Assembly (NCBI GenBank): GCA_043780835.1
Contig: JAYWCB010000015.1
Coordinates: forward strand, 1 to 50,007
DNA length: 50,007 bases
Origin: Minisyncoccota bacterium
Lineage (GTDB): Bacteria > Patescibacteriota > Minisyncoccia > Phycocordibacterales > UBA2100
Direction: 5' to 3'
Part shown: positions 1-50,007 of the stretch, piece by piece
How positions within the stretch are numbered: the stretch's first letter is position 1
How the letters are laid out: each line of letters begins with the position of its first letter
The notes under the pieces: generated by a model
Database searches by the model: none
The model's input: the letters and a program-made list of their open reading frames with translations, nothing else
What the model was told of the DNA's origin: nothing
Translations under genes and position numbers: made by a program

Positions 1-78
1 ACCTTCCGAGTACCCCGCCCTTCAAAGTAAGAAAATACCCTTCATCGGCGGATGTTTCGGGCGGGGTTTTTGTATATA

Positions 79-110
79 AAAAAGGCTCCCCTTACGGGGA
101 GCCTTCTCTT
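79..110. terminator. Intrinsic terminator-like hairpin
   Basis: aaggctcccc-ttac-ggggagcctt stem with an A-tract on the left. Confidence 0.55.
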
Positions 111-206
111 AGTGACCGCCTAGAGACATAGAATGCTTCTTTGGCTGATAACGAGAGAGCTTTTAGTATGACACGGTATTTAGGTCCGAAAGAGCGTCTG
201 TGGATA

Positions 207-233
207 AAAAAGAGAGCCCGTAGGGGCTCTCAA
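207..233 (-). terminator. Terminator downstream of the purC-purE fusion
   Basis: gagagccc/gggctctc stem with an A-tract (U-tract on minus strand) just past the stop at 255. Confidence 0.55.
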
Positions 234-254
234 TTGATGTCACATGTGCAGTTG

Positions 255-1538
255 TCAGATTGTAACTGTGTTTGTCGCCCGGCTTTCAATATCGGCGCGA
301 CGACTTGCATACAGCTTAGGATTACGGGCGGCGAGGATATTGAGTGCCGCCTCGACTGCATTTTTTGGATCGAGTACTGTCATGACCGGCACGTTGCTTG
401 GAGTTCTGAGCGACGACCACACGTCTTCGCGGAACTCTTTATAACTGGCCGGAACCGTGATGACCGGAACGGTTGTCTGTGCAGAGAGTGTGGGACCGGC
501 GCCGTTCGACATGCCAATGAAGGCAATGACCACAGAATCCGGAACCTCCTGAAGCGTTCGATGGAGGAGCTGGATCGCTTGCACCGGCTGCTTGTGCGCG
601 GAGCAGGTAATGACTTCAATTTCCACCGAATCGTTAATCGCATGCTTGAAGGATAAGAGGTCATCCTTATCTGACCCACGCCAGAGCACGATGCGCTGAC
701 GAGGGATGGTGAAGTGATCCGTGAGCGAAGCCACGTGCGCGTAGCGTGCGGCGACATCGCTTAAAGATCCGCCGTCTCGATAGACCTGCTTGTCGATGTA
801 GGCGCGGTTTTCGAGCAGCCGCCACGAATCGTTATCAATGACGTCGGCAAGCAGCAGTTGTCCGTCCGAATCAAGGCCGAACTCGACTTTGAAATCGACC
901 AGCGTTCGCCCGAGCAATTGCCACGACTTTTCGAGCACGAGGAATGTGCGACGGGCCATTTCTTCCATTACCGGAAATAGTCGCCACTCTTCGTCGTATC
1001 CGAATACATTCGATGCCGGCAACACCAGGAACGGTTGCTGCAAGTGCAGCGGTTTTGCAGGATCAAAGAGTTCGATCGTGCAGTCGCCGACGAGGTGCCG
1101 CATAAACGGATCGTCCGCGATCAGTGGTTTGCCCTTCCAGTTCTTCCCGGAGGTCTTCAGGTAGGACTCCACGATCAATCGCGGAAACAACTGCCCTTTT
1201 GCAAGATGCGGATTCCGCTTCAGATACGAACCGTGCCCTTCGCGTCGCACCACCACTTCGTACGGAAGCATAGTGCACTTCGGTGCGATGAATGAATTTG
1301 CACCGTCCTGTTTGACGAACGCAACCGGAATATCGCATGCCTTTAGGAGACTAAACACGTTCGACGTAGTTTTCGTTGCGAGCACCCCCTTGTCAGGGAT
1401 GACATCGTGCTTTGCGCCGTCGCCGGCGGTGATGTCGTCCTTGGCGATTAATGCGACAAGGCTCGTACCTTCCAGGGTGAAGATCGTCTTGGTTTTCCCT
1501 TCGATAACAACCTTACCGTTGGGATACTTGGTCTGCAT
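255..1538 (-). CDS. purC: Bifunctional SAICAR synthetase / AIR carboxylase (PAICS-type PurC-PurE fusion); start uncertain (1538 or 1565)
   Basis: EGKTK, KDDITAGDG, LVDFKVEFG and LADVIDNDSWRL (PurC); SAHK, SNGAGP and DVWSSLRTPS (PurE domain). Confidence 0.9.
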   Translation of the reverse strand: MQTKYPNGKVVIEGKTKTIFTLEGTSLVALIAKDDITAGDGAKHDVIPDKGVLATKTTSNVFSLLKACDIPVAFVKQDGANSFIAPKCTMLPYEVVVRREGHGSYLKRNPHLAKGQLFPRLIVESYLKTSGKNWKGKPLIADDPFMRHLVGDCTIELFDPAKPLHLQQPFLVLPASNVFGYDEEWRLFPVMEEMARRTFLVLEKSWQLLGRTLVDFKVEFGLDSDGQLLLADVIDNDSWRLLENRAYIDKQVYRDGGSLSDVAARYAHVASLTDHFTIPRQRIVLWRGSDKDDLLSFKHAINDSVEIEVITCSAHKQPVQAIQLLHRTLQEVPDSVVIAFIGMSNGAGPTLSAQTTVPVITVPASYKEFREDVWSSLRTPSNVPVMTVLDPKNAVEAALNILAARNPKLYASRRADIESRATNTVTI

Positions 1539-1677
1539 GTCGTTTCGAGTACGTAACACGCTCATGTGGTGCCTCCCTCTGTTGTGACTGTAAAACAGCA
1601 ACCAGCCGCTACCCTATCGTATTTTTACGTATTGGGTAAGTGTCTTCCTCAATGCTTCATAGTGCGGCGCTTAGGCT

Positions 1678-1998
1678 ATGGATATGACAACAGATCAATA
1701 TCACGAACCGCCTGAAGAATTATCCGAAGAAACACGCACGTTTGCTCGCATGATCACCTCGCTTATCGAAGAGGCCGACGCGATTAATTGGTATGAGCAG
1801 CGCATGTCAGTCGAGAAAGATGCGGTCGCAAAAGCCATACTTGAAAATGCGCAAAAAGAAGAATTCAAACACTTCGGCATGGACCTCGAATTTCTGTTAC
1901 GTCGCATGCCGACGTGGCGAGAAACACTGCAAGGTATTTTATTTACCTCGGGCGACATCGTGAAAAACGCCGAGAAAGCTGAGGAGAACGCGGATTAA
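1678..1998 (+). CDS. Ferritin-like protein, encapsulated-ferritin (EncFtn) type
   Basis: SLIEEADAINWYEQR...AILENAQKEEFKH di-iron half-site pattern, 106 aa. Confidence 0.75.
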   Translation: MDMTTDQYHEPPEELSEETRTFARMITSLIEEADAINWYEQRMSVEKDAVAKAILENAQKEEFKHFGMDLEFLLRRMPTWRETLQGILFTSGDIVKNAEKAEENAD

Positions 1999-2008
1999 TT
2001 ACTTTTCG

Positions 2009-2464
2009 TTAGTCTCCCTGTCGCGCCTGGACCTTTTGGATGTCGGCCAGAAGTTCAGCTGAGTGACTCGCGGGATCGACTTGCGGATAGCATTTCAAAA
2101 CAGATCCGGTTGGACTGATGAGATACGTGATACGTTTCGGCAAAAACCATCCTTTTGCTCCATATGCCGATGCGATCTTTTGGTCGAGATCGGACAAAAG
2201 TGTAAACGGAAGTTTGTACGTCTCGGCAAACTCCGCGTGTTTTTCGGGCGTTCCAAGACTGATGCCGATAACCGCAACGCCGCGTTTTTCGAATTCTTCG
2301 TATGAGTCGCGAATGTCGCATGCTTCTTTGATGCATCCTGCAGTGCCTTCTTTGGGATAGAAATATACCACTACATACTTCCCCCGAAATTCCTCGAGCG
2401 TTCGTTCGGATCCATGTTGATCACGAAGTGAAAAATCAGGGGCAACAGAATTGACCGTCAGCAT
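2009..2464 (-). CDS. bcp: Peroxiredoxin Bcp/PrxQ
   Basis: APDFSL, YFYPKEGTAGCIKEAC (PxxxTxxC with CxxxxC). Confidence 0.9.
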   Translation of the reverse strand: MLTVNSVAPDFSLRDQHGSERTLEEFRGKYVVVYFYPKEGTAGCIKEACDIRDSYEEFEKRGVAVIGISLGTPEKHAEFAETYKLPFTLLSDLDQKIASAYGAKGWFLPKRITYLISPTGSVLKCYPQVDPASHSAELLADIQKVQARQGD

Positions 2465-2468
2465 GACA

Positions 2469-2636
2469 CTAGTAGTCGCTCAGCTTAAGTCCCCCGTAAA
2501 TACCCGCAATTCCACCGACAGCGCTTAGTAAGATGCTCGAAAATGAAAGCATGCCGGCGCCCCACAATTCCGGTATCAAACCGCCAATAGTCGAACCAAC
2601 AAAAAGTCCCAACCAAATTAATTGTTTCCGCTCCAT
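2469..2636 (-). CDS. 55-aa Gly-rich two-helix membrane protein (absent from the ORF track)
   Basis: Translated by hand: MERKQLIWLGLFVGSTIGGLIPELWGAGMLSFSSILLSAVGGIAGIYGGLKLSDY; TACAAT 6 nt before the ATG; abuts bcp. Confidence 0.75.
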   Translation of the reverse strand: MERKQLIWLGLFVGSTIGGLIPELWGAGMLSFSSILLSAVGGIAGIYGGLKLSDY

Positions 2637-2695
2637 CTATCTATTGTATATGAAAAAGGCGCCCGTTTGTGCGAGCGCCCTTCTTAAAGTTGGAA

Positions 2696-3670
2696 CTATT
2701 TCTTCCGAATCCGATTGATTCGGTTCTCGATCTTTTCGATCGTCTGTTTTGTCGTCGCGAGCGCCTTGAGTATGTCGTTTATGGTCTTTTCCATATATGC
2801 GACGGTGTCGTTGATGTGACCCTTCTTCAAGATCGCTTCGATATCGGTCGCAGTTCGCGTCAAAACCCCGACTTTATTTTCGAATGAGCGCCATTGTTGT
2901 ATCGGTGATGAATCACGGATGCGTGTATTACCGGTACGCTTGGCCACCTTGACCACTTCGCCTCGCACGCGACCGACCGATATATCCTTTGCGATTACCC
3001 GCTGCGCAAGCAACATCTGATGTTTCTTGCCGAGCTTGGCAATCTGCATCGCAGCCATAACAGGCAGTTGTTGTGAGCGAGGCAACGTCGGATCCATGAG
3101 CTTCCGTACATTCTCGTCAAGATCCTTCAAACCGTGGATCGATATGGCCCACGGTTCACTGATACCGAGCAGTGCCGCGATCTGATGCATCGGGAGCTTA
3201 AACGTCCGATACATCTCGATCGTACGCATGGTTTCAAGTGGCGTATGCGGCTCACGATTAAAGTTGATGATGCCCGAGATCATGAATTGAACGACATCAT
3301 CATCCGCATCGAGCAATTGTGCCTTGTACAAGGGCTGACGCTCGATCGGGATCAGATTGATTCCCCGCCATCTACGTTCGCCGTCGATCAGTTCGTAACG
3401 GGTTTTAGCCGGTTTTTCCCGGATCAAGCCCCGTTGCATTTGACCGCCCGTATCAATTGATTGGGCCATACGCTTGATACTTTCTTCGTTGAAGTACTCG
3501 CGCGGCTGCGTCGGATAGGGCCGAATGTCGCTCGCCAGCACACTGATGTCGACTGCCGAATCCAGTGCCTTTTTGACGCGCTTGAGCAAGTCTTGATAGT
3601 CAGCCGAATCAAATCCGTCAGCCCCTCGTGCTACGGTTTGTAGTGCGATATCCATGTGCGGTGCTCCCAT
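2696..3670 (-). CDS. ParB/RepB/Spo0J-family protein (orphan, no parA in the window)
   Basis: QPREYF, YELIDGERRWRG, NFNREPHTPLE, then an HTH-like IAALLGIS. Confidence 0.8.
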   Translation of the reverse strand: MGAPHMDIALQTVARGADGFDSADYQDLLKRVKKALDSAVDISVLASDIRPYPTQPREYFNEESIKRMAQSIDTGGQMQRGLIREKPAKTRYELIDGERRWRGINLIPIERQPLYKAQLLDADDDVVQFMISGIINFNREPHTPLETMRTIEMYRTFKLPMHQIAALLGISEPWAISIHGLKDLDENVRKLMDPTLPRSQQLPVMAAMQIAKLGKKHQMLLAQRVIAKDISVGRVRGEVVKVAKRTGNTRIRDSSPIQQWRSFENKVGVLTRTATDIEAILKKGHINDTVAYMEKTINDILKALATTKQTIEKIENRINRIRKK

Positions 3671-3724
3671 CGCTTGTGAACTGATTCCGCGGCAAGCCTA
3701 ACGCGGGCGCATTCAAATGGCAAC

Positions 3725-3750
3725 AAAAAGCCGCGGCATGCCGCGGCTTT
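3725..3750 (-). terminator. Terminator of the sigma factor gene (24-bp perfect palindrome)
   Basis: aaagccgcggcatgccgcggcttt at 3727-3750, next to the stop at 3757. Confidence 0.6.
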
Positions 3751-3756
3751 CAGTAA

Positions 3757-4608
3757 TCAATATTCAGCTCCTTGAATGTTCGACGGGCTGTCTTCCTCGA
3801 GAGCTCCGGAGGCAACGAGTTCCTGCCAGAGCTTTTCCGAGTCATCGAGCACGACGACTTTCTTGAGCGATCCGCGTACAAACGCGCCGTCTTTCACATC
3901 ATGGCATTCCGCATATAAGTCAGCATATGCTGCCGCGATTTGATAGTACGGATGCTTCTTCGGCACACCGCTAGTGGCGCACCGAAGGGCGGATACGTCG
4001 AGCTGCCGGATCTGATCCTCGTGCATGTTCCGCATGAGCGAGTTTCGCGCGCGGTTTACACGTGACTTGATGGTCCCCACCACACATCCAAGCGTACGTG
4101 CCGCTTCGTCGTACTCGAGGCCGAGATATCCGACCGCGATTAACGCGTCGCGCTGTTCTTCCGGAAGCAATGCCATGCACATGAGCAACTTATTGAGGTC
4201 ATGCGCCGACTCCGCTTCACGTGCGAAGATCGTTGTCGATTGCATCTTTTCAATTATCTCGGGCTCAAATGTTGTCTCGCGACGGCGTTTGCGATACTCC
4301 GATCTGAAAATGTTATGGAGAATCGTGAAGAGCCATCCCCCGAGGTTTGAGCCGTCAAAAAGATTGGCATTCTGCATTGCGCGTAAGACTGTTTCCTGCA
4401 CGAGATCTTCAGCGCGGCTCGCATCGTGACACAGCGAGAGCGCATAGCTCTTCATCGATGGCATCTTTCGAAGCACATCGCTCGTCAGTTGAATGCGCTC
4501 TGCTTCGGAGCGCACTGTAGGCACTCGTACGACTGCATCCATGATCTTTCCCCTTTTTCCTACCCTGACAGTAGCTCCGGGTTGCTTTTTTAACAAGCGC
4601 ATACGCAT
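3757..4608 (-). CDS. ECF sigma-70 factor, EcfG/ECF15-like, with C-terminal extension; start uncertain
   Basis: AEDLVQETVLRA, WLFTILHNIFRSEYRKRRRE (region 2); LPEEQRDAL...GTIKSRVNRAR (region 4). Confidence 0.85.
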   Translation of the reverse strand: MRMRLLKKQPGATVRVGKRGKIMDAVVRVPTVRSEAERIQLTSDVLRKMPSMKSYALSLCHDASRAEDLVQETVLRAMQNANLFDGSNLGGWLFTILHNIFRSEYRKRRRETTFEPEIIEKMQSTTIFAREAESAHDLNKLLMCMALLPEEQRDALIAVGYLGLEYDEAARTLGCVVGTIKSRVNRARNSLMRNMHEDQIRQLDVSALRCATSGVPKKHPYYQIAAAYADLYAECHDVKDGAFVRGSLKKVVVLDDSEKLWQELVASGALEEDSPSNIQGAEY

Positions 4609-4687
4609 CGACCGTAAACCTATCTACTTTTTTAGCGACGATTTTCAGCGTAACCCGAAGGGTCCCCTTTGGGGTACTCTTCTACGT

Positions 4688-4954
4688 ATGCACTCTGTGT
4701 ATATTTTGCGAAGTTCGCAACGAGAACGTTACTATATCGGTTCGACACATGACGTCGTTAAAAGATTGCATCAACACAACGCAGGAGCGACCAAATCAAC
4801 TAAGCCATATCGCCTGAGGACACTCATCTATACCGAAGCGTTTCTTGTAAAGACTGACGCGACAAAAAGAGAATGGTATTTGAAACACCCAAAAGGGTAT
4901 CTTGAGAAAAGATCAATAATAGAGCAGTATGGGTCGACAGGAGGGTTCGCATAG
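4688..4954 (+). CDS. Stand-alone GIY-YIG nuclease family protein
   Basis: VYILRS..YYIGST..KRLHQHNAG..KREWYLK; TACTCT 7 nt before the ATG; stop lies inside the tRNA. Confidence 0.85.
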   Translation: MHSVYILRSSQRERYYIGSTHDVVKRLHQHNAGATKSTKPYRLRTLIYTEAFLVKTDATKREWYLKHPKGYLEKRSIIEQYGSTGGFA

Positions 4955-5027
4955 TGGTCTAGTGCACAGTCCTGGAAAGACTGCGTCTCGCAAGGGACCG
5001 AGAGTTCGAATCTCTCACCCTCCGCCA
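4940..5027 (+). tRNA. tRNA-Ser (anticodon GGA)
   Basis: GGAGGGT/ACCCTCC acceptor stem, CAGTC-CTGGAAA-GACTG anticodon arm, long variable arm, GTTCGAATC T-loop, encoded CCA. Confidence 0.95.
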
Positions 5028-5100
5028 TAAGTTTTTAGTATCGGACGTGTGTTGAGGGCTAGAAGGCATCCATATAACATAAATAAGCTATTATAAATGT

Positions 5101-5841
5101 ATGGAATCGCCTGAAAGGAAACCGAGGATTGACCCTCACAAGTCCTCACTAATAAACATTAAAGCAGAAAATTTAAAGGATATAAGAAAGGATTTCGGCT
5201 CCATGCACAGAATTGTGGAGGATCCTGAAGGTCGCCGTCTTTATGGAGGCGAGCACTTTCGTTTCGGGTCCGACCAAATGCTTCTTACGCGCATGCTAAA
5301 AGGTATTGTTAATGTGTCTGACGTCGTGTTTGTTAAAGATGAAAAAGGCGAGGGGAAATTTTATTCCTACGAACTTCCGCTTGAAGATTCATCACCGGAG
5401 TACGCGGAGAGATCAACAGACCTCTACAACGCAGACGCCGGGGTATTTATGCTCACTCATATTTTCCACGACGGAGATCATAAATGGCCCATGGCCAACA
5501 CAAGAGCACAATATCAACGCCACGCGTTTTTTGACTTTGAACATTTTGGTGGTTTTTGGAGAGATTTTTATGCTGGGAGGCCTGAGGAAATTAAGAAAGA
5601 TTTACAGGGCAAAGATACCTATTCAAAACAAATTCTCAGCACAAAGATAGAAGAACTGTTGCGGAGATTTGATGGAGAAGAGGGTTTAAATTTTCTGCAA
5701 TTTATTGTAAGTTCTATTGAAAAAGAAGGCGCCGGTGTCCCAAAAAGTATTCAGGAGGCGCCGGGGGAAGACAAGGTAACCGCTTTCCAAGCTGAACTAA
5801 TCAAGAGAATACAAAAGGTCAAAGCCCAAATTGAGGCTTAA
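5101..5841 (+). CDS. Hypothetical protein, possible HipA/PI3K-like kinase fold
   Basis: AT-rich 246-aa ORF; IFHDGDH-x5-N...FFDFE resembles the catalytic-loop and metal-binding motifs. Confidence 0.6.
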   Translation: MESPERKPRIDPHKSSLINIKAENLKDIRKDFGSMHRIVEDPEGRRLYGGEHFRFGSDQMLLTRMLKGIVNVSDVVFVKDEKGEGKFYSYELPLEDSSPEYAERSTDLYNADAGVFMLTHIFHDGDHKWPMANTRAQYQRHAFFDFEHFGGFWRDFYAGRPEEIKKDLQGKDTYSKQILSTKIEELLRRFDGEEGLNFLQFIVSSIEKEGAGVPKSIQEAPGEDKVTAFQAELIKRIQKVKAQIEA

Positions 5842-5877
5842 CTTCCCTTTAAACAATCATTTTAAACCTCGAAGCTG

Positions 5878-5957
5878 TATCGGGAGGCGAGGCCTCCCGA
5901 TAAAGTTTGAATTCGAGACGGCCCGCCCAAGGTATTTAGTATCGGAGATATGCCGAG
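5878..5957 (+). repeat. Left cassette element A, copy 1
   Basis: 76/80 identical to 7022-7101; begins with the hairpin tatcgggaggc-gag-gcctcccgata. Confidence 0.9.
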
Positions 5958-6023
5958 AGTTGCCCCTGCGATACGCTCCAGGCGGCCTCACAAGCCCACG
6001 CCTGATGGGCTACAATATTGGCA

Positions 6024-6764
6024 ATGTTCAATTTTCTCGCTCAGAACATTTACCTCTTTTACGGCATCGTTCTTCTAACTTCACTTCTCTCGGCATCATT
6101 CGGCGTTGGCAGTTTTATTCTCATACCTCTGGCCGCAATAGTTTTCGGATCAAAGGAAGCAATAGGTATCATCACGATTTATTTTCTTTTTCAAAACATC
6201 AACAAGATTATAGTTTTTCGTAACCACATCGATCGAGATGTCGCCCTTAAGATGGTACTTTGGTCTATCCCCGGCGCTATAGTAGGAAGTTTCGCTTTGA
6301 ACTTCATTCCTATAGGCATATTCAATAAAGTATTGGCTATTTTCATCCTGGCATACCTTGCCAACGATGTATTCGAATTTATTCCGAAGAAACACTCCAG
6401 TGTCAGCGCGATCCCACTGCTCGGGACACTCTATGGATTTATGTCTGGTTTAGTTGGTAGCGGCAATCTGGTAAAAGGGCCTCTTTTCACAAGTATTGGA
6501 CTCCTGAAAGAAAGTTATATTGGAACTTACGCAGTCACATCATTCTTTGTAAACGTTCCTAAAATACTTGTGTATTTGGCGATTGGTGTAATCGTTGGTT
6601 CGACGTTTGTAAAAGCTATTCCGTTTCTTTTCATATCAATCATCGGAACCTATATCGGCAAGCACTTTCTTTCAAAAGTTCACGACAAGGTATTTTACTA
6701 CGCACTCAATATTATCTTCGCAATCTCGGCGGTCGCGCTCCTCTTTGGTCAATCAGTCTCTTAG
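6024..6764 (+). CDS. TauE/SafE (TSUP) family membrane transporter
   Basis: About 8 hydrophobic helices, FGVGSFILIP, GFMSGLVGSG, IGT motifs; TACAAT 7 nt before the ATG. Confidence 0.8.
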   Translation: MFNFLAQNIYLFYGIVLLTSLLSASFGVGSFILIPLAAIVFGSKEAIGIITIYFLFQNINKIIVFRNHIDRDVALKMVLWSIPGAIVGSFALNFIPIGIFNKVLAIFILAYLANDVFEFIPKKHSSVSAIPLLGTLYGFMSGLVGSGNLVKGPLFTSIGLLKESYIGTYAVTSFFVNVPKILVYLAIGVIVGSTFVKAIPFLFISIIGTYIGKHFLSKVHDKVFYYALNIIFAISAVALLFGQSVS

Positions 6765-6772
6765 GAGTAGCT

Positions 6773-6862
6773 TGCTGTCGAGGCATCACTGTGGCGCCAA
6801 GAAAGTCTCCAGAAAATCCTTGTGGGGCTTGAACCAGTGGGGACTAACTGCGGGCCGCCCGC
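6773..6862 (+). repeat. Right cassette element B, copy 1
   Basis: Ungapped 90-bp match to 7461-7550, core ccttgtggggcttgaa...actaactgcggg..gcccgc. Confidence 0.85.
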
Positions 6863-6935
6863 TAAGTCGAGCTAGGTCATCGCGCTCAAGGTGCGAGGAT
6901 ATACACGGCGTTGCCCACGCGACATAATTGTCCTT

Positions 6936-7021
6936 ATGAAAGAAAAGACTGCAAGTGCACTTCGATGGATAGTTGAAATTTTGAATAAGCATCACATTTC
7001 TTACCAAATTGCCGGAGGATT
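6936..7021 (+). pseudogene. 5' fragment of a gene (nucleotidyltransferase-like N-terminus) cut by element A
   Basis: MKEKTASALRWIVEILNKHHISYQIAGGF ends where A2 begins; CATAAT 7 nt before the ATG. Confidence 0.55.
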
Positions 7022-7101
7022 TATCGGGAGGCGGGGCCTCACGATAAAGTTTGAATTCGAGACGGCCCGCCCAAAGTATTTAGTATCGGAGGTATGCCGA
7101 G
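7022..7101 (+). repeat. Left cassette element A, copy 2
   Basis: Direct repeat of 5878-5957, followed by TATAAT at 7106-7111. Confidence 0.9.
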
Positions 7102-7118
7102 GGCTTATAATGAGCAAT

Positions 7119-7451
7119 ATGGTCAATAAAGTTAAAGCAGTTGCTACCTACTGTATTCCGATTGTTGTGATGATCGGATTGATACCCTTCGTGTCGAACG
7201 ACTATCTTTTGATCGCAATCTACATTCTGTTCACCATTGCGCTTCTATTTATCAAGAGCGAGAAAAACGACCTACTCGCCTTCCTGTTTGGCCTTGTGGG
7301 CATAACGATTTCCGAGGCCTTCTTTGTGAGTACAGGAGTCGAGACATTTCTCAGGCATAGTTTGTTTGGTCTCATGCCGATCTGGCTTCCATTACTATGG
7401 GCGTATGCATTCGTAACGATAAAAAGATCACTTCGAATCTTGGATAAGTAA
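7119..7451 (+). CDS. Small four-helix membrane protein (DUF2878-like)
   Basis: Hydrophobic 110 aa with ISEAFFVSTGV and PIWLPLLW; TATAAT 7 nt before the ATG. Confidence 0.7.
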   Translation: MVNKVKAVATYCIPIVVMIGLIPFVSNDYLLIAIYILFTIALLFIKSEKNDLLAFLFGLVGITISEAFFVSTGVETFLRHSLFGLMPIWLPLLWAYAFVTIKRSLRILDK

Positions 7452-7460
7452 TTTGGCCTC

Positions 7461-7550
7461 TGCCGTCGAGGCTCCGGCTTCTCTCCGAAAAAGTTGCTGG
7501 AAAAGCCTTGTGGGGCTTGAAGTGGTGGGTACTAACTGCGGGGTGCCCGC
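7461..7550 (+). repeat. Right cassette element B, copy 2
   Basis: Direct repeat of 6773-6862, 9 nt after the stop codon. Confidence 0.85.
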
Positions 7551-7606
7551 AATGATTCAAAAAATGCGCCACATGGCGCTTTTTTTGATTCATCATTGTG
7601 AGAGAT

Positions 7607-7719
7607 GGTGAGAGATTCGAAGGAGCGGCGGAGGCTCCATTAGCAGATGGAGCGACGCGAGTGTGGTCAGGCGGAGAAAAGTTTTGACGAAAACTTTTTG
7701 AGCGCTTGGCCGAATCTCT
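7607..7719. repeat. Multi-hairpin palindromic intergenic element
   Basis: agagattcg...cgaatctct outer stem, inner gctccat/atggagc and aaaagtttt/aaaactttt stems. Confidence 0.65.
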
Positions 7720-7817
7720 GTCACGCATATTTGCCTGCTAGCAAATCGAGCGACCCGCCTCGCGCCGTCGCGCTCCGTCCTTGCGAAGTTGCGCACTGCT
7801 CACTTCTCACCCTGCGC

Positions 7818-7849
7818 AAAAAAAGCGATCGCCAGAGCGATCGCTTTTG
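7818..7849. terminator. Bidirectional terminator-like hairpin
   Basis: aaaagcgatcgc-caga-gcgatcgctttt. Confidence 0.65.
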
Positions 7850-7870
7850 TAGTGTATGTCCTTACAGACA

Positions 7871-8086
7871 TTAGAGCTTGGGGATCCCGCCAAAAGCAGC
7901 CGTCGACGGCGTGATCGAGCATTTGATCGCATCTCTTCGTTTGCGACGAATCTGCAGTTCGCTCATCTGTGCACCCGTCACCACTTGTGGTGCTACATAT
8001 TCTCGTGGCGGACCCGCTCGGAAATCGCCAAGTTCAATCACAACCGGTATCGCGGGAATATATCGCAAGCGATTATTTTTTGCCAC
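7871..8086 (-). CDS. Possible small hypothetical protein
   Basis: 71-aa ORF with AAGGA upstream of a GTG start; fills the gap between htpX and the terminator. Confidence 0.3.
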   Translation of the reverse strand: MAKNNRLRYIPAIPVVIELGDFRAGPPREYVAPQVVTGAQMSELQIRRKRRDAIKCSITPSTAAFGGIPKL

Positions 8087-8118
8087 TGGTCGATCCTTTG
8101 TTTTGGTTCCGTTCGAAA

Positions 8119-9018
8119 CTATACCCGTCCGTTCATTCCCTGCAATGCGGCGATTCGCTCCTCTATCGGCGGGTGTGTTGAAAATAATTTCGCCACAAAC
8201 TGCCCCGCCGCATGCGCACCGAATGGATTTGAAATGAACAGATGTGCGGTCGTGGTGGATGCACGTTCCATCGGCGCTTCGTACGCACCGATTTTTGCGA
8301 GCGCGTGCGCAAGACCCTCCGGATAACGCGTGAGTAGTGCACCGGACGCATCCGCCAGAAATTCTCGACGGCGCGAAATCGCGAGCTGTATCAGTTGTGC
8401 TGCGATCGGTGCAAGAATTGCCGCCACTATCATAGCAATCAGTACGATCGGGCCGCTATTACGATCGCGATCTCCGTTTCCGAAATAGCTCATGCGAATA
8501 GCGATGTTTGCAACCATAGATACCACTCCCACGAGCACCACCGCGACCGTCATCACGAGAATATCGCGATTGCCCACGTGCGAGAGCTCGTGCGCAAGCA
8601 CGCCTTCGAGTTCAGATTTATCCATGATGGAAAGAAGCCCCGTGGTGACTGCAATCACCGCGTGTTTCGCATCGCGCCCTGTTGCAAAAGCGTTTGGCGC
8701 CGGATCATCAATGATATACACGCGAGGTTTCGGCAACCCTGCAGTAATAGAGAGGTTTTCTACGATGCGATGCAATTCCTGATATTGTCGTTCATCCGCG
8801 GGAACCGCACCCACCGACGCGATCGCAATTTTGTCTGAAAACCAATAGGCGCCTATATTCATTACCAGCGATATCGCAACCGCCATGTAGAGAATCGACG
8901 GATTGCCGTAATACTGAGACGCCGCGAACCCTATAAGGGTAATGAGTATGAGAAACACTCCCATCATCACCCAGGTCCTGAATACGTTTTTACTGCGTTC
9001 TGCGTAGAGTGTTGCCAT
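8119..9018 (-). CDS. htpX: Zinc metalloprotease HtpX (M48)
   Basis: PNAFATGR, HELSH, SRRREFLAD, THPP. Confidence 0.95.
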   Translation of the reverse strand: MATLYAERSKNVFRTWVMMGVFLILITLIGFAASQYYGNPSILYMAVAISLVMNIGAYWFSDKIAIASVGAVPADERQYQELHRIVENLSITAGLPKPRVYIIDDPAPNAFATGRDAKHAVIAVTTGLLSIMDKSELEGVLAHELSHVGNRDILVMTVAVVLVGVVSMVANIAIRMSYFGNGDRDRNSGPIVLIAMIVAAILAPIAAQLIQLAISRRREFLADASGALLTRYPEGLAHALAKIGAYEAPMERASTTTAHLFISNPFGAHAAGQFVAKLFSTHPPIEERIAALQGMNGRV

Positions 9019-9167
9019 ACCCTCTCACACGAAACGGCATCGTCTCTGCGTGCCGCATGAATTTGATAACGAGAACTGTATGTTTCCAAAATTGATATAC
9101 ATAGGTGTATTTATTCGACGCATGCTATGCCGTTTCGTGTGTTGGGGCATAGCGCGTCAGTATAGCA
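9013..9167 (-). promoter_or_regulatory. htpX promoter and hairpin 5' leader
   Basis: TGCTATACT at 9167-9159; 15-bp perfect inverted repeat 9026-9040/9127-9141. Confidence 0.6.
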
Positions 9168-9188
9168 AAATCGGTTTTTGACCGAAAG

Positions 9189-10901
9189 TTACCAACTACC
9201 CCCGCCGCCGCCGCCGCCGAATCCCCCGCCGGAAAATCCTCCTCCACCGGAACCGCCGCCGCTCGAAGTCGGTGTTGCGAGCGTGGAAATGGTCGAACTC
9301 ATCGCGTTCATGTCGTCGGCAAACACAACAGGTGTGAACGCCGCATATGACCCGCCGTTGTACCAACCGGGCGGGGTTTTATAGAGACCCTCAAATTCCT
9401 TCGCCCACACCGCCGAGACGCCGAGCATGATGGCGTACGGCAACAATTTTTCAAAAAGCTCAGGGGATTTTTCCGGGGCGTTATGAAAATCAAGACGGTT
9501 CTTTTCGGCGATCTGTAAATAATCCTTGAGGCCGAGGATCTGCTCCTTGGCAAGACTCCCCTTTCTCGTTTTTGCGGGCATGATTAATCCGAACAATGCA
9601 ATGAAGACCCCTGTCAAAAGCAGGCTTACAAAAACCCACGCAGAATCAATTGCGCTCGCAAAAAAGTATCCGAGAATCGCAACACCAACGCCGAGCGCAA
9701 TATAGACAGTCTTTACCGTCGTCGGATTCATGCGGTAATAACCGAGTGAAACCATCTTTGCCGCAGCATCCGATCCGATCGTACTTTTTGCACGTACAAG
9801 TTCGCTACCTGTTTTCAGGTCAGTGCTCGTGACGGAATTGCGACCTTTAAACAACGCCGTGTATACGGCTGCTTCGTCGTCGGTAAGCGTGGCGTCAGCC
9901 GGCTTTACTGCATCGAAGCGGTACGTAACCGATTTGAATATACCGAGCGTGGTTTCTTCTTCACGGTGAATAGTCAGGTATCCGTGGACCGCGAGCTCGA
10001 TTATCGTTGCCGAGAGACTCGCTACCGTAACGCGCTCGTACATAATTTCGGACGCGAGCGCGGGAGAGATGTCAGCCGGAGCATCGTACTCGGGAATGAT
10101 CGTGCCTCGACCGGCTTCGTCTCGGCCATACTTCCACCAACGGTAGGTCAGAAATATCAACACAAAGAAAGGAATAGCAAATGAGCCAAATTCTTTTATT
10201 CGCCTTACGGTGAGCGATTCAGAAATAGGTTGTGCCACGATACCTTTTGGAAAGCCGACGGCAACGGTCAGTCCTTCGAACGCACTCAGCTCATGGCCCG
10301 TCACAAATAACCACGCCGTCCCGTCCTTTGCAATTATCTGCTTCGACTTACACGCTTGGGTTGAGCCGGCGGGTCCCACATAACACGAGGCTTGTGTGGT
10401 TGATGCGGGGGCATAGACGCGCGCGCTTGATTCTAAGATCTGAAACTGCCATTGGTTGCCGGTTGCATTCCAATAGAGCTCATCATGATCAGCGAAAAAG
10501 CCTACGACGCCATGCGCCGTATACGAAATGTCGTACTTCTTTTTGCCCGTTACGAGCACGTTCGGATCACCGATTTTGAGCCGTATATCGTCACCATTCT
10601 TGAATGACTCAAACGGTATCGGCGACAACTTGCCGTCGAGCACTTTAAAATGATCGATCGTTATTTCGTGTTGAGCGCCTGAACCATCGGCGTATACAAC
10701 CGGAATATCACGATAAATTCCGTGATGCTCTGCCGCACCAAAGTCATACAGAATCGTTTCCATAACTTCGGCGGAGCCGTCTGTCCGGACATGCACCGAT
10801 GTCTCGAAATTATCGATGATGTCGGCTCGCACCATATATGGTGCGAGTGCTGAAACGATAATCACCGCTGCGACAAGGCAGGAACGTGCCCGCGCGATCA
10901 T
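9189..10901 (-). CDS. DUF2207 predicted membrane protein
   Basis: HGIYRDIP, ELYWNATG, LLPYAIMLGV, Gly-rich GGGGGSW tail; lemA/htpX context. Confidence 0.9.
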   Translation of the reverse strand: MIARARSCLVAAVIIVSALAPYMVRADIIDNFETSVHVRTDGSAEVMETILYDFGAAEHHGIYRDIPVVYADGSGAQHEITIDHFKVLDGKLSPIPFESFKNGDDIRLKIGDPNVLVTGKKKYDISYTAHGVVGFFADHDELYWNATGNQWQFQILESSARVYAPASTTQASCYVGPAGSTQACKSKQIIAKDGTAWLFVTGHELSAFEGLTVAVGFPKGIVAQPISESLTVRRIKEFGSFAIPFFVLIFLTYRWWKYGRDEAGRGTIIPEYDAPADISPALASEIMYERVTVASLSATIIELAVHGYLTIHREEETTLGIFKSVTYRFDAVKPADATLTDDEAAVYTALFKGRNSVTSTDLKTGSELVRAKSTIGSDAAAKMVSLGYYRMNPTTVKTVYIALGVGVAILGYFFASAIDSAWVFVSLLLTGVFIALFGLIMPAKTRKGSLAKEQILGLKDYLQIAEKNRLDFHNAPEKSPELFEKLLPYAIMLGVSAVWAKEFEGLYKTPPGWYNGGSYAAFTPVVFADDMNAMSSTISTLATPTSSGGGSGGGGFSGGGFGGGGGGGSW

Positions 10902-10905
10902 ATGG

Positions 10906-11466
10906 CTAAAATTGCACCTTAACCGGTTCGCGTGCGGCCTGATCGCTCTCGCTCAACGTAAAGAATTCACGCGTCTTGAAACCGAACATATTTGCAATAA
11001 TATTTGTCGGAAACTGCTCGATCGCATTCTGCAGATCCTGAACCACGCCGTTGTAAAAACGGCGTGCCGCTTGGATTTTGTTTTCGGTGTCGGAGAGCTC
11101 TCGCTGCAATTCAATGAAGTTAGCATTCGCTTTGAGATCCGGGTATGACTCTGAAAGCGCAAACACTGATTTGAGCGCACCTGTCAGCATGTTTTCCGCA
11201 GCAGCGTGTTCGTCGATTGTTTTTGCACCCATTGCCGCGGTGCGTGCTTCGGTAACTTTTTGTAATGTACCTGCTTCGTGCGCGGCATATCCTTTGACGG
11301 TTTCTACGAGATTTGGAATAAGATCGTAGCGACGCTTCATTTGCACGTCGATATCAGACCACGCCTCTTCGGATCGGTTAATAAGCGTCACAAACCGGTT
11401 GTACATCGCCACGAGATACAGTGCTACCAAAACGACGGCACCGATCAATATATAGAGTGTTGTCAT
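10906..11466 (-). CDS. lemA: LemA family protein
   Basis: WSDIDVQMKRRYDLIPNLVETVKGYAAHE, YPDLKAN, RRFYN. Confidence 0.95.
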   Translation of the reverse strand: MTTLYILIGAVVLVALYLVAMYNRFVTLINRSEEAWSDIDVQMKRRYDLIPNLVETVKGYAAHEAGTLQKVTEARTAAMGAKTIDEHAAAENMLTGALKSVFALSESYPDLKANANFIELQRELSDTENKIQAARRFYNGVVQDLQNAIEQFPTNIIANMFGFKTREFFTLSESDQAAREPVKVQF

Positions 11467-11511
11467 AGTTCATAGTATACCCCCGCGAGATTTCACCCAC
11501 AACAGGTGCAT

Positions 11512-14500
11512 TTACTTCAGGAGAATCTGTACTGAACCAGTGGCGTAGACACCGTTACGACCATTGCAATAAACGATATAGGTAGAAGGTGCGGTAATTG
11601 CGCTTACCGTGAATGAGTCATTGCCCCCACCGGTCGCAATCTGCGTAGAGCTCGCATTAAACGCACTGCATTTGAGCGCATTTGTGCTTGTCCACGTGAT
11701 TGTCGTCGAGTCACCACTCGAAGCCGGATTCGGTGTCGCATTCACCTGTACAGAAATCGCACCAGTGGTAGCAGTCGGTTGTGAAGATTGAGTATTCTGA
11801 GGATTGAGCAGACTGCCCATTCCTTTCATCAGACCGGAAAGGAACGACATGATGCTATTGAACGCGCCGCCCGAATTTGTGCCGCCCGTCGGCGCAGAAC
11901 CGCCGGTTGAACCTCCCGTTCCGCCACCAGGTTTTTGAACGCCCGGTCCGGGGTTTGGATTTGGACTTGGTTTCGGTGTATCGGTGCGCGGCGCAGGCTG
12001 CGGTTTCGGCGCAGGTTTTGTTGGATCCGATTTCGCGGGAGCAGTGACCGGTGGAAAGACACTCGGATCAGCTGTTTTCGGTAGATTCGTGCCGGTCGTT
12101 ATATTGGGATTTACTGCGGGGGCGGATAACACTGCCGGTGGCGCTTTCGTACCGGCATTTTTTGGCATATTTGCGGGCGACGATGTTTGCTGCTGATCAG
12201 AATTCCCAACAAACGCTATGCCCGTGAGCAATGTCAGAATACTGCCCAGACGCCATGAGCGAAGCCCGCTTCCACTTCCACCTGATCCACTACCACCTCC
12301 TCCGCCTGCACTGGGTACTATCCCATTTCCTCCTCCCCCACCACTACCGAATTGAGCTTCCATCCACGTATTGAATCTTTGTCCCAACGTAGGCAGCGCT
12401 TGCGGAGCCAGTGGCGTAACTATAGGTGTTGCCGGAATTGTATTAGTCTGAGGTGCGACGAATCCTGCTTGAGCAAGAATAGAATCCGCTGCATCACGAG
12501 TCGGACCCGTGAGGTCACTCGTATACAAATCAAGCGCGTGTGTTGCCTCGAGCGGAAAACCTTCAACTTTCGGTATCGATGACTTACCACCAACCGCATT
12601 CGCAACCAAGACGACCCCCGTTTCGTGACGTAACTCTGCAATAAACCGCTCCGGATTTGCAATCAGTTCATAGTAGAAATAAATCGCCCGTGTTGTCGGA
12701 CTCCATGATCCGCCGTTTACGGCGGTTGGGAGCCCCGTTGCATCATCATGATAGAGCGGGGTGAGGCTCGTATCATGCGGCAATATCATCGCCATATCAG
12801 AGAGATTGCTCACACGCACCTTGCCCGTTGCGGAATCGGTACCTTTGAACTGCACATATTGAAACTTCGTGCCGTATCGTTCTTTGAGTGAATTGCTTAT
12901 TTCTCGTGCGAGTCCCACAAGTTGTTTCGCAGTAACAGTTTCCCCGTCCTGGATTTTTTTACTCACATCGTCGAGTGCTCGCAGTTCAGGATTCGCCGCA
13001 TAGATAGATTCACTAATCGTGCGTGTTTGCTCGAGCGTCAGTTTGCCGTCCGCGATTTGATCGGCAAAGAATCCTGCAGGTTGCGGAGGCATTGGTGCCG
13101 CGGCCACTGGAGTTTCGCTTGGCACGTTTTCTGCAGGCGTTGTTTGTGCGAATTGCGGCTCCGCACGGGGAGTTGGGTTTGCCTGATTGCTGGTTGCGTA
13201 AGAAGCGATCGATGAATATGCCCGTTTTACTGCTACAACAAAATCTCCACGGAATGCGCTGTTCGTAGCTGCACGATACAGAATATTTGCAACAGGAAGT
13301 GCGATCAGATGCGGTGCATTCACCGTAAACGAGGGCAGACTTATGGCTCCACTGAACAGCGATACAACATTCATCAACACATTGTCGAAATGCAACGAAA
13401 TGGGGGCACCGAATCCTGCAAACGTAAGCATTGTGCTGTTCATACCGATGACATATTTATTGTTTGAGAATTTCCGTGCAGGCAGAATTGCAGCACGCGC
13501 AAATGAGGCAACGAGTTTTATATCACTCCAAACCGAAGTCTTTTGTTTTGGTGCAGTCGTTTCTGGAGCAGCTGCGTTTGGCTGCGTTGCTTCCGGCTTT
13601 GCGGCTGTTACTGATTCCGGAGGCTGGGCTGATTCAGTTTGATTCGGTTGCGCACGCTGTGTGTTTCCTTTTGGCACACGGGCGCTTGATATCGGTGTTG
13701 GTGTAACTACGGGTTGAATTGGTGATACCGATTCAACGGAAAGCGTCGGCGGTGTAACGCTCGGGACGCTTACAGAATTAGTCGTCTTTGCCGTCGCAAC
13801 ACGGGGCGTGTTTTCGACTTGCACCACTGGAGTTTCTTTACTAATTGGCGCTCGTGGCTGACCGATGAAATTCCCCGCCGTGAACATGTTTCTCAGGTTA
13901 CCTATCTCTGTGCGCAAGAAGCCCAGTATGCTCGGCTTTATCGACACGACCGGTGTATTAGTTTGCGGATTTTGTTGGGCTACTACGTTTGGATTCCCAT
14001 CCGAAGCACGTTGAGTCCACGCTGCTTCCCATTCAGCAATGGTTCGCTCGCCATCAAAGTTAGACCAATATACTTCGGCAATGCTTGCGGCGCTTCCATT
14101 TGGATTTAACCACTCTCTAGGGTATCTGAAGTAACTGTCAGTCATCGAATACGGATTGAAGTTGTCTGCAACAGTGAATCGTTCGGGAACTGTAATTCGC
14201 ACGATCGTGCCCTCAAGACGAGCAGTAGGTCCGTAGAGATACGAGAGCGCACCGTCAAGACTAGGTGTGAAAAATTCGCCATTGCCCCTTGCGTCGGGAC
14301 TGTCGTAGGAATAACCCTGCGTTAAACCTCTATACATATAGCTGTATCCTGCCGGGGGCAACTCAAGACTTTCGAGATATCTTAGCGCTTCGGATCGGCT
14401 CATGCCCGTCATATCGATCGACACAAGACTCTTTACGGGGCCGGCACTATTGAAATTGTGTGCGGTGATGGCAGGTTCGGTAGCCGAATTTGTAGTGCGC

Positions 14501-17500
14501 GACGATTCAGGTGCATGGGTTTGGATTGCAATCTCGTTCGTGACGTTTTCTGTTGGAACTGTTATTTGTGTTGGAGCAATCGGCTGATTCAGCGTCACAT
14601 TGCCACCTGTTCGAGTATCCAATGTGCCTTGTATCGGACCTGATACCGTAGGAAGCGGAGCCTTTGGAAGCGCAGTCGGAATGGGCGGGACGGCCGGCGG
14701 CGTGTCGAGTCGACTCACCGTTTGGCCGTTTGTTTTTTCTTCGAGGCGGGGTCGACTATTCACACCAAGGGACTCAACGGGGCCAGACGGATTCCCTGGC
14801 TCTGGCGCAGGTTGCGGCGCGGTAATCTTTGCATTTTTCGGCGTCACCGCGGGAGCGGTTTCAGCAGCAATTGGAGCGCGCACTTGCGTTGCAGGTATTT
14901 GTATTAAATCTTCGAATGCATCGGCAATTTTTGTATGTGATCCGTTGGGGAGAGACTGTCCATTATCCACTCCCGTATTCGCAGAAGTGTCGTCTGGAGA
15001 GCCGATTTTGATAACGGGCTCAAACTTTGGAGGCAGCGCGAGCGTTGCCTCGAGCTCCGTTTTTTGTGCCACCGCTATAGCATCAGTAATTTTTGTTTTT
15101 TCTGACATTTTTGCGGCAATATCCTTGCCTGCGAGATCGAAATCAGCGCTCAACTTTTTATTTTGAATCGTGAGCTCCGGCGCTTTGCCCAACCCAACGA
15201 GTTTCTGAGTCATTTCCTTTATCAGGTTGTTCACATCGCTTGCGAGCGCCGCCCCATCGGTGACAGCGTCATTTTGATTTTCTTTCGTTTGATTTTCCTT
15301 TTGATTAAAAGAGCGCACATCGCTCGCATATACAAGCAGCTCCTTCGCCAACTGCGCATCACCCGACTTCGAGGCGATCGTTGCAAGACTTACCGCAGCA
15401 TCGGCTCCCGCATTCAGCGTGATCCGCTGAGCATCGGTAAGCTCTGATCGGACCGCTCTGCCGAGTCGAATACCCCGACGCATCGTCCCCAGTTTTTCTT
15501 GCGTAGAACTTATCGCACTCTGCGTATCTGCAATTTGTTTCAGTTTCGCTCTATTTGCAGCCGACGTGATCTTCATCGTATTCATTGCTTTAAGAGTTTC
15601 GGCAATCGATGTGTCCAAATCGGCTACTTGTTTCGCTAGCTCGACTACAGTTGGTTTTGCCGACTCAACCGGCGCAACTGATGTATCGGCCGGTTTTGTA
15701 GCGGTTTCTCCAGGTGTAACTACAGCCACATCTGCTTTGACGGGCGCAGATTGTTCGATAGGCGTAATGGGTTGGGGCGCATGTGCAACTTCTATGTTCT
15801 TTTCAATTTCATTATTCGCAATCGCCACTTCATCCTGCGTTGTAACGGGCGCATGCGCAGGTGCAACAGGCGTCTCTTCGTCGGACACATCCTCATCACT
15901 GTGAGTAAGTTTGCGCGCTACCGCATTTGCTTGTCCTGCCGCGAATATTTGTGGACCCGGCTTGATGCCGCTATTCGGCACGGTTACTTTGTAACCGCTT
16001 TGCTCAAAAATACCTTTCAAATATTCAAACGCGTTTTCATCCAGGTCTTTCCACGGAATGGAATCTAATTCACCCTGAGTAAACGAAATCGATTTTGTAG
16101 AGAATCGCACACTATTGAGCTTATGTATTATCGCAGCCGGCAGGTAATTAGCGGACGCCATCGACGAGTAGATCTGATTTTTCGCGTTCATCGGCGTAGC
16201 AATTTCAAAAACAGTCGAGGCAGGTGGACGTGATTTTGCAGTGGTTGCCGGCGTCTTCGTGTCGGAAGGTAAGGTTTCAACGGCAGCGATCGGACGACTT
16301 TCAGGCTTCAATGTTCCGACAAGCATCGTTTCCGGTGTATTCGATAATTCGTCTGTGGTGTTTGCAGATGACGGCGGGACTGATGCGGGAATAATTTTTA
16401 CCTCTGCAACTGCAGGCGCGTTATTGCTGCCTATACCGCGCGTTGGATTCAAAGCGAATTCGTTCGAAGTACCGTGTGTGCTTGGTGTCGTTGGTACAGT
16501 GTTCGATTGTGGTGCGTTTGCGTCGGTTCCGATCGTATTGGGCGTAACGGGTGCGCTTGTAATCCCAGGCTCACCATGCGTTGGCGCGATTGTAATCGAA
16601 GGTGCAACCGATTCGAGCGGAGCAGTGCCCAGACTTGAGGGGGTAATGACAAACACGCTCGGGCGCGAAGCAGGTAAAGCAATTTTTTTCCATGAATCCT
16701 TCTTATTTGAGCGTAACCAATCCGGCTCTGTGCCGAGCATCGCGAGAAGATCCGTGGGCCCGGAATCGATCGCCCCTTGATAAAATGCCTCTGCGCGTTG
16801 CACGCCCTGCGCATGGCGATCGTATGGTATCAGTGGATTTTTTATACCGTTTCCAACATCTGTGAAATCGCTCCCTGATGCGACAATTGAGTTTAAAAGA
16901 TGCTCCTGATCTCCTGCGCGCAACAAACCTGATCCGCGCATCATCCATCCAGCGGCACGATCCGCTAGCAACTCCTGCAACGCGCGCCTATCGAGACCGA
17001 CAGCATCCATCAATGGCGGGAATATGCTCTGGCCTTCGTTATTAATCGCTTGTATATCCACGTGTGTCAGACGCGCAAAGTAATGGCCAAGTTCGTGCGC
17101 GACTGTGTATACCGCATGGGTGCCATTTGTATCAAAGTAATCATATCGCGCGCGTTTGATTTCACTGGTGTCTATCCTAATCTGGCCCGTTTTCATATCT
17201 GTGACGCTACCCCCGCTCTTTACTATATTGATTTGGGCGGGACGATATTCACCGCCACGTTTTGCATATTCTTTGGCAAGAAAATCCTGAAGTGTTTTAC
17301 CCGAACTGCTGACGATCTGTCGAATTTGAGCGTCGCTCAGGTCGCGAATGTCTTTCGTCATAAGCGAATTTGTCTGATGCTGCAAACCCTGGATCTCAGG
17401 TAACGGTTTTGGTATCAAACGTTCCGCGACGCCCTCAGCCAAATCTTTGGGTAAATAAAAGCGTTCTTTGAGATCATTAAACTCGGAAACAGATCGACCA

Positions 17501-20500
17501 TTCACATTCGCCGACGACGGTGGGAGTGACGCGTTTTTTGGGAGCGTCGCCGGTGCGAGCGCTTCTGCAAGTAATGGTTCCGGCGTGGACGCCTGCTCGA
17601 TTCCCTTTGCGGTGAGCCCCGGGAACGGCGATACTACCGGCGCCGCCGTCGTGACAGAAGTCGGATTATTCAATGCCACGGTAATGGTGGGCTGCGTAAT
17701 AAGATTTGGTGTCGGTGCAAACGACGCGACCACCTCCGCAATATTATTAATTGCGATAGCAGGAGGTATCACGACAGGACTCAGTGGGCCGCCACTTTCG
17801 ACAGTCGGAACGGGATTCGCTTCAAGTGGTGCGGGTTGTGCTTCTGGCTGCGCTTCAGCGAGATCACTCCCCTTCGTCACATTCGGAATCGGATTCGCAG
17901 CAAGCGGCGTCGAAGCAGTGAGGGTCAATTCAGGAACAGGCATCACAGGTGTTGGCCACGAAACAGACTTCGCGGCATTGTATTGAACATTGGTTGCAAT
18001 CATCTCCGGCAAATCTGGCGCAACAAACGGATTTTTAGCCTCAATGATCGGTGCGGGTTCGTTACTGCTGAGTTTTGTAAATTCCGCAGCGGTATCACCG
18101 GTTGCAAGCGGGGCATCATTCGAAGGTGTAGCCGGTGTGTCATTCAGTTTCGAGTATTTCCACGGATCGATAGAATCAAGATCTGCGCTGGGTGCCACCG
18201 CAACATTTGACAACGTGTTTCCGGAACCCGGGACATACGCGATTTTACGCATTTCGGTAGCTAGCTGTGCTCCCTCGACATACTTTTCATTTTTGTAATC
18301 GGTCCATCCGTGGGCAAACACATTCTCTGCAGGAACGCCATATCGTTCCTGCAAGAATTTGACGAGTGCTGTTCCCGCTTTCATTTGCGCAGGTGTTAAT
18401 GGCTTTGTCACATCCGGGAAATTGCCGGCAAATTCAATGCCGATCGCATTTAGATTCGAGATATTCTTAAACGTATCTTTATTTGGGACGAATTTATTAT
18501 CGTTTCTGTTTGCCCGCACGTGACTCGGGTTTGCGGTTTCCGGAGCGGCCCAATACACCGTTCCGTCGGGCTCCACCCACAGTGTTGTGCCGACTTTATT
18601 TGGACGCGCCGCTTGCTGCTGCGCCATAGGGAGCGCTGTTGATCCCTCGGTCTGGTGAATAACAATATACTTGCGCGGATTGGCCTTTGCCGGATCGCTC
18701 AGCGGCGCGAGATATACCATCTTTTCGATTCCGGGAATCTGCGGTTTGCCGGACTGTTTCGCCGCTTGCGCAAGCGACAGCGTTGGCTGCGGAGCGTTTT
18801 TGAGCGCAAATGCTCGCTGCGCAATTTTCACATCGGCAGCTGCAAGGTCTTTGTCAGTTACACCACCGTCGCTGTCGCTTCGTCCGGTGACTTCGTGTGC
18901 AGCACGAGCACGCATCGCGTTATAAATATCAGTGTTCTGCAGACCGGCATTCTGTAAGCGTGCTGCAATGTCTACGCGCGAAGCGTTTGCCGGAGCTTTA
19001 TTTACGATGTCAGCCGCCTGATTTTCAGGCACGCCTTCTGATAGATTCTTTAGACCACGCGTGAGCACATCATTAATCGCAGTAAAAGGATTCGCCGCCG
19101 GTGCTGGCGCCGCGTTCGGCTTCGGCGCCGGCTTTGATGCAGTCTTTGGCTCTGATGCCGGCGCCTGGGCAATAGCAGTATTCGGATTTGTGCGGACCTC
19201 TGCGAGACGCGTTTCAAACGTACCGGACGGCACCACCCCACCATCTGAAAGATCAGTGCGATTTGTTTTGTACGCCGCCTCTTGGAGTGTCGGTACCGAA
19301 TCCACAAAATATTCAACATCAATTACTCCCGGCCCTATTGCCCCAAGCGCTCGTGCAGCAGCAGGAGAGAGATCCATTACCCTCCCGGTTTGTGAACCGG
19401 TGCTTGCTACGCGCACGCGAACAGTCTTTCCGAAGTCCGCAGTTGGAGTGCCTTTGGAATCACGCGATACATTTCGCACGATTAGTTCTGTTTTCCAAGC
19501 ATACTTCGGCCCGTCACCAAGCATCGCTACAGTGAAGTCTGTTAGATTATGCATTGATCCCGATGCATTCATGTCGCTCGGATTGAGCCCGCCGTTCGAA
19601 CCCGTATTCCACCAACTCGCCTTGCCTTTATTTACAATGGCGAGATCGTAATCACGTTTCGCATTCTCGAGCCTATCGATGTCGCGCTTGGTCGGTTTTG
19701 CCTGCGCCGAGGATATGAACGGATTACCGATTTGTGACGGCAACGAACCAAGCCATTCACTCCACGTTTTAGATTGTGTCACCCCAAGGTCACTTCGCTT
19801 TCCGAGATTCGGCGGCTTTGGTGCAGGCTTTGATGCATTTTTTGGGTCTGATGCCGGTGCCCGCGCAATAGCGCTTGACGGATCTTTTTTCACCGCTGCA
19901 ATGCGCGCATCGTATTCTTGCGGTGAAATCAATCCTTCTCCGTTTAAATCCTCTCGACCTAATTTATATCTGGCAGTTTGTTCAGTTGGAACTTCGACGA
20001 CCGTGTACTCGACAGCCGTAGTTCCGTCTTCAAAGAAGCCCATGTCCTTCGCGCCTTTTGGCGAAAAATCTAAATTACGACCTTTTTGTGATCCGATGTT
20101 ATTGACTGTATATACTCCAGTTTTCCCAAAGTTTGGATTTGATGTTTTACCGTCTGCTTTGAATTGTTGTATGTTTCGTACGAGTAATTTTGTTCCCCAT
20201 GCGTATCTCGGCGCATCGCCCAAAAGTGCAACTGTATTATCGTTCACGGTATGGATTGCCCCTGATGCCGTTATATCGCTCGGATTAAGCGCATCGTTTG
20301 CAGCCAATTCGTAATACGACGCGACACCCTTTTCTGTTATGCCGATATTATTTTCCGCATCTTTCAACCGTTTCAGATCTCGTTGTGATAGACCTGGTTC
20401 TGCTTGAGCTGGTGATATGAACGGATTACCGAGTTGTGTCGGTAACGAAGCAAACCAGTCACTCCACGTTTGAGATTGTGATGCTCCAAGATCACTTCGC

Positions 20501-23500
20501 TTTCCGAGATTGGGCGATAAAGGTTCAGTAGGTGTAACGGGATTTTTTGCCAATCCTGATTCTCCGCTCACTCCCCCCATCGGCTTCGAAAAGTTCTCGA
20601 CTGTCGATTTAAAATCCGCCGGAGAGATATTATTTGGTACAAAGGTGACGATCGAGCCGTTATATACGAATGCTGCTCGCTCTAATTCTTTGATTGCACC
20701 GGCAACATCAGCTCCTCGCGCCTGCGTCGCATTCATGAGCTTTCGTCTCGCTGCCTGAATATCATCGGTATTTGAGCTGCCGGTGATCTGATGCTCGAGA
20801 CTTGCTACTCTGTCGCCGAGTGCGTTCAGCGATGCGGCGGCATCATCAGTAAAGCCTGCGAGCCGGAGTCGATCCGCACGGTAATCAGCACCATACCCGT
20901 TCTTGAATCCGGCAATTTTACCAATCGATACAACGGCAAGATTGTTTTTCGACGCACTATCAGAGACCATTTTGCGCCATTCACGTCCGATGTGTGTATC
21001 TGAATCAAGAACCGCATCGACACCCGCGTCGCTGAGTTTCGCTATCGCAGTCGTGATAGTTTTTTCCAACTCATCCTGTTTCGCGTTTAATTCTTTTGCG
21101 AGCGGCCCGTATTCCGGATCAGCAGCGATGTCAGCTTCCGTTGATTTTCGATACAACCATGATCCACCTGGTTCAACCAGCATTCCAAAGACCGTCGGCT
21201 TGATAATCCCGGCCTTCGTGAAGTTATCTACAGTGCCTTCTTCCGAGAAATAATCAAGATCCGGCGGCGACGGAGCATTTAAAAGAGCCTCGGGTATCGG
21301 AAATGTATTTCCCGGAAAATCCTTTGCAATTCCTGCTATTACACCCGATTTTACCGGATGGTTATGCATTAAAAATGCATACGTTGGTTCGGTGTCGGCC
21401 GCTTTAAATCCTCTATTTGCGGACCGCGCAACAGTTTGAAGCGCCTGGTTTGTAATGTTTGCTTCGATGTCATTTCCCCCATACCCCGCCAACGAAGCAC
21501 TTTGCGAATTCATTATGCCGACTCCGCCCGTCTCGTGAGCGTCCACCATCGCCCGCTTTCTCAAATCATCTACACCTACTGCAAAATATGTCGCTCCCTG
21601 CGCACTCTTTTGCGCGATACCATCTGCCCGCAAAGCAGACGAGAATGTGTTACCCAGTGAACCACCGAGTGTGTCCGCGATGGATTGCATCGGTACCGGC
21701 GAGAACACGTGCAGTGCAATACCGAGAGCCGCCGCGCGCAATGATGTGCCGAGTGATGCGCGCACGCGTGACGGGGCGGTTGTTTGCGTCTGGTTCGAGA
21801 GCGGCGTGGTGCCTGTTTCGGCTTGAGCACTTGGACTCTCAGCGCTCACTAGATTTTCGCTACCTGTCGTCGGAAGGTTATCGTTTTCAGCAACTGCCTG
21901 CGACTCCGAATTCGTGTTCGTGTTTGTATTTGTGTTTGTGTTTGTGTTTGTGTTTGTGTTTACATCTGTTCCAATGGAATTCTGACTCGGCGCTCCGACA
22001 ACGAACCGCGAGGGATTATAGAGTGAGAATGGAGTTGTCTGAGTGATTCGTATAAACGACTCCTGACGCGCTGGTACTGGGGGTTGCTTCACTGCCCCAT
22101 CAGTATTTAGTTTGCTATGTGTGAAATCACCAGAATCAAGGTTTTGGCCTGCAGGAAACTTATTGAAGCCTCCACCTACCAGATATTTTTGGTTGGCAGC
22201 ATTAAGTATTGCACCGGCTTCTACACGGTCGACAAACCGACCGGTCGTAGTAAGGAATCCGTCTGATATGAGGCCATTATCAAGAAGATTTAACATTTCT
22301 TCTGAACTCACACCTGCCGATTCCGCATTTGCTATAGCGATCCCATGGTTCTCGCCGGTAAAAATGCGGCCATCCGGAAGTTGTATGGCTGCCTTAGCAA
22401 CTTTCTCGACGGCTCCCCCTGAGAGTCCCTGTGAAACCGTTGTCAATTTTGCTGCCTTTTGAGCTGCCCGCAAGGCCTCTGCAAATTGCGCGAGCTGTTC
22501 AGTTTGTGCGAACGGTACGGACAATTTGTAATAGCCCTGACTCAGTTGTCCGTCCGGAATAACTGATGCAATCGGAAGCTGTGTTTCTGAGTCAATAATT
22601 GCGCGGTCGCTTTCTCGTATCGCAAGGCCGGCGCGTTCAAGTCCGTCAACTGCCGCGTCATATTTTTTTACATAACGATCCGCAAACGATACTTTTGCTG
22701 AATCCGGATTCAATGGCTCTGATCGAATTCCGTTTTGATAGGTTTCCTGCCATGCATCACCGAGCACCTTATTCAAATTGGCAATCGCGTAGTACTGCTG
22801 ACTTGTAGCCTCAGCAAGTGAAGGTTCGCTTTTAAACGCATTCGCAATCGCTTCGCTTGCCGTATTGAACGCTTGCGAAATTGGAGCAGTTACCGCCTCT
22901 GTCATGTATGAAATGCCGCTACCTGCAAATTCCACGGCCCCGGAAAGCCACGTTGGTACACCCTGGCTATTATTGACTTCCGATGGGCGTCCGAGTGTTT
23001 GTGATTGTGGTAATTGCGACGGCGCCTCCGATGGAGCCGGAGCTACCGGTTTTGGGCTTTCAATTCCGGCAGCCAGTGCCTGAGAGTTTGCATTTTGAAC
23101 AGGCGCAACAGTTGTCTCAGGTGCAACCGGGACGTTGGTCGGATTTGAAACTGAGAGTGATCCTTGGGGTACAGAAAATACAACCGATGAAGGTGCGGGT
23201 TTGGAAGCGAGTGTGTTTGCCGGTGCACTTACTCCAGTGGATGTACGCGCTTCGCTCGCGACTGCTTTTTGAGCTCCCGCTGACTCTGTCGCGCTTGATG
23301 GACGAACAGTTGTCCACCCACCTCTCGCTTCCGATGCCATTTGAGTAATAGCAGTCGCTTCGCGTGAAGCCGCGGTCGCCGCGCCGACTGTTGGTTCGAG
23401 TGCACTTAATTCCATCGCCCCTCGCACGGCGAGTTTTGACCATCCGCTCGCGCCATCCCCGATGCGACCAAGTTCACTCATCGTTCCCCTATTCCCATTT

Positions 23501-26500
23501 CCGACAACACCTGTCGGTAAGCCTTGCGCAGCACGCTGTTCCGCAAGTGCAGCTTCGGCGGCCGGTGTGGATCTTCCCGCGATTGATGAATCGATCGCGC
23601 CGCCCGCCGATTGTCGCATTGCAAAACTTCCGTCCGCATTGCGTACCACTTCAAAACGCGGTTTTTGATATCCCTCACCAGGGACTGCGCTGCGCGGATT
23701 ATTTGCGGCAAAGTCCTTCAGCGCAGACTCCCGTTGCACCGCAGCTTCGCTCACACGCTCCGCAGCCGTCTTCGGAGCGGTCGGTTCCGTACGTGCCGCA
23801 GCAGTATTTTCACTCGCGGGTACTCGCTCGCTAACAGCCGGTTCAACTGTGCGGGGCGCTGATGTTTCCGTGGCTCCGGATTTTGATGTGGCCGGCTCTG
23901 TTGCAGATCGTCCCGAGGCCGTATCTGCAGCTGTGGCAGTTCTACCTGCCGCTGCATCTACTGATTCTGAACCACTGCGTGCCGTGAGTGTTTCGTTACC
24001 GTAGCGTGCCGTTATCGCCTCGCCTGTTTCTGAGCCCACCTGGGAGGCGCCCAGTGACGATCGCGTATCAGCTCCGATGAGAGCACCGCTGTCTGCACTC
24101 AATGCTCTTGAACTTGCAACGGCATCCGTCAGTGCAGCCGTACGAGATTCGTTGGCCAATCCTTGAGTTGCTATACCTTCAAATGCACTTCCTTCAAGTG
24201 CGCGAGCACTTGCGATCGTATCGCCTATCGTACTTGCAAAACCTTCTCTCAGCGTCGATGCGACACCAATCGATGCGTCGTAGGCAAGCCTTCCGACGCT
24301 CGGGGCAGCAGCGACGTTCGCAAAATCCAATAGACCCTGCGCAAATCTTTCTCCGGACGTTTGCGTGAGCGAGTTCACCTGATCAGCGACCGTGGCTAGT
24401 CCTTGCGCGCCAGGCAGTGCACCTGCCAAAAGATTTGCTGCGGAGTCATAGGTGGCGGCGACAATACCGGTCGTAAGCGCACTCGCATACGAGATCGGAT
24501 TGTATCCAGCTTTATCCCACATACTTGATGCAGTTTGATGTAAGTAGTCTGAAATTCCCTGACTTACATTGTGTACTGGATCTGTGCCGGACAATGATCT
24601 ACTGAGATCTTGCGCAGCCTGATTCGGCTGGCCTCCCGGCGCGTACTGTGTGATGTGATTGTCAGCCGCAGCCATTCTTTGTTCTGAACGCGAGATGTCG
24701 TTGGCCATCGCGGCATTTTCAGCATTCAGCCGCGTGATTTGCTGAGTGTCATATGGTCCCCGTGCACCTGACGCTTCGAGCGCAGTAATTGTCCGCTCAT
24801 TTGCGTCCATTTTTGCCTGAATAGCAGTGACTTCCTTGTTTGATGTCGTCCATGTATTAAGCTCCTCCAGCGCAGCCTTTTGATCGCCGGTGCGCGCGTT
24901 TGGATCCGTGAGCAACGCCTGCGAAATAAATTCGGCATTATTGCTTTTAGCAAGATAATCACGAGTTGCCGCTATGTCTGCGGCGGTTTTGCCTGCCACT
25001 GCAGACAACTTTGCTTGCTCTTGTGCGATGTCGCGAGCCATGGCGGCATTTTCAGCATTGAGCCGAATAATTTGCTGTGTGTCGTATGGACCCCGCGAAT
25101 CCGACGCCTTTAGTGCTGCGATCGCTCGCTCGTTCGCGTCTATCTTTGCTTGTGTAGCATCAATTTCCGCGTTTTTTCCTGGCGTCCGAGCTGCGGTTTC
25201 CGCCGCTAATTGCCGATCACTCAGTACCTGATCGACTTTCGTTGCCGCAGTTTCTGCCGAGGGTCTCGCGAGCGGCTCAGTCGGTGCGTCTTGTAATTGC
25301 CCTATCTTTGATTGGTCCTGCAAACTCGCCTGATACTGCTGCTGCAGGATCTGAGCCTGAGGTGCGACATTATTCTTTAATTCAGTGAGCAGTCCTCGCT
25401 GTGCTTCGGCAAGAGTTTGTGTTGGCGTAAATCCTGTTTCCGTTTGGAAATTGTTTAGTGTTCTATTTGCTTCGTTGAGTGCCGTTGCGTAGTTGGATGC
25501 GCTTTGTGCGGAGCACGCAAGGGTGGTGCACGAGGCATCTGTCACTCGCTGAGCCGCATCCATCGCCTGTTGATTCACATCCGCACGGACTGTCTGATTA
25601 GCCACTTCGTTAATGGCGTTCAGATCCGTCGCGGCAGAAGCAACGATTTTTGCAGAGTCGTTGTACGCGTCAGTCGGTGCATGAAAACGCTCTCCGTCAA
25701 ATGTCGCACCATTCGTATCTAGTTGTTCCACAGCATTCGATATGACGTTCTGTCGCATCTGGATCAGATCATCTACCGAAGCGTTTGGGCTGTACTCTTT
25801 TATCTGTGCGATTTGCGCATCGATCTTTGCCACCTGCGCCTGAGCCGATTGCACCGTTTGTGCGTCAGCGGGAGCAAGTCCTGCGGTTGTAATTCTGCCC
25901 TCAGACAACGCTTTTGCGACAGCAGGATCCGTTGCATCCATACTGGTGTTATCGCTCTGCAGACTGACTAACCTGTCGTATCGTGCGGCGGCAGCTTGGT
26001 ATGCATTCAGTGCCTGCTTTACTTCACCTGCACCATTGCCGCATTTTGACAGTGATCCTCCCAGACAGTTATCGGCAATAACTTCGTCAAGCGCCGCTTT
26101 TGCATCGTCAGCTTTGCTTTTTCGGGCATCCAATTCCTGTTTACCTAATTTTTGTAAGTCGCCATCCGTGATCTGATTGTTGGGATTTTTCTCGTTAAAT
26201 TTTTCGGCGGCAGCCGCGCATTTCGGTCCGACTCCTGAACCGCACTCGGCCGCGACGGCGTCCATCGCCTTTTGTTGCTCAGGCGAGAGCGGCGGATCTT
26301 TTGGTGTGGGTTTTATGTCCTCACTCACCTGAGCTTTACAAATTGCATCGTCACCGCAAGCAGCTAAATCGGCTGTTTTTCTCGCTTCAGGCGTATCATC
26401 TGTCTTAAGCGGTACCGGATCTGCATCGGAGCTCGGACTACCCTCCGTGAGGGCCGCGTACTTATCGGCCACAGCTTCACCCGCTGACCGCACATCACCC

Positions 26501-27468
26501 CACGCAGCTTTCGCATACTCCTGCACACTATCCGAAATCGATGCGATTTCGTTTGAAAGGGAGCGCCACGATTCAGAAATGAACTCGGGCGTATTCGTAA
26601 GCCAATCCGGTAATGCAGACGAATTCGAATTTGAGTGCGACGACGAATCGAAACCTGTTGCGTTACTGGATACAGGATTTGTTGCCTGATCGTACAAACT
26701 TTGTCCGCTGCCCGAATTCCCCACACTCGATCCTGAATTGCCTGTTGGCGATTCAGACATGAGAGATTGAGCACCGAACGTATTGCCGATTACATTTGTT
26801 TCAGATCCGAAGGAATTCCCTGGATTCAGATACCGCTGCGCTGATTCGAGCCAACTGGGCGCTTGCTCAGCCTGCTTGATTTGTTCGCTAAAACTATTGA
26901 TTAGAGCGCTGGAATCGTTTACGGATGTTGAGTCTGGTTTAATGGTTCCGTTCAACCACGGATTCGTTGCCGCGCCGTCTGGTTTTGGTTCCGCAGTCTT
27001 TGGAGTTGAATCGGGTTGCGGATCGTTTGATCCCGAGCCGGCTGGCAATTGAGGCAACGACCCGGAAGGAGGCTCACTCCCTCCCTGTGTGGGCTCCGAC
27101 GGCTTCACACCATCGCAGGTTTTCGCTTGCGCGCAGGTTTCCGGTGACATGCCGTCAGTCTTCTCTGCGCGACATGTAGTACTTGTTATACAAATACCGC
27201 TCGTAACCTTCCCGGCCGTGTAGTCCGTACATGGATGGCCATACCAGTTTCGATATTCTTTTTTGTTCGGCCCGGTCTGCGGTTCGTAGAAAATCTTGTC
27301 TTTGGGTTTGTCAGTCCGGTACTTGTAGTAACCATTTGCCGGCACGCATTGTGCGTCGGCCGAATTACCTTCAGCACGTGCAAAGTGCACGCTCGATAGA
27401 AATAAAGCGGTCACTGAAAACGCCCCGAGGAATACGAGAAAAGCGGCCGCAAAGCGACGCGAGAGCAT
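11512..27468 (-). CDS. Giant secreted multidomain protein (about 5318 aa): JAB-like, 2x RlpA-like DPBB, amidase_2, YpfJ-like Zn peptidase, ART-like, C-terminal Ig-like
   Basis: Uninterrupted 16-kb ORF; signal peptide MLSRRFAAAFLVFLGAF...ARA; extended -10 6 nt upstream; motifs detailed in findings. Confidence 0.85.
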   Translation of the reverse strand: MLSRRFAAAFLVFLGAFSVTALFLSSVHFARAEGNSADAQCVPANGYYKYRTDKPKDKIFYEPQTGPNKKEYRNWYGHPCTDYTAGKVTSGICITSTTCRAEKTDGMSPETCAQAKTCDGVKPSEPTQGGSEPPSGSLPQLPAGSGSNDPQPDSTPKTAEPKPDGAATNPWLNGTIKPDSTSVNDSSALINSFSEQIKQAEQAPSWLESAQRYLNPGNSFGSETNVIGNTFGAQSLMSESPTGNSGSSVGNSGSGQSLYDQATNPVSSNATGFDSSSHSNSNSSALPDWLTNTPEFISESWRSLSNEIASISDSVQEYAKAAWGDVRSAGEAVADKYAALTEGSPSSDADPVPLKTDDTPEARKTADLAACGDDAICKAQVSEDIKPTPKDPPLSPEQQKAMDAVAAECGSGVGPKCAAAAEKFNEKNPNNQITDGDLQKLGKQELDARKSKADDAKAALDEVIADNCLGGSLSKCGNGAGEVKQALNAYQAAAARYDRLVSLQSDNTSMDATDPAVAKALSEGRITTAGLAPADAQTVQSAQAQVAKIDAQIAQIKEYSPNASVDDLIQMRQNVISNAVEQLDTNGATFDGERFHAPTDAYNDSAKIVASAATDLNAINEVANQTVRADVNQQAMDAAQRVTDASCTTLACSAQSASNYATALNEANRTLNNFQTETGFTPTQTLAEAQRGLLTELKNNVAPQAQILQQQYQASLQDQSKIGQLQDAPTEPLARPSAETAATKVDQVLSDRQLAAETAARTPGKNAEIDATQAKIDANERAIAALKASDSRGPYDTQQIIRLNAENAAMARDIAQEQAKLSAVAGKTAADIAATRDYLAKSNNAEFISQALLTDPNARTGDQKAALEELNTWTTSNKEVTAIQAKMDANERTITALEASGARGPYDTQQITRLNAENAAMANDISRSEQRMAAADNHITQYAPGGQPNQAAQDLSRSLSGTDPVHNVSQGISDYLHQTASSMWDKAGYNPISYASALTTGIVAATYDSAANLLAGALPGAQGLATVADQVNSLTQTSGERFAQGLLDFANVAAAPSVGRLAYDASIGVASTLREGFASTIGDTIASARALEGSAFEGIATQGLANESRTAALTDAVASSRALSADSGALIGADTRSSLGASQVGSETGEAITARYGNETLTARSGSESVDAAAGRTATAADTASGRSATEPATSKSGATETSAPRTVEPAVSERVPASENTAAARTEPTAPKTAAERVSEAAVQRESALKDFAANNPRSAVPGEGYQKPRFEVVRNADGSFAMRQSAGGAIDSSIAGRSTPAAEAALAEQRAAQGLPTGVVGNGNRGTMSELGRIGDGASGWSKLAVRGAMELSALEPTVGAATAASREATAITQMASEARGGWTTVRPSSATESAGAQKAVASEARTSTGVSAPANTLASKPAPSSVVFSVPQGSLSVSNPTNVPVAPETTVAPVQNANSQALAAGIESPKPVAPAPSEAPSQLPQSQTLGRPSEVNNSQGVPTWLSGAVEFAGSGISYMTEAVTAPISQAFNTASEAIANAFKSEPSLAEATSQQYYAIANLNKVLGDAWQETYQNGIRSEPLNPDSAKVSFADRYVKKYDAAVDGLERAGLAIRESDRAIIDSETQLPIASVIPDGQLSQGYYKLSVPFAQTEQLAQFAEALRAAQKAAKLTTVSQGLSGGAVEKVAKAAIQLPDGRIFTGENHGIAIANAESAGVSSEEMLNLLDNGLISDGFLTTTGRFVDRVEAGAILNAANQKYLVGGGFNKFPAGQNLDSGDFTHSKLNTDGAVKQPPVPARQESFIRITQTTPFSLYNPSRFVVGAPSQNSIGTDVNTNTNTNTNTNTNTNTNSESQAVAENDNLPTTGSENLVSAESPSAQAETGTTPLSNQTQTTAPSRVRASLGTSLRAAALGIALHVFSPVPMQSIADTLGGSLGNTFSSALRADGIAQKSAQGATYFAVGVDDLRKRAMVDAHETGGVGIMNSQSASLAGYGGNDIEANITNQALQTVARSANRGFKAADTEPTYAFLMHNHPVKSGVIAGIAKDFPGNTFPIPEALLNAPSPPDLDYFSEEGTVDNFTKAGIIKPTVFGMLVEPGGSWLYRKSTEADIAADPEYGPLAKELNAKQDELEKTITTAIAKLSDAGVDAVLDSDTHIGREWRKMVSDSASKNNLAVVSIGKIAGFKNGYGADYRADRLRLAGFTDDAAASLNALGDRVASLEHQITGSSNTDDIQAARRKLMNATQARGADVAGAIKELERAAFVYNGSIVTFVPNNISPADFKSTVENFSKPMGGVSGESGLAKNPVTPTEPLSPNLGKRSDLGASQSQTWSDWFASLPTQLGNPFISPAQAEPGLSQRDLKRLKDAENNIGITEKGVASYYELAANDALNPSDITASGAIHTVNDNTVALLGDAPRYAWGTKLLVRNIQQFKADGKTSNPNFGKTGVYTVNNIGSQKGRNLDFSPKGAKDMGFFEDGTTAVEYTVVEVPTEQTARYKLGREDLNGEGLISPQEYDARIAAVKKDPSSAIARAPASDPKNASKPAPKPPNLGKRSDLGVTQSKTWSEWLGSLPSQIGNPFISSAQAKPTKRDIDRLENAKRDYDLAIVNKGKASWWNTGSNGGLNPSDMNASGSMHNLTDFTVAMLGDGPKYAWKTELIVRNVSRDSKGTPTADFGKTVRVRVASTGSQTGRVMDLSPAAARALGAIGPGVIDVEYFVDSVPTLQEAAYKTNRTDLSDGGVVPSGTFETRLAEVRTNPNTAIAQAPASEPKTASKPAPKPNAAPAPAANPFTAINDVLTRGLKNLSEGVPENQAADIVNKAPANASRVDIAARLQNAGLQNTDIYNAMRARAAHEVTGRSDSDGGVTDKDLAAADVKIAQRAFALKNAPQPTLSLAQAAKQSGKPQIPGIEKMVYLAPLSDPAKANPRKYIVIHQTEGSTALPMAQQQAARPNKVGTTLWVEPDGTVYWAAPETANPSHVRANRNDNKFVPNKDTFKNISNLNAIGIEFAGNFPDVTKPLTPAQMKAGTALVKFLQERYGVPAENVFAHGWTDYKNEKYVEGAQLATEMRKIAYVPGSGNTLSNVAVAPSADLDSIDPWKYSKLNDTPATPSNDAPLATGDTAAEFTKLSSNEPAPIIEAKNPFVAPDLPEMIATNVQYNAAKSVSWPTPVMPVPELTLTASTPLAANPIPNVTKGSDLAEAQPEAQPAPLEANPVPTVESGGPLSPVVIPPAIAINNIAEVVASFAPTPNLITQPTITVALNNPTSVTTAAPVVSPFPGLTAKGIEQASTPEPLLAEALAPATLPKNASLPPSSANVNGRSVSEFNDLKERFYLPKDLAEGVAERLIPKPLPEIQGLQHQTNSLMTKDIRDLSDAQIRQIVSSSGKTLQDFLAKEYAKRGGEYRPAQINIVKSGGSVTDMKTGQIRIDTSEIKRARYDYFDTNGTHAVYTVAHELGHYFARLTHVDIQAINNEGQSIFPPLMDAVGLDRRALQELLADRAAGWMMRGSGLLRAGDQEHLLNSIVASGSDFTDVGNGIKNPLIPYDRHAQGVQRAEAFYQGAIDSGPTDLLAMLGTEPDWLRSNKKDSWKKIALPASRPSVFVITPSSLGTAPLESVAPSITIAPTHGEPGITSAPVTPNTIGTDANAPQSNTVPTTPSTHGTSNEFALNPTRGIGSNNAPAVAEVKIIPASVPPSSANTTDELSNTPETMLVGTLKPESRPIAAVETLPSDTKTPATTAKSRPPASTVFEIATPMNAKNQIYSSMASANYLPAAIIHKLNSVRFSTKSISFTQGELDSIPWKDLDENAFEYLKGIFEQSGYKVTVPNSGIKPGPQIFAAGQANAVARKLTHSDEDVSDEETPVAPAHAPVTTQDEVAIANNEIEKNIEVAHAPQPITPIEQSAPVKADVAVVTPGETATKPADTSVAPVESAKPTVVELAKQVADLDTSIAETLKAMNTMKITSAANRAKLKQIADTQSAISSTQEKLGTMRRGIRLGRAVRSELTDAQRITLNAGADAAVSLATIASKSGDAQLAKELLVYASDVRSFNQKENQTKENQNDAVTDGAALASDVNNLIKEMTQKLVGLGKAPELTIQNKKLSADFDLAGKDIAAKMSEKTKITDAIAVAQKTELEATLALPPKFEPVIKIGSPDDTSANTGVDNGQSLPNGSHTKIADAFEDLIQIPATQVRAPIAAETAPAVTPKNAKITAPQPAPEPGNPSGPVESLGVNSRPRLEEKTNGQTVSRLDTPPAVPPIPTALPKAPLPTVSGPIQGTLDTRTGGNVTLNQPIAPTQITVPTENVTNEIAIQTHAPESSRTTNSATEPAITAHNFNSAGPVKSLVSIDMTGMSRSEALRYLESLELPPAGYSYMYRGLTQGYSYDSPDARGNGEFFTPSLDGALSYLYGPTARLEGTIVRITVPERFTVADNFNPYSMTDSYFRYPREWLNPNGSAASIAEVYWSNFDGERTIAEWEAAWTQRASDGNPNVVAQQNPQTNTPVVSIKPSILGFLRTEIGNLRNMFTAGNFIGQPRAPISKETPVVQVENTPRVATAKTTNSVSVPSVTPPTLSVESVSPIQPVVTPTPISSARVPKGNTQRAQPNQTESAQPPESVTAAKPEATQPNAAAPETTAPKQKTSVWSDIKLVASFARAAILPARKFSNNKYVIGMNSTMLTFAGFGAPISLHFDNVLMNVVSLFSGAISLPSFTVNAPHLIALPVANILYRAATNSAFRGDFVVAVKRAYSSIASYATSNQANPTPRAEPQFAQTTPAENVPSETPVAAAPMPPQPAGFFADQIADGKLTLEQTRTISESIYAANPELRALDDVSKKIQDGETVTAKQLVGLAREISNSLKERYGTKFQYVQFKGTDSATGKVRVSNLSDMAMILPHDTSLTPLYHDDATGLPTAVNGGSWSPTTRAIYFYYELIANPERFIAELRHETGVVLVANAVGGKSSIPKVEGFPLEATHALDLYTSDLTGPTRDAADSILAQAGFVAPQTNTIPATPIVTPLAPQALPTLGQRFNTWMEAQFGSGGGGGNGIVPSAGGGGGSGSGGSGSGLRSWRLGSILTLLTGIAFVGNSDQQQTSSPANMPKNAGTKAPPAVLSAPAVNPNITTGTNLPKTADPSVFPPVTAPAKSDPTKPAPKPQPAPRTDTPKPSPNPNPGPGVQKPGGGTGGSTGGSAPTGGTNSGGAFNSIMSFLSGLMKGMGSLLNPQNTQSSQPTATTGAISVQVNATPNPASSGDSTTITWTSTNALKCSAFNASSTQIATGGGNDSFTVSAITAPSTYIVYCNGRNGVYATGSVQILLK
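21914..21961 (-). repeat. In-frame hexamer microsatellite encoding (NT)n
   Basis: (gtgttt)n-like run on the + strand. Confidence 0.85.
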
Positions 27469-27474
27469 CGCTAA

Positions 27475-27483
27475 ATTGTAGCA
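27475..27483 (-). promoter_or_regulatory. Extended -10 promoter of the 5318-aa gene
   Basis: TGCTACAAT 6 nt before the ATG; same motif before the 2126-aa gene. Confidence 0.7.
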
Positions 27484-27548
27484 GTAAAATCCTGATTTTA
27501 CGGCTCTACCTGTGGAGATTGGAAGACTTTTTATTGAGCAAAAAAACA

Positions 27549-30500
27549 CTACTGAACCCGTACGGTAATCGTGCTTGAGCTCGTCGCGCCCGCTGCATTG
27601 ATGCATGTAGCCGTGAACGGGGTCGTCATAAACAACGGAGCGGTACTCGTTGAACCATCGATACTGCCATCAGTGAGCTCCGCAGTGGAAGTCGCCTTCA
27701 GTGAGCAGCGCGTCGCGTGCCCACTTCCCCATATGAGAATGGCGGATGATCCCGCGTCTAAAGAAGTTGGATCTGCATGCAGCGTAACCGTGGGCGGCGG
27801 CGGCACACTGACGGGAATGTTACACGCTGCAACCGGGCTTGCTTGGGTGCCCAATACACACTGGAGCAAGAAGCGGATAGTGGAGGTGGAACGCGATGAC
27901 GAAGTCTGCGTTATTCGTCCTGACGGTGCTCCGCCCGTGGCAAACCCTGTCGAACTTGCCGATCCGGTAAGGCACGACCACGAAACGGTCACCGGTGTCG
28001 TCGTACCAAAGGCCACTGTCGGCGGCGAACATATAAGAGCCGGCGTAAGCGGCGGCAAAATAATCGGATTCGTAATCGGTGGTACCTGCGACGAAGTTGG
28101 ATTCGGTCGCTGATATGGAGGCTGTGCTGCAGTCGATCCACCGGAGGATTGTGCACCGCCGGTTGGTTGCGATCCGCCTGTCGGCTGCGTACCTCCGGTT
28201 GGTTGCGATCCACCGGTCGGAGTACACGCATACAATGATCCGTCGTTCGCGACGCAGGTAGAGGTCGGACGCGATGTTGAATAATCCGACTGCGTCCAGT
28301 CGCGATTGTTCGGTGCGCGGAAGCCCGGGCGTTTTTCAACCGGCTTATCAGGTCGCTCATCTTGAATATCTAATTTGTTTGGATCTTGCGCATTTGGCGA
28401 TGCTTTCGGTAACGTTGCATCGCTCGATGCAAGCAGAGGCGCGGTTCCGTCAGTGATCGATTTTCCGTCCGCGCCGAGCGGCTTACCGTCGGCGCCCGAT
28501 AGCATTCGCGTCGTGCCGTCAGGTGAAACGGCATTCGGTTGCAGCGGTACGTTTTCTGCAACTTTTGCGCCACTCTCATCTGTAATGGTGTACGTCGGAA
28601 CTCCGGTGCCCGGAACGTATTTCATTTCGCGTGCAATTTTCTCCATTTCCGCACCCTCAGCTGCCGGTGCGCTACTTGGTCCCGTTTTTCCATGTTTAAA
28701 GATTTGATTAGATGAAAGATCGTAGCGCTCCTGCAGATATTGCATGAGTTGTTTACCTGCCTCAATTTGTTGCGGCGAAAGTCTTTGACCGATGTGTCCT
28801 TCAAATTCGATACCAACAGTATTGTCGTTTAGTAAGTGCTGTGCGTCCGGTGGTTTATTGATGCCGATATGCCCGGTCGTGACTTCGGGTCGTGTGTGCA
28901 AAATCGTTCCGTCTGCGAGTACCCACCACTCGGTCCCTTGCGAATGTAGACCATTAAATGTTTGCGCGCGAGCAGTATTGAGTCCACTCCCCCATCTACC
29001 GGCCGATTGGTGCGAAATAATTCCATCACGTCGCGGTGCTTTGCCGGGATCGTTCATCGGATACCATGAATCCACTTTCGCGCCCGGAATAACCGGATGG
29101 CCTCCGGCCTTTGCAATAGCCGTCAGAGGATTTGCAACGACACCATTACTGAGCTCTGCCTTGAAGTTTTTGAACTGTGCACCGTCGGGTAATTTTCCGT
29201 TCTGCGCCAATCGCTCCATCGCTTCTTCTTCGCGAACCGCGCGCGTGAACTTTTCACTCGGAATTGAAGTAGACGTATACACCGCCCCCGTGTGTGCCGA
29301 TTGCGCGCACATTGCCGATCCCTCGCACGACGCTGCTCGTTGTATTCCCGGTGTACGGCCGTCTTTGCCCGGTTCGATTGTCGGCGCAGTTGCACAACCC
29401 TTGTAGCTGCAGGCGACAACTGGCGCTCCGGTATACGGCACGTATGAATCACCGTCGGCTAGCCTCCGCATAAAGTCGATGCCTTTGTCGATCTGTTCAC
29501 CCTTTGCCTGCAACACTTGTTGTGCAGCATATGCAACATTTGCTCCTTGCGGCACGAATGCCCAGCCCTGTTTATTGTATGCGGCAACCGCAGCTGGAAT
29601 CAGAATCTTATCAGCACTGAAGCCGCCCTTAAATGTGGCCGGTGCGAGTTGTGCATGCATCATGTATGCCGCAGCGAGGCGTGGATCATCCGTCATTGCA
29701 CTCACGATATTCATTGTCCCTTGCGCTGCATGTAGACCCGTGAGTAACCACGGACCGAGATGAGAATCTGTATTCGGGTTTTGTCCCGCATCGATCATTG
29801 CCCTCGCTCGCGCTGCAACGTCGCGCATCGCTGATTGCTCTTCTGGTGAAAGACGTGATGACTGCGCTATCTCGGCGAGCTTGGCAGTGGCTCGATTCGT
29901 TTCATCGCTACCAAGCTGACCGTATCCCTGATACGGACTGCCGGGATGCGGAATTTGCGCATGACCGCCGGACTCAATCGATGCGATGCCACTCAGTGCT
30001 TCCGACATCACGCGCGCATTACATCCCACGGCTTTACACACTGAGTTTACCGAATTCACGAGCTGCGCACCCGAGGCCGGGTTGAATTGCCCCGGAATGT
30101 TTGGAGCATTTTTGGGAGGCAGTATTGAAGCGTTCTTCGGAGGCGTGGCCGGAGTTTGCGGGGGAGATGGCGGCGATTGTCCTTCTACTTTTGACGTGGG
30201 CTTTTCATTTGCCGGCGGGGTTTCTGTTTTTGGAGGCGCAGGCTTTTGTGCCACTGTCGGTGGAGCGTCGGGCGCCTTGGTATTTGTGGTCACCGGTGCG
30301 GTTGCTTGTGGTTCGGTAGGCTTTAGCGACCCGATTATAAATGCTGACGTTAATGTAAGTGCTCTACCGTCTGACAACACCTTATCGGACGCAGCTTTTA
30401 GATCTAGACCTTTTGAAATTGTGCACACGGGATTCTGGCACTTCTGATACTGAGAATATTGTGGACCAAGAGCCCGTGCCTGTTGCACATAATTCAAAAT

Positions 30501-33500
30501 CTTTCCACCGAGGTCTCCGCCGAGCGTTTTACCCATTTTTTCTGCCTGGAGCAGGCCTTTTTCAATACTTTTATTTTCCTCCGCTGTTCCCTCTTTTTTG
30601 GTTTCTAAATTGTTTCTAAAGGTATCGAGTCCTTGCTTAACTTCGGTGACCTGACGCTTCAGCGTCTCGATTTCATCACGTGAAAGTGATGGCGGTGTGT
30701 CGGTTCGATTTGAGACTTGCACAATCGGTTGAACGAGGGGTTTGTTATTCAAGATGTTCTGCCACGGATTCGTTGGCGTCTCTGCAGTCACGCCTTGCTG
30801 ATTGGCGTCAAAAGTTGCATCAACCACATTGTCTTGTGGTTTCGGCTGCTCGGTGGCAGGCCTCGGTGTAACTTTCGAGGTAAGCGGAATATTTGCGGAG
30901 TCATTTCCGACAGGTTTCGGCTGCACGCTCGCTGGCGCGCTTGGATTCGTGACGGTGCAATTCCCACCGGGACACTCTCCTGGTGGAATATCTTTTGGAA
31001 GTGTATTTGCGGGAGGGGTCTGAGAATTTACGGGAGGAGTTACGGGCGGATTCGAACCGGGATTTGATGGGTTATTTTGTGCAGGCACGTTTGTGGTGCC
31101 TTCTGATGATGGCATGGTAGGCGCACTCGGTGCAGCATTATTTGTACTAAACAATCCGCCCAATATTTTTCCGATCGCGTCACTAAAGTATGGAATGTTT
31201 TGCAAAATTTTCGGAACACTTGAATTGGTAGGCGTGTTCGATGGCAGCGGCGTTTTGCCGCTCGTCGAAGGATTCGCATTTGATCCATCACCCTTTGCGT
31301 CCGGCACCGTTTGACCGCCCTTTGACGGTTGCGCTGTGCTGCCATCCGGACTTTCAGCAACCGACGGCGCCTTTGCGGTCTGAGGAGCACCACTTGGATC
31401 CTGCCGGTTGCCACCTGGTGCAGGTTTTGCACTTCCGCTTGGATCGCCAGGGCCCGGCGTTTTGTCGGGCGACGCTCCTTCTCCCGATCCGCCATTTTGA
31501 CCGCTTCCGGACGGTCCCGGTTCAGATGATGGTTTTCCGGTCGTTCCTGGTTTTTGTGCGTTTTCTCCGCCCGGTTGATTACCTTCACCATTCGTGGGTG
31601 TTTGAGTACCTTCAACCACATTCGGATTATTCGGATTTGCGGATGGCCTGCCTTCTTGGTTTAGATTTTCGGGCGGCGACACGTCTCCTGCTTCTGGATT
31701 CCAATGACCGGGAAGCTGCGTATTTGATTCATGCGTTCCCGGAGTCGGTGCGCCTTTTGTGGATTCCGGAACAACCTGGCCCGACGCATCCGGTAGTCCG
31801 TTTTTGAAAGGTGTTTCAGAAATATTCGGCGACGCTTTTTCTGCTCCTGTTACATCATTGAGTCCGTCGGGATTTGGCTTGTCATTAGTACCCGGTATTC
31901 CTGTCGGCTCTCCATTCGGTGCATTGTTTGCATCGCCCGAGCCCCCCTGATTACTTGAACCCTCTGGAGTTGAAGCCGGTGATCGAGTTGAAGGAGCTCC
32001 TGGTCCTGGCCTCGTAACTACGGGTTCATTGGTTTCTGGTTGGCCCAATTTTATTCCTGTTTCTTCTGATGCAGATTTGGGTATACCTATATCTGCTTTC
32101 GGTCCCGTTCCGTTTGGACTTAGATTTGTGTCGCCACCAGTTGCGCCTGGAGGAAGTTGTTCGATCCATTTGCCGTTCAGATTTTCGCTTGGAAGCGGTA
32201 ATCCTTTCGCCTCGTCTTGAAACGATGGGGATTCTTGCCCAACACCCTGACCACCGGTCGTCATTCCAGGATTGGCATTATTTGACTGGGAACCATAAAT
32301 TGAATCAGCTGAAGGATTATGTGTGCCTGCCCAGTCTCGCGTAGCGGGCATACTATCGAAAATTGTATTGCTTAGCTTTGGCGGTGGTTCGAAGTCGCCC
32401 GATCCCGCATTTTGCGCAGTATTTGCAGGGGATGTAGCTTTAGGTTCTGAAAATAAAAAAGATTCCGTGCCGCGGGTAGAGGGCGAAAATTTTCCATTAT
32501 CCACCATGCCGATCTCATATCCGGGAGCACCATTCTGATTCAATTGAGCAAGATTCTTTACAGGACTATCAGTAACAGGCACCTGATATGAACCTGAACT
32601 ATTCGGATTTGAAGGGTCCGGTGCTGTGTAGGGAATAGCCGATCCGGACGCCGTTTTTTGTGCGGCGGAAACTGTAAATTCTTCCGCGGATCCAATCTTT
32701 TCTAGAGGCAGTGGATTCGTCGGTGAATTCCCGGTTCCATCTGACTGTGCAACATCGCGCAAAGTAGTTCCGCCGGAATTCGCGGCGTTTGCATCCATTG
32801 GATATACATTTCCAAATTGATCAGATACATACACTGCGCGCCCGCCATCTTTGTATCCCGTCTGAGTAGAGAGTGTCCCCTCCCCGGCAATGCCATCCAC
32901 TTTTATACTCGTAGGACCAGATCCGCTCGTGCTGTTACCTGCAGGTACAGATGTGGGCGCTGCATCCGCTGCCACTTCCGGCCATTTAGTCCAGTCTCCC
33001 GCATTCGGTCCGGCTATACCAAGGTCGGATTTGTAACTCGCTTGCACAATAGGCAGATCACTTCGGGTATTCCCGCCCACAATCGTATCCGTTCCACTCG
33101 GTTCAAGGCCAGCTGCGAATTCATTTTGCTGGAATCCTGTGACAAATGAAGATTGTGTTTGCGGCGACGTCTGTATTTGTGTATCAACGCCGCGGTCCAT
33201 TCCATCACTACCGCCTGGATTACTTATGATCGATTGGATTTGGTCACTAAAAGTATTCGGTGGCTGAAATCCCCGTGTCTGTCCACTGGGAATGTCGACC
33301 GGCTGTGGATTAAATGCGCGATCAATCAAACTTTCCGTTCGTGGCGCAGCGGGTACCTCCGCCGGATTCGAACTGTTCGTATCGGGTATGGGATCTACAG
33401 ATTTTTTCTCGAGAGTACTGAGCGAATCTTCTAATCTTTTTTGTTCCTCGGTTTTATCAGGCTTCGGCACATCACTTGTCTTACTGCTACCGCCGCTGCC

Positions 33501-33929
33501 GCTTCCACTGCCGCTGCTTCCCCCGGGAGGACTGGGCACTCCCGGTGGCGTACCACCGTCTTGCTTCGGCGCAGTCGTCTGTCCCGGCTTACAATTTCCT
33601 GCCTCTAAACACGTCTGTACAGGTCGCCCTTCCGCATCTTTCGTCTCTTTTTTGTTACCAATACATTGCACCTTTGCATTACATTTACCGACTATCGTTT
33701 TCTTACTCACTTCGTCGGTTTCTTGACACTTACAGTTCAGCCCTCCTTTCAAACCGGTCGGCTTACCGTTTCTACCGATTTGATCCTTGTCGCATTGCGT
33801 ATCGTACGCCTTCTTTTCACTACATTTAAGATCGGCTGCGTTCGCAATTCCATACGGATACAAATATGTAATCGCTAAAAAAGCCCCGATGAACACGAGG
33901 AAAAAGGCCGCAGGGCGACGCGAGAGCAT
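27549..33929 (-). CDS. Giant secreted protein (about 2126 aa): P/G/S/T-rich stalk, SLT/lysozyme-like domain, amidase_2, two C-terminal Ig-like repeats
   Basis: Signal peptide MLSRRPAAFFLVFIGAF...ANA; IASIESGG..YQGYGQ; IISHQS..VGIEFEG..IFKHG; W-x-C beta-rich tail. Confidence 0.85.
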   Translation of the reverse strand: MLSRRPAAFFLVFIGAFLAITYLYPYGIANAADLKCSEKKAYDTQCDKDQIGRNGKPTGLKGGLNCKCQETDEVSKKTIVGKCNAKVQCIGNKKETKDAEGRPVQTCLEAGNCKPGQTTAPKQDGGTPPGVPSPPGGSSGSGSGSGGSSKTSDVPKPDKTEEQKRLEDSLSTLEKKSVDPIPDTNSSNPAEVPAAPRTESLIDRAFNPQPVDIPSGQTRGFQPPNTFSDQIQSIISNPGGSDGMDRGVDTQIQTSPQTQSSFVTGFQQNEFAAGLEPSGTDTIVGGNTRSDLPIVQASYKSDLGIAGPNAGDWTKWPEVAADAAPTSVPAGNSTSGSGPTSIKVDGIAGEGTLSTQTGYKDGGRAVYVSDQFGNVYPMDANAANSGGTTLRDVAQSDGTGNSPTNPLPLEKIGSAEEFTVSAAQKTASGSAIPYTAPDPSNPNSSGSYQVPVTDSPVKNLAQLNQNGAPGYEIGMVDNGKFSPSTRGTESFLFSEPKATSPANTAQNAGSGDFEPPPKLSNTIFDSMPATRDWAGTHNPSADSIYGSQSNNANPGMTTGGQGVGQESPSFQDEAKGLPLPSENLNGKWIEQLPPGATGGDTNLSPNGTGPKADIGIPKSASEETGIKLGQPETNEPVVTRPGPGAPSTRSPASTPEGSSNQGGSGDANNAPNGEPTGIPGTNDKPNPDGLNDVTGAEKASPNISETPFKNGLPDASGQVVPESTKGAPTPGTHESNTQLPGHWNPEAGDVSPPENLNQEGRPSANPNNPNVVEGTQTPTNGEGNQPGGENAQKPGTTGKPSSEPGPSGSGQNGGSGEGASPDKTPGPGDPSGSAKPAPGGNRQDPSGAPQTAKAPSVAESPDGSTAQPSKGGQTVPDAKGDGSNANPSTSGKTPLPSNTPTNSSVPKILQNIPYFSDAIGKILGGLFSTNNAAPSAPTMPSSEGTTNVPAQNNPSNPGSNPPVTPPVNSQTPPANTLPKDIPPGECPGGNCTVTNPSAPASVQPKPVGNDSANIPLTSKVTPRPATEQPKPQDNVVDATFDANQQGVTAETPTNPWQNILNNKPLVQPIVQVSNRTDTPPSLSRDEIETLKRQVTEVKQGLDTFRNNLETKKEGTAEENKSIEKGLLQAEKMGKTLGGDLGGKILNYVQQARALGPQYSQYQKCQNPVCTISKGLDLKAASDKVLSDGRALTLTSAFIIGSLKPTEPQATAPVTTNTKAPDAPPTVAQKPAPPKTETPPANEKPTSKVEGQSPPSPPQTPATPPKNASILPPKNAPNIPGQFNPASGAQLVNSVNSVCKAVGCNARVMSEALSGIASIESGGHAQIPHPGSPYQGYGQLGSDETNRATAKLAEIAQSSRLSPEEQSAMRDVAARARAMIDAGQNPNTDSHLGPWLLTGLHAAQGTMNIVSAMTDDPRLAAAYMMHAQLAPATFKGGFSADKILIPAAVAAYNKQGWAFVPQGANVAYAAQQVLQAKGEQIDKGIDFMRRLADGDSYVPYTGAPVVACSYKGCATAPTIEPGKDGRTPGIQRAASCEGSAMCAQSAHTGAVYTSTSIPSEKFTRAVREEEAMERLAQNGKLPDGAQFKNFKAELSNGVVANPLTAIAKAGGHPVIPGAKVDSWYPMNDPGKAPRRDGIISHQSAGRWGSGLNTARAQTFNGLHSQGTEWWVLADGTILHTRPEVTTGHIGINKPPDAQHLLNDNTVGIEFEGHIGQRLSPQQIEAGKQLMQYLQERYDLSSNQIFKHGKTGPSSAPAAEGAEMEKIAREMKYVPGTGVPTYTITDESGAKVAENVPLQPNAVSPDGTTRMLSGADGKPLGADGKSITDGTAPLLASSDATLPKASPNAQDPNKLDIQDERPDKPVEKRPGFRAPNNRDWTQSDYSTSRPTSTCVANDGSLYACTPTGGSQPTGGTQPTGGSQPTGGAQSSGGSTAAQPPYQRPNPTSSQVPPITNPIILPPLTPALICSPPTVAFGTTTPVTVSWSCLTGSASSTGFATGGAPSGRITQTSSSRSTSTIRFLLQCVLGTQASPVAACNIPVSVPPPPTVTLHADPTSLDAGSSAILIWGSGHATRCSLKATSTAELTDGSIDGSTSTAPLFMTTPFTATCINAAGATSSSTITVRVQ

Positions 33930-33935
33930 TACTAA

Positions 33936-33944
33936 ATTGTAGCA
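33936..33944 (-). promoter_or_regulatory. Extended -10 promoter of the 2126-aa gene
   Basis: TGCTACAAT 6 nt before the ATG. Confidence 0.7.
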
Positions 33945-34060
33945 GTAGAGCCACGCAAATCGTCTCATTGCGTGGCTCTACATGGGGACATTTTATGAAT
34001 CGGAAGCGAGCGTCGGCATTCAGTTTTTAGGGCTCTCGAGCTTCACCGCCTCAGTGAAGT

Positions 34061-34158
34061 TCGGAAACCTTTGCAAGAACCCTCGGGAGGCGCGACTGGC
34101 GCCGGACGGAAGAAAATTTCACCAGAAATTTTCTGTGGTTCTTGCAAAGGTGTTCCGA
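34061..34158. repeat. Nested palindromic element downstream of groEL
   Basis: 15-bp perfect IR 34067-34081/34137-34151 enclosing agaaaatttc/gaaattttct. Confidence 0.75.
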
Positions 34159-34165
34159 CGGAACG

Positions 34166-35803
34166 TTAATCCATTCCGTTCATCCCACCCATATCGGGAC
34201 CGGCCTTCTTTTCCTCAGGAATATCAGCGATCGCCGCTTCGGTTGTGAGAAGCACTGCTGCAGCCGATGCCGCATTCTCTACACCAAGACGTGTCACTTT
34301 CACCGGGTCGATAATGCCCGCTTCGATCATGTCGACAATTATTTCAGCAGACGCATCGAATCCCTTATTGTCTGCTCCCGAAATCTGCTCCACGAGCACC
34401 ATTTCGTCTTCGCGACCCGTGTTTCGCACAATTTGTTTGAACGGCATCGAGAGCGCGCTCACCAGAATCCCGTAGCCGACACTCATTTCTGTTGTGCCCG
34501 CTTTGGTCATCTTTTCCATATTCTTTGCAAGTCGTGCGGCAACTTTCACCAACGACGCGCCTCCGCCCGGAATGATTCCTTCGGCAATAGCAGCTTTCGT
34601 CGCATTCACCGCGTCCTCAATTTTGTCTTTCAAATACTTCGCTTCTGTTTCGGTTGCGGCACCCACACGAATAACCGCAACACCGCCGGTGAGTTTCGCA
34701 ACACGCTCCTCGAGTTTCTCACGATCGAATTTTGATGTTGTTGTTTCCAACTGCTTCTTGAGTTGCGCGGCGCGCTTCTGAATGTCTTTCTTGTCGCCCT
34801 TACCGCCCACAATAACGGTTGAGTCTTTTGTTGCGACTACTCGATTTGCATGACCAAGCATCGTGAGCTCCGCCTTTTCAAGCGTAAGTCCGAGATCGTC
34901 GGAGATCATTTGAGCACCGACGGTGATTGCGATGTCGGATAGAAATTCTTTCTTGCGATCTCCGTATCCCGGCGCTTTCACGGCGAGGACATTGAAATTG
35001 CCTCGCAAGCGATTGAGCACAAGAGTCGTGAGCGCTTCCCCGTCTACATCATCGGCGATGATCACGAGATCTTTCTTGCCGGACTGCGCCACTTTTTCGA
35101 GCAAAGGCAGAATGTCTTTAATGGTTGAAATCTTTTTATCGGTGATGAGGATGGGCGCGTCTTTTATTTCGGCTTCCATGCGCTCCGCATTGGATATCAT
35201 GTATGCCGACACGTACCCGCGATCAAATTCCATGCCTTCCACATAGTCGGTCTCGATGCCGATCGACTGTGATTCTTCTACCGTTACCACACCGTCTTTG
35301 CCCACTTTTTCCACGATGTCTGCGATTGCTTCGCCGAGTTCACGGCTTTCTGCGGAAATGGTCGCTACCTGTCGCACGTCCTCGCGTCCTTTTACCGGCT
35401 TTGCCATTTTCTTAAGTTCTTCAACCGCGTCTTTTGCGGCCGCTTCGATTCCACGTCGCACCATCATCGCATTCGCTCCCATGGCGGTCTTCTTCAAGCC
35501 CTCTGTGATGATTGCCTGCGTGAGCACAACCGCAGTTGTCGTGCCGTCTCCGGCTTTGTCGTTGGTCTTATTGGCGACCTCTTTCACGATGGAAGCACCC
35601 ATGTTTTCAAATTTGTCCGCGAGCACAATTTCTTTTGCAATCGAAACGCCGTCGTTGGTGATCGTGGGTCCGCCCCATGACTTATCAATCGCCACGTTGC
35701 GCCCCTTCGGACCAAGCGTAACTTTTACGGCTCCCGCTACGATATCAACGCCGCGCTTGAGCGCTGCACGAACCTCGGTGTCAAATATTACCTGTTTTGC
35801 CAT
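34166..35803 (-). CDS. groL: Chaperonin GroEL
   Basis: VKVTLGPKGRNV, GDGTTT, GMEFDRGY, GGM tail. Confidence 0.98.
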   Translation of the reverse strand: MAKQVIFDTEVRAALKRGVDIVAGAVKVTLGPKGRNVAIDKSWGGPTITNDGVSIAKEIVLADKFENMGASIVKEVANKTNDKAGDGTTTAVVLTQAIITEGLKKTAMGANAMMVRRGIEAAAKDAVEELKKMAKPVKGREDVRQVATISAESRELGEAIADIVEKVGKDGVVTVEESQSIGIETDYVEGMEFDRGYVSAYMISNAERMEAEIKDAPILITDKKISTIKDILPLLEKVAQSGKKDLVIIADDVDGEALTTLVLNRLRGNFNVLAVKAPGYGDRKKEFLSDIAITVGAQMISDDLGLTLEKAELTMLGHANRVVATKDSTVIVGGKGDKKDIQKRAAQLKKQLETTTSKFDREKLEERVAKLTGGVAVIRVGAATETEAKYLKDKIEDAVNATKAAIAEGIIPGGGASLVKVAARLAKNMEKMTKAGTTEMSVGYGILVSALSMPFKQIVRNTGREDEMVLVEQISGADNKGFDASAEIIVDMIEAGIIDPVKVTRLGVENAASAAAVLLTTEAAIADIPEEKKAGPDMGGMNGMD

Positions 35804-35830
35804 ATCAGAATTTCAGAAATTAATTAATAC

Positions 35831-36211
35831 TTACTTGTTGAGTATTGCGAGCACGTCGCTTTCTCGCACGAGGAAATGCTCACGATCTTCGTCCATCATA
35901 ATTTCGTTGTCCCATCCGGAATTAAAAATGACACTGTCGCCCACATTTACCGTCATCGGCACGAAGTTGCCGGCGTCGTTCATGCGACCGGGACCGACCG
36001 CGAGCACGGTTCCCAACTTGGATTTTTCTTTCTGCGCGGTATCAGGCAGGATGATTCCTGAAAGAGATTTCTTTTCAGGCATGTCGTCGCGTCGCACGAG
36101 CACTCGATCCGAAAGCGGTTGGACCGGTTCGCGGGATACCGACTTCGTCTGCTTTGGTGACGACTTTTTGGAAGCTGTTTTCTTTGCTTTCTGGACTTTC
36201 TTTTTTGCCAT
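35831..36211 (-). CDS. groS: Co-chaperonin GroES with Lys-rich N-terminal extension
   Basis: PLSDRVLV, SGIILPDTAQKEK, AVGPG, RESDVLA. Confidence 0.95.
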   Translation of the reverse strand: MAKKKVQKAKKTASKKSSPKQTKSVSREPVQPLSDRVLVRRDDMPEKKSLSGIILPDTAQKEKSKLGTVLAVGPGRMNDAGNFVPMTVNVGDSVIFNSGWDNEIMMDEDREHFLVRESDVLAILNK

Positions 36212-36274
36212 ATATGAGCTTTTTTACGTAAATAATCCTGTTAGATTGCGGACCATTCATTCCGCGACGCGCAG

Positions 36275-36303
36275 ATTATACATAGGGTTGCGGCGGCATG
36301 CAA
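36275..36303 (-). promoter_or_regulatory. Sigma70-type promoter of groES-groEL
   Basis: TTGCAT-17-TATAAT; no CIRCE seen. Confidence 0.7.
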
Positions 36304-36315
36304 TTTTGAAATTAA

Positions 36316-36344
36316 TTGACCCGTGGCCCGCCGTTTGCTAGGAT
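36316..36344 (+). promoter_or_regulatory. Sigma70-type promoter of secG
   Basis: TTGACC-17-TAGGAT, 8 nt before the ATG. Confidence 0.7.
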
Positions 36345-36352
36345 TCTGCCAC

Positions 36353-36586
36353 ATGGATCTCCTCCACAAGGTGCTGCCATACGTGCAAATTACCCTCTCG
36401 ATACTCATCATCGTATCGGTGATTTTGCAGCGCACGGGCGCTTCTTTGGGCGGTGCATTCGGAGCCGACAACTTTTCGTCCGGTTTCCACACCCGCCGCG
36501 GGTTGGAGAAGACCCTTTTCACTTCGACGATTGTTCTCGGTGTTTTGTTTGCCTCATCGGCACTCTTGAATTTACTCATTAGTTAA
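36353..36586 (+). CDS. secG: Preprotein translocase subunit SecG
   Basis: ILQRTGASLGGAFG..TRRGLEKTLF, two TM helices. Confidence 0.9.
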   Translation: MDLLHKVLPYVQITLSILIIVSVILQRTGASLGGAFGADNFSSGFHTRRGLEKTLFTSTIVLGVLFASSALLNLLIS

Positions 36587-36633
36587 ATCTTGCGCCCCGC
36601 CGTCGGCGGTATCAGCGCGCGCGCCATTGCGCT

Positions 36634-38430
36634 ATGGACGACTCCTCCGGGAATACTCCCGTACTTCAGAAAAGCTTAACGCGTCAACGCAGTATCCTGC
36701 GTTTCGCGGCTCTCGATGAATTGTTGGCTCGCTTCTCACCTGCTGAGCGGCTCATATTGTATATTCTCACCTTTACCCTCTCGGTTTCAGCACTTGCACT
36801 TCTTGCGGGTGCCAACGAAACCGTATCGGTCAATATCCCTTCTCGTGGCGGCTCGATTACCGAAGGGCTCGTTGGTCCGGCCCGATTCATCAACCCCGTT
36901 CTTGCCACATCCGCGGCGGATGCCGATCTCACCGCGCTTACCTATTCGGGCCTGGTGCGGGCGCTTCCTGACGGCACCACGGTGCCGGATCTTGCAGAGA
37001 GTTACAGCATTTCTCCGGACGGAACGACGTATACCTTTGTGCTGCGCAAAAAAGCGACATTCCATGACGGCAAGCCCGTAACTTCCGCCGATGTCGTGTA
37101 CACGATTAAACAGATTCAGAATCCGGCAGTAAAAAGTCCGCACCGATCCGACTGGGACGGCGTGGTCATAACTACTCCGAATGAGCGCACGGTCGTACTT
37201 ACACTCCCGCATGCCTATGCACCATTCATCGAAAACTGCTCTCTCGGCATTTTGCCCGAACATCTCTGGAAATCGACGAGTCCTGAAGACTTTCCGTTTA
37301 ACCCGCTCAATACACACCCTATCGGCTCGGGACCCTATCGCATTTCGCAGGTATCTGTGGATTCGACCGGATCAGCGACCCGTTTCGATATGGAGCCGTT
37401 TGATAATTTTACGCTCGGTCGCCCAAACATTACGTCGTTCTCTTTGCGACTCTATGCCAACGAGGATGCAATCGTCAGCGCCTTTAACAAAGGAGAAATC
37501 GGTACGGTAGCAGGCATTTCTTCCGAGCAGCTTGCATCGCTTAATCTCGGAAATTCCACCGTCATACGCACTACACTTCCCCGCATTTTTGGCGTATTCC
37601 TCAACAAAAGCCATGCTGCTGTGTTTGGAGATGCGGCGGTGCGAAGCGCGCTTGATATTGCGCTCGATAAAGACCGGCTCGTACGCGAAACCCTCGGCGG
37701 TTTTGCCACACCGATTTCTAGCCCGGTGCCACCGAGGAATTCAGGCGAAGTGGTCGGTCCGACAAGTACATCCAGCGCCGTTTCAACGGCGTATACATTG
37801 GATTCCATCGCTGCCGCGCGCGATGCACTCACTCGCGGCGGTTGGATCTGGAACAATGCTGAGGGTGTGTGGAAAAAAGGCACACAGGTATTGCAGTTCA
37901 CGCTTTCAACGACCGATACTCCGGAACTTGTGGCGAGCGCAAACGCTGTTATTACTGCATGGCGACAAGCCGGAGTGAAAGTGACACTCAAGGTGTACTC
38001 GCTCGCCGAATTAAACACGACCGTTATTCGCCCGCGCGAATACGATGCCATCCTCTTCGGCGAAGTCGTCGGCCGCGAGCCTGATCTCTACGCATTTTGG
38101 CACTCGTCGCAACGCAACGATCCGGGCCTCAATCTTTCCTTGTACGTAAATGCGAAAGCTGATACACTCCTCACGCAAGCACGCGCGACGACGAAAAAGG
38201 AGGATCGCGACAAGCTCAACATGGAATTTGCAGATCTGGTCCGCGAGGATCAGCCGGCCATCTTTCTGTACGCTCCGGACTTCCTCTACGTATTTCCGAA
38301 GCACGTGACCGGAGTAAAAATCGGATCTCTCACCTCGCCTTCGGAGCGATACGCCAACGTGTACCGGTGGTACACCGATACAGAGCGTGTGTGGGAGATA
38401 TTTGCCCGAAATCCTGACCAAACACTTTAA
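36634..38430 (+). CDS. Peptide ABC transporter substrate-binding protein (family 5), membrane anchored
   Basis: PDLAES..DGTTYTFVLR..FHDGKPVTSADVVYT, PIGSGPY. Confidence 0.9.
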   Translation: MDDSSGNTPVLQKSLTRQRSILRFAALDELLARFSPAERLILYILTFTLSVSALALLAGANETVSVNIPSRGGSITEGLVGPARFINPVLATSAADADLTALTYSGLVRALPDGTTVPDLAESYSISPDGTTYTFVLRKKATFHDGKPVTSADVVYTIKQIQNPAVKSPHRSDWDGVVITTPNERTVVLTLPHAYAPFIENCSLGILPEHLWKSTSPEDFPFNPLNTHPIGSGPYRISQVSVDSTGSATRFDMEPFDNFTLGRPNITSFSLRLYANEDAIVSAFNKGEIGTVAGISSEQLASLNLGNSTVIRTTLPRIFGVFLNKSHAAVFGDAAVRSALDIALDKDRLVRETLGGFATPISSPVPPRNSGEVVGPTSTSSAVSTAYTLDSIAAARDALTRGGWIWNNAEGVWKKGTQVLQFTLSTTDTPELVASANAVITAWRQAGVKVTLKVYSLAELNTTVIRPREYDAILFGEVVGREPDLYAFWHSSQRNDPGLNLSLYVNAKADTLLTQARATTKKEDRDKLNMEFADLVREDQPAIFLYAPDFLYVFPKHVTGVKIGSLTSPSERYANVYRWYTDTERVWEIFARNPDQTL

Positions 38431-38462
38431 ATTGTTACAAACGCATTATAGAAATCATTATT

Positions 38463-40475
38463 ATGGAACATTTCTCGAATAAAGGCGGCGCCTTCGTGCC
38501 CGCACCAAACGGCCAGCCGAACAATACCGGCGGCCAACAGCCTCGCGGCCAAAAACCGTCCGGCCGTCCGAACGTGAACCCGAACCAAAATCCGAATCAG
38601 AATCCAAATCCGAATCAGAATCCAAATCCGAATCAGAAACCTGAAGATCGACCACCGCAGCAGCCCGGGCAAAAGCCGGGTCGCGGGCGAAGCCGGCGGC
38701 CGTTCAGTTCTCGCCCTGCGCGTCCACCTCGTGGCCGAACTAAAGTAGAACACCAGGCTCCATCGCTTCGCGATAAAAAGCCGGTGCAAATTGTGCCTCC
38801 GCCGAAAGACGACGTCGTGCGCATTATTCCGCTCGGTGGCGTCGAAGAAATCGGTCGCAACATGACCGCCGTGCAATTCCGCGACGACATTTTCATTCTC
38901 GATGCGGGTTTCGCATTCTCCGAAGACGATACACCCGGAATCGATTACATCCTGCCAAATACCGGGTACCTCGAAGAAAACCGCGATAAAATCCGTGGAC
39001 TTCTGATCTCGCACGGTCACTTGGACCACATCGGTGCGATCCCCTACATTATCGATCGTATCGGAAACCCGACGATCTACACGCGTCGCCTCACTGGCAT
39101 GATGATCAAGAAGCGCCAGGAAGAATTCTCTCAGGTTGCACCGGTTCAAATTCGTGAAGTCGAAAAGGATGAAGTAATCAAACTTGGACAATTGACGATC
39201 CGGTTTTTCGGCGTCACCCACACCGTGCCGGATTCGATGGGCATCATTATTGAAACTCCGTACGGCGACGTGGTATTTACCGGCGACATTAAGCTGAATC
39301 ACGAAGGAGGCGAACCGTCCGACGAAGAAAAGCGCGAGTTCGGAATATTCAAAGACCGCAATGTGCTAGCACTCCTCATGGATTCCACAAATGTGTGGCA
39401 ACCGGGCTTCTCTATTCCGGAGTCAAACGTGTATCGCACCCTCGAAAAGATAATCAAAGACTCGAAGGGTCGCCTTATCATCGCAATGTTTGCGTCGCAC
39501 CTTGAACGATTGATCCGCGTTGTGAAGTTTGCCGAAGACCACGGCAAGAAAATCGTGATCGACGGCCGTTCAATGAAAACCAATATTGAAATCGCGCGTG
39601 AGCTTGGTCTCATCAAATACAAAGACGACACCGTGGTTACGGTGGAAAACATGCTCCAGTATCCGCCGGAGCGCATGATCATCCTCGCAACCGGCGCACA
39701 GGGAGACGAATTCGCCTCGCTCGCTCGCATCGGTAACAAAACACACAAGTACATTCGCCTCCAGCCGACCGATACCATCGTACTCTCGTCATCCGTCATT
39801 CCGGGCAATGAGCGCGCCGTGCAAAAGCTGAAAGACAATCTTTCACGCCAAGGTGCGCACATCATCACCTATCACGCGAGCGACGTGCATGCATCCGGTC
39901 ACGGCAATCGCGAAGAGGCGGTATGGATTCACAAGCAGATCCGTCCGAAGTTCTTCGTCCCGCTGCACGGCTATCACTACATGCTGCGTGTGCATGCAGA
40001 TCTTGCAGTCGAAATGGGCGTCAATCCGAAGAATGTGATTGTGCCGGATAATTCATCCGTTCTCGAGATCATTGCCGGTGAAAAGATCGTCAAACACGCG
40101 ATCAAGGCTCCCTCTGAGTTACGCGTAGTGGAAGGACACACCGTCTCCGAATTGTCCGATGTTCTCATGCGCGATCGTAAAGCACTCGGACAAGAAGGAT
40201 TCTGCGTGGTCGTTGCAACCGTTGATCGCCGCACCGGCAAACTCCACAAGTCACCCGATATTATTTCCCGCGGGTTCGTGTATTTGCGCGACAACAAAGA
40301 CCTGATGGATCAAACGCGCCTCATCATCCGCAAATCAGTGGAGACATCAATGCGCAATCCGCGTGCCGCCGATCTGGATATCGCACGCGAAGATCTCGCC
40401 GAAGCGGTCGCACGATTCCTCTTGCAGCGCACCATGAAGCGCCCCATCGTGATCCCGGTGATCGTCAGTATCTAG
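38463..40475 (+). CDS. rnj: Ribonuclease J with disordered N-terminal extension
   Basis: PLGGVEEIGRNM, HGHLDHIGA, TGAQG, HASGH, SRGFVY. Confidence 0.95.
   Translation: MEHFSNKGGAFVPAPNGQPNNTGGQQPRGQKPSGRPNVNPNQNPNQNPNPNQNPNPNQKPEDRPPQQPGQKPGRGRSRRPFSSRPARPPRGRTKVEHQAPSLRDKKPVQIVPPPKDDVVRIIPLGGVEEIGRNMTAVQFRDDIFILDAGFAFSEDDTPGIDYILPNTGYLEENRDKIRGLLISHGHLDHIGAIPYIIDRIGNPTIYTRRLTGMMIKKRQEEFSQVAPVQIREVEKDEVIKLGQLTIRFFGVTHTVPDSMGIIIETPYGDVVFTGDIKLNHEGGEPSDEEKREFGIFKDRNVLALLMDSTNVWQPGFSIPESNVYRTLEKIIKDSKGRLIIAMFASHLERLIRVVKFAEDHGKKIVIDGRSMKTNIEIARELGLIKYKDDTVVTVENMLQYPPERMIILATGAQGDEFASLARIGNKTHKYIRLQPTDTIVLSSSVIPGNERAVQKLKDNLSRQGAHIITYHASDVHASGHGNREEAVWIHKQIRPKFFVPLHGYHYMLRVHADLAVEMGVNPKNVIVPDNSSVLEIIAGEKIVKHAIKAPSELRVVEGHTVSELSDVLMRDRKALGQEGFCVVVATVDRRTGKLHKSPDIISRGFVYLRDNKDLMDQTRLIIRKSVETSMRNPRAADLDIAREDLAEAVARFLLQRTMKRPIVIPVIVSI
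38572..38640 (+). repeat. In-frame NPNQ/NP tandem repeats in rnj
   Basis: aatccgaatcagaatccaaatccgaatcag... Confidence 0.8.
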
Positions 40476-40476
40476 C

Positions 40477-40500
40477 AAAACTGGCCTCAGGCCAGTTTTT
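40477..40500 (+). terminator. Terminator after rnj
   Basis: aaaactggcc-tca-ggccagttttt. Confidence 0.75.
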
Positions 40501-40543
40501 GGTATATACAGAATCACAGCCACGAGAAACGAGGAGACTTAGG

Positions 40544-40858
40544 ATGATTGTGTATAAAGCAAGTGCAGATGTGCGCATAATGCGAGCAGAGTCGTTTCAA
40601 AACATCTTTCGGTCTGAGGAGGAAGTGTTCGTTGAGCTGCCTGGCAGCACAAGCCCTATTCGAATTCCGAATGATGCAGAGCACGAAGCATATTTCTGGT
40701 CCGGACCCGCAGTGTTTTCAACCCCTGGGCGCTTTGAAGAGGTTCGCGCATATATGCGCCATTATTTTGTAGATGCAGATTCCGTTCAGAAACACTGGAA
40801 ACATCGCGCGGAAATAGACGAAGCTATACGAGCAGCACTGGAGAGCCATTCCTCCTGA
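40544..40858 (+). CDS. Hypothetical protein
   Basis: AGGAG upstream, hairpin plus T-tract downstream. Confidence 0.6.
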   Translation: MIVYKASADVRIMRAESFQNIFRSEEEVFVELPGSTSPIRIPNDAEHEAYFWSGPAVFSTPGRFEEVRAYMRHYFVDADSVQKHWKHRAEIDEAIRAALESHSS

Positions 40859-40965
40859 CGAGAATCATTCCAAAACAAAAGCGCAGTCAACATGGCTGTG
40901 CTTTTTTCTTTATTGACACATATCGTGTACGAGCACATATTCAGTTAGGTTCACTGCAGAGGAGT

Positions 40966-41322
40966 TTGATCATGGCAATTAATGCTCTATTGATCGCAAC
41001 ATCGAACGATGCGGCACTCAAAACACTCGGTGACATTCAGCGGTATGCAATGCCGAACCGGTTCTCGCTCTCATCGCTGGCACGAGTGCTCGAGAGAATG
41101 GGTCACTCGGAGGTGCTCCACGCTCAGCTGTCATGGCTGGTCGCACATGAATACCTGAAGAAAGATGTCGCCGCTGTGTATGACGTGACGAAAAAAGGCA
41201 GAGCGTATAGTTCCGCACGCGTACATGAAGTCGACGATTCCCCGATGTTTGACTTCCTTTCAACGAATCACGCGCTTGAGCCCGCTCAAACTGATCCGCG
41301 ACAAACTCGTCGCTGTCAGTAA
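40966..41322 (+). CDS. Hypothetical protein, possible winged-helix
   Basis: AGGAG upstream; LSWLVAHEYL..YDVTKKG wing-like motif. Confidence 0.55.
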   Translation: MIMAINALLIATSNDAALKTLGDIQRYAMPNRFSLSSLARVLERMGHSEVLHAQLSWLVAHEYLKKDVAAVYDVTKKGRAYSSARVHEVDDSPMFDFLSTNHALEPAQTDPRQTRRCQ

Positions 41323-41329
41323 AAAAGAC

Positions 41330-41361
41330 AAAGACTCGGAATCATCAGATTCCGAGTCTTT
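41330..41361. terminator. Bidirectional terminator between convergent genes
   Basis: aaagactcggaatc-atca-gattccgagtcttt. Confidence 0.7.
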
Positions 41362-41368
41362 CACTTTG

Positions 41369-41866
41369 CTAGGCAAGTGCTTTTTTCAGATCGTCACGCA
41401 TTGCATGGAGTGTCACCGTATCCGGCTTATAGGCATCGCATGGGGAAAAATTCTGTCCCCAGCGTTTGTCTTCGTAGGCGCGTCCGCGGTACCAGCGCGA
41501 CTTGCGGTAGCGCGGAATGAGATGCATGTGGCCGTGGCCGCCGTGCTCGTGGAATAAGTTACCGAGCCACGCGTAGTTCATATGGTCCGGTGCCCACAAT
41601 GCATGCAGTCCAAATTCCGCATCGCGTATCACCTGCTGCAATTCGAGAAGTTCCGCATTCGAAAGACTCGAATATAGCTGCATCGTCCCTTCTCGCATGA
41701 GCCAAATCACCATGCGCCCGAGGTAGTTTTGGTTATCGCTCACCATGAGCGTCCAGCGCTCATATTCCCTCACGATCGTGTGAATATACTCGGAATCAAT
41801 ACTACGGTACTTTTTGCCGCGCATCGTTAATGCTGCAACACTCATGACATCACCTCTCTGATTCAA
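41369..41866 (-). CDS. HIT family hydrolase (start uncertain)
   Basis: PDHMNYAWLGN..HGHMHLIPRY histidine triad. Confidence 0.85.
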   Translation of the reverse strand: MNQRGDVMSVAALTMRGKKYRSIDSEYIHTIVREYERWTLMVSDNQNYLGRMVIWLMREGTMQLYSSLSNAELLELQQVIRDAEFGLHALWAPDHMNYAWLGNLFHEHGGHGHMHLIPRYRKSRWYRGRAYEDKRWGQNFSPCDAYKPDTVTLHAMRDDLKKALA

Positions 41867-41910
41867 ACTATGGGATTGATATCACTTACGGAGAATCCGC
41901 GCCAGTAGCA

Positions 41911-42717
41911 CTACGCGATGCGCCAACTTCCCCTATTACTCACGACAAGTCCGTCTTTTTTGAGTCCTGTAAGAGCCTGTCGGATCATGTGACCTTCAAA
42001 TGATAATTTATTTGCGATGGCGAGATCACCGTGCGCTCCGTCGTTCAAAATTTTAATAATTGCTCCACGAACCTCGCGCAGTGAACCAACGAATTTATTT
42101 TGCATGACATATGATGCGCTTCTTCTAGTGGGGTTCACATGAAGTTTCTTCATGGAGGAGCCGTAATCCATGAGTGCCCAGTACCATTCACGCGGATCCT
42201 GATTTTCAGCACACGATTCTATAAGCGGCACAAGGTCGCGATCATGAACCGCTTTCTGATTCGGAAAGAAATAATGGATGTATGCCGCTCGCACGTTCGT
42301 TTCTATCATCATGTGCGTCTCGTTGAACGCAAACGTGCGCACTGCCGCTTTGGTATACGGCCCGACTCCGGGCAAACGTTCACGTGTCGCTTTTTCCACA
42401 TTGCCGCCGTACTCATTGACGATCACTTTTGCGGCGTCATGCAGGTATTTGCCCCGACGGTTGTAGCCAAGGCCGCTCCATTCTTTCAAGACCGCCGAGA
42501 GCGGCGCCTTGGCAAGCGTTTTCACATTCGGGAACATTTTGAGAAATGTTTTGTATTTTTCTATGACCCGGGGTACCTGCGTTTGCTGCAGCATGATTTC
42601 TGAAACAAGTATTTTGTACGGATCCCGTGTCTTTCTCCACGGCAGATCGTGTCGCCCGTTCGCTTTGTACTGTTTCCAGACTGCTCGTCGGAATGCGGCG
42701 CGCTCCTTAGATGTCAT
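41911..42717 (-). CDS. mutY: A/G-specific adenine glycosylase, MutY-like, lacking Fe-S cysteines
   Basis: LPWR, VSEIMLQQTQV, WSGLGYNRR, LPGVGPYT. Confidence 0.85.
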   Translation of the reverse strand: MTSKERAAFRRAVWKQYKANGRHDLPWRKTRDPYKILVSEIMLQQTQVPRVIEKYKTFLKMFPNVKTLAKAPLSAVLKEWSGLGYNRRGKYLHDAAKVIVNEYGGNVEKATRERLPGVGPYTKAAVRTFAFNETHMMIETNVRAAYIHYFFPNQKAVHDRDLVPLIESCAENQDPREWYWALMDYGSSMKKLHVNPTRRSASYVMQNKFVGSLREVRGAIIKILNDGAHGDLAIANKLSFEGHMIRQALTGLKKDGLVVSNRGSWRIA

Positions 42718-43408
42718 ATACGACGTCCTTACGCTCCACCTTTACCTCCCAACCAAGTCGTTGAGCCACTTTGTAGAGCTTCATATTTGGATTAAAACAA
42801 ATCGGACGCACCACCATCTCTAAAAATGGGATGTCACTCTCGGTGTCCCCTACACCGATGGAATACGCAAGCGAGAGGTTCGCTTTCTCGATCGCCCGCT
42901 TTACGATATTGGCTTTATTAAAAATTAAATGCTCGTCGGTAATCACACCGGTGAACAGATCTTGCGGACCGATTTCATATACCGTGCCGTACGATTTATC
43001 GAAACCAAGTCGCGGGCAAAATTTATCGAGCACGGTCTTGGGCGAATGTGAGACTGCAAGCAGGTAGTACCCTTTGGATTTTAGAAGCTTGATGAGGTCA
43101 CGCGTGTAGCGATAGGTGCGTTTCCATTGTTCATCGACGAGTTGTTCCGACGCTTCAACAAGTTCTCCGTAATGCACTCCTTTGAGGTGTGATTTAAACG
43201 CACGAACGACCGCCTCGATGTACTCTTGGTAATCGCCTTCGCGATCGAGCCATTTGCGACGCTCTTTCTCATACACAGCTTTCGCATCAGGCGGAAAGGC
43301 GCCGCGCTCAATGAGTGTATCCACGAGCTGAATCAATAGTGATGAACGGAATATTGTTCCGTCAACATCGAATACGGCGAGCTTCTTCCGCTCGATACGT
43401 TCTGCCAT
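42707..43408 (-). CDS. HAD-IB family hydrolase
   Basis: FDVDGT, GVGDTESDIPFL, NP; start reassigned to 43408 (TACCAT 6 nt upstream). Confidence 0.9.
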   Translation of the reverse strand: MAERIERKKLAVFDVDGTIFRSSLLIQLVDTLIERGAFPPDAKAVYEKERRKWLDREGDYQEYIEAVVRAFKSHLKGVHYGELVEASEQLVDEQWKRTYRYTRDLIKLLKSKGYYLLAVSHSPKTVLDKFCPRLGFDKSYGTVYEIGPQDLFTGVITDEHLIFNKANIVKRAIEKANLSLAYSIGVGDTESDIPFLEMVVRPICFNPNMKLYKVAQRLGWEVKVERKDVVYDI

Positions 43409-43505
43409 GCGGCCATGGTACACACAGCGACGTGCTTGCGGAATGCGCCGTTCTATTGCATATTCGTTGCGGTACCAATTGTGGTAGCCATAGGGAGTAG
43501 ACGGA

Positions 43506-43940
43506 ATGTCCTTACAGGATTCACGGTCTATCAGGAGCCATTTGAACCGCAGCACCCGCATTCTCATACCGAGCCACCGGGAAGAGCGGAAGCTAAAACG
43601 CCCACCGCCTCCGGAGGTGAGAATGCTCGATGGACGACACGTGAGTTCAATGCAGTTCGATGACATGTTCGAGTCTTCTCGCGCCGCACTCGAAGGGAGC
43701 GCACGCGGCTGCGCTGAGCTCGTCAAAAGTTTCGTCGGACGTGAGTGGAACCCCGTTCGTAAGTGGATCGATGGACAGCGTAGCCGACTCACTGCTTCCG
43801 GAAATGACTGCGTGGTGTCTGACGACACATTCATCGCAGTACTCATTGCTCACTCGGCGTCGTACCGCAAAGTCACCCCGAAACTATTGCTCAACGAAAT
43901 CATCCGGCATCAAACGGTCAGTATCCTTTTCAGAAACTGA
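43506..43940 (+). CDS. Hypothetical protein
   Basis: GGGAG upstream, terminator downstream, fills the gap once the HAD start is corrected. Confidence 0.5.
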   Translation: MSLQDSRSIRSHLNRSTRILIPSHREERKLKRPPPPEVRMLDGRHVSSMQFDDMFESSRAALEGSARGCAELVKSFVGREWNPVRKWIDGQRSRLTASGNDCVVSDDTFIAVLIAHSASYRKVTPKLLLNEIIRHQTVSILFRN

Positions 43941-43965
43941 TCACGGTTGTTCTCCATGATCCTGA

Positions 43966-43993
43966 CGGACGGCACAATGTGCCGTCCGTTTTT
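43966..43993 (+). terminator. Intrinsic terminator
   Basis: ggacggcaca-a-tgtgccgtcc followed by T-tract. Confidence 0.7.
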
Positions 43994-44018
43994 ATTTTGC
44001 ATATGATACCGTGAATAT

Positions 44019-44921
44019 ATGAAACGAGTCGCCGTACTTATGGGTGGATGGTCAGCGGAGCGCGAAGTTTCGCTTCGCTCAGGTGCTGCGTGTGCAGATG
44101 CGGTACAAGAGCGGTACGAAATCGTGCGCATTGATGTGGACAGATCAGTCGTTGAGAAATTGCGCGACGCAAAACCGGATGTCGCACTTAATATGCTACA
44201 CGGACCGTTTGGCGAAGATGGTGGTATGCAAGCACTGCTGGAATTTCTCGAAATTCCCTATTCCCATTCGGGGGTTCTCGCGTCTGCAATGGCAATGAAC
44301 AAAGCACGTTCGCGCGAAGTCTTTAAAGCCGCAGGTATTCCTGTTGCTGTCGGCGAAGTCGTCTCACGCTTCGATGCGGCGCGCGAGCATGTACTCATGC
44401 CGCCATACGTACTCAAACCTATTGCCAACGGCTCTAGTGTCGGCGTCTGTATCGTAAAAGAGGGCGACGTGCCACCCGCCGCTATTGCATCTGAAGATTG
44501 GAAATTTGGCGAGCTTGTACTGGCAGAGAAATATATTCCCGGCCGTGAACTCACCTGTGCAGTTAGGGGTAGCAAAGCCCTCGGAGTAACGGAAATCACG
44601 TCTGATCTTTCATTTTATGACTACCAAGCGAAGTATGCTCCCGGCGGATCCAGCCACATATTGCCGGCGAACATTCCTGCCGACCTCTACAAACAAATTC
44701 AGGACTACGCACTTCGCGCACACAATGCACTCGGATGCCGCGGAGTTACGCGAAGCGATTTTCGGTATGACGACGCCACAGGGACGCTTGTATGTCTCGA
44801 AACAAATACGCAACCCGGCATGACTGCCACGTCGCTCGTACCGGAGATGGCGGCACACGCAGGCATGATGTTTCCAGACCTTGTGTCGTGGATGATCGAA
44901 GACGCGTCGCTCAGCCGGTAA
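44019..44921 (+). CDS. ddl: D-alanine--D-alanine ligase
   Basis: GGWSAEREVSL, LHGPFGEDG, GSSVG, YDYQAKY, NTQPGMT. Confidence 0.95.
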   Translation: MKRVAVLMGGWSAEREVSLRSGAACADAVQERYEIVRIDVDRSVVEKLRDAKPDVALNMLHGPFGEDGGMQALLEFLEIPYSHSGVLASAMAMNKARSREVFKAAGIPVAVGEVVSRFDAAREHVLMPPYVLKPIANGSSVGVCIVKEGDVPPAAIASEDWKFGELVLAEKYIPGRELTCAVRGSKALGVTEITSDLSFYDYQAKYAPGGSSHILPANIPADLYKQIQDYALRAHNALGCRGVTRSDFRYDDATGTLVCLETNTQPGMTATSLVPEMAAHAGMMFPDLVSWMIEDASLSR

Positions 44922-44990
44922 CATCGCGGCACTTTTGCCACACGCGCTCACATAGTGTAGGTTTGGCACTGGCAAAAAAAGGAGAACGCA

Positions 44991-45374
44991 ATGGATGATC
45001 CGGATTCAATCCTGATGGACGAGCCGCTGAGTAAACTTCGAGATTTGCGGAGCATTTATCCGAACGCACGGGGCGGCGATGTAACGTACTTGTTTGCAGC
45101 GTATTTTGCAGATCCGGAATCAGAGTATTTTGATGATGGGGATCGCATTTTGCCGGAAGAATTCATGATCACATGGGCGCAGGCAATGAAGGATGTAGCA
45201 GCCGGAGAAAATTCGTTCAACGGGGAGCGCGTGCCATCTGAAATGACGATGCTCGGAATGACTATTGAAACCGAAGTGACGCTTGATACAGAAGGAATCT
45301 CGCGTGTGGTCTTCCCGCAACACTTCGCCGATGCCGTATCGGAAATGATGGCATATGCAAGATTGATGGAATAA
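44991..45374 (+). CDS. Acidic hypothetical protein
   Basis: AAGGAG upstream; 127-aa ORF abutting the nth stop. Confidence 0.6.
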   Translation: MDDPDSILMDEPLSKLRDLRSIYPNARGGDVTYLFAAYFADPESEYFDDGDRILPEEFMITWAQAMKDVAAGENSFNGERVPSEMTMLGMTIETEVTLDTEGISRVVFPQHFADAVSEMMAYARLME

Positions 45375-46100
45375 TCACGGATAAGTACTACATGGGCGGC
45401 TACGGCCGCTCTTTTGTTTTGCAGATTTTGCCGACGCCTTGAGCCACCGATTGCGGCTTTCCGGCCAGAGCGCTGTGAGCGTATGCACCGAGCAATCATG
45501 CTTATTCGCTTTGCAGATATAACGCCCGTAGAGGACGAATCCGTTATTAACGAAGCGCCAATCTTTCTTTGGCACAAGCGCTTCAAGATCTTTAGAGATT
45601 TTATATAAATCGAGATTGTCGCTCAGGTCGAAGCGATACGCGAAACGCTTCACATGCGTATCCGTCGGAATCCCCTCCCAGGTGTCGTACAACTCACCCA
45701 AAACCACGTTGGCAGTTTTATATGCCACACCGGGAAGTGTGATTAACTCCGGCACCGATGTGGGAACCTTCCCGTCAAAATTGTTCTCAACAATCTTTGC
45801 CGCCGCGATGATCGCTTTTGCTTTATTGCGAAAAAACGTTACCGACGAGATTTCCTGAGTCAGTGTCGCGAGATCAGCGCCTGCAAAGTCTTTCGGTGTT
45901 TTGTATTTCTTAAACAACGGCTCGGTAACCCGATTGACTACTTTGTCGGTGCATTGCGCCGACATGAGCACCGCAACCACTAACTGAAACGGCGTTGCAT
46001 AATTGAGCTCAGTTTTAGGGGCGGGATATTTTTTTTTCAAAAAAGCGACGATTCTTTTGGCCCGTGCTTTCCGTTCCTCCAGTTTTGACCCATGCGACAT
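45375..46100 (-). CDS. nth: Endonuclease III
   Basis: PFQLVVAVLMSAQCTD, LPGVAYKTANVV, DTHV. Confidence 0.92.
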   Translation of the reverse strand: MSHGSKLEERKARAKRIVAFLKKKYPAPKTELNYATPFQLVVAVLMSAQCTDKVVNRVTEPLFKKYKTPKDFAGADLATLTQEISSVTFFRNKAKAIIAAAKIVENNFDGKVPTSVPELITLPGVAYKTANVVLGELYDTWEGIPTDTHVKRFAYRFDLSDNLDLYKISKDLEALVPKKDWRFVNNGFVLYGRYICKANKHDCSVHTLTALWPESRNRWLKASAKSAKQKSGRSRPCSTYP

Positions 46101-46145
46101 CGCGGCATAGTAACAAAAAAGCGGAAAAGTGCTTTCCGCGGAAAA

Positions 46146-46883
46146 CTAGCGTACGAGAAACGTTGCCTTTGCAGTTACCATCACTACTTTATCGATGGTC
46201 GATGTGTCGTATGACCCGTAGTCAGAAACGTCGGTTGAATTCGGCGCCATTACCTGCACCACACCGCTCGCGGCAGACTGCAGTCGGCCCACGTCTTGCC
46301 CAACAGAATGCGCGATTTCAGCTGCGCGCGCTTTTGCGTCTTTTACTGCATTCCCAATAAGCGACACGCGCAGTTCGGGCAAATTCGAGATGTAGTACTG
46401 CGGCTGCATGACCGACACAAAAATACCGCGCGATGAAAGGCTCGAAACATCTTTTGAGAGACGCTCAACGAGATGCGGATTGTGCGATTCCACTTCGATT
46501 TGTTCATGGATGTTGTAGCGAATCGGTGCACCATTTTTTGCATCAGAATAATCCTGATCAACAGCAATCGCGCTGGTGTTCACGCTTGATGCGGCGACGC
46601 CATTTTTTGCGAAGAATGCTACAACCGCATCGGCGTCAGTGCCGACCTGATTTTGCACTTGCGAAATATTCCCTTCTGAGGCGCTTCGAGAAACACTCAC
46701 GCTCAATTTCCCAATATCAGCGCTCGATGTTGCGGTCGCTGATCCGGTTACCGTGAGGGTATTTGAAAGCGCATGCACGCCATACAATGCATACGCTGCG
46801 ACGATCGCAGCGAGCACAATTGCGCCCCCAAGTACGAGCGCCGGCCCGATGCCGAATTCCTTAACCGTTGCGCGAATATTCAT
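46146..46883 (-). CDS. SIMPL (DUF541) domain protein
   Basis: N-terminal TM, LTVTGSA, AVKDAKARAAEIA, YGSYDTSTIDK. Confidence 0.85.
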   Translation of the reverse strand: MNIRATVKEFGIGPALVLGGAIVLAAIVAAYALYGVHALSNTLTVTGSATATSSADIGKLSVSVSRSASEGNISQVQNQVGTDADAVVAFFAKNGVAASSVNTSAIAVDQDYSDAKNGAPIRYNIHEQIEVESHNPHLVERLSKDVSSLSSRGIFVSVMQPQYYISNLPELRVSLIGNAVKDAKARAAEIAHSVGQDVGRLQSAASGVVQVMAPNSTDVSDYGSYDTSTIDKVVMVTAKATFLVR

Positions 46884-46901
46884 GTACTCAGTCTACCACC
46901 A

Positions 46902-47405
46902 CTATTGAATCACAATCGGAATTTCGACGGCGTCGTCGTTTTCGGGAAGACCGGAGGGGTTGTCGCGCATGAGCACGAGTGTTCCCGGACCTTTGTATGC
47001 ACCCTCTATATTCATCGTAGCGGTAAACGAAACCTGCTTTGTCGTCATCCACTCCCCTTGTGCGCTTGCATGCGTGCGACCAATCACATTGCCGTCTTTG
47101 TCGCGCACCTGTATCGGAAACGATGCCTCAAAATACCAACCGCCCGGCGCAGAACCCTTAATAGCAAAGGAACTCCCGACTGTGGAGTGCGCGACAGGCG
47201 CTGTTACGGAGACACTTTTGGAGAGGGGTTGATTAGCCGGTGTTGTCTTTGGAGCGGGATGCTGTGCCACGGTAGTGGTAGCCCGTGCAGGTTGAACTGG
47301 TACGGCGCGCGGCGTTGGAATCGCAAAAAGCATCCATGTCAAAACAAGAATAACCACAAAGAGAACGATGGCGACAACCATCCAGATTTTTGAACTTTTA
47401 TCCAT
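46902..47405 (-). CDS. Membrane-anchored Gmad2-type Ig-like protein
   Basis: WYFEASFP, WMTT, DNPSGLPEN; TACAAT 7 nt before the ATG at 47405. Confidence 0.8.
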   Translation of the reverse strand: MDKSSKIWMVVAIVLFVVILVLTWMLFAIPTPRAVPVQPARATTTVAQHPAPKTTPANQPLSKSVSVTAPVAHSTVGSSFAIKGSAPGGWYFEASFPIQVRDKDGNVIGRTHASAQGEWMTTKQVSFTATMNIEGAYKGPGTLVLMRDNPSGLPENDDAVEIPIVIQ

Positions 47406-47446
47406 AGAATAGATTGTACCGTAATGACGTGTGGCATACGCCACAA

Positions 47447-48394
47447 TTACAGCGTGCTTATGAATGCCGCAATCTTATCCGCATCGTGTCGAGCGATATC
47501 TGCTTCTAGAAAAAAGTCCCCCGTTACGATGTGTTTGGCATATTTCTTTGACTCCGCTTCGTCACAGATCATCGGGTATTGCTTCTGCGCTGCATATGTT
47601 TCCACGAGCGCGGCGTCGAGCGGATGGGTATTGCAGATTGCATAATCAAATGACTCCAGACCGCTGTATTTTAAGAGCTCACGTAACATGTCCGACGTTT
47701 TGAAGCCGTGTGTCTCACCCCACTTTGTCATCAGGTTGCAGATCACCACAGTCTTCGCCTTTGATTCTTTGAGTGCGGCCTGCATGCCGTCTACCAACAC
47801 GTTCGGTATGACAGATGTATACAAATCGCCGGGTCCCAAAATAATGATGTCGGCAGCGCGGATTGCTGCGTCTGTTTCACTAAAGATGTGCGCAGGAGGA
47901 TCAAGAAATACACGTTCAATTTTCAGATTGCCGTCGTGCTGCGGAATATCTATATTGGTCTCTCCGACGATTTCTGCACCGTTTTCGAGTCGCGCGTGCA
48001 GGTGCGACTTATCAACCGATACCGGTAGTACCGTTCCTTTGATATCAAGCACTTCGGATGCTTTGCGTATCGCCTCAATATCACTTCCGTAAATTGACGA
48101 AAGCGCGGCGATAAATAAATTTCCAAAGCTGTGTCCTGAGACTGATCCTTCTTCCTTGAAGCGGAAGTTGAACAGATTGCGGAGAATGTCGCCGCGATTC
48201 CCCTCTGCAAGTGCCGCAAGCGCACGCCGCACATCGCCCGGCGGAAGAATGCCAAACTCGTCTCGCAACACACCGGACGATCCGCCGGAATCAAACATAG
48301 TAACGACCGCCGTAATATCAAGCGGAAGGTTCTTGAGTCCGTGCAGGAGTGTGTAGCCGGACGATCCGCCGCCGATGCGGACGAGTTTTTGCAT
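47447..48394 (-). CDS. yvcK: YvcK/GlmR (CofD-like, UPF0052) family protein
   Basis: DSGGSSG, PPGDVRR, GHSFGNL, GPGDLYTS, RHD. Confidence 0.9.
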   Translation of the reverse strand: MQKLVRIGGGSSGYTLLHGLKNLPLDITAVVTMFDSGGSSGVLRDEFGILPPGDVRRALAALAEGNRGDILRNLFNFRFKEEGSVSGHSFGNLFIAALSSIYGSDIEAIRKASEVLDIKGTVLPVSVDKSHLHARLENGAEIVGETNIDIPQHDGNLKIERVFLDPPAHIFSETDAAIRAADIIILGPGDLYTSVIPNVLVDGMQAALKESKAKTVVICNLMTKWGETHGFKTSDMLRELLKYSGLESFDYAICNTHPLDAALVETYAAQKQYPMICDEAESKKYAKHIVTGDFFLEADIARHDADKIAAFISTL

Positions 48395-48484
48395 AATTCG
48401 GCCATGCTACACCCGCTATCCACATGTGGCTAGTGGCTTGCGCACACATTTTCGCCTGCTACGATGCATGTACAGCTGAATATC

Positions 48485-48594
48485 GTATCAAGAGCGCGGT
48501 GAAAGTTCTGGCTTCACGATCCGCCGGCAACTTGTCCAAGCAGTCCTTCGACTGACTCAGGATAAAGTGCCCTCCAGACCCCAAGGGGAGATAC
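48485..48594 (+). ncRNA. SAM-I-like riboswitch
   Basis: P1 gtatc/gatac, ATCAAGAG, CTGG loop with CCAG pseudoknot partner, CGGCAAC...GTGCC core; directly upstream of metK; TGCTACGAT promoter at 48457-48465. Confidence 0.85.
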
Positions 48595-48828
48595 ATTTGT
48601 CGATGCATCTCCACTATCTAAAAAGATCGGGGAGATATTTGCTTTTTTAGAAGCTGTTTGAGCGAAGCGAATTACAGATTCTTAACCCGACCACACGTCT
48701 ATCAATTTTTGTTCACAGGCTCACATTGATTCAATAGTCAACGTGAACCTCGAACATCAGAAATGCGTGAACGTGTGTACGGGTATAAGATTTCCTAAAC
48801 TCGCATAGCTACGTTAAGAAAATCTAAT

Positions 48829-49881
48829 ATGTTCCATTCTCTCTCGCGTTATACGACGGAATCAGTAACCGCAGGTCATCCCGATAAAGTCTGCGATCAG
48901 ATTTCTGATGCGATCCTCGACGCGTGCCTTTCGCAGGATCCCAAAAGCCGCGTTGCGGTCGAATCATTCGGCAGCCACGGCACGCTCATGCTCGGCGGCG
49001 AACTTACGACCACTGCAAAAATCGATGCAGAGGCAATTGCACGTCAGGTGTACAAAGACATCGGGTACACCGACGAACTGAAAGTACTCAACACCATCGT
49101 GACGCAATCACCCGACATTTCGCAAGGCGTTGATACCGGCGGCGCAGGCGATCAGGGCATCATGTACGGTTTTGCAACCGACGAAACGAAGGAATTTCTG
49201 CCGCTCGGCGTGGTACTTGCGCATGCACTCGCTCGAAAGCTCGAAGGAGTACGTCGTGACGGATCGCTCCCATGGGTTATGCCAGACGGGAAGACTCAAG
49301 TAACGATCGATGACGGAGCAGTGATTACAGCACTCATTTCTACGCAGCACGAAGAATCTGTTTCGCAGGAGGAGATTCGCGCAAAATTGATCAGCGATGT
49401 GTTTACGCCGGTGCTCGGCGACACATCCGAGATCGAGATACTCGTCAATCCAACGGGTAAGTTCGTACTCGGTGGATTCGCCGCGGATGCAGGGCTCACC
49501 GGACGCAAGATCATGGTTGATACGTACGGCGGTCTCATGCCGCATGGCGGCGGTGCTTTCTCCGGCAAAGATGCCACGAAGGTTGACCGTTCTGCCGCAT
49601 ACATGTGCCGCTTCGCCGCAAAAAATCTGGTTGCAAATGGTCACGCAAAAAAGGCGCTCGTGTCGGTTGCATATGCAATCGGACGCGTTGAACCGGTGAT
49701 GATCGAAGCATTCGATGACGAAGGCAACAATCTGACTGACCTCGTCACAAAGAACTTTGATTTTCGTCCGCAGGCAATCATTGAGCGCCTCGGATTACGA
49801 AGCCCTATATTCCGTCCGACGGCAGCCTACGGACACTTCGGTGTCGAAGGCCGCTCGTGGGAGCAAATCGTTAAAGTCTAA
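48829..49881 (+). CDS. metK: S-adenosylmethionine synthetase
   Basis: ESVTAGHPDK, GAGDQG, GLTGRKI, GGGAFSGKD. Confidence 0.97.
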   Translation: MFHSLSRYTTESVTAGHPDKVCDQISDAILDACLSQDPKSRVAVESFGSHGTLMLGGELTTTAKIDAEAIARQVYKDIGYTDELKVLNTIVTQSPDISQGVDTGGAGDQGIMYGFATDETKEFLPLGVVLAHALARKLEGVRRDGSLPWVMPDGKTQVTIDDGAVITALISTQHEESVSQEEIRAKLISDVFTPVLGDTSEIEILVNPTGKFVLGGFAADAGLTGRKIMVDTYGGLMPHGGGAFSGKDATKVDRSAAYMCRFAAKNLVANGHAKKALVSVAYAIGRVEPVMIEAFDDEGNNLTDLVTKNFDFRPQAIIERLGLRSPIFRPTAAYGHFGVEGRSWEQIVKV

Positions 49882-50007
49882 CTACTACTCATTTTTTGGC
49901 TCAACTGAGCAAATGACCCCCTCCCCGGCCTCCGCTTCGCTGCGACCGGGGTTTCCTTTTGCTGGCATGAGGATTCTAGCTGAATAATCTGAAGTTCTGT
50001 GGATTGT

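Follow-up and report, generated by a model that had tools for sequence, protein, structure and literature searches.

The segment 5028-7550 of the window, by which we mean the whole 50,007-nt stretch of DNA analysed here, appears to be a 2.5-kb insertion between a tRNA-Ser(GGA) gene and the original 3' flank of that gene. We read its two recurrent repeats, A3' and B, as the halves of attachment sites of elements of the large serine recombinase (LSR) family, with about four recombinase-less cassettes stacked behind tRNA-Ser(GGA), and give this reading a probability of roughly 60%. The window lies on contig C15 of a 1.25-Mb genome (G000), of which C5 and C9-C12 are other contigs. In the proposed mechanism, each cassette would carry A3' at its start and a tRNA-3'-end-like arm at its end, either the full B of ~95 nt or a truncated variant, A-left. 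In the attachment site used by a family of integrative elements, A3' would represent the P' half and B the P half, and recombination would take place in the final bases of tRNA-Ser genes, inside a shared CCGC. Integration would leave a tRNA/A3' junction on the left and a B/flank junction on the right, with B/A3'-type junctions between stacked units. The enzyme is most likely an LSR, exemplified in the same genome by a 33.4-kb element on C5 with the same two ends, and the window cassettes, if still moving, would be mobilised in trans.

Table 1 Features of the insertion and its surroundings in the window.
Feature	Position	Strand	Basis
tRNA-Ser(GGA)	4940..5027	+	ARAGORN; Rfam tRNA 53 bits
A3' copy 0 (TAAGTTTTTAGTATCGGACGTGTGTTGAGGGCT), tRNA/A3' junction (attL-type), left end of 2.5-kb insertion	5028..5060	+	repeat family D1
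Cassette 1 cargo, 246-aa protein	5101..5841	+	ORF
REP-like 23-nt palindrome, first module of A1	5879..5901	+	identical 23-mer stands alone elsewhere
A1 proper, attP-like junction of cassettes 1/2	5902..5961	+	equal-length alignment with tRNA end and B end
Cassette 2 cargo, TauE/SafE (TSUP) membrane transporter	6018..6764	+	PF01925, E 2.8e-25
B1, right-end arm of cassette 2, ends ACTAACTGCGGGCCGCCCGC	6767..6862	+	profile nhmmer E 3.9e-22
Possible decayed A3' behind B1 (TAAGT..TAG.T.ATCG), low confidence	6863..6890	+	read by eye
Nucleotidyltransferase 5' fragment (PF10706-like family), 29 codons, remnant cargo of cassette 3	6936..7022	+	11/21 N-terminal identities
REP-like palindrome, first module of A2	7023..7045	+	sequence repeat
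A2 proper, attP-like junction of cassettes 3/4	7046..7105	+	sequence repeat
Cassette 4 cargo, DUF2878-like membrane protein, 113 aa	7110..7451	+	PF11086, E 2.4e-6
B2, right-end arm of cassette 4 and of whole insertion	7453..7550	+	repeat and profile search
Original tRNA downstream flank, right half of empty site: AATGATTC and bidirectional terminator hairpin (7566-7579)	7551..7603	+	same sequence behind other tRNA-Ser; terminator scan
Structured mini-element	7604..7727	+	arms copy tRNA-Ser(GGA) 3' end

The array was originally described as two unrelated genes, each bracketed by a left repeat A and a right repeat B, and the sequence comparison underlying that description is confirmed. A1 (5878-5957) and A2 (7022-7101) are identical at 76 of 80 nt (95%), or at 92% over 87 nt when started at 5871/7015, and both open with the hairpin ATCGGGAGGC-GAG-GCCTCCCGAT, which has a 10-bp stem and a 3-nt loop, the A2 copy containing one mismatch. 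B1 (6773-6862) and B2 (7461-7550) align ungapped over 90 nt with 74% identity, reaching 88% in the core (6812-6854, B1 numbering). They begin 8 nt past the stop of the TauE gene (6762-6764) and 9 nt past that of the small membrane gene (7449-7451), respectively, and both close with GCGGG-NNN-CCCGC. The proteins encoded by these two genes are unrelated, as had been claimed. The genome contains exactly two copies of A and three of B, all of them on C15 or at ~154.8 kb of C5, where the third B is located (C5:154791-154888), and these copy numbers in 1.25 Mb exclude a chance resemblance. The difference between A1/A2 (95%) and B1/B2 (74%) shows that the array was duplicated or recombined locally at least once in its history, a point against the LSR model.

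Repeat A is a composite of a free-standing REP-like hairpin, A-left and A3'. A-left is a tRNA-3'-end-like stretch homologous to the B end; it occupies 5902-5929 in A1, where it ends with GGCCCGCCCA, and 7046-7073 in A2, and is followed by A3' at 5930-5961 and 7074-7105. The last 22 nt ahead of the crossover in A, GTTTGAATTCGAGACGGCCCGC, align gap-free with both the B end and the tRNA-Ser 3' end, and B-variants sharing the 3' end of A-left are present in G106, G079 and run X2. A3' is a motif of 30-35 nt with the consensus AAGTATTTAGTATCGGAGGTATGCCGAGGGC, which is also found directly behind tRNA-Ser genes. The recurrent left end is thus only the last ~30 nt of A; the 80-nt unit as a whole is not a family, as a search of 115 genomes of the genus returned no match spanning both hairpin and A3'. 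In G104 the identical 23-mer of the hairpin turns up by itself in several intergenic regions that are unrelated, and it is also found in G099 and G043; it is an independent multi-copy palindrome outside the attachment site. The repeat first called A would accordingly correspond to a B/A3'-type junction preceded by an unrelated REP-like hairpin. The statement that A and B are not inverted repeats of each other needs qualification: A-left matches the B end, and GTACTAA of B forms a short imperfect inverted repeat with TTAGTAT of A3', the two being placed symmetrically about the shared CCGC. This symmetry is weak, since an ungapped self-complement scan of the B/A3' junction in G078 finds its best centre elsewhere and only the outer arms of 6-8 bp match.

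Repeat B is conserved as blocks of sequence in an alignment of 11 copies, for which RNAalifold gives -6 kcal/mol with 0 of 12 pairs compensatory, and this lack of a conserved RNA fold fits a site that acts at the DNA level. Rfam scans, by gathering threshold and by E-value, give nothing significant on A or B, and only tRNA and tmRNA reach threshold. We also considered B as a decayed whole tRNA-Ser, as hinted by an anticodon-loop-like CTGGAAA/CCAGAAA and a T-loop-like GTACTAAC, and rejected this idea because the alignment is convincing only at the 3' end and no tRNA model matches.

The ORFs of 5028-7550 encode the TauE protein, the DUF2878-like protein, an uncharacterised protein and a truncated nucleotidyltransferase. 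The uncharacterised protein of cassette 1 has no Pfam or NCBIfam match and has homologues in 8 of the 115 genus genomes, with identities of at most 37%; nine matches to its gene include two close to tRNAs, and all nine lack A3' and B. The nucleotidyltransferase of cassette 3, identified by reference to a 168-aa protein of G122 that matches PF10706, is truncated at the left boundary of A2. Profile searches of C15 for phage integrase (PF00589), resolvase (PF00239) and Y1 transposase are blank, in agreement with the earlier statement that the window has no integrase or transposase. The absence of a PF00239 match implies that the window units are at most non-autonomous derivatives. With A3'/B ends and no recombinase gene, the segment corresponds to a recombinase-less att-flanked element in the sense of CIMEs or pseudo-SCC. 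Sigma factors located beside the arrays of G000 and G078 were considered as orthologues and dropped, their identity being only 27%.

Four types of junction are found at these loci. The insertion point is the tRNA-Ser 3' end, at ...CCGC. In the window, the tRNA-Ser(GGA) end, ...ACCCTCCGC/CA with the shared CCGC at 5022-5025, forms the left half of the integration site. A tRNA/A3' junction is present in the window (5027/5028), at C5:121438, in G001, G089, G116 and G101, and on L179, whereas the empty form, with the tRNA followed by AATGAYTC and the terminator, occurs on C10 and C11 and in G019 and G005. The right-hand junction of B with AATGAYTC is found in the window (B2/AATGATTC, attR-type, at 7550/7551), at C5:154888 and on the metagenome contig L180. 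A B/A3' junction is present in G078, G082 and L167, and in a B-variant form in G101. The window and C5 insertions are therefore both bounded by attL- and attR-type hybrids for which a matching empty attB exists, as in LSR elements. The empty sites and B-A junctions that the original prediction had proposed to look for are thus present; the contigs of four runs contain no excised or circular form of the window locus. The junctions have only 4-5 nt in common (CCGC(C)), and no target is duplicated, consistent with what was first noted. A few shared nucleotides and no duplication are expected for serine recombinases.

A structured mini-element lies beside each of the two insertions. The copy in the window carries TTCGAATCTCTCACC of tRNA-Ser(GGA), which lies 2.6 kb away, and that on C5 carries TTCAAATCCCTCTCTCT of tRNA-Ser(CGA), 33 kb away, from which it follows that the stretch between is an insertion in each case. 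The arms of the window copy (7608-7622, inverted; 7708-7722, direct) reproduce the 3' end of tRNA-Ser(GGA), and the element marks the position of the tRNA end before the 2.5-kb insertion.

The 33.4-kb insertion on C5, bounded by tRNA-Ser(CGA)/A3' and B, encodes an LSR and represents the autonomous copy, with an enzyme between the two repeats, that had been suggested as a check. The LSR (440 aa, C5:124524-125846) contains the Resolvase (PF00239, 3.3e-19), Recombinase (PF07508, 2.9e-14) and Zn_ribbon_recom (PF13408, 3.1e-10) domains. Among the loci fetched for its orthologues, 16 of 20 have a tRNA gene at most 3.6 kb away, with its 3' end toward the recombinase gene. The A3'-type arm is located directly behind the tRNA for the query LSR and for all four orthologues with at least 74% identity, and a different arm is found in four of the five orthologues with 66-69% identity; the arm type tracks the recombinase clade. 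Moreover, B and an LSR gene lie within one element in C5 of this genome, in G082 (7.8 kb) and in G065. The layout of the insertion, the four kinds of junction, the existence of empty sites and of an autonomous relative, and the link between arm type and recombinase clade are shown directly; LSR catalysis of recombination between attP and attB, the exact crossover dinucleotide, the mode of array growth and any present mobility of the window cassettes are inferred.

Cassettes of one to three genes with other cargo are located at tRNA-Ser genes of no fewer than seven further genomes or contigs. Their cargo comprises a 262-aa membrane protein (G001), a 240-aa protein (G089), a 172-aa protein (G102), and a racemase-like protein and a 122-aa protein (G101); G078 contains four cassettes, and further tRNA-Ser cassettes are found on L179/L183 and L168. 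A pattern scan of metagenomes returned 20 stretches. Ten of them are genuine copies of B, representing 8 distinct sequences, and the remaining 10 were discarded as unrelated once their flanks had been inspected. Viral contigs gave zero matches to both the B and the B/A3' patterns. In another sample of the same study, contigs are identical to 4800-5027 and 7545-7800 and switch to different sequence exactly at both boundaries, and nothing covers 5112-7503. Runs X3 and X4 have contigs that overlap only with the end of the tRNA and with 232 nt of gene 1. The one joint reported, from 5025 to 7580 with 28 letters between, is the paralogous tRNA-Ser(TGA) locus on C10. Taken together, these loci support the original view of mobile, cargo-swapping, non-autonomous units that pile up beside a tRNA.

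Several observations count against an LSR model. LSR attachment sites are short (~40-50 bp) and imperfectly symmetric around a central dinucleotide, with ~25 bp sufficing for each half-site; conservation of B extends over ~95 nt, and the dyad symmetry of the B/A3' site is weak. As noted above, no excised or circular form appears on the contigs of the four runs. Canonical LSRs act only on attP paired with attB, and growth of the array through B/A3' requires an extra assumption. Some cassette carriers have no close orthologue of the C5 LSR, the best match being 39% in G001 and 32% in G078, with none at E<=1e-20 in G102. In addition, the sequence to the right of B varies among genomes (G119, G079, G065, G101); either the specificity for the right half of the target is loose, or these flanks are decayed A3'.

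A conserved arm of ~95 nt is typical of the attP arms of tyrosine integrases and not of LSR sites, and the resemblance of B to such an arm raises the question of whether a tyrosine recombinase moves these elements, be it the host's single Xer-like enzyme, in the manner of IMEX, or an integrase since lost; B would then be a long P arm with arm-type sites. The 3' ends of tRNAs are described as classic targets of tyrosine integrases (PMC4383910), and the genome does contain a single, Xer-like PF00589 gene. We regard this explanation as unlikely, given that the gene lies on another contig (C9:10082-10615) and PF00589 is absent from both the window and the 33-kb C5 element, that the junctions share so few nucleotides, and that B and the arm type accompany the LSR, the former in one element in three genomes and the latter by clade. 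The terminal hairpins had at first been likened to HUH ends, those of non-autonomous IS200/IS605- or IS91-like single-strand transposons, which would here insert 3' of CCGC without duplication. Insertion is indeed always behind ...CCGC and without duplication, B ends in a small hairpin of 4-5 bp, and several A3' copies, in G082, G078 and G101, continue into an imperfect hairpin (ATCGGAG...CTCCGAT). The genome also has three Y1_Tnp (PF01797) genes, two on C12 and one at C5:173.5 kb, yet none of the three loci has A or B nearby, and the recombinase element of the genome that does end in A3'/B carries an LSR. The A hairpin is separable, B has no conserved fold, and the targets are confined to the 3' ends of tRNAs that neighbour LSR genes. 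An HUH origin thus lacks support and is quite improbable.

The repeats could also be immobile, A being a shared 5' leader (a promoter or stability element) and B a 3' UTR with a terminator, which were duplicated in tandem before the coding part was replaced. The 95% identity of A1 and A2 at a distance of 1144 nt, the onset of B just past the stops and the terminators behind some B copies would all agree with this. However, the built-in promoter proposed for A from its -10 box is not borne out: A does contain the hexamer TAGTAT, yet scanning for promoters gives no promoter-like site within it, and the region as a whole has 4 such sites against 4.9±2.4 in shuffles. B has no covarying structure, A3' lies directly behind tRNA genes, B/A3' junctions occur with cargo on either strand (G001, G078, G101), and both empty sites and a 33-kb version exist. 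Immobile leaders and UTRs are thus very hard to reconcile with the data, and we retain the reading of A3' and B as LSR-family attachment-site halves.

The closest parallels to such attachment-site halves are found in several known systems. In staphylococci, SCCmec and pseudo-SCC composite islands are inserted by the LSRs CcrAB/CcrC at the 3' end of rlmH/orfX. They share with the present elements, as interpreted here, an LSR that acts at a single fixed place in the chromosome, where a conserved gene ends, as well as tandem stacking with attachment-site repeats between elements, and units that have no recombinase and rely on supply in trans. Unlike SCCmec, which targets a protein gene, the present elements target tRNA-Ser genes of five anticodons; their units are far smaller (0.5-1 kb, one gene), their right arm is a conserved ~95 nt with a tRNA-like end, and their host is of the Patescibacteria type with a 1.25-Mb genome. 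The CIMEs of streptococci are likewise att-flanked and lack integration genes, and they arise or move through site-specific accretion with an autonomous element that occupies the same site; they differ in their tyrosine integrases, in having a protein gene as target and in their usually larger size. As in integrons, the arrays consist mostly of single unrelated genes with one recombination site each, adjoin a fixed primary site and depend on a recombinase outside the cassette. In contrast to integrons, no IntI-type tyrosine recombinase lies beside the array on C15 (no PF00589 match), B has conserved sequence blocks instead of an attC-like conserved hairpin, the primary site is a tRNA gene, and the cargo lies on either strand. 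The tycheposons of Prochlorococcus islands, as far as the accessible part of their description goes, are also cargo-bearing integrative elements at tRNA genes, where newer integrations push older ones inward and degenerate elements and partial tRNAs are strewn across the island; a tyrosine recombinase is present in 910 of 937 and an LSR in the remaining minority (bioRxiv 10.1101/2020.12.28.424599). Compared with what that part describes, where most tycheposons have replication modules besides their tyrosine recombinase, the present elements differ in that their ends are bipartite A3'/B with ~4-5 nt shared, not partial-tRNA direct repeats, and in that most of the stacked units consist of one gene.

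Gene gain and loss in the ultra-small genomes of Patescibacteria (CPR) are very poorly understood. The present locus offers a concrete, recurrent route, in which the final bases of tRNA-Ser genes serve as docking point for small cassettes and the genome also has an LSR element of that family, and the differences between closely related strains of neighbouring samples fall exactly on cassette boundaries. As a speculative extension, which we put forward with considerable doubt, tRNA-Ser genes of Patescibacteria may be the fixed dock of an integron-like gene capture served by an LSR supplied in trans rather than by IntI. One-gene circles with a bipartite B/A3' site would be inserted, stacked and swapped between strains, and because the end of B mimics the tRNA, sites already occupied could be used again by that enzyme. 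Should the recombinase be confirmed, the locus would provide a compact and defined attP (B/A3') and attB (tRNA-Ser end) pair from an uncultivated lineage, and it would exemplify the stacking of cassettes behind a tRNA gene by a serine recombinase.

The mini-element found behind the insertion is an observation in its own right. It is a covarying structured element of ~125 nt, previously unrecorded, that lies behind many tRNA genes in Patescibacteria and Bdellovibrionota. Its core has no significant Rfam match, and protein clustering over 65 loci reveals no recurrent recombinase nearby. The only recurrent protein family near it is a nucleotidyltransferase, present at 7 of the 65 loci and located downstream on the same strand in 6, which we take from its sequence to be CCA-adding-enzyme-like. 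Being conserved in two phyla and matched to each host tRNA, the mini-element may be of wider interest.

The repeated left (A) and right (B) elements of the window are real. A1 and A2 share 95% identity over 80 nt (92% over 87 nt), and B1 and B2 align without gaps over 90 nt at 74% identity. The hairpin opening A, the onset of B 8-9 nt past the stop codons, the GCGGG-NNN-CCCGC terminus of B and the mutually unrelated cargo (a TauE/TSUP protein and a DUF2878-like membrane protein) are all as first described, and a search of the whole window gave no integrase, resolvase or Y1-transposase match. The window spans all of contig C15 (50 kb), and the genome (G000, 1.25 Mb in 17 contigs) contains two copies of A and three of B. 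The original prediction is therefore confirmed as an observation, whereas its interpretation, non-autonomous mobile units with swappable cargo and HUH-like ends, is only partly supported. The two A copies resemble each other much more closely than the two B copies do, and therefore a recent duplication or recombination of an 87-nt segment belongs to the history of the array.

A does not behave as one unit. Pieces of it occur in 11 of the 115 other genomes of the genus, and no match in these genomes covers its entire length. The first module, a 23-nt hairpin (ATCGGGAGGC-GAG-GCCTCCCGAT), stands alone in identical form at several unrelated intergenic sites in G104 (7 BLAST matches), as well as in G099 and G043. 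It is a REP-like palindrome, an independent multi-copy intergenic repeat in other genomes of the genus. G000 encodes three Y1_Tnp proteins of the REP-associated type, which could relate to this palindrome. The middle module, A-left (GTTTGAATTCGAGACGGCCCGC), aligns base by base both with the tRNA end GTTCGAATCTCTCACCCTCCGC and with the B end GTACTAACTGCGGACGGCCCGC; B-variants with an A-left-like 3' end are present in G106, G079 and the sister-sample run X2. The final ~30 nt, A3' (AAGTATTTAGTATCGGAGGTATGCCGAGGGC), recur in seven genomes (G078, G102, G058, G091, G101, G089 and G001), with three copies inside 2 kb in G078. In addition, A3' lies immediately 3' of tRNA-Ser(GGA) in the window, abuts the 3' end of tRNA-Ser(CGA) on contig C5, and follows tRNA-Ser genes in other genomes. 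A is thus ordered as palindrome, truncated B-type arm and A3'.

The junctions are built from a limited set of halves. Left halves are the tRNA-Ser 3' end, B or A-left, and right halves are A3' or the native tRNA flank, AATGAYTC followed by a terminator. All combinations are found, and in every case the similarity stops just past a common CCGC. At the sequence level, the four junction types match the pattern expected of the integration-site forms attL, attB, attR and attP. Empty sites and B-A junctions, both anticipated for mobile units, are thereby found in assembled sequence. Past B2 and past the B copy on C5, a terminator hairpin precedes a ~125-nt element (mini-element) whose arms copy T-loop and acceptor sequence from one specific tRNA: in the window from tRNA-Ser(GGA), and on C5 from tRNA-Ser(CGA), 33 kb upstream. 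On C10, C11 and in G019, the mini-element is directly downstream of its own tRNA. The tRNA-specific arms past B therefore indicate that both segments were inserted between tRNA-Ser and its former neighbour.

Features of the array, its relatives and neighbouring sequences (C, contigs of G000; other G numbers, genomes of the genus; L, fetched loci or metagenome contigs)
Feature	Location	Remarks
A1	window 5878-5957	
A2	window 7022-7101	
B1	window 6773-6862	
B2	window 7461-7550	
Third B	C5:154791-154888	
A hairpin	window 5879-5901, 7023-7045	
A3' at tRNA-Ser(GGA)	window 5028-5060	repeat family D1
Window insertion	5028-7550	2.5 kb
C5 insertion	C5:121439-154888	33.4 kb
Junction tRNA/A3'	window, C5, G001, G089, G116, G101, one metagenome contig	
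Junction tRNA/AATGAYTC	C10, C11, G019, G005	empty form
Junction B/AATGAYTC	window 7550/7551, C5:154888, contig L180	
Junction B/A3'	G078, G082, L167	B-variant in G101
Cassette between A3' and B	G001	262-aa membrane protein, opposite strand
Cassette between A3' and B	G089	240-aa protein
Cassette between A3' and B	G102	172-aa protein
Cassettes between A3' and B	G101	racemase-like protein, then 122-aa protein
Cassettes between A3' and B	G078	four, one with ArsR/SRPBCC/membrane trio
Further A3'-to-B units	contigs L179/L183, L168	
Mini-element	window 7551-7727	core 7604-7727
Mini-element	C10:73761-73930; C11:3331-3499; C5:154889-155061	
Mini-element	C12:~121180-121300; C1:~171060-171190	
GIY-YIG gene	window 4493-4954	PF01541, E 6.5e-14
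HtpX gene	window 8119-9018	opposite strand
Short repeat	window 7716-7787	
tRNA-Ser(ACT), ARAGORN	C11:3243-3330; L075 3994-4082 (G101); L149	

The C5 insertion represents the autonomous copy that had been proposed, with A3' at its start, B at its finish and a large serine recombinase (LSR) gene inside. The LSR (440 aa) has Resolvase, Recombinase and Zn_ribbon_recom domains, and its gene is 3 kb from the tRNA. HNH and DUF4209 proteins are also encoded at the tRNA-proximal end, and a ParB_N-methylase, an HTH protein and a weak terminase-like protein at the B end. Full-length LSR orthologues (53-88% identity) are present in about 20 of the 115 genomes. Of the 20 fetched loci, 16 have a tRNA gene for Ser, Gln, Arg or Trp no more than 3.6 kb away, its 3' end pointing toward the LSR gene; in one further locus the tRNA faces away, and three, including one at a contig end, have none. 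Among these loci, the arm directly 3' of the tRNA tracks the LSR clade. The A3'-type arm accompanies the LSR of G000 and all four orthologues of at least 74% identity (G116, G095, G101 and G052), a different arm (AGGAACGTGAGACGG...) accompanies four of five at 66-69%, and the Gln and Arg groups have yet other arms. LSR and B occur within one element in G000, G082 and G065; the 7.8-kb element of G082 is followed by another B/A3' junction and a further cassette. Cassettes are also present in G001, G102 and G078, which have no close LSR orthologue.

We favour, at a probability of about 60%, the reading that A3' and B each form one half of the attachment site of a family of serine-recombinase elements at tRNA-Ser, and that the window holds stacked recombinase-less cassettes. 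Serine recombinases fit better than tyrosine integrases, because the junctions share only 4-5 nt and the GTACTAA and TTAGTAT arms are symmetric about them, the symmetry being weak overall. A serine recombinase does not explain why B is conserved over ~95 nt. The HUH transposon suggested by the terminal hairpins failed the transposase test, as none of the three Y1_Tnp loci of G000 carries A or B. Integron cassettes offer a looser analogy, and an integron was rejected, since the array lacks intI and B lacks attC structure. Closer parallels are pseudo-SCC elements of SCC composite islands and CIMEs, which are recombinase-less att-flanked units likewise stacked at one site. A near concept is that of the tycheposon remnants found beside tRNA genes of Prochlorococcus (bioRxiv 10.1101/2020.12.28.424599). 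A literature search on CPR bacteria, mostly short of full text, found no description of such elements.

From the tRNA onward, the array reads tRNA/A3', a 246-aa gene without known family, palindrome with A-left/A3', the TauE gene, B1 with a possible decayed A3', a 29-codon nucleotidyltransferase fragment, palindrome with A-left/A3', the DUF2878-like gene and B2/native flank. This fragment, truncated at the edge of A2, aligns with the N-terminus of a G122 protein of the PF10706 family. BLAST detected B in 8 of the 115 genomes, and a profile of 11 B copies, applied to already fetched loci only, adds G001, G089, G102 and G101. The targeted tRNA-Ser genes have the anticodons GGA, TGA, ACT, GCT and CGA. 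In the wider order, 5 of 400 other genomes contain pieces.

Population data comprised the assembled contigs of four runs from one study. In the probable source run, contigs end at A1 and A2, as expected because these are repeats. In run X2, the stretches 4800-5027 and 7545-7800 are each present, without a difference, in a contig of their own, no contig covers 5112-7503, and different sequence starts exactly at both array boundaries; on the right-hand side it is an A-left-like arm. These contigs, shallow (depth 3-4) and unbridged, suggest from sequence a near-identical strain with other cassette content, i.e. strain-level cassette turnover. No excised or circular form of the array was present among the contigs of the four runs. 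A single joint was reported, and it is part of the C10 paralogue.

The GIY-YIG nuclease-domain gene ahead of the array is small and reaches into tRNA-Ser(GGA), stopping in its first bases. On inspection by eye, this position holds a clearly similar C-terminus in G012 and a coding end in G011. HtpX is downstream of the array in G000, and its orthologue in G078 (contig C58, L033/L022; 76% identity) precedes tRNA-Ser(GGA) and shares its strand; taken against HtpX, the segment of tRNA and array thus seems to lie in opposite orientations in the two genomes.

The mini-element lies behind tRNA or tmRNA genes, on the tRNA's strand and after a terminator-like hairpin, and its closing helix is an inverted plus a direct copy of the last ~17-20 nt of that tRNA. 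It is present in 27 of the 115 genomes, often in multiple copies and at contig ends. In all 27 copies compared, the tRNA strand, which carries the G·U pairs, gives a more stable fold than the opposite strand, by a mean of 12.3 kcal/mol, and for an alignment of 27 copies RNAalifold predicts a three-way junction of 34 pairs, 25 with compensatory changes. No Rfam family matches it. An exact 26-base pattern retrieved 67 copies in 65 stretches of species-representative genomes, titled as Patescibacteria lineages and also Bdellovibrionota (Bdellovibrionaceae/Oligoflexia MAGs). A same-strand tRNA or tmRNA, of at least 14 amino-acid specificities, ends less than 400 nt upstream of 49 of the 67; the others are mostly at locus edges. 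The downstream arm of many copies is a repeat of the final ~20 nt of that very upstream tRNA, and in several genomes the orthologous tRNA-Ser(GGA) gene lacks the element. Candidate identities are a non-coding mobile element copying its target, a tRNA-trailer RNA and a folded single-strand attachment site of the CTX phage type.

A gene that we take, by eye, to be a CCA-adding enzyme or similar tRNA nucleotidyltransferase is near the mini-element in 7 of the 65 loci (L108 and six others of L102-L166), in six of them 64-1283 nt downstream on the same strand, which may reflect synteny or a regulatory link. BLAST finds the short repeat just past the window mini-element in many relatives as well (G013, G027, G010, G003, G037, G033 and others). 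The tRNA-Ser(ACT) that ARAGORN calls in several genomes coexists in G000 with tRNA-Ser(GCT); an encoded A34 serine tRNA is unusual. Four metagenome contigs (L172, L174, L181 and L182) met the B search pattern through another conserved sequence, …GGGGACCTTGTGGTC…AGAGATCGTACTAACTGC…, which from its sequence resembles a further family of small RNA-like elements with no relation to B.

Follow-up and report, generated by a model that had tools for sequence, protein, structure and literature searches.

Genes A and B, which lie in tandem on the minus strand of the 50,007-nucleotide window (the whole stretch of DNA analysed), are predicted to be two independently promoted genes each encoding a Sec-exported, modular giant, in a Kaiserbacteria-like patescibacterium. 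Judged from sequence, there is about an even chance that they represent a family of exported, modular proteins that attack the walls of non-self cells. A first-pass annotation had proposed a host-attack tool; its exported, giant and modular character held, as did the peptidoglycan-cleaving modules on long low-complexity chains, whereas the host (as opposed to a competitor) as target, the perforation and the JAB and ART effectors found no support.

Gene Organization and Integrity

Gene A occupies positions 27549..33929 and gene B 11512..27468, stop codons included; these and all features below are on the minus strand. Both start at a shared MLSRR Met, from which they encode putative exported giants of 2126 and 5318 aa, sizes that had been proposed previously and are borne out by the open-frame list and translations. 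The full open frames are 27549..33968 for A (2139 aa) and 11512..27606 for B (5364 aa), and the residue ranges paired with coordinates below follow these full open frames. Alignment of the upstream regions shows that approximately 20 nt before the MLSRR ATG are near-identical in the two genes, consisting of TGCTACAAT, an extended -10-like element, and 6 nt. The element is found at 33936..33944 before A and at 27475..27483 before B, the latter inside the 80-nt A-B spacer. Inspection of the region upstream of the A start codon revealed no Shine-Dalgarno sequence; TGCTACAAT is likely the promoter of a leaderless mRNA for A, and the copy preceding B would be B's own promoter, also leaderless. The same upstream design precedes both small paralogs and several other genes of the window.

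It is very improbable that the giant frames are artefacts of assembly or annotation, i.e., chimeras or read-through of several genes. Repeats can be mis-joined in metagenome-assembled genomes and B does hold a simple repeat, a hexanucleotide in 8 copies (21914..21961; Tandem Repeats Finder and translation) encoding (Asn-Thr)n; however, this repeat keeps the frame of B whatever its copy number, and the open frames run for 16 kb and 6.4 kb without any stop. Two Logan contigs of run X1, produced by an independent assembler, agree with 14501-21895 and 21970-34500 without a single difference, and the same tandem pair with the same end domains is present in relatives (2247 and 4585 aa in genome G303).

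Shared Layout and Export

The layout originally described as common to A and B is confirmed by hydropathy, alignment, composition and BLASTP: an N-terminal hydrophobic segment followed by a Cys-rich head, spacers rich in P, S, T and G, and related W-x-C C-termini. A Kyte-Doolittle scan identifies one strongly hydrophobic segment per protein, located at the N-terminus. In A, this signal peptide or signal anchor (residues 14-45; 33834..33929) ends in ...ANA/AD and is the only segment with a value of at least 1.5; the Cys-rich head, the family-defining domain, follows at residues 46-130 (33579..33833). In B, the signal peptide or anchor (...ARA/EG) and the head together take up residues 47-170 (27097..27468), as recognized by alignment, head profile and hydropathy, and the heads of both proteins align with those of two small paralogs of the same genome (alignment A1). 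The sole hydrophobic segment being N-terminal and followed by AxA, together with close Cys pairs, supports A and B being exported, extracytoplasmic proteins.

The head of A leads into a low-complexity spacer rich in P, S, T, G, N and Q (residues 131-1080; 30729..33578) that cannot be aligned with the orthologue in G303; in the composition scan, these six residue types make up a fraction of 0.5-0.78 across A 121-1080 and also in several stretches of B. Residues 346-1010 of B (24577..26571) are Ala/Gln/Glu-rich and probably helical, with four close Cys pairs (417/423, 455/463, 514/522 and 693/698) and a ~60-aa internal duplication read from the translation, and the family search returned no match for them. 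At the other end, A carries W-x-C, putatively beta-rich modules (residues 1965-2139; 27552..28076) that sequence comparison places in the paralogs and in B as well. The conserved C-terminal region of B (residues 5031-5364; 11515..12516), common to the giants of G302, G296 and G303, is Gly-rich, then Pro-rich, and closes with a terminal W-x-C domain containing Cys 5313 and Cys 5347. BLASTP relates the C-termini of A and B to each other at E 6e-5, with 35% identity across 52 aa.

Peptidoglycan-Directed Modules

The two predicted amidases are both present as Amidase_2 (N-acetylmuramoyl-L-alanine amidase) modules, at A 1648-1762 (28683..29027; Pfam E 5.4e-10, 45.8 bits in the six-frame search) and at B 2976-3100 (18307..18681; Pfam E 5.4e-16, 65.7 bits in the six-frame search), with the module of A matching the PDB amidase 7f5i at E 0.012. 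In A, B and relatives, the subfamily retains the first His, the Glu of GIEFEG and the second His, then Glu-Gly. B additionally holds two DPBB (RlpA-like) modules, module 1 at residues 2425-2560 (19927..20334; Pfam 17.9 bits) and module 2 at residues 2650-2790 (19237..19659); taken in isolation, module 2 exceeds the DPBB_1 cut-off of 28.8 bits (31.5), whereas the six-frame search of the genome leaves it below that value (28.1). The two share 39% identity (E 2.3e-33), and together with the Pfam scores this upholds their identity as RlpA-like barrels. Canonical DPBBs of the order have an Asp in 'DRGP', which we take to be the catalytic residue in RlpA, and the alignment places Asn in module 1 and Ser in module 2 at this position; because of this replacement the modules may bind rather than cut.

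The predicted Zn peptidase corresponds to a YpfJ-type metallopeptidase module in B (residues 3351-3672; 16591..17556; AHELGHY...E-LxAD...), for which alignment A3 shows H164, E165, H168 and E205 to be invariant, thus an HExxH and a downstream Glu. The Pfam search of the window sequence gave no match for B's own module, but 7 of 8 aligned family members match PF04228 (best E 4.8e-15), so that the assignment is carried by transitive homology. For the SLT-like (lysozyme-like) domain at A 1285-1560 (29289..30116), alignment A2 of 6 sequences contains an invariant Glu-Ser and GxGQL; sequence searches returned no Pfam or PDB match, yet hhalign relates the module to 12 true SLT domains at 82% probability (E 1e-5), bringing the Glu-Ser and GxxQ motifs into register, and its reading as SLT-like is thus moderately supported. 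According to the six-frame searches, the Amidase_2 and DPBB matches in A and B are the only ones of the source genome (1.25 Mb, 95.8% complete), in which Amidase_3 and canonical SLT domains were not found; 4 M23 peptidases above cut-off and one weak match are located elsewhere in it.

Further Modules of B

Two effector-like assignments of the first-pass annotation were not confirmed. The 'JAB-like' module (B 2000-2345; 20572..21609) is a candidate by motif alone (HNHP...PSPPD); H, H, P-S and D (HxH...PSxxD) are invariant across 3 sequences, but the module is a near-orphan with one match among 1.84 billion representatives (E 4.5e-4) and no Pfam, PDB or PHROG match, and its AF2 model has a pLDDT of 48. 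The 'ART-like' module (B 4385-4545; 13972..14454) has a single homologue, within the giant of G302, at 24% identity and a pairwise E of 1e-8; its language-model (Atlas) leads, to clusters of PARP, Tox-ART-HYD1 and Exotoxin A, are weak (0.87-0.88). An ADP-ribosyltransferase is not backed by any family, PDB or fold match, and the AF2 model reaches a pLDDT of 55.

Comparison with relatives also outlines a small conserved domain at B 1724-1806 (22189..22437), with no Pfam match, that occurs free-standing in 5 genus genomes as ORFs of 109-132 aa lacking a signal peptide, and a conserved, partly coiled-coil-like block at B 3705-4202 (15001..16494), with no family match, that is common to the giants of 4-7 relatives. 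A globular-looking module (by composition) at B 4830-5075 (12382..13119) had no match in Pfam or PHROGs and no homologue among the fetched giants. Overall, about half of B (~453-869, 1318-2403 and 4476-5031) showed no recognisable function or relative in the family, PHROG and giant comparisons.

A Genus-Wide Family in a Hypervariable Slot

By sequence comparison, A and B belong to a genus-wide family with three constant parts: an export segment joined to a Cys-rich head of ~90 aa, spacers that are long and disordered, and a W-x-C domain at the terminus. The cargo between these ends is interchangeable. The head profile matches 84 of 116 genus genomes (66 of the 82 of high quality) and, at the level of the order, only 4 of 201 sampled genomes. 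Head-bearing open frames range from ~300 to 6295 aa in the genus, with 25 frames of at least 1500 aa in 24 other genus genomes. The C-terminal domain is found in 41 of 80 head-bearing ORF pieces, many of those lacking it being cut by locus or contig ends, and in 39 of the 41 it lies within 15 aa of the ORF end.

Between these ends the proteins vary. In the 2247-aa orthologue of A from G303, conservation extends over the head and residues 1258-2138 and is lost in between, and different blocks of B are common to different subsets of relatives: the block of DPBB module 2 and amidase is conserved in the giants of three relatives, and any part of B 1590-4560 is matched in only 21 of 116 genus genomes. 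Pfam analysis of 14 pieces of giants from 13 relatives identified Amidase_2, Zn_peptidase and Zeta_toxin (3 each, the last exceeding the Pfam cut-off), DPBB (2), and PG_binding_1, Peptidase_M15_3, NAGPA and a GDSL lipase (1 each). In a database of 5.8 billion clusters, only 3 giant proteins share the DPBB-amidase region, one of them a 'hypothetical protein' from a Kaiserbacteria record. Fixed termini with variable inner domains, as had been anticipated for related genomes, are thus seen in the head profile, the giant comparison, Pfam and the C-terminal survey.

The genes sit in a conserved order, RNase J-SBP-groEL-[head genes]-lemA/DUF2207/M48, and the slot between groEL and lemA/M48 is hypervariable and its genes accessory. 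It measures 22.4 kb in the source genome, carries other giants in G303, G302, G226, G278 and G305, and is filled by frames of 758 and 456 aa in a further relative; of the 9 loci in which both flanks can be seen, 2 have nothing in it. Only 12 of the 116 genomes of the genus contain Amidase_2, with 8 of 14 matches within frames of at least 1500 aa, a rarity that argues against a housekeeping role. A fast-changing slot filled with different cargo in relatives suggests a tool aimed at other cells. No immunity-like gene was evident among the genes adjacent to A and B; the downstream neighbours are conserved flank genes that are present at empty sites too.

Comparison with Known Systems

Sec-exported polymorphic toxins, as described by Zhang et al. 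2012 (PMC3482391), resemble A and B in having a lineage-specific conserved N-terminal domain after the signal peptide, a long stalk with swappable enzymatic modules, some peptidoglycan-directed, and fast-evolving, conflict-like loci. Unlike them, the A/B family has several cargo modules inside the chain and a conserved domain at the C-terminus, and searches around and within A and B found neither RHS or filamentous repeats nor a releasing peptidase or a neighbouring immunity gene. The 'Archaeovorins' of Omnitrophota are giants of ultra-small, probably host-dependent bacteria proposed to bind and degrade another cell's wall, and some include SLT-type domains (10.1101/2023.11.21.568195). These giants belong to another phylum, with no sequence relationship seen, and combine glycosyltransferase, TPR and GGDEF-type domains, in contrast to the Cys-rich head, amidases, DPBB and Zn peptidase of A and B.

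According to PMC6895207, RlpA requires denuded glycan and is thought to act in tandem with amidases at the division septum. B similarly joins DPBB to a MurNAc-L-Ala amidase, two DPBB lying directly upstream of it in one chain, but lacks a SPOR domain and lipoprotein anchor, has N or S at the 'DRGP' Asp, and its modules are accessory in the genus. Secreted peptidoglycan hydrolases and giant surface proteins of CPR bacteria have been proposed as host-interaction factors; in Vampirococcus lugosii, a patescibacterial (CPR) predator, proteins of 1392-4163 aa are read as host-attachment factors (PMC8080830). There, the secreted hydrolases, read as host-wall degraders, are separate from the giants (WD40, TPR and PKD-type), whereas A and B carry hydrolase modules within the giant chains. 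Giant1-5 of Apilactobacillus kunkeei, likened here by description only (PMC12863079), are likewise encoded by consecutive genes, as extracellular proteins of 3000-8000 aa whose genes account for several percent of a small genome.

Alternative Explanations

A and B could instead be surface adhesins or fibrils whose chains mainly bind a partner cell or matrix, their enzyme-like modules being glycan or peptide binders and not catalysts. This is unlikely, though the loss of the 'DRGP' Asp from both DPBB modules, the long spacers, the terminal beta-rich W-x-C modules and PG_binding_1 in a relative would fit, and giant CPR membrane proteins are commonly read as attachment factors (PMC8080830). The amidase His, Glu and His are however kept in A, B and relatives, the HExxH and downstream Glu of the Zn module and the Glu-Ser of the SLT-like module are invariant, and the Zeta-toxin kinases and M15 peptidase of relatives are not binding modules. 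Slightly less likely still is a self-directed autolysin. It would remodel or split the producer's wall in growth, in division or when a pilus or channel is inserted, its amidase and RlpA-like modules working in tandem as they do at the proteobacterial septum. As the sole Amidase_2 and DPBB of the source genome are in A and B and Amidase_3 and canonical SLT were not found there, some weight therefore stays on such an own-wall role, in agreement with the tandem model (PMC6895207) and with M23 peptidases being located elsewhere. Against it, 104 of 116 genus genomes lack an Amidase_2 match, B 1590-4560 is so sparsely matched, and a housekeeping enzyme would not be expected to ride on a chain 2-5 thousand residues long whose spacers cannot be aligned; the empty slots and their varying content between species add to this, making the housekeeping autolysin named earlier as a possible refutation improbable.

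The conserved head, the mosaic cargo and the Zeta-toxin modules in 3 relatives recall a classical polymorphic toxin system, by which related bacteria compete, a trafficking head delivering swappable toxins and immunity proteins protecting producers; PMC3482391 describes a Sec-dependent class whose N-terminal domains are lineage-specific. We consider this improbable, as the chain carries multiple cargo modules in its interior and ends, at the extreme C-terminus, in a conserved domain that is not a toxin. Moreover, no small immunity-like gene was found alongside, the downstream genes being conserved flank genes, and Pfam searches of A, B and relatives did not find RHS, filamentous-haemagglutinin or processing-protease modules.

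Proposed Mechanism

In the preferred reading, that of a wall-attacking family aimed at non-self cells, the cargo in the source genome is mainly peptidoglycan-directed, with A contributing a putative glycan-cleaving SLT-like module and a MurNAc-L-Ala amidase, and B two RlpA-type barrels beside an amidase as well as a YpfJ-type Zn peptidase and several further modules. The steps that follow, including the tether, its reach, the enzymatic activity and what is targeted, are inferred: one conserved end may keep the chain attached to, or near, the producer, and the spacers would give the enzyme modules reach to a neighbouring cell. The amidases would strip stem peptides from the neighbour's wall, while the SLT-like module, perhaps together with the DPBB modules, would bind or cut the denuded glycan. 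This may open the neighbour's wall, whether that cell is a host, a prey or a competitor.

Gene structure of the giant proteins

The genome to which the window belongs comprises 1,245,101 bases in 17 contigs and is 95.8% complete; genome sizes of same-genus and same-order relatives range from 0.5 to 1.6 Mb. Its nearest GroELs (75–82% identity) come from Candidatus Paceibacterota, Candidatus Kaiserbacteria and the Patescibacteria group, in agreement with the Patescibacteria assignment in the first-pass annotation, and Candidatus Kaiserbacteria is also the source of one among the few database relatives of protein B. Both giant proteins are encoded on the minus strand, protein A in an open frame at 27549..33968 (2139 aa) and protein B in an open frame at 11512..27606 (5364 aa). 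Each frame includes an MLSRR sequence that leads into a hydrophobic stretch, and the approximately 20 nt 5' of the MLSRR ATG, consisting of TGCTACAAT plus 6 nt, are nearly identical between the two genes. As the upstream regions are so similar, the proteins are taken to begin at this Met, which yields 2126 aa for A and 5318 aa for B, the same lengths as in the first-pass annotation; residue numbers used here follow the full open frames.

The A and B genes are 80 nt apart, and no Shine-Dalgarno sequence is found 5' of either MLSRR start. A -10-like box precedes each gene, and these boxes are positioned as for leaderless mRNA, so each gene may be transcribed from a box of its own. The same upstream design precedes two small paralogs as well as several window genes unrelated to the giants, indicating an organism-wide habit that is not peculiar to A and B. 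In an inspection of about 40 nt 5' of 21 likely window genes (e.g., 10906-11466, 45375-46100, 46146-46883 and 5101-5841), many displayed a TAnnnT-type -10 box 6–8 nt before the start codon and no Shine-Dalgarno sequence, pointing to frequent use of leaderless mRNAs by the organism.

Shared layout of A and B

The layout proposed for both proteins, in which an N-terminal export segment is followed by a Cys-rich head, spacers rich in Pro, Ser, Thr and Gly, and related C-termini, is borne out by hydropathy, alignment and composition. Exactly one strongly hydrophobic segment, a putative signal peptide or membrane anchor, is present in each protein, at the N-terminus; its end reads ANA|AD for A and ARA|EG for B. 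As no other strongly hydrophobic segment exists, a topology with internal membrane-spanning segments was discounted. The head, of approximately 90 aa, directly follows this segment in both proteins, and cysteines throughout A and B nearly all occur in close pairs, as expected of extracytoplasmic proteins. Composition scanning places the PSTGNQ content at 0.5–0.78 over A 121-1080 and several stretches of B. Direct comparison relates the C-terminus of A to that of B (E 6e-5), and a giant of a relative links the two through its own C-terminus; two small head-bearing paralogs on contig C10 of the same genome have ends of this kind as well.

These paralogs, of 526 and 578 aa, are encoded in tandem at about 85.9–89.3 kb of contig C10 (loci L004 and L011) and display the signal, Cys-rich head and terminal domain of the giants with no recognizable enzyme module. 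On contig C13 of the same genome, a 716-aa Gly-rich, secreted-looking protein (L005, 295-2445) carries several W-S-S-T-N-A-x-x-C type modules akin to the terminal domain of the giants. Separately, a probably helical region of B contains an internal duplication of approximately 60 aa (residues about 805-870 and 900-965; window about 24700-25200), with the motif ...QAK-x-DANER-x-I-x-AL-x-AS...GPYDTQQI-x-RLNAENAAMA... as read off the translation.

Peptidoglycan-directed modules

Amidase_2 (PF01510) comprises MurNAc-L-Ala amidases of the T7 lysozyme, AmpD and PGRP type. Both amidases attributed to the giants in the first-pass annotation are recovered above the curated cut-off of 26 bits for this family: A 1648-1762 scores 40.1 bits (45.8 in a six-frame genome search) and B 2976-3100 scores 59.6 bits (65.7 in the six-frame search). 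The NCBIfam scan gave only a sub-threshold AmpD row, and single-sequence searches against PDB sequences returned the amidase along with Gly-linker artefacts only. A, B and four relatives have in common the first His, the Glu of GIEFEG and the second His, which in this subfamily comes before a further conserved Glu-Gly. In AmpD and T7 lysozyme, two His and a third ligand bind Zn and a Glu is catalytic, and the conserved His and Glu may have these roles here; both His align to a solved amidase.

A HELGH-containing module at B 3351-3672 has no Pfam match by itself at E up to 1, and its assignment as a Zn peptidase was upheld through its homologues. Among the module and seven homologous modules from giants of the genus, which B's module matches at E down to about 1e-100 by jackhmmer, H164, E165, H168 and E205 of the alignment are invariant in all eight sequences, corresponding to H-E-x-x-H and a downstream Glu. 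PF04228 (Zn_peptidase, YpfJ-type putative neutral metallopeptidase) matches seven of the eight, with a best E of 4.8e-15, and by this transitive homology the identification of B 3351-3672 as a predicted Zn peptidase stands.

The SLT-like module at A 1285-1560 is a more distant case. Together with five homologues it has no Pfam match at E up to 1 and none among PDB sequences, and PF01464 (SLT) has zero matches across the genome; but when the six-sequence alignment was compared by hhalign with 12 genuine SLT domains of the order, a relationship was returned at 82.3% probability (E 1e-5, 78 columns). In this comparison, Glu-Ser and G-x-G-Q-L of the module (invariant E48, S49, G64, G66, Q67 and L68) align with the catalytic Glu-Ser and the GLMQ (G-x-x-Q) of SLT domains, lending moderate support to an SLT-like assignment. 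When alignments of the Zn, SLT-like, JAB-like and ART-like modules were used for profile searches of the PDB, nothing significant was matched.

Two RlpA-like barrels had also been proposed in B, and DPBB_1 (PF03330) is indeed seen twice. Module 2 scores 31.5 bits in isolation against a cut-off of 28.8, falling below it in longer contexts (24.6 bits in the half-protein, 28.1 in the genome search), and module 1, which is 39% identical to module 2, scores a weak 17.9 bits. No SPOR domain, as associated with RlpA, appears in the Pfam scans of B. The RlpA likeness does not extend to the Asp of the 'DRGP' motif, which we take to be the catalytic residue of RlpA: at this position module 1 has Asn, module 2 has Ser, and the homologous modules of two relatives' giants have Ser or Asn, whereas canonical DPBB domains of the same order retain the Asp of 'D-R/T-G' in all eight cases. 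With this substitution, the role of the DPBB modules carried by the giants may be to bind denuded glycan and not to cleave it.

Near-orphan modules of protein B

The module at B 2000-2345, described as JAB-like in the first-pass annotation, has a single match among 1.84 billion representatives (a 253-aa protein, E 4.5e-4) and a second relative in a genus genome, a secreted-looking protein of 367 aa. H82, H84, P113, S114 and D117 are invariant in these three sequences, giving HxH...PSxxD, which resembles HxH...SxxD, presumably the JAB/MPN metal motif; the residues are spaced more widely than in the canonical motif, and an upstream Glu is present in two of the three. No Pfam match (for the module and its two relatives) or PHROG match was obtained, the PDB profile search returned chance-level rows only, and PF14464 (Prok-JAB) has no match in the genome and, of 121 genomes sampled across the phylum, occurs in just one. 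The AF2 model (mean pLDDT 48) is too poor for a fold search, and the best ESM Atlas score, 0.81, is to unnamed viral clusters and provides no lead. No family profile or solved relative thus backs the JAB claim, and B 2000-2345 is a possible JAB module.

The ADP-ribosyltransferase proposed at B 4385-4545 is unsupported. Its single relative lies within a giant of genome G302 (24% identity, pairwise E 1e-8); database searches gave no homologue of near or longer length, and the module has no Pfam, PHROG or PDB-profile match. ESM Atlas scores of 0.87–0.88 were obtained to PARP, Tox-ART-HYD1 and Exotoxin A clusters, with few shared features. In the AF2 model (pLDDT 55), the confident part is predicted to be a simple beta-alpha-beta-alpha-beta unit; Foldseek found no match to the model at E up to 0.001, and the highest Z from VIA-align, which covered 48,161 chains, was 3.7 for generic alpha/beta designs, no ART chain being listed. 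Given the low confidence of the model, these comparisons are uninformative on the fold.

When eight uncharacterized segments were searched against PHROGs, the only match was a weak one to a family of unknown function. A domain of approximately 90 aa at B 1724-1806 (window 22189-22437), with invariant N-H-G, G-F-x-T and R-F-V-x-R-x-E-A, lies outside any Pfam family and is also free-standing in five genus genomes (loci L086-L090), in ORFs of 109–132 aa that have no signal peptide.

Distribution of the family and its cargo

Of the 116 genus genomes, 84 are matched by the head profile (66 of the 82 high-quality ones), as against only 4 of 201 genomes sampled across the order, the window's genome included. 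Head-bearing frames span about 300 to 6295 aa, with 400–600 aa a frequent size; 25 of at least 1500 aa occur in 24 genomes other than the window's, and in genome G303 a tandem pair of 2247 and 4585 aa is the counterpart of A and B. The terminal domain is present in 41 of the 80 head-bearing ORF pieces from the fetched loci, many of the remainder being cut by locus or contig ends, and in 39 of the 41 it lies within 15 aa of the ORF end. Relatives had been expected to share the ends of these proteins and to differ in the interior, and this is the pattern seen: the head and terminal domain are constant and the interior is a mosaic. In the A orthologue, the head and residues 1258-2138 are retained and the spacer is unalignable. 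In B, the second DPBB module with the amidase, the Zn module, residues 3705-4202 and the C-terminal 330 aa are each common to a different subset of giants, and about half of the protein has no relative at all. A 5.8-billion-cluster database contains only three giant proteins with the DPBB-amidase region of B, one titled 'hypothetical protein', and a related-locus search with the C-terminal enzyme region of A found nothing.

Pfam analysis of 14 pieces from 13 giants of relatives identified Amidase_2 (3), Zn_peptidase (3), Zeta_toxin (3) and DPBB_1 (2), along with single cases of PG_binding_1, Peptidase_M15_3, DEAD, NAGPA, SHOCT_2 and GDSL lipase. All three matches to Zeta_toxin, a P-loop kinase, are above the curated cut-off and lie inside head-bearing giants: at ~aa 3540-3655 in G302 (L060), ~aa 2318 in G305 (L066) and ~aa 2027 in G010 (L061). 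The G302 module is directly upstream of the only homologue of the 'ART-like' module of B. The DEAD/DEAH helicase match (E 6.3e-5), in one giant piece, is unexpected in an exported protein.

The groEL-lemA slot

The giant genes occupy a fixed position within a conserved gene order: RNase J, a solute-binding protein, groEL, the head genes, and then lemA, DUF2207 and an M48 peptidase. The distance from groEL to the lemA/M48 flank is 22.4 kb in the window; other giants fill the slot in G303, G302, G226, G278 and G305, and one relative has head proteins of 758 and 456 aa there. Among nine loci with both flanks visible, the slot is occupied in seven and empty in two, with gaps of about 0.4–0.5 kb. 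A head gene immediately follows groEL in five of the eight closest GroEL loci, and, among the remaining three, one is truncated where groEL ends. The slot is therefore accessory and hypervariable, lying amid housekeeping genes. A phage origin of the giants, as tape-measure proteins or virion lysins, was rejected because the proteins have signal peptides, their chromosomal flanks are conserved and no PHROG match was obtained.

Possible function of the giants

The giants would serve as a surface-tethered or released tool against the wall of another cell, the best-supported reading, with roughly even chances, in which we infer tethering, reach, activity and target alike. It draws on the proteins being exported, modular, accessory and rich in peptidoglycan-directed modules, and on the toxin-type kinases included in the cargo of the family elsewhere. 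According to PMC6895207, RlpA requires glycan from which amidases have removed the stem peptides, and RlpA-type barrels adjoining an amidase on B would fit this need.

Were the giants instead autolysins directed at the producer's own wall, it would be understandable that they hold the only Amidase_2 and DPBB matches of the genome, in which Amidase_3 and canonical SLT were not found and M23 peptidases lie elsewhere. This is quite unlikely, however, as just 12 genomes of the 116 in the genus (9 among the 82 of high quality) have an Amidase_2 at all, with 14 matches in total and 8 of them in frames of at least 1500 aa, and any part of B 1590-4560 is matched in only 21 of 116; relatives evidently grow for the most part without these modules, which speaks against a core autolysin. 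Also unlikely, though a little less so, is that the giants are adhesins with binding-only modules.

A classical polymorphic toxin with immunity would share with the head family a conserved N-terminal trafficking part joined to modules that vary among relatives. The extreme C-terminus, where a toxin with an adjacent immunity gene would be sought, instead holds a conserved W-x-C domain, and the genes downstream of the giants (lemA, DUF2207 and M48) are flank genes present at empty sites too; this identity is very unlikely. An assembly or annotation artefact is extremely improbable. Contigs assembled independently by Logan from run X1, perhaps the source sample of the genome, cover 14501-21895 and 21970-34500 with 0 differences to the window and leave 21896-21969, the (Asn-Thr)n repeat, unbridged; runs X2-X4 of the same study gave short low-depth pieces only. 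The repeat consists of eight hexanucleotide copies within gene B (21914-21961), and as the frame is kept at any copy number, the length of the repeat could differ between strains.

Beyond a tool against the wall of another cell, a broader and tentative proposal, unlikely in full, is that the groEL-lemA slot is a cargo-swapping locus of an undescribed Sec-dependent effector family of Patescibacteria. Amidase and glycan-cleaving modules on giant tethered chains would first open the wall of the partner cell, and in some species the giants would also deliver modules that act inside it, such as Zeta-type UNAG kinases. The concept overlaps with Sec-exported polymorphic toxins (PMC3482391), with giant Omnitrophota proteins proposed to degrade prey walls (bioRxiv 10.1101/2023.11.21.568195), and with the CPR predator Vampirococcus, which has giant surface proteins and separate secreted peptidoglycan hydrolases (PMC8080830). 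Unlike these systems, the present giants combine a Cys-rich head and conserved terminal domain with multiple internal cargo modules, at a fixed hypervariable slot beside groEL, and neither an immunity gene nor a dedicated secretion system is visible. A literature search outside supplementary files found no description of the head-bearing family.

To our knowledge, how ultra-small, host-dependent Patescibacteria breach or exploit other cells is largely unknown beyond a few cultured Saccharibacteria. The head family is a concrete and testable candidate for such attack: its defined enzyme modules lend themselves to expression and assay, and its genus-wide hypervariable locus allows cargo comparison among over 80 genomes. 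The natural pairing of an amidase with RlpA-type barrels devoid of the usual Asp bears on the recognition of denuded glycan by DPBB domains, and B holds several near-orphan modules, among them the JAB-like, the 'ART-like' and the approximately 90-aa domain that is also free-standing. If the effector proposal is true, these organisms would possess a host- or prey-attack device contained in one polypeptide that requires neither a dedicated secretion machine nor an immunity gene.
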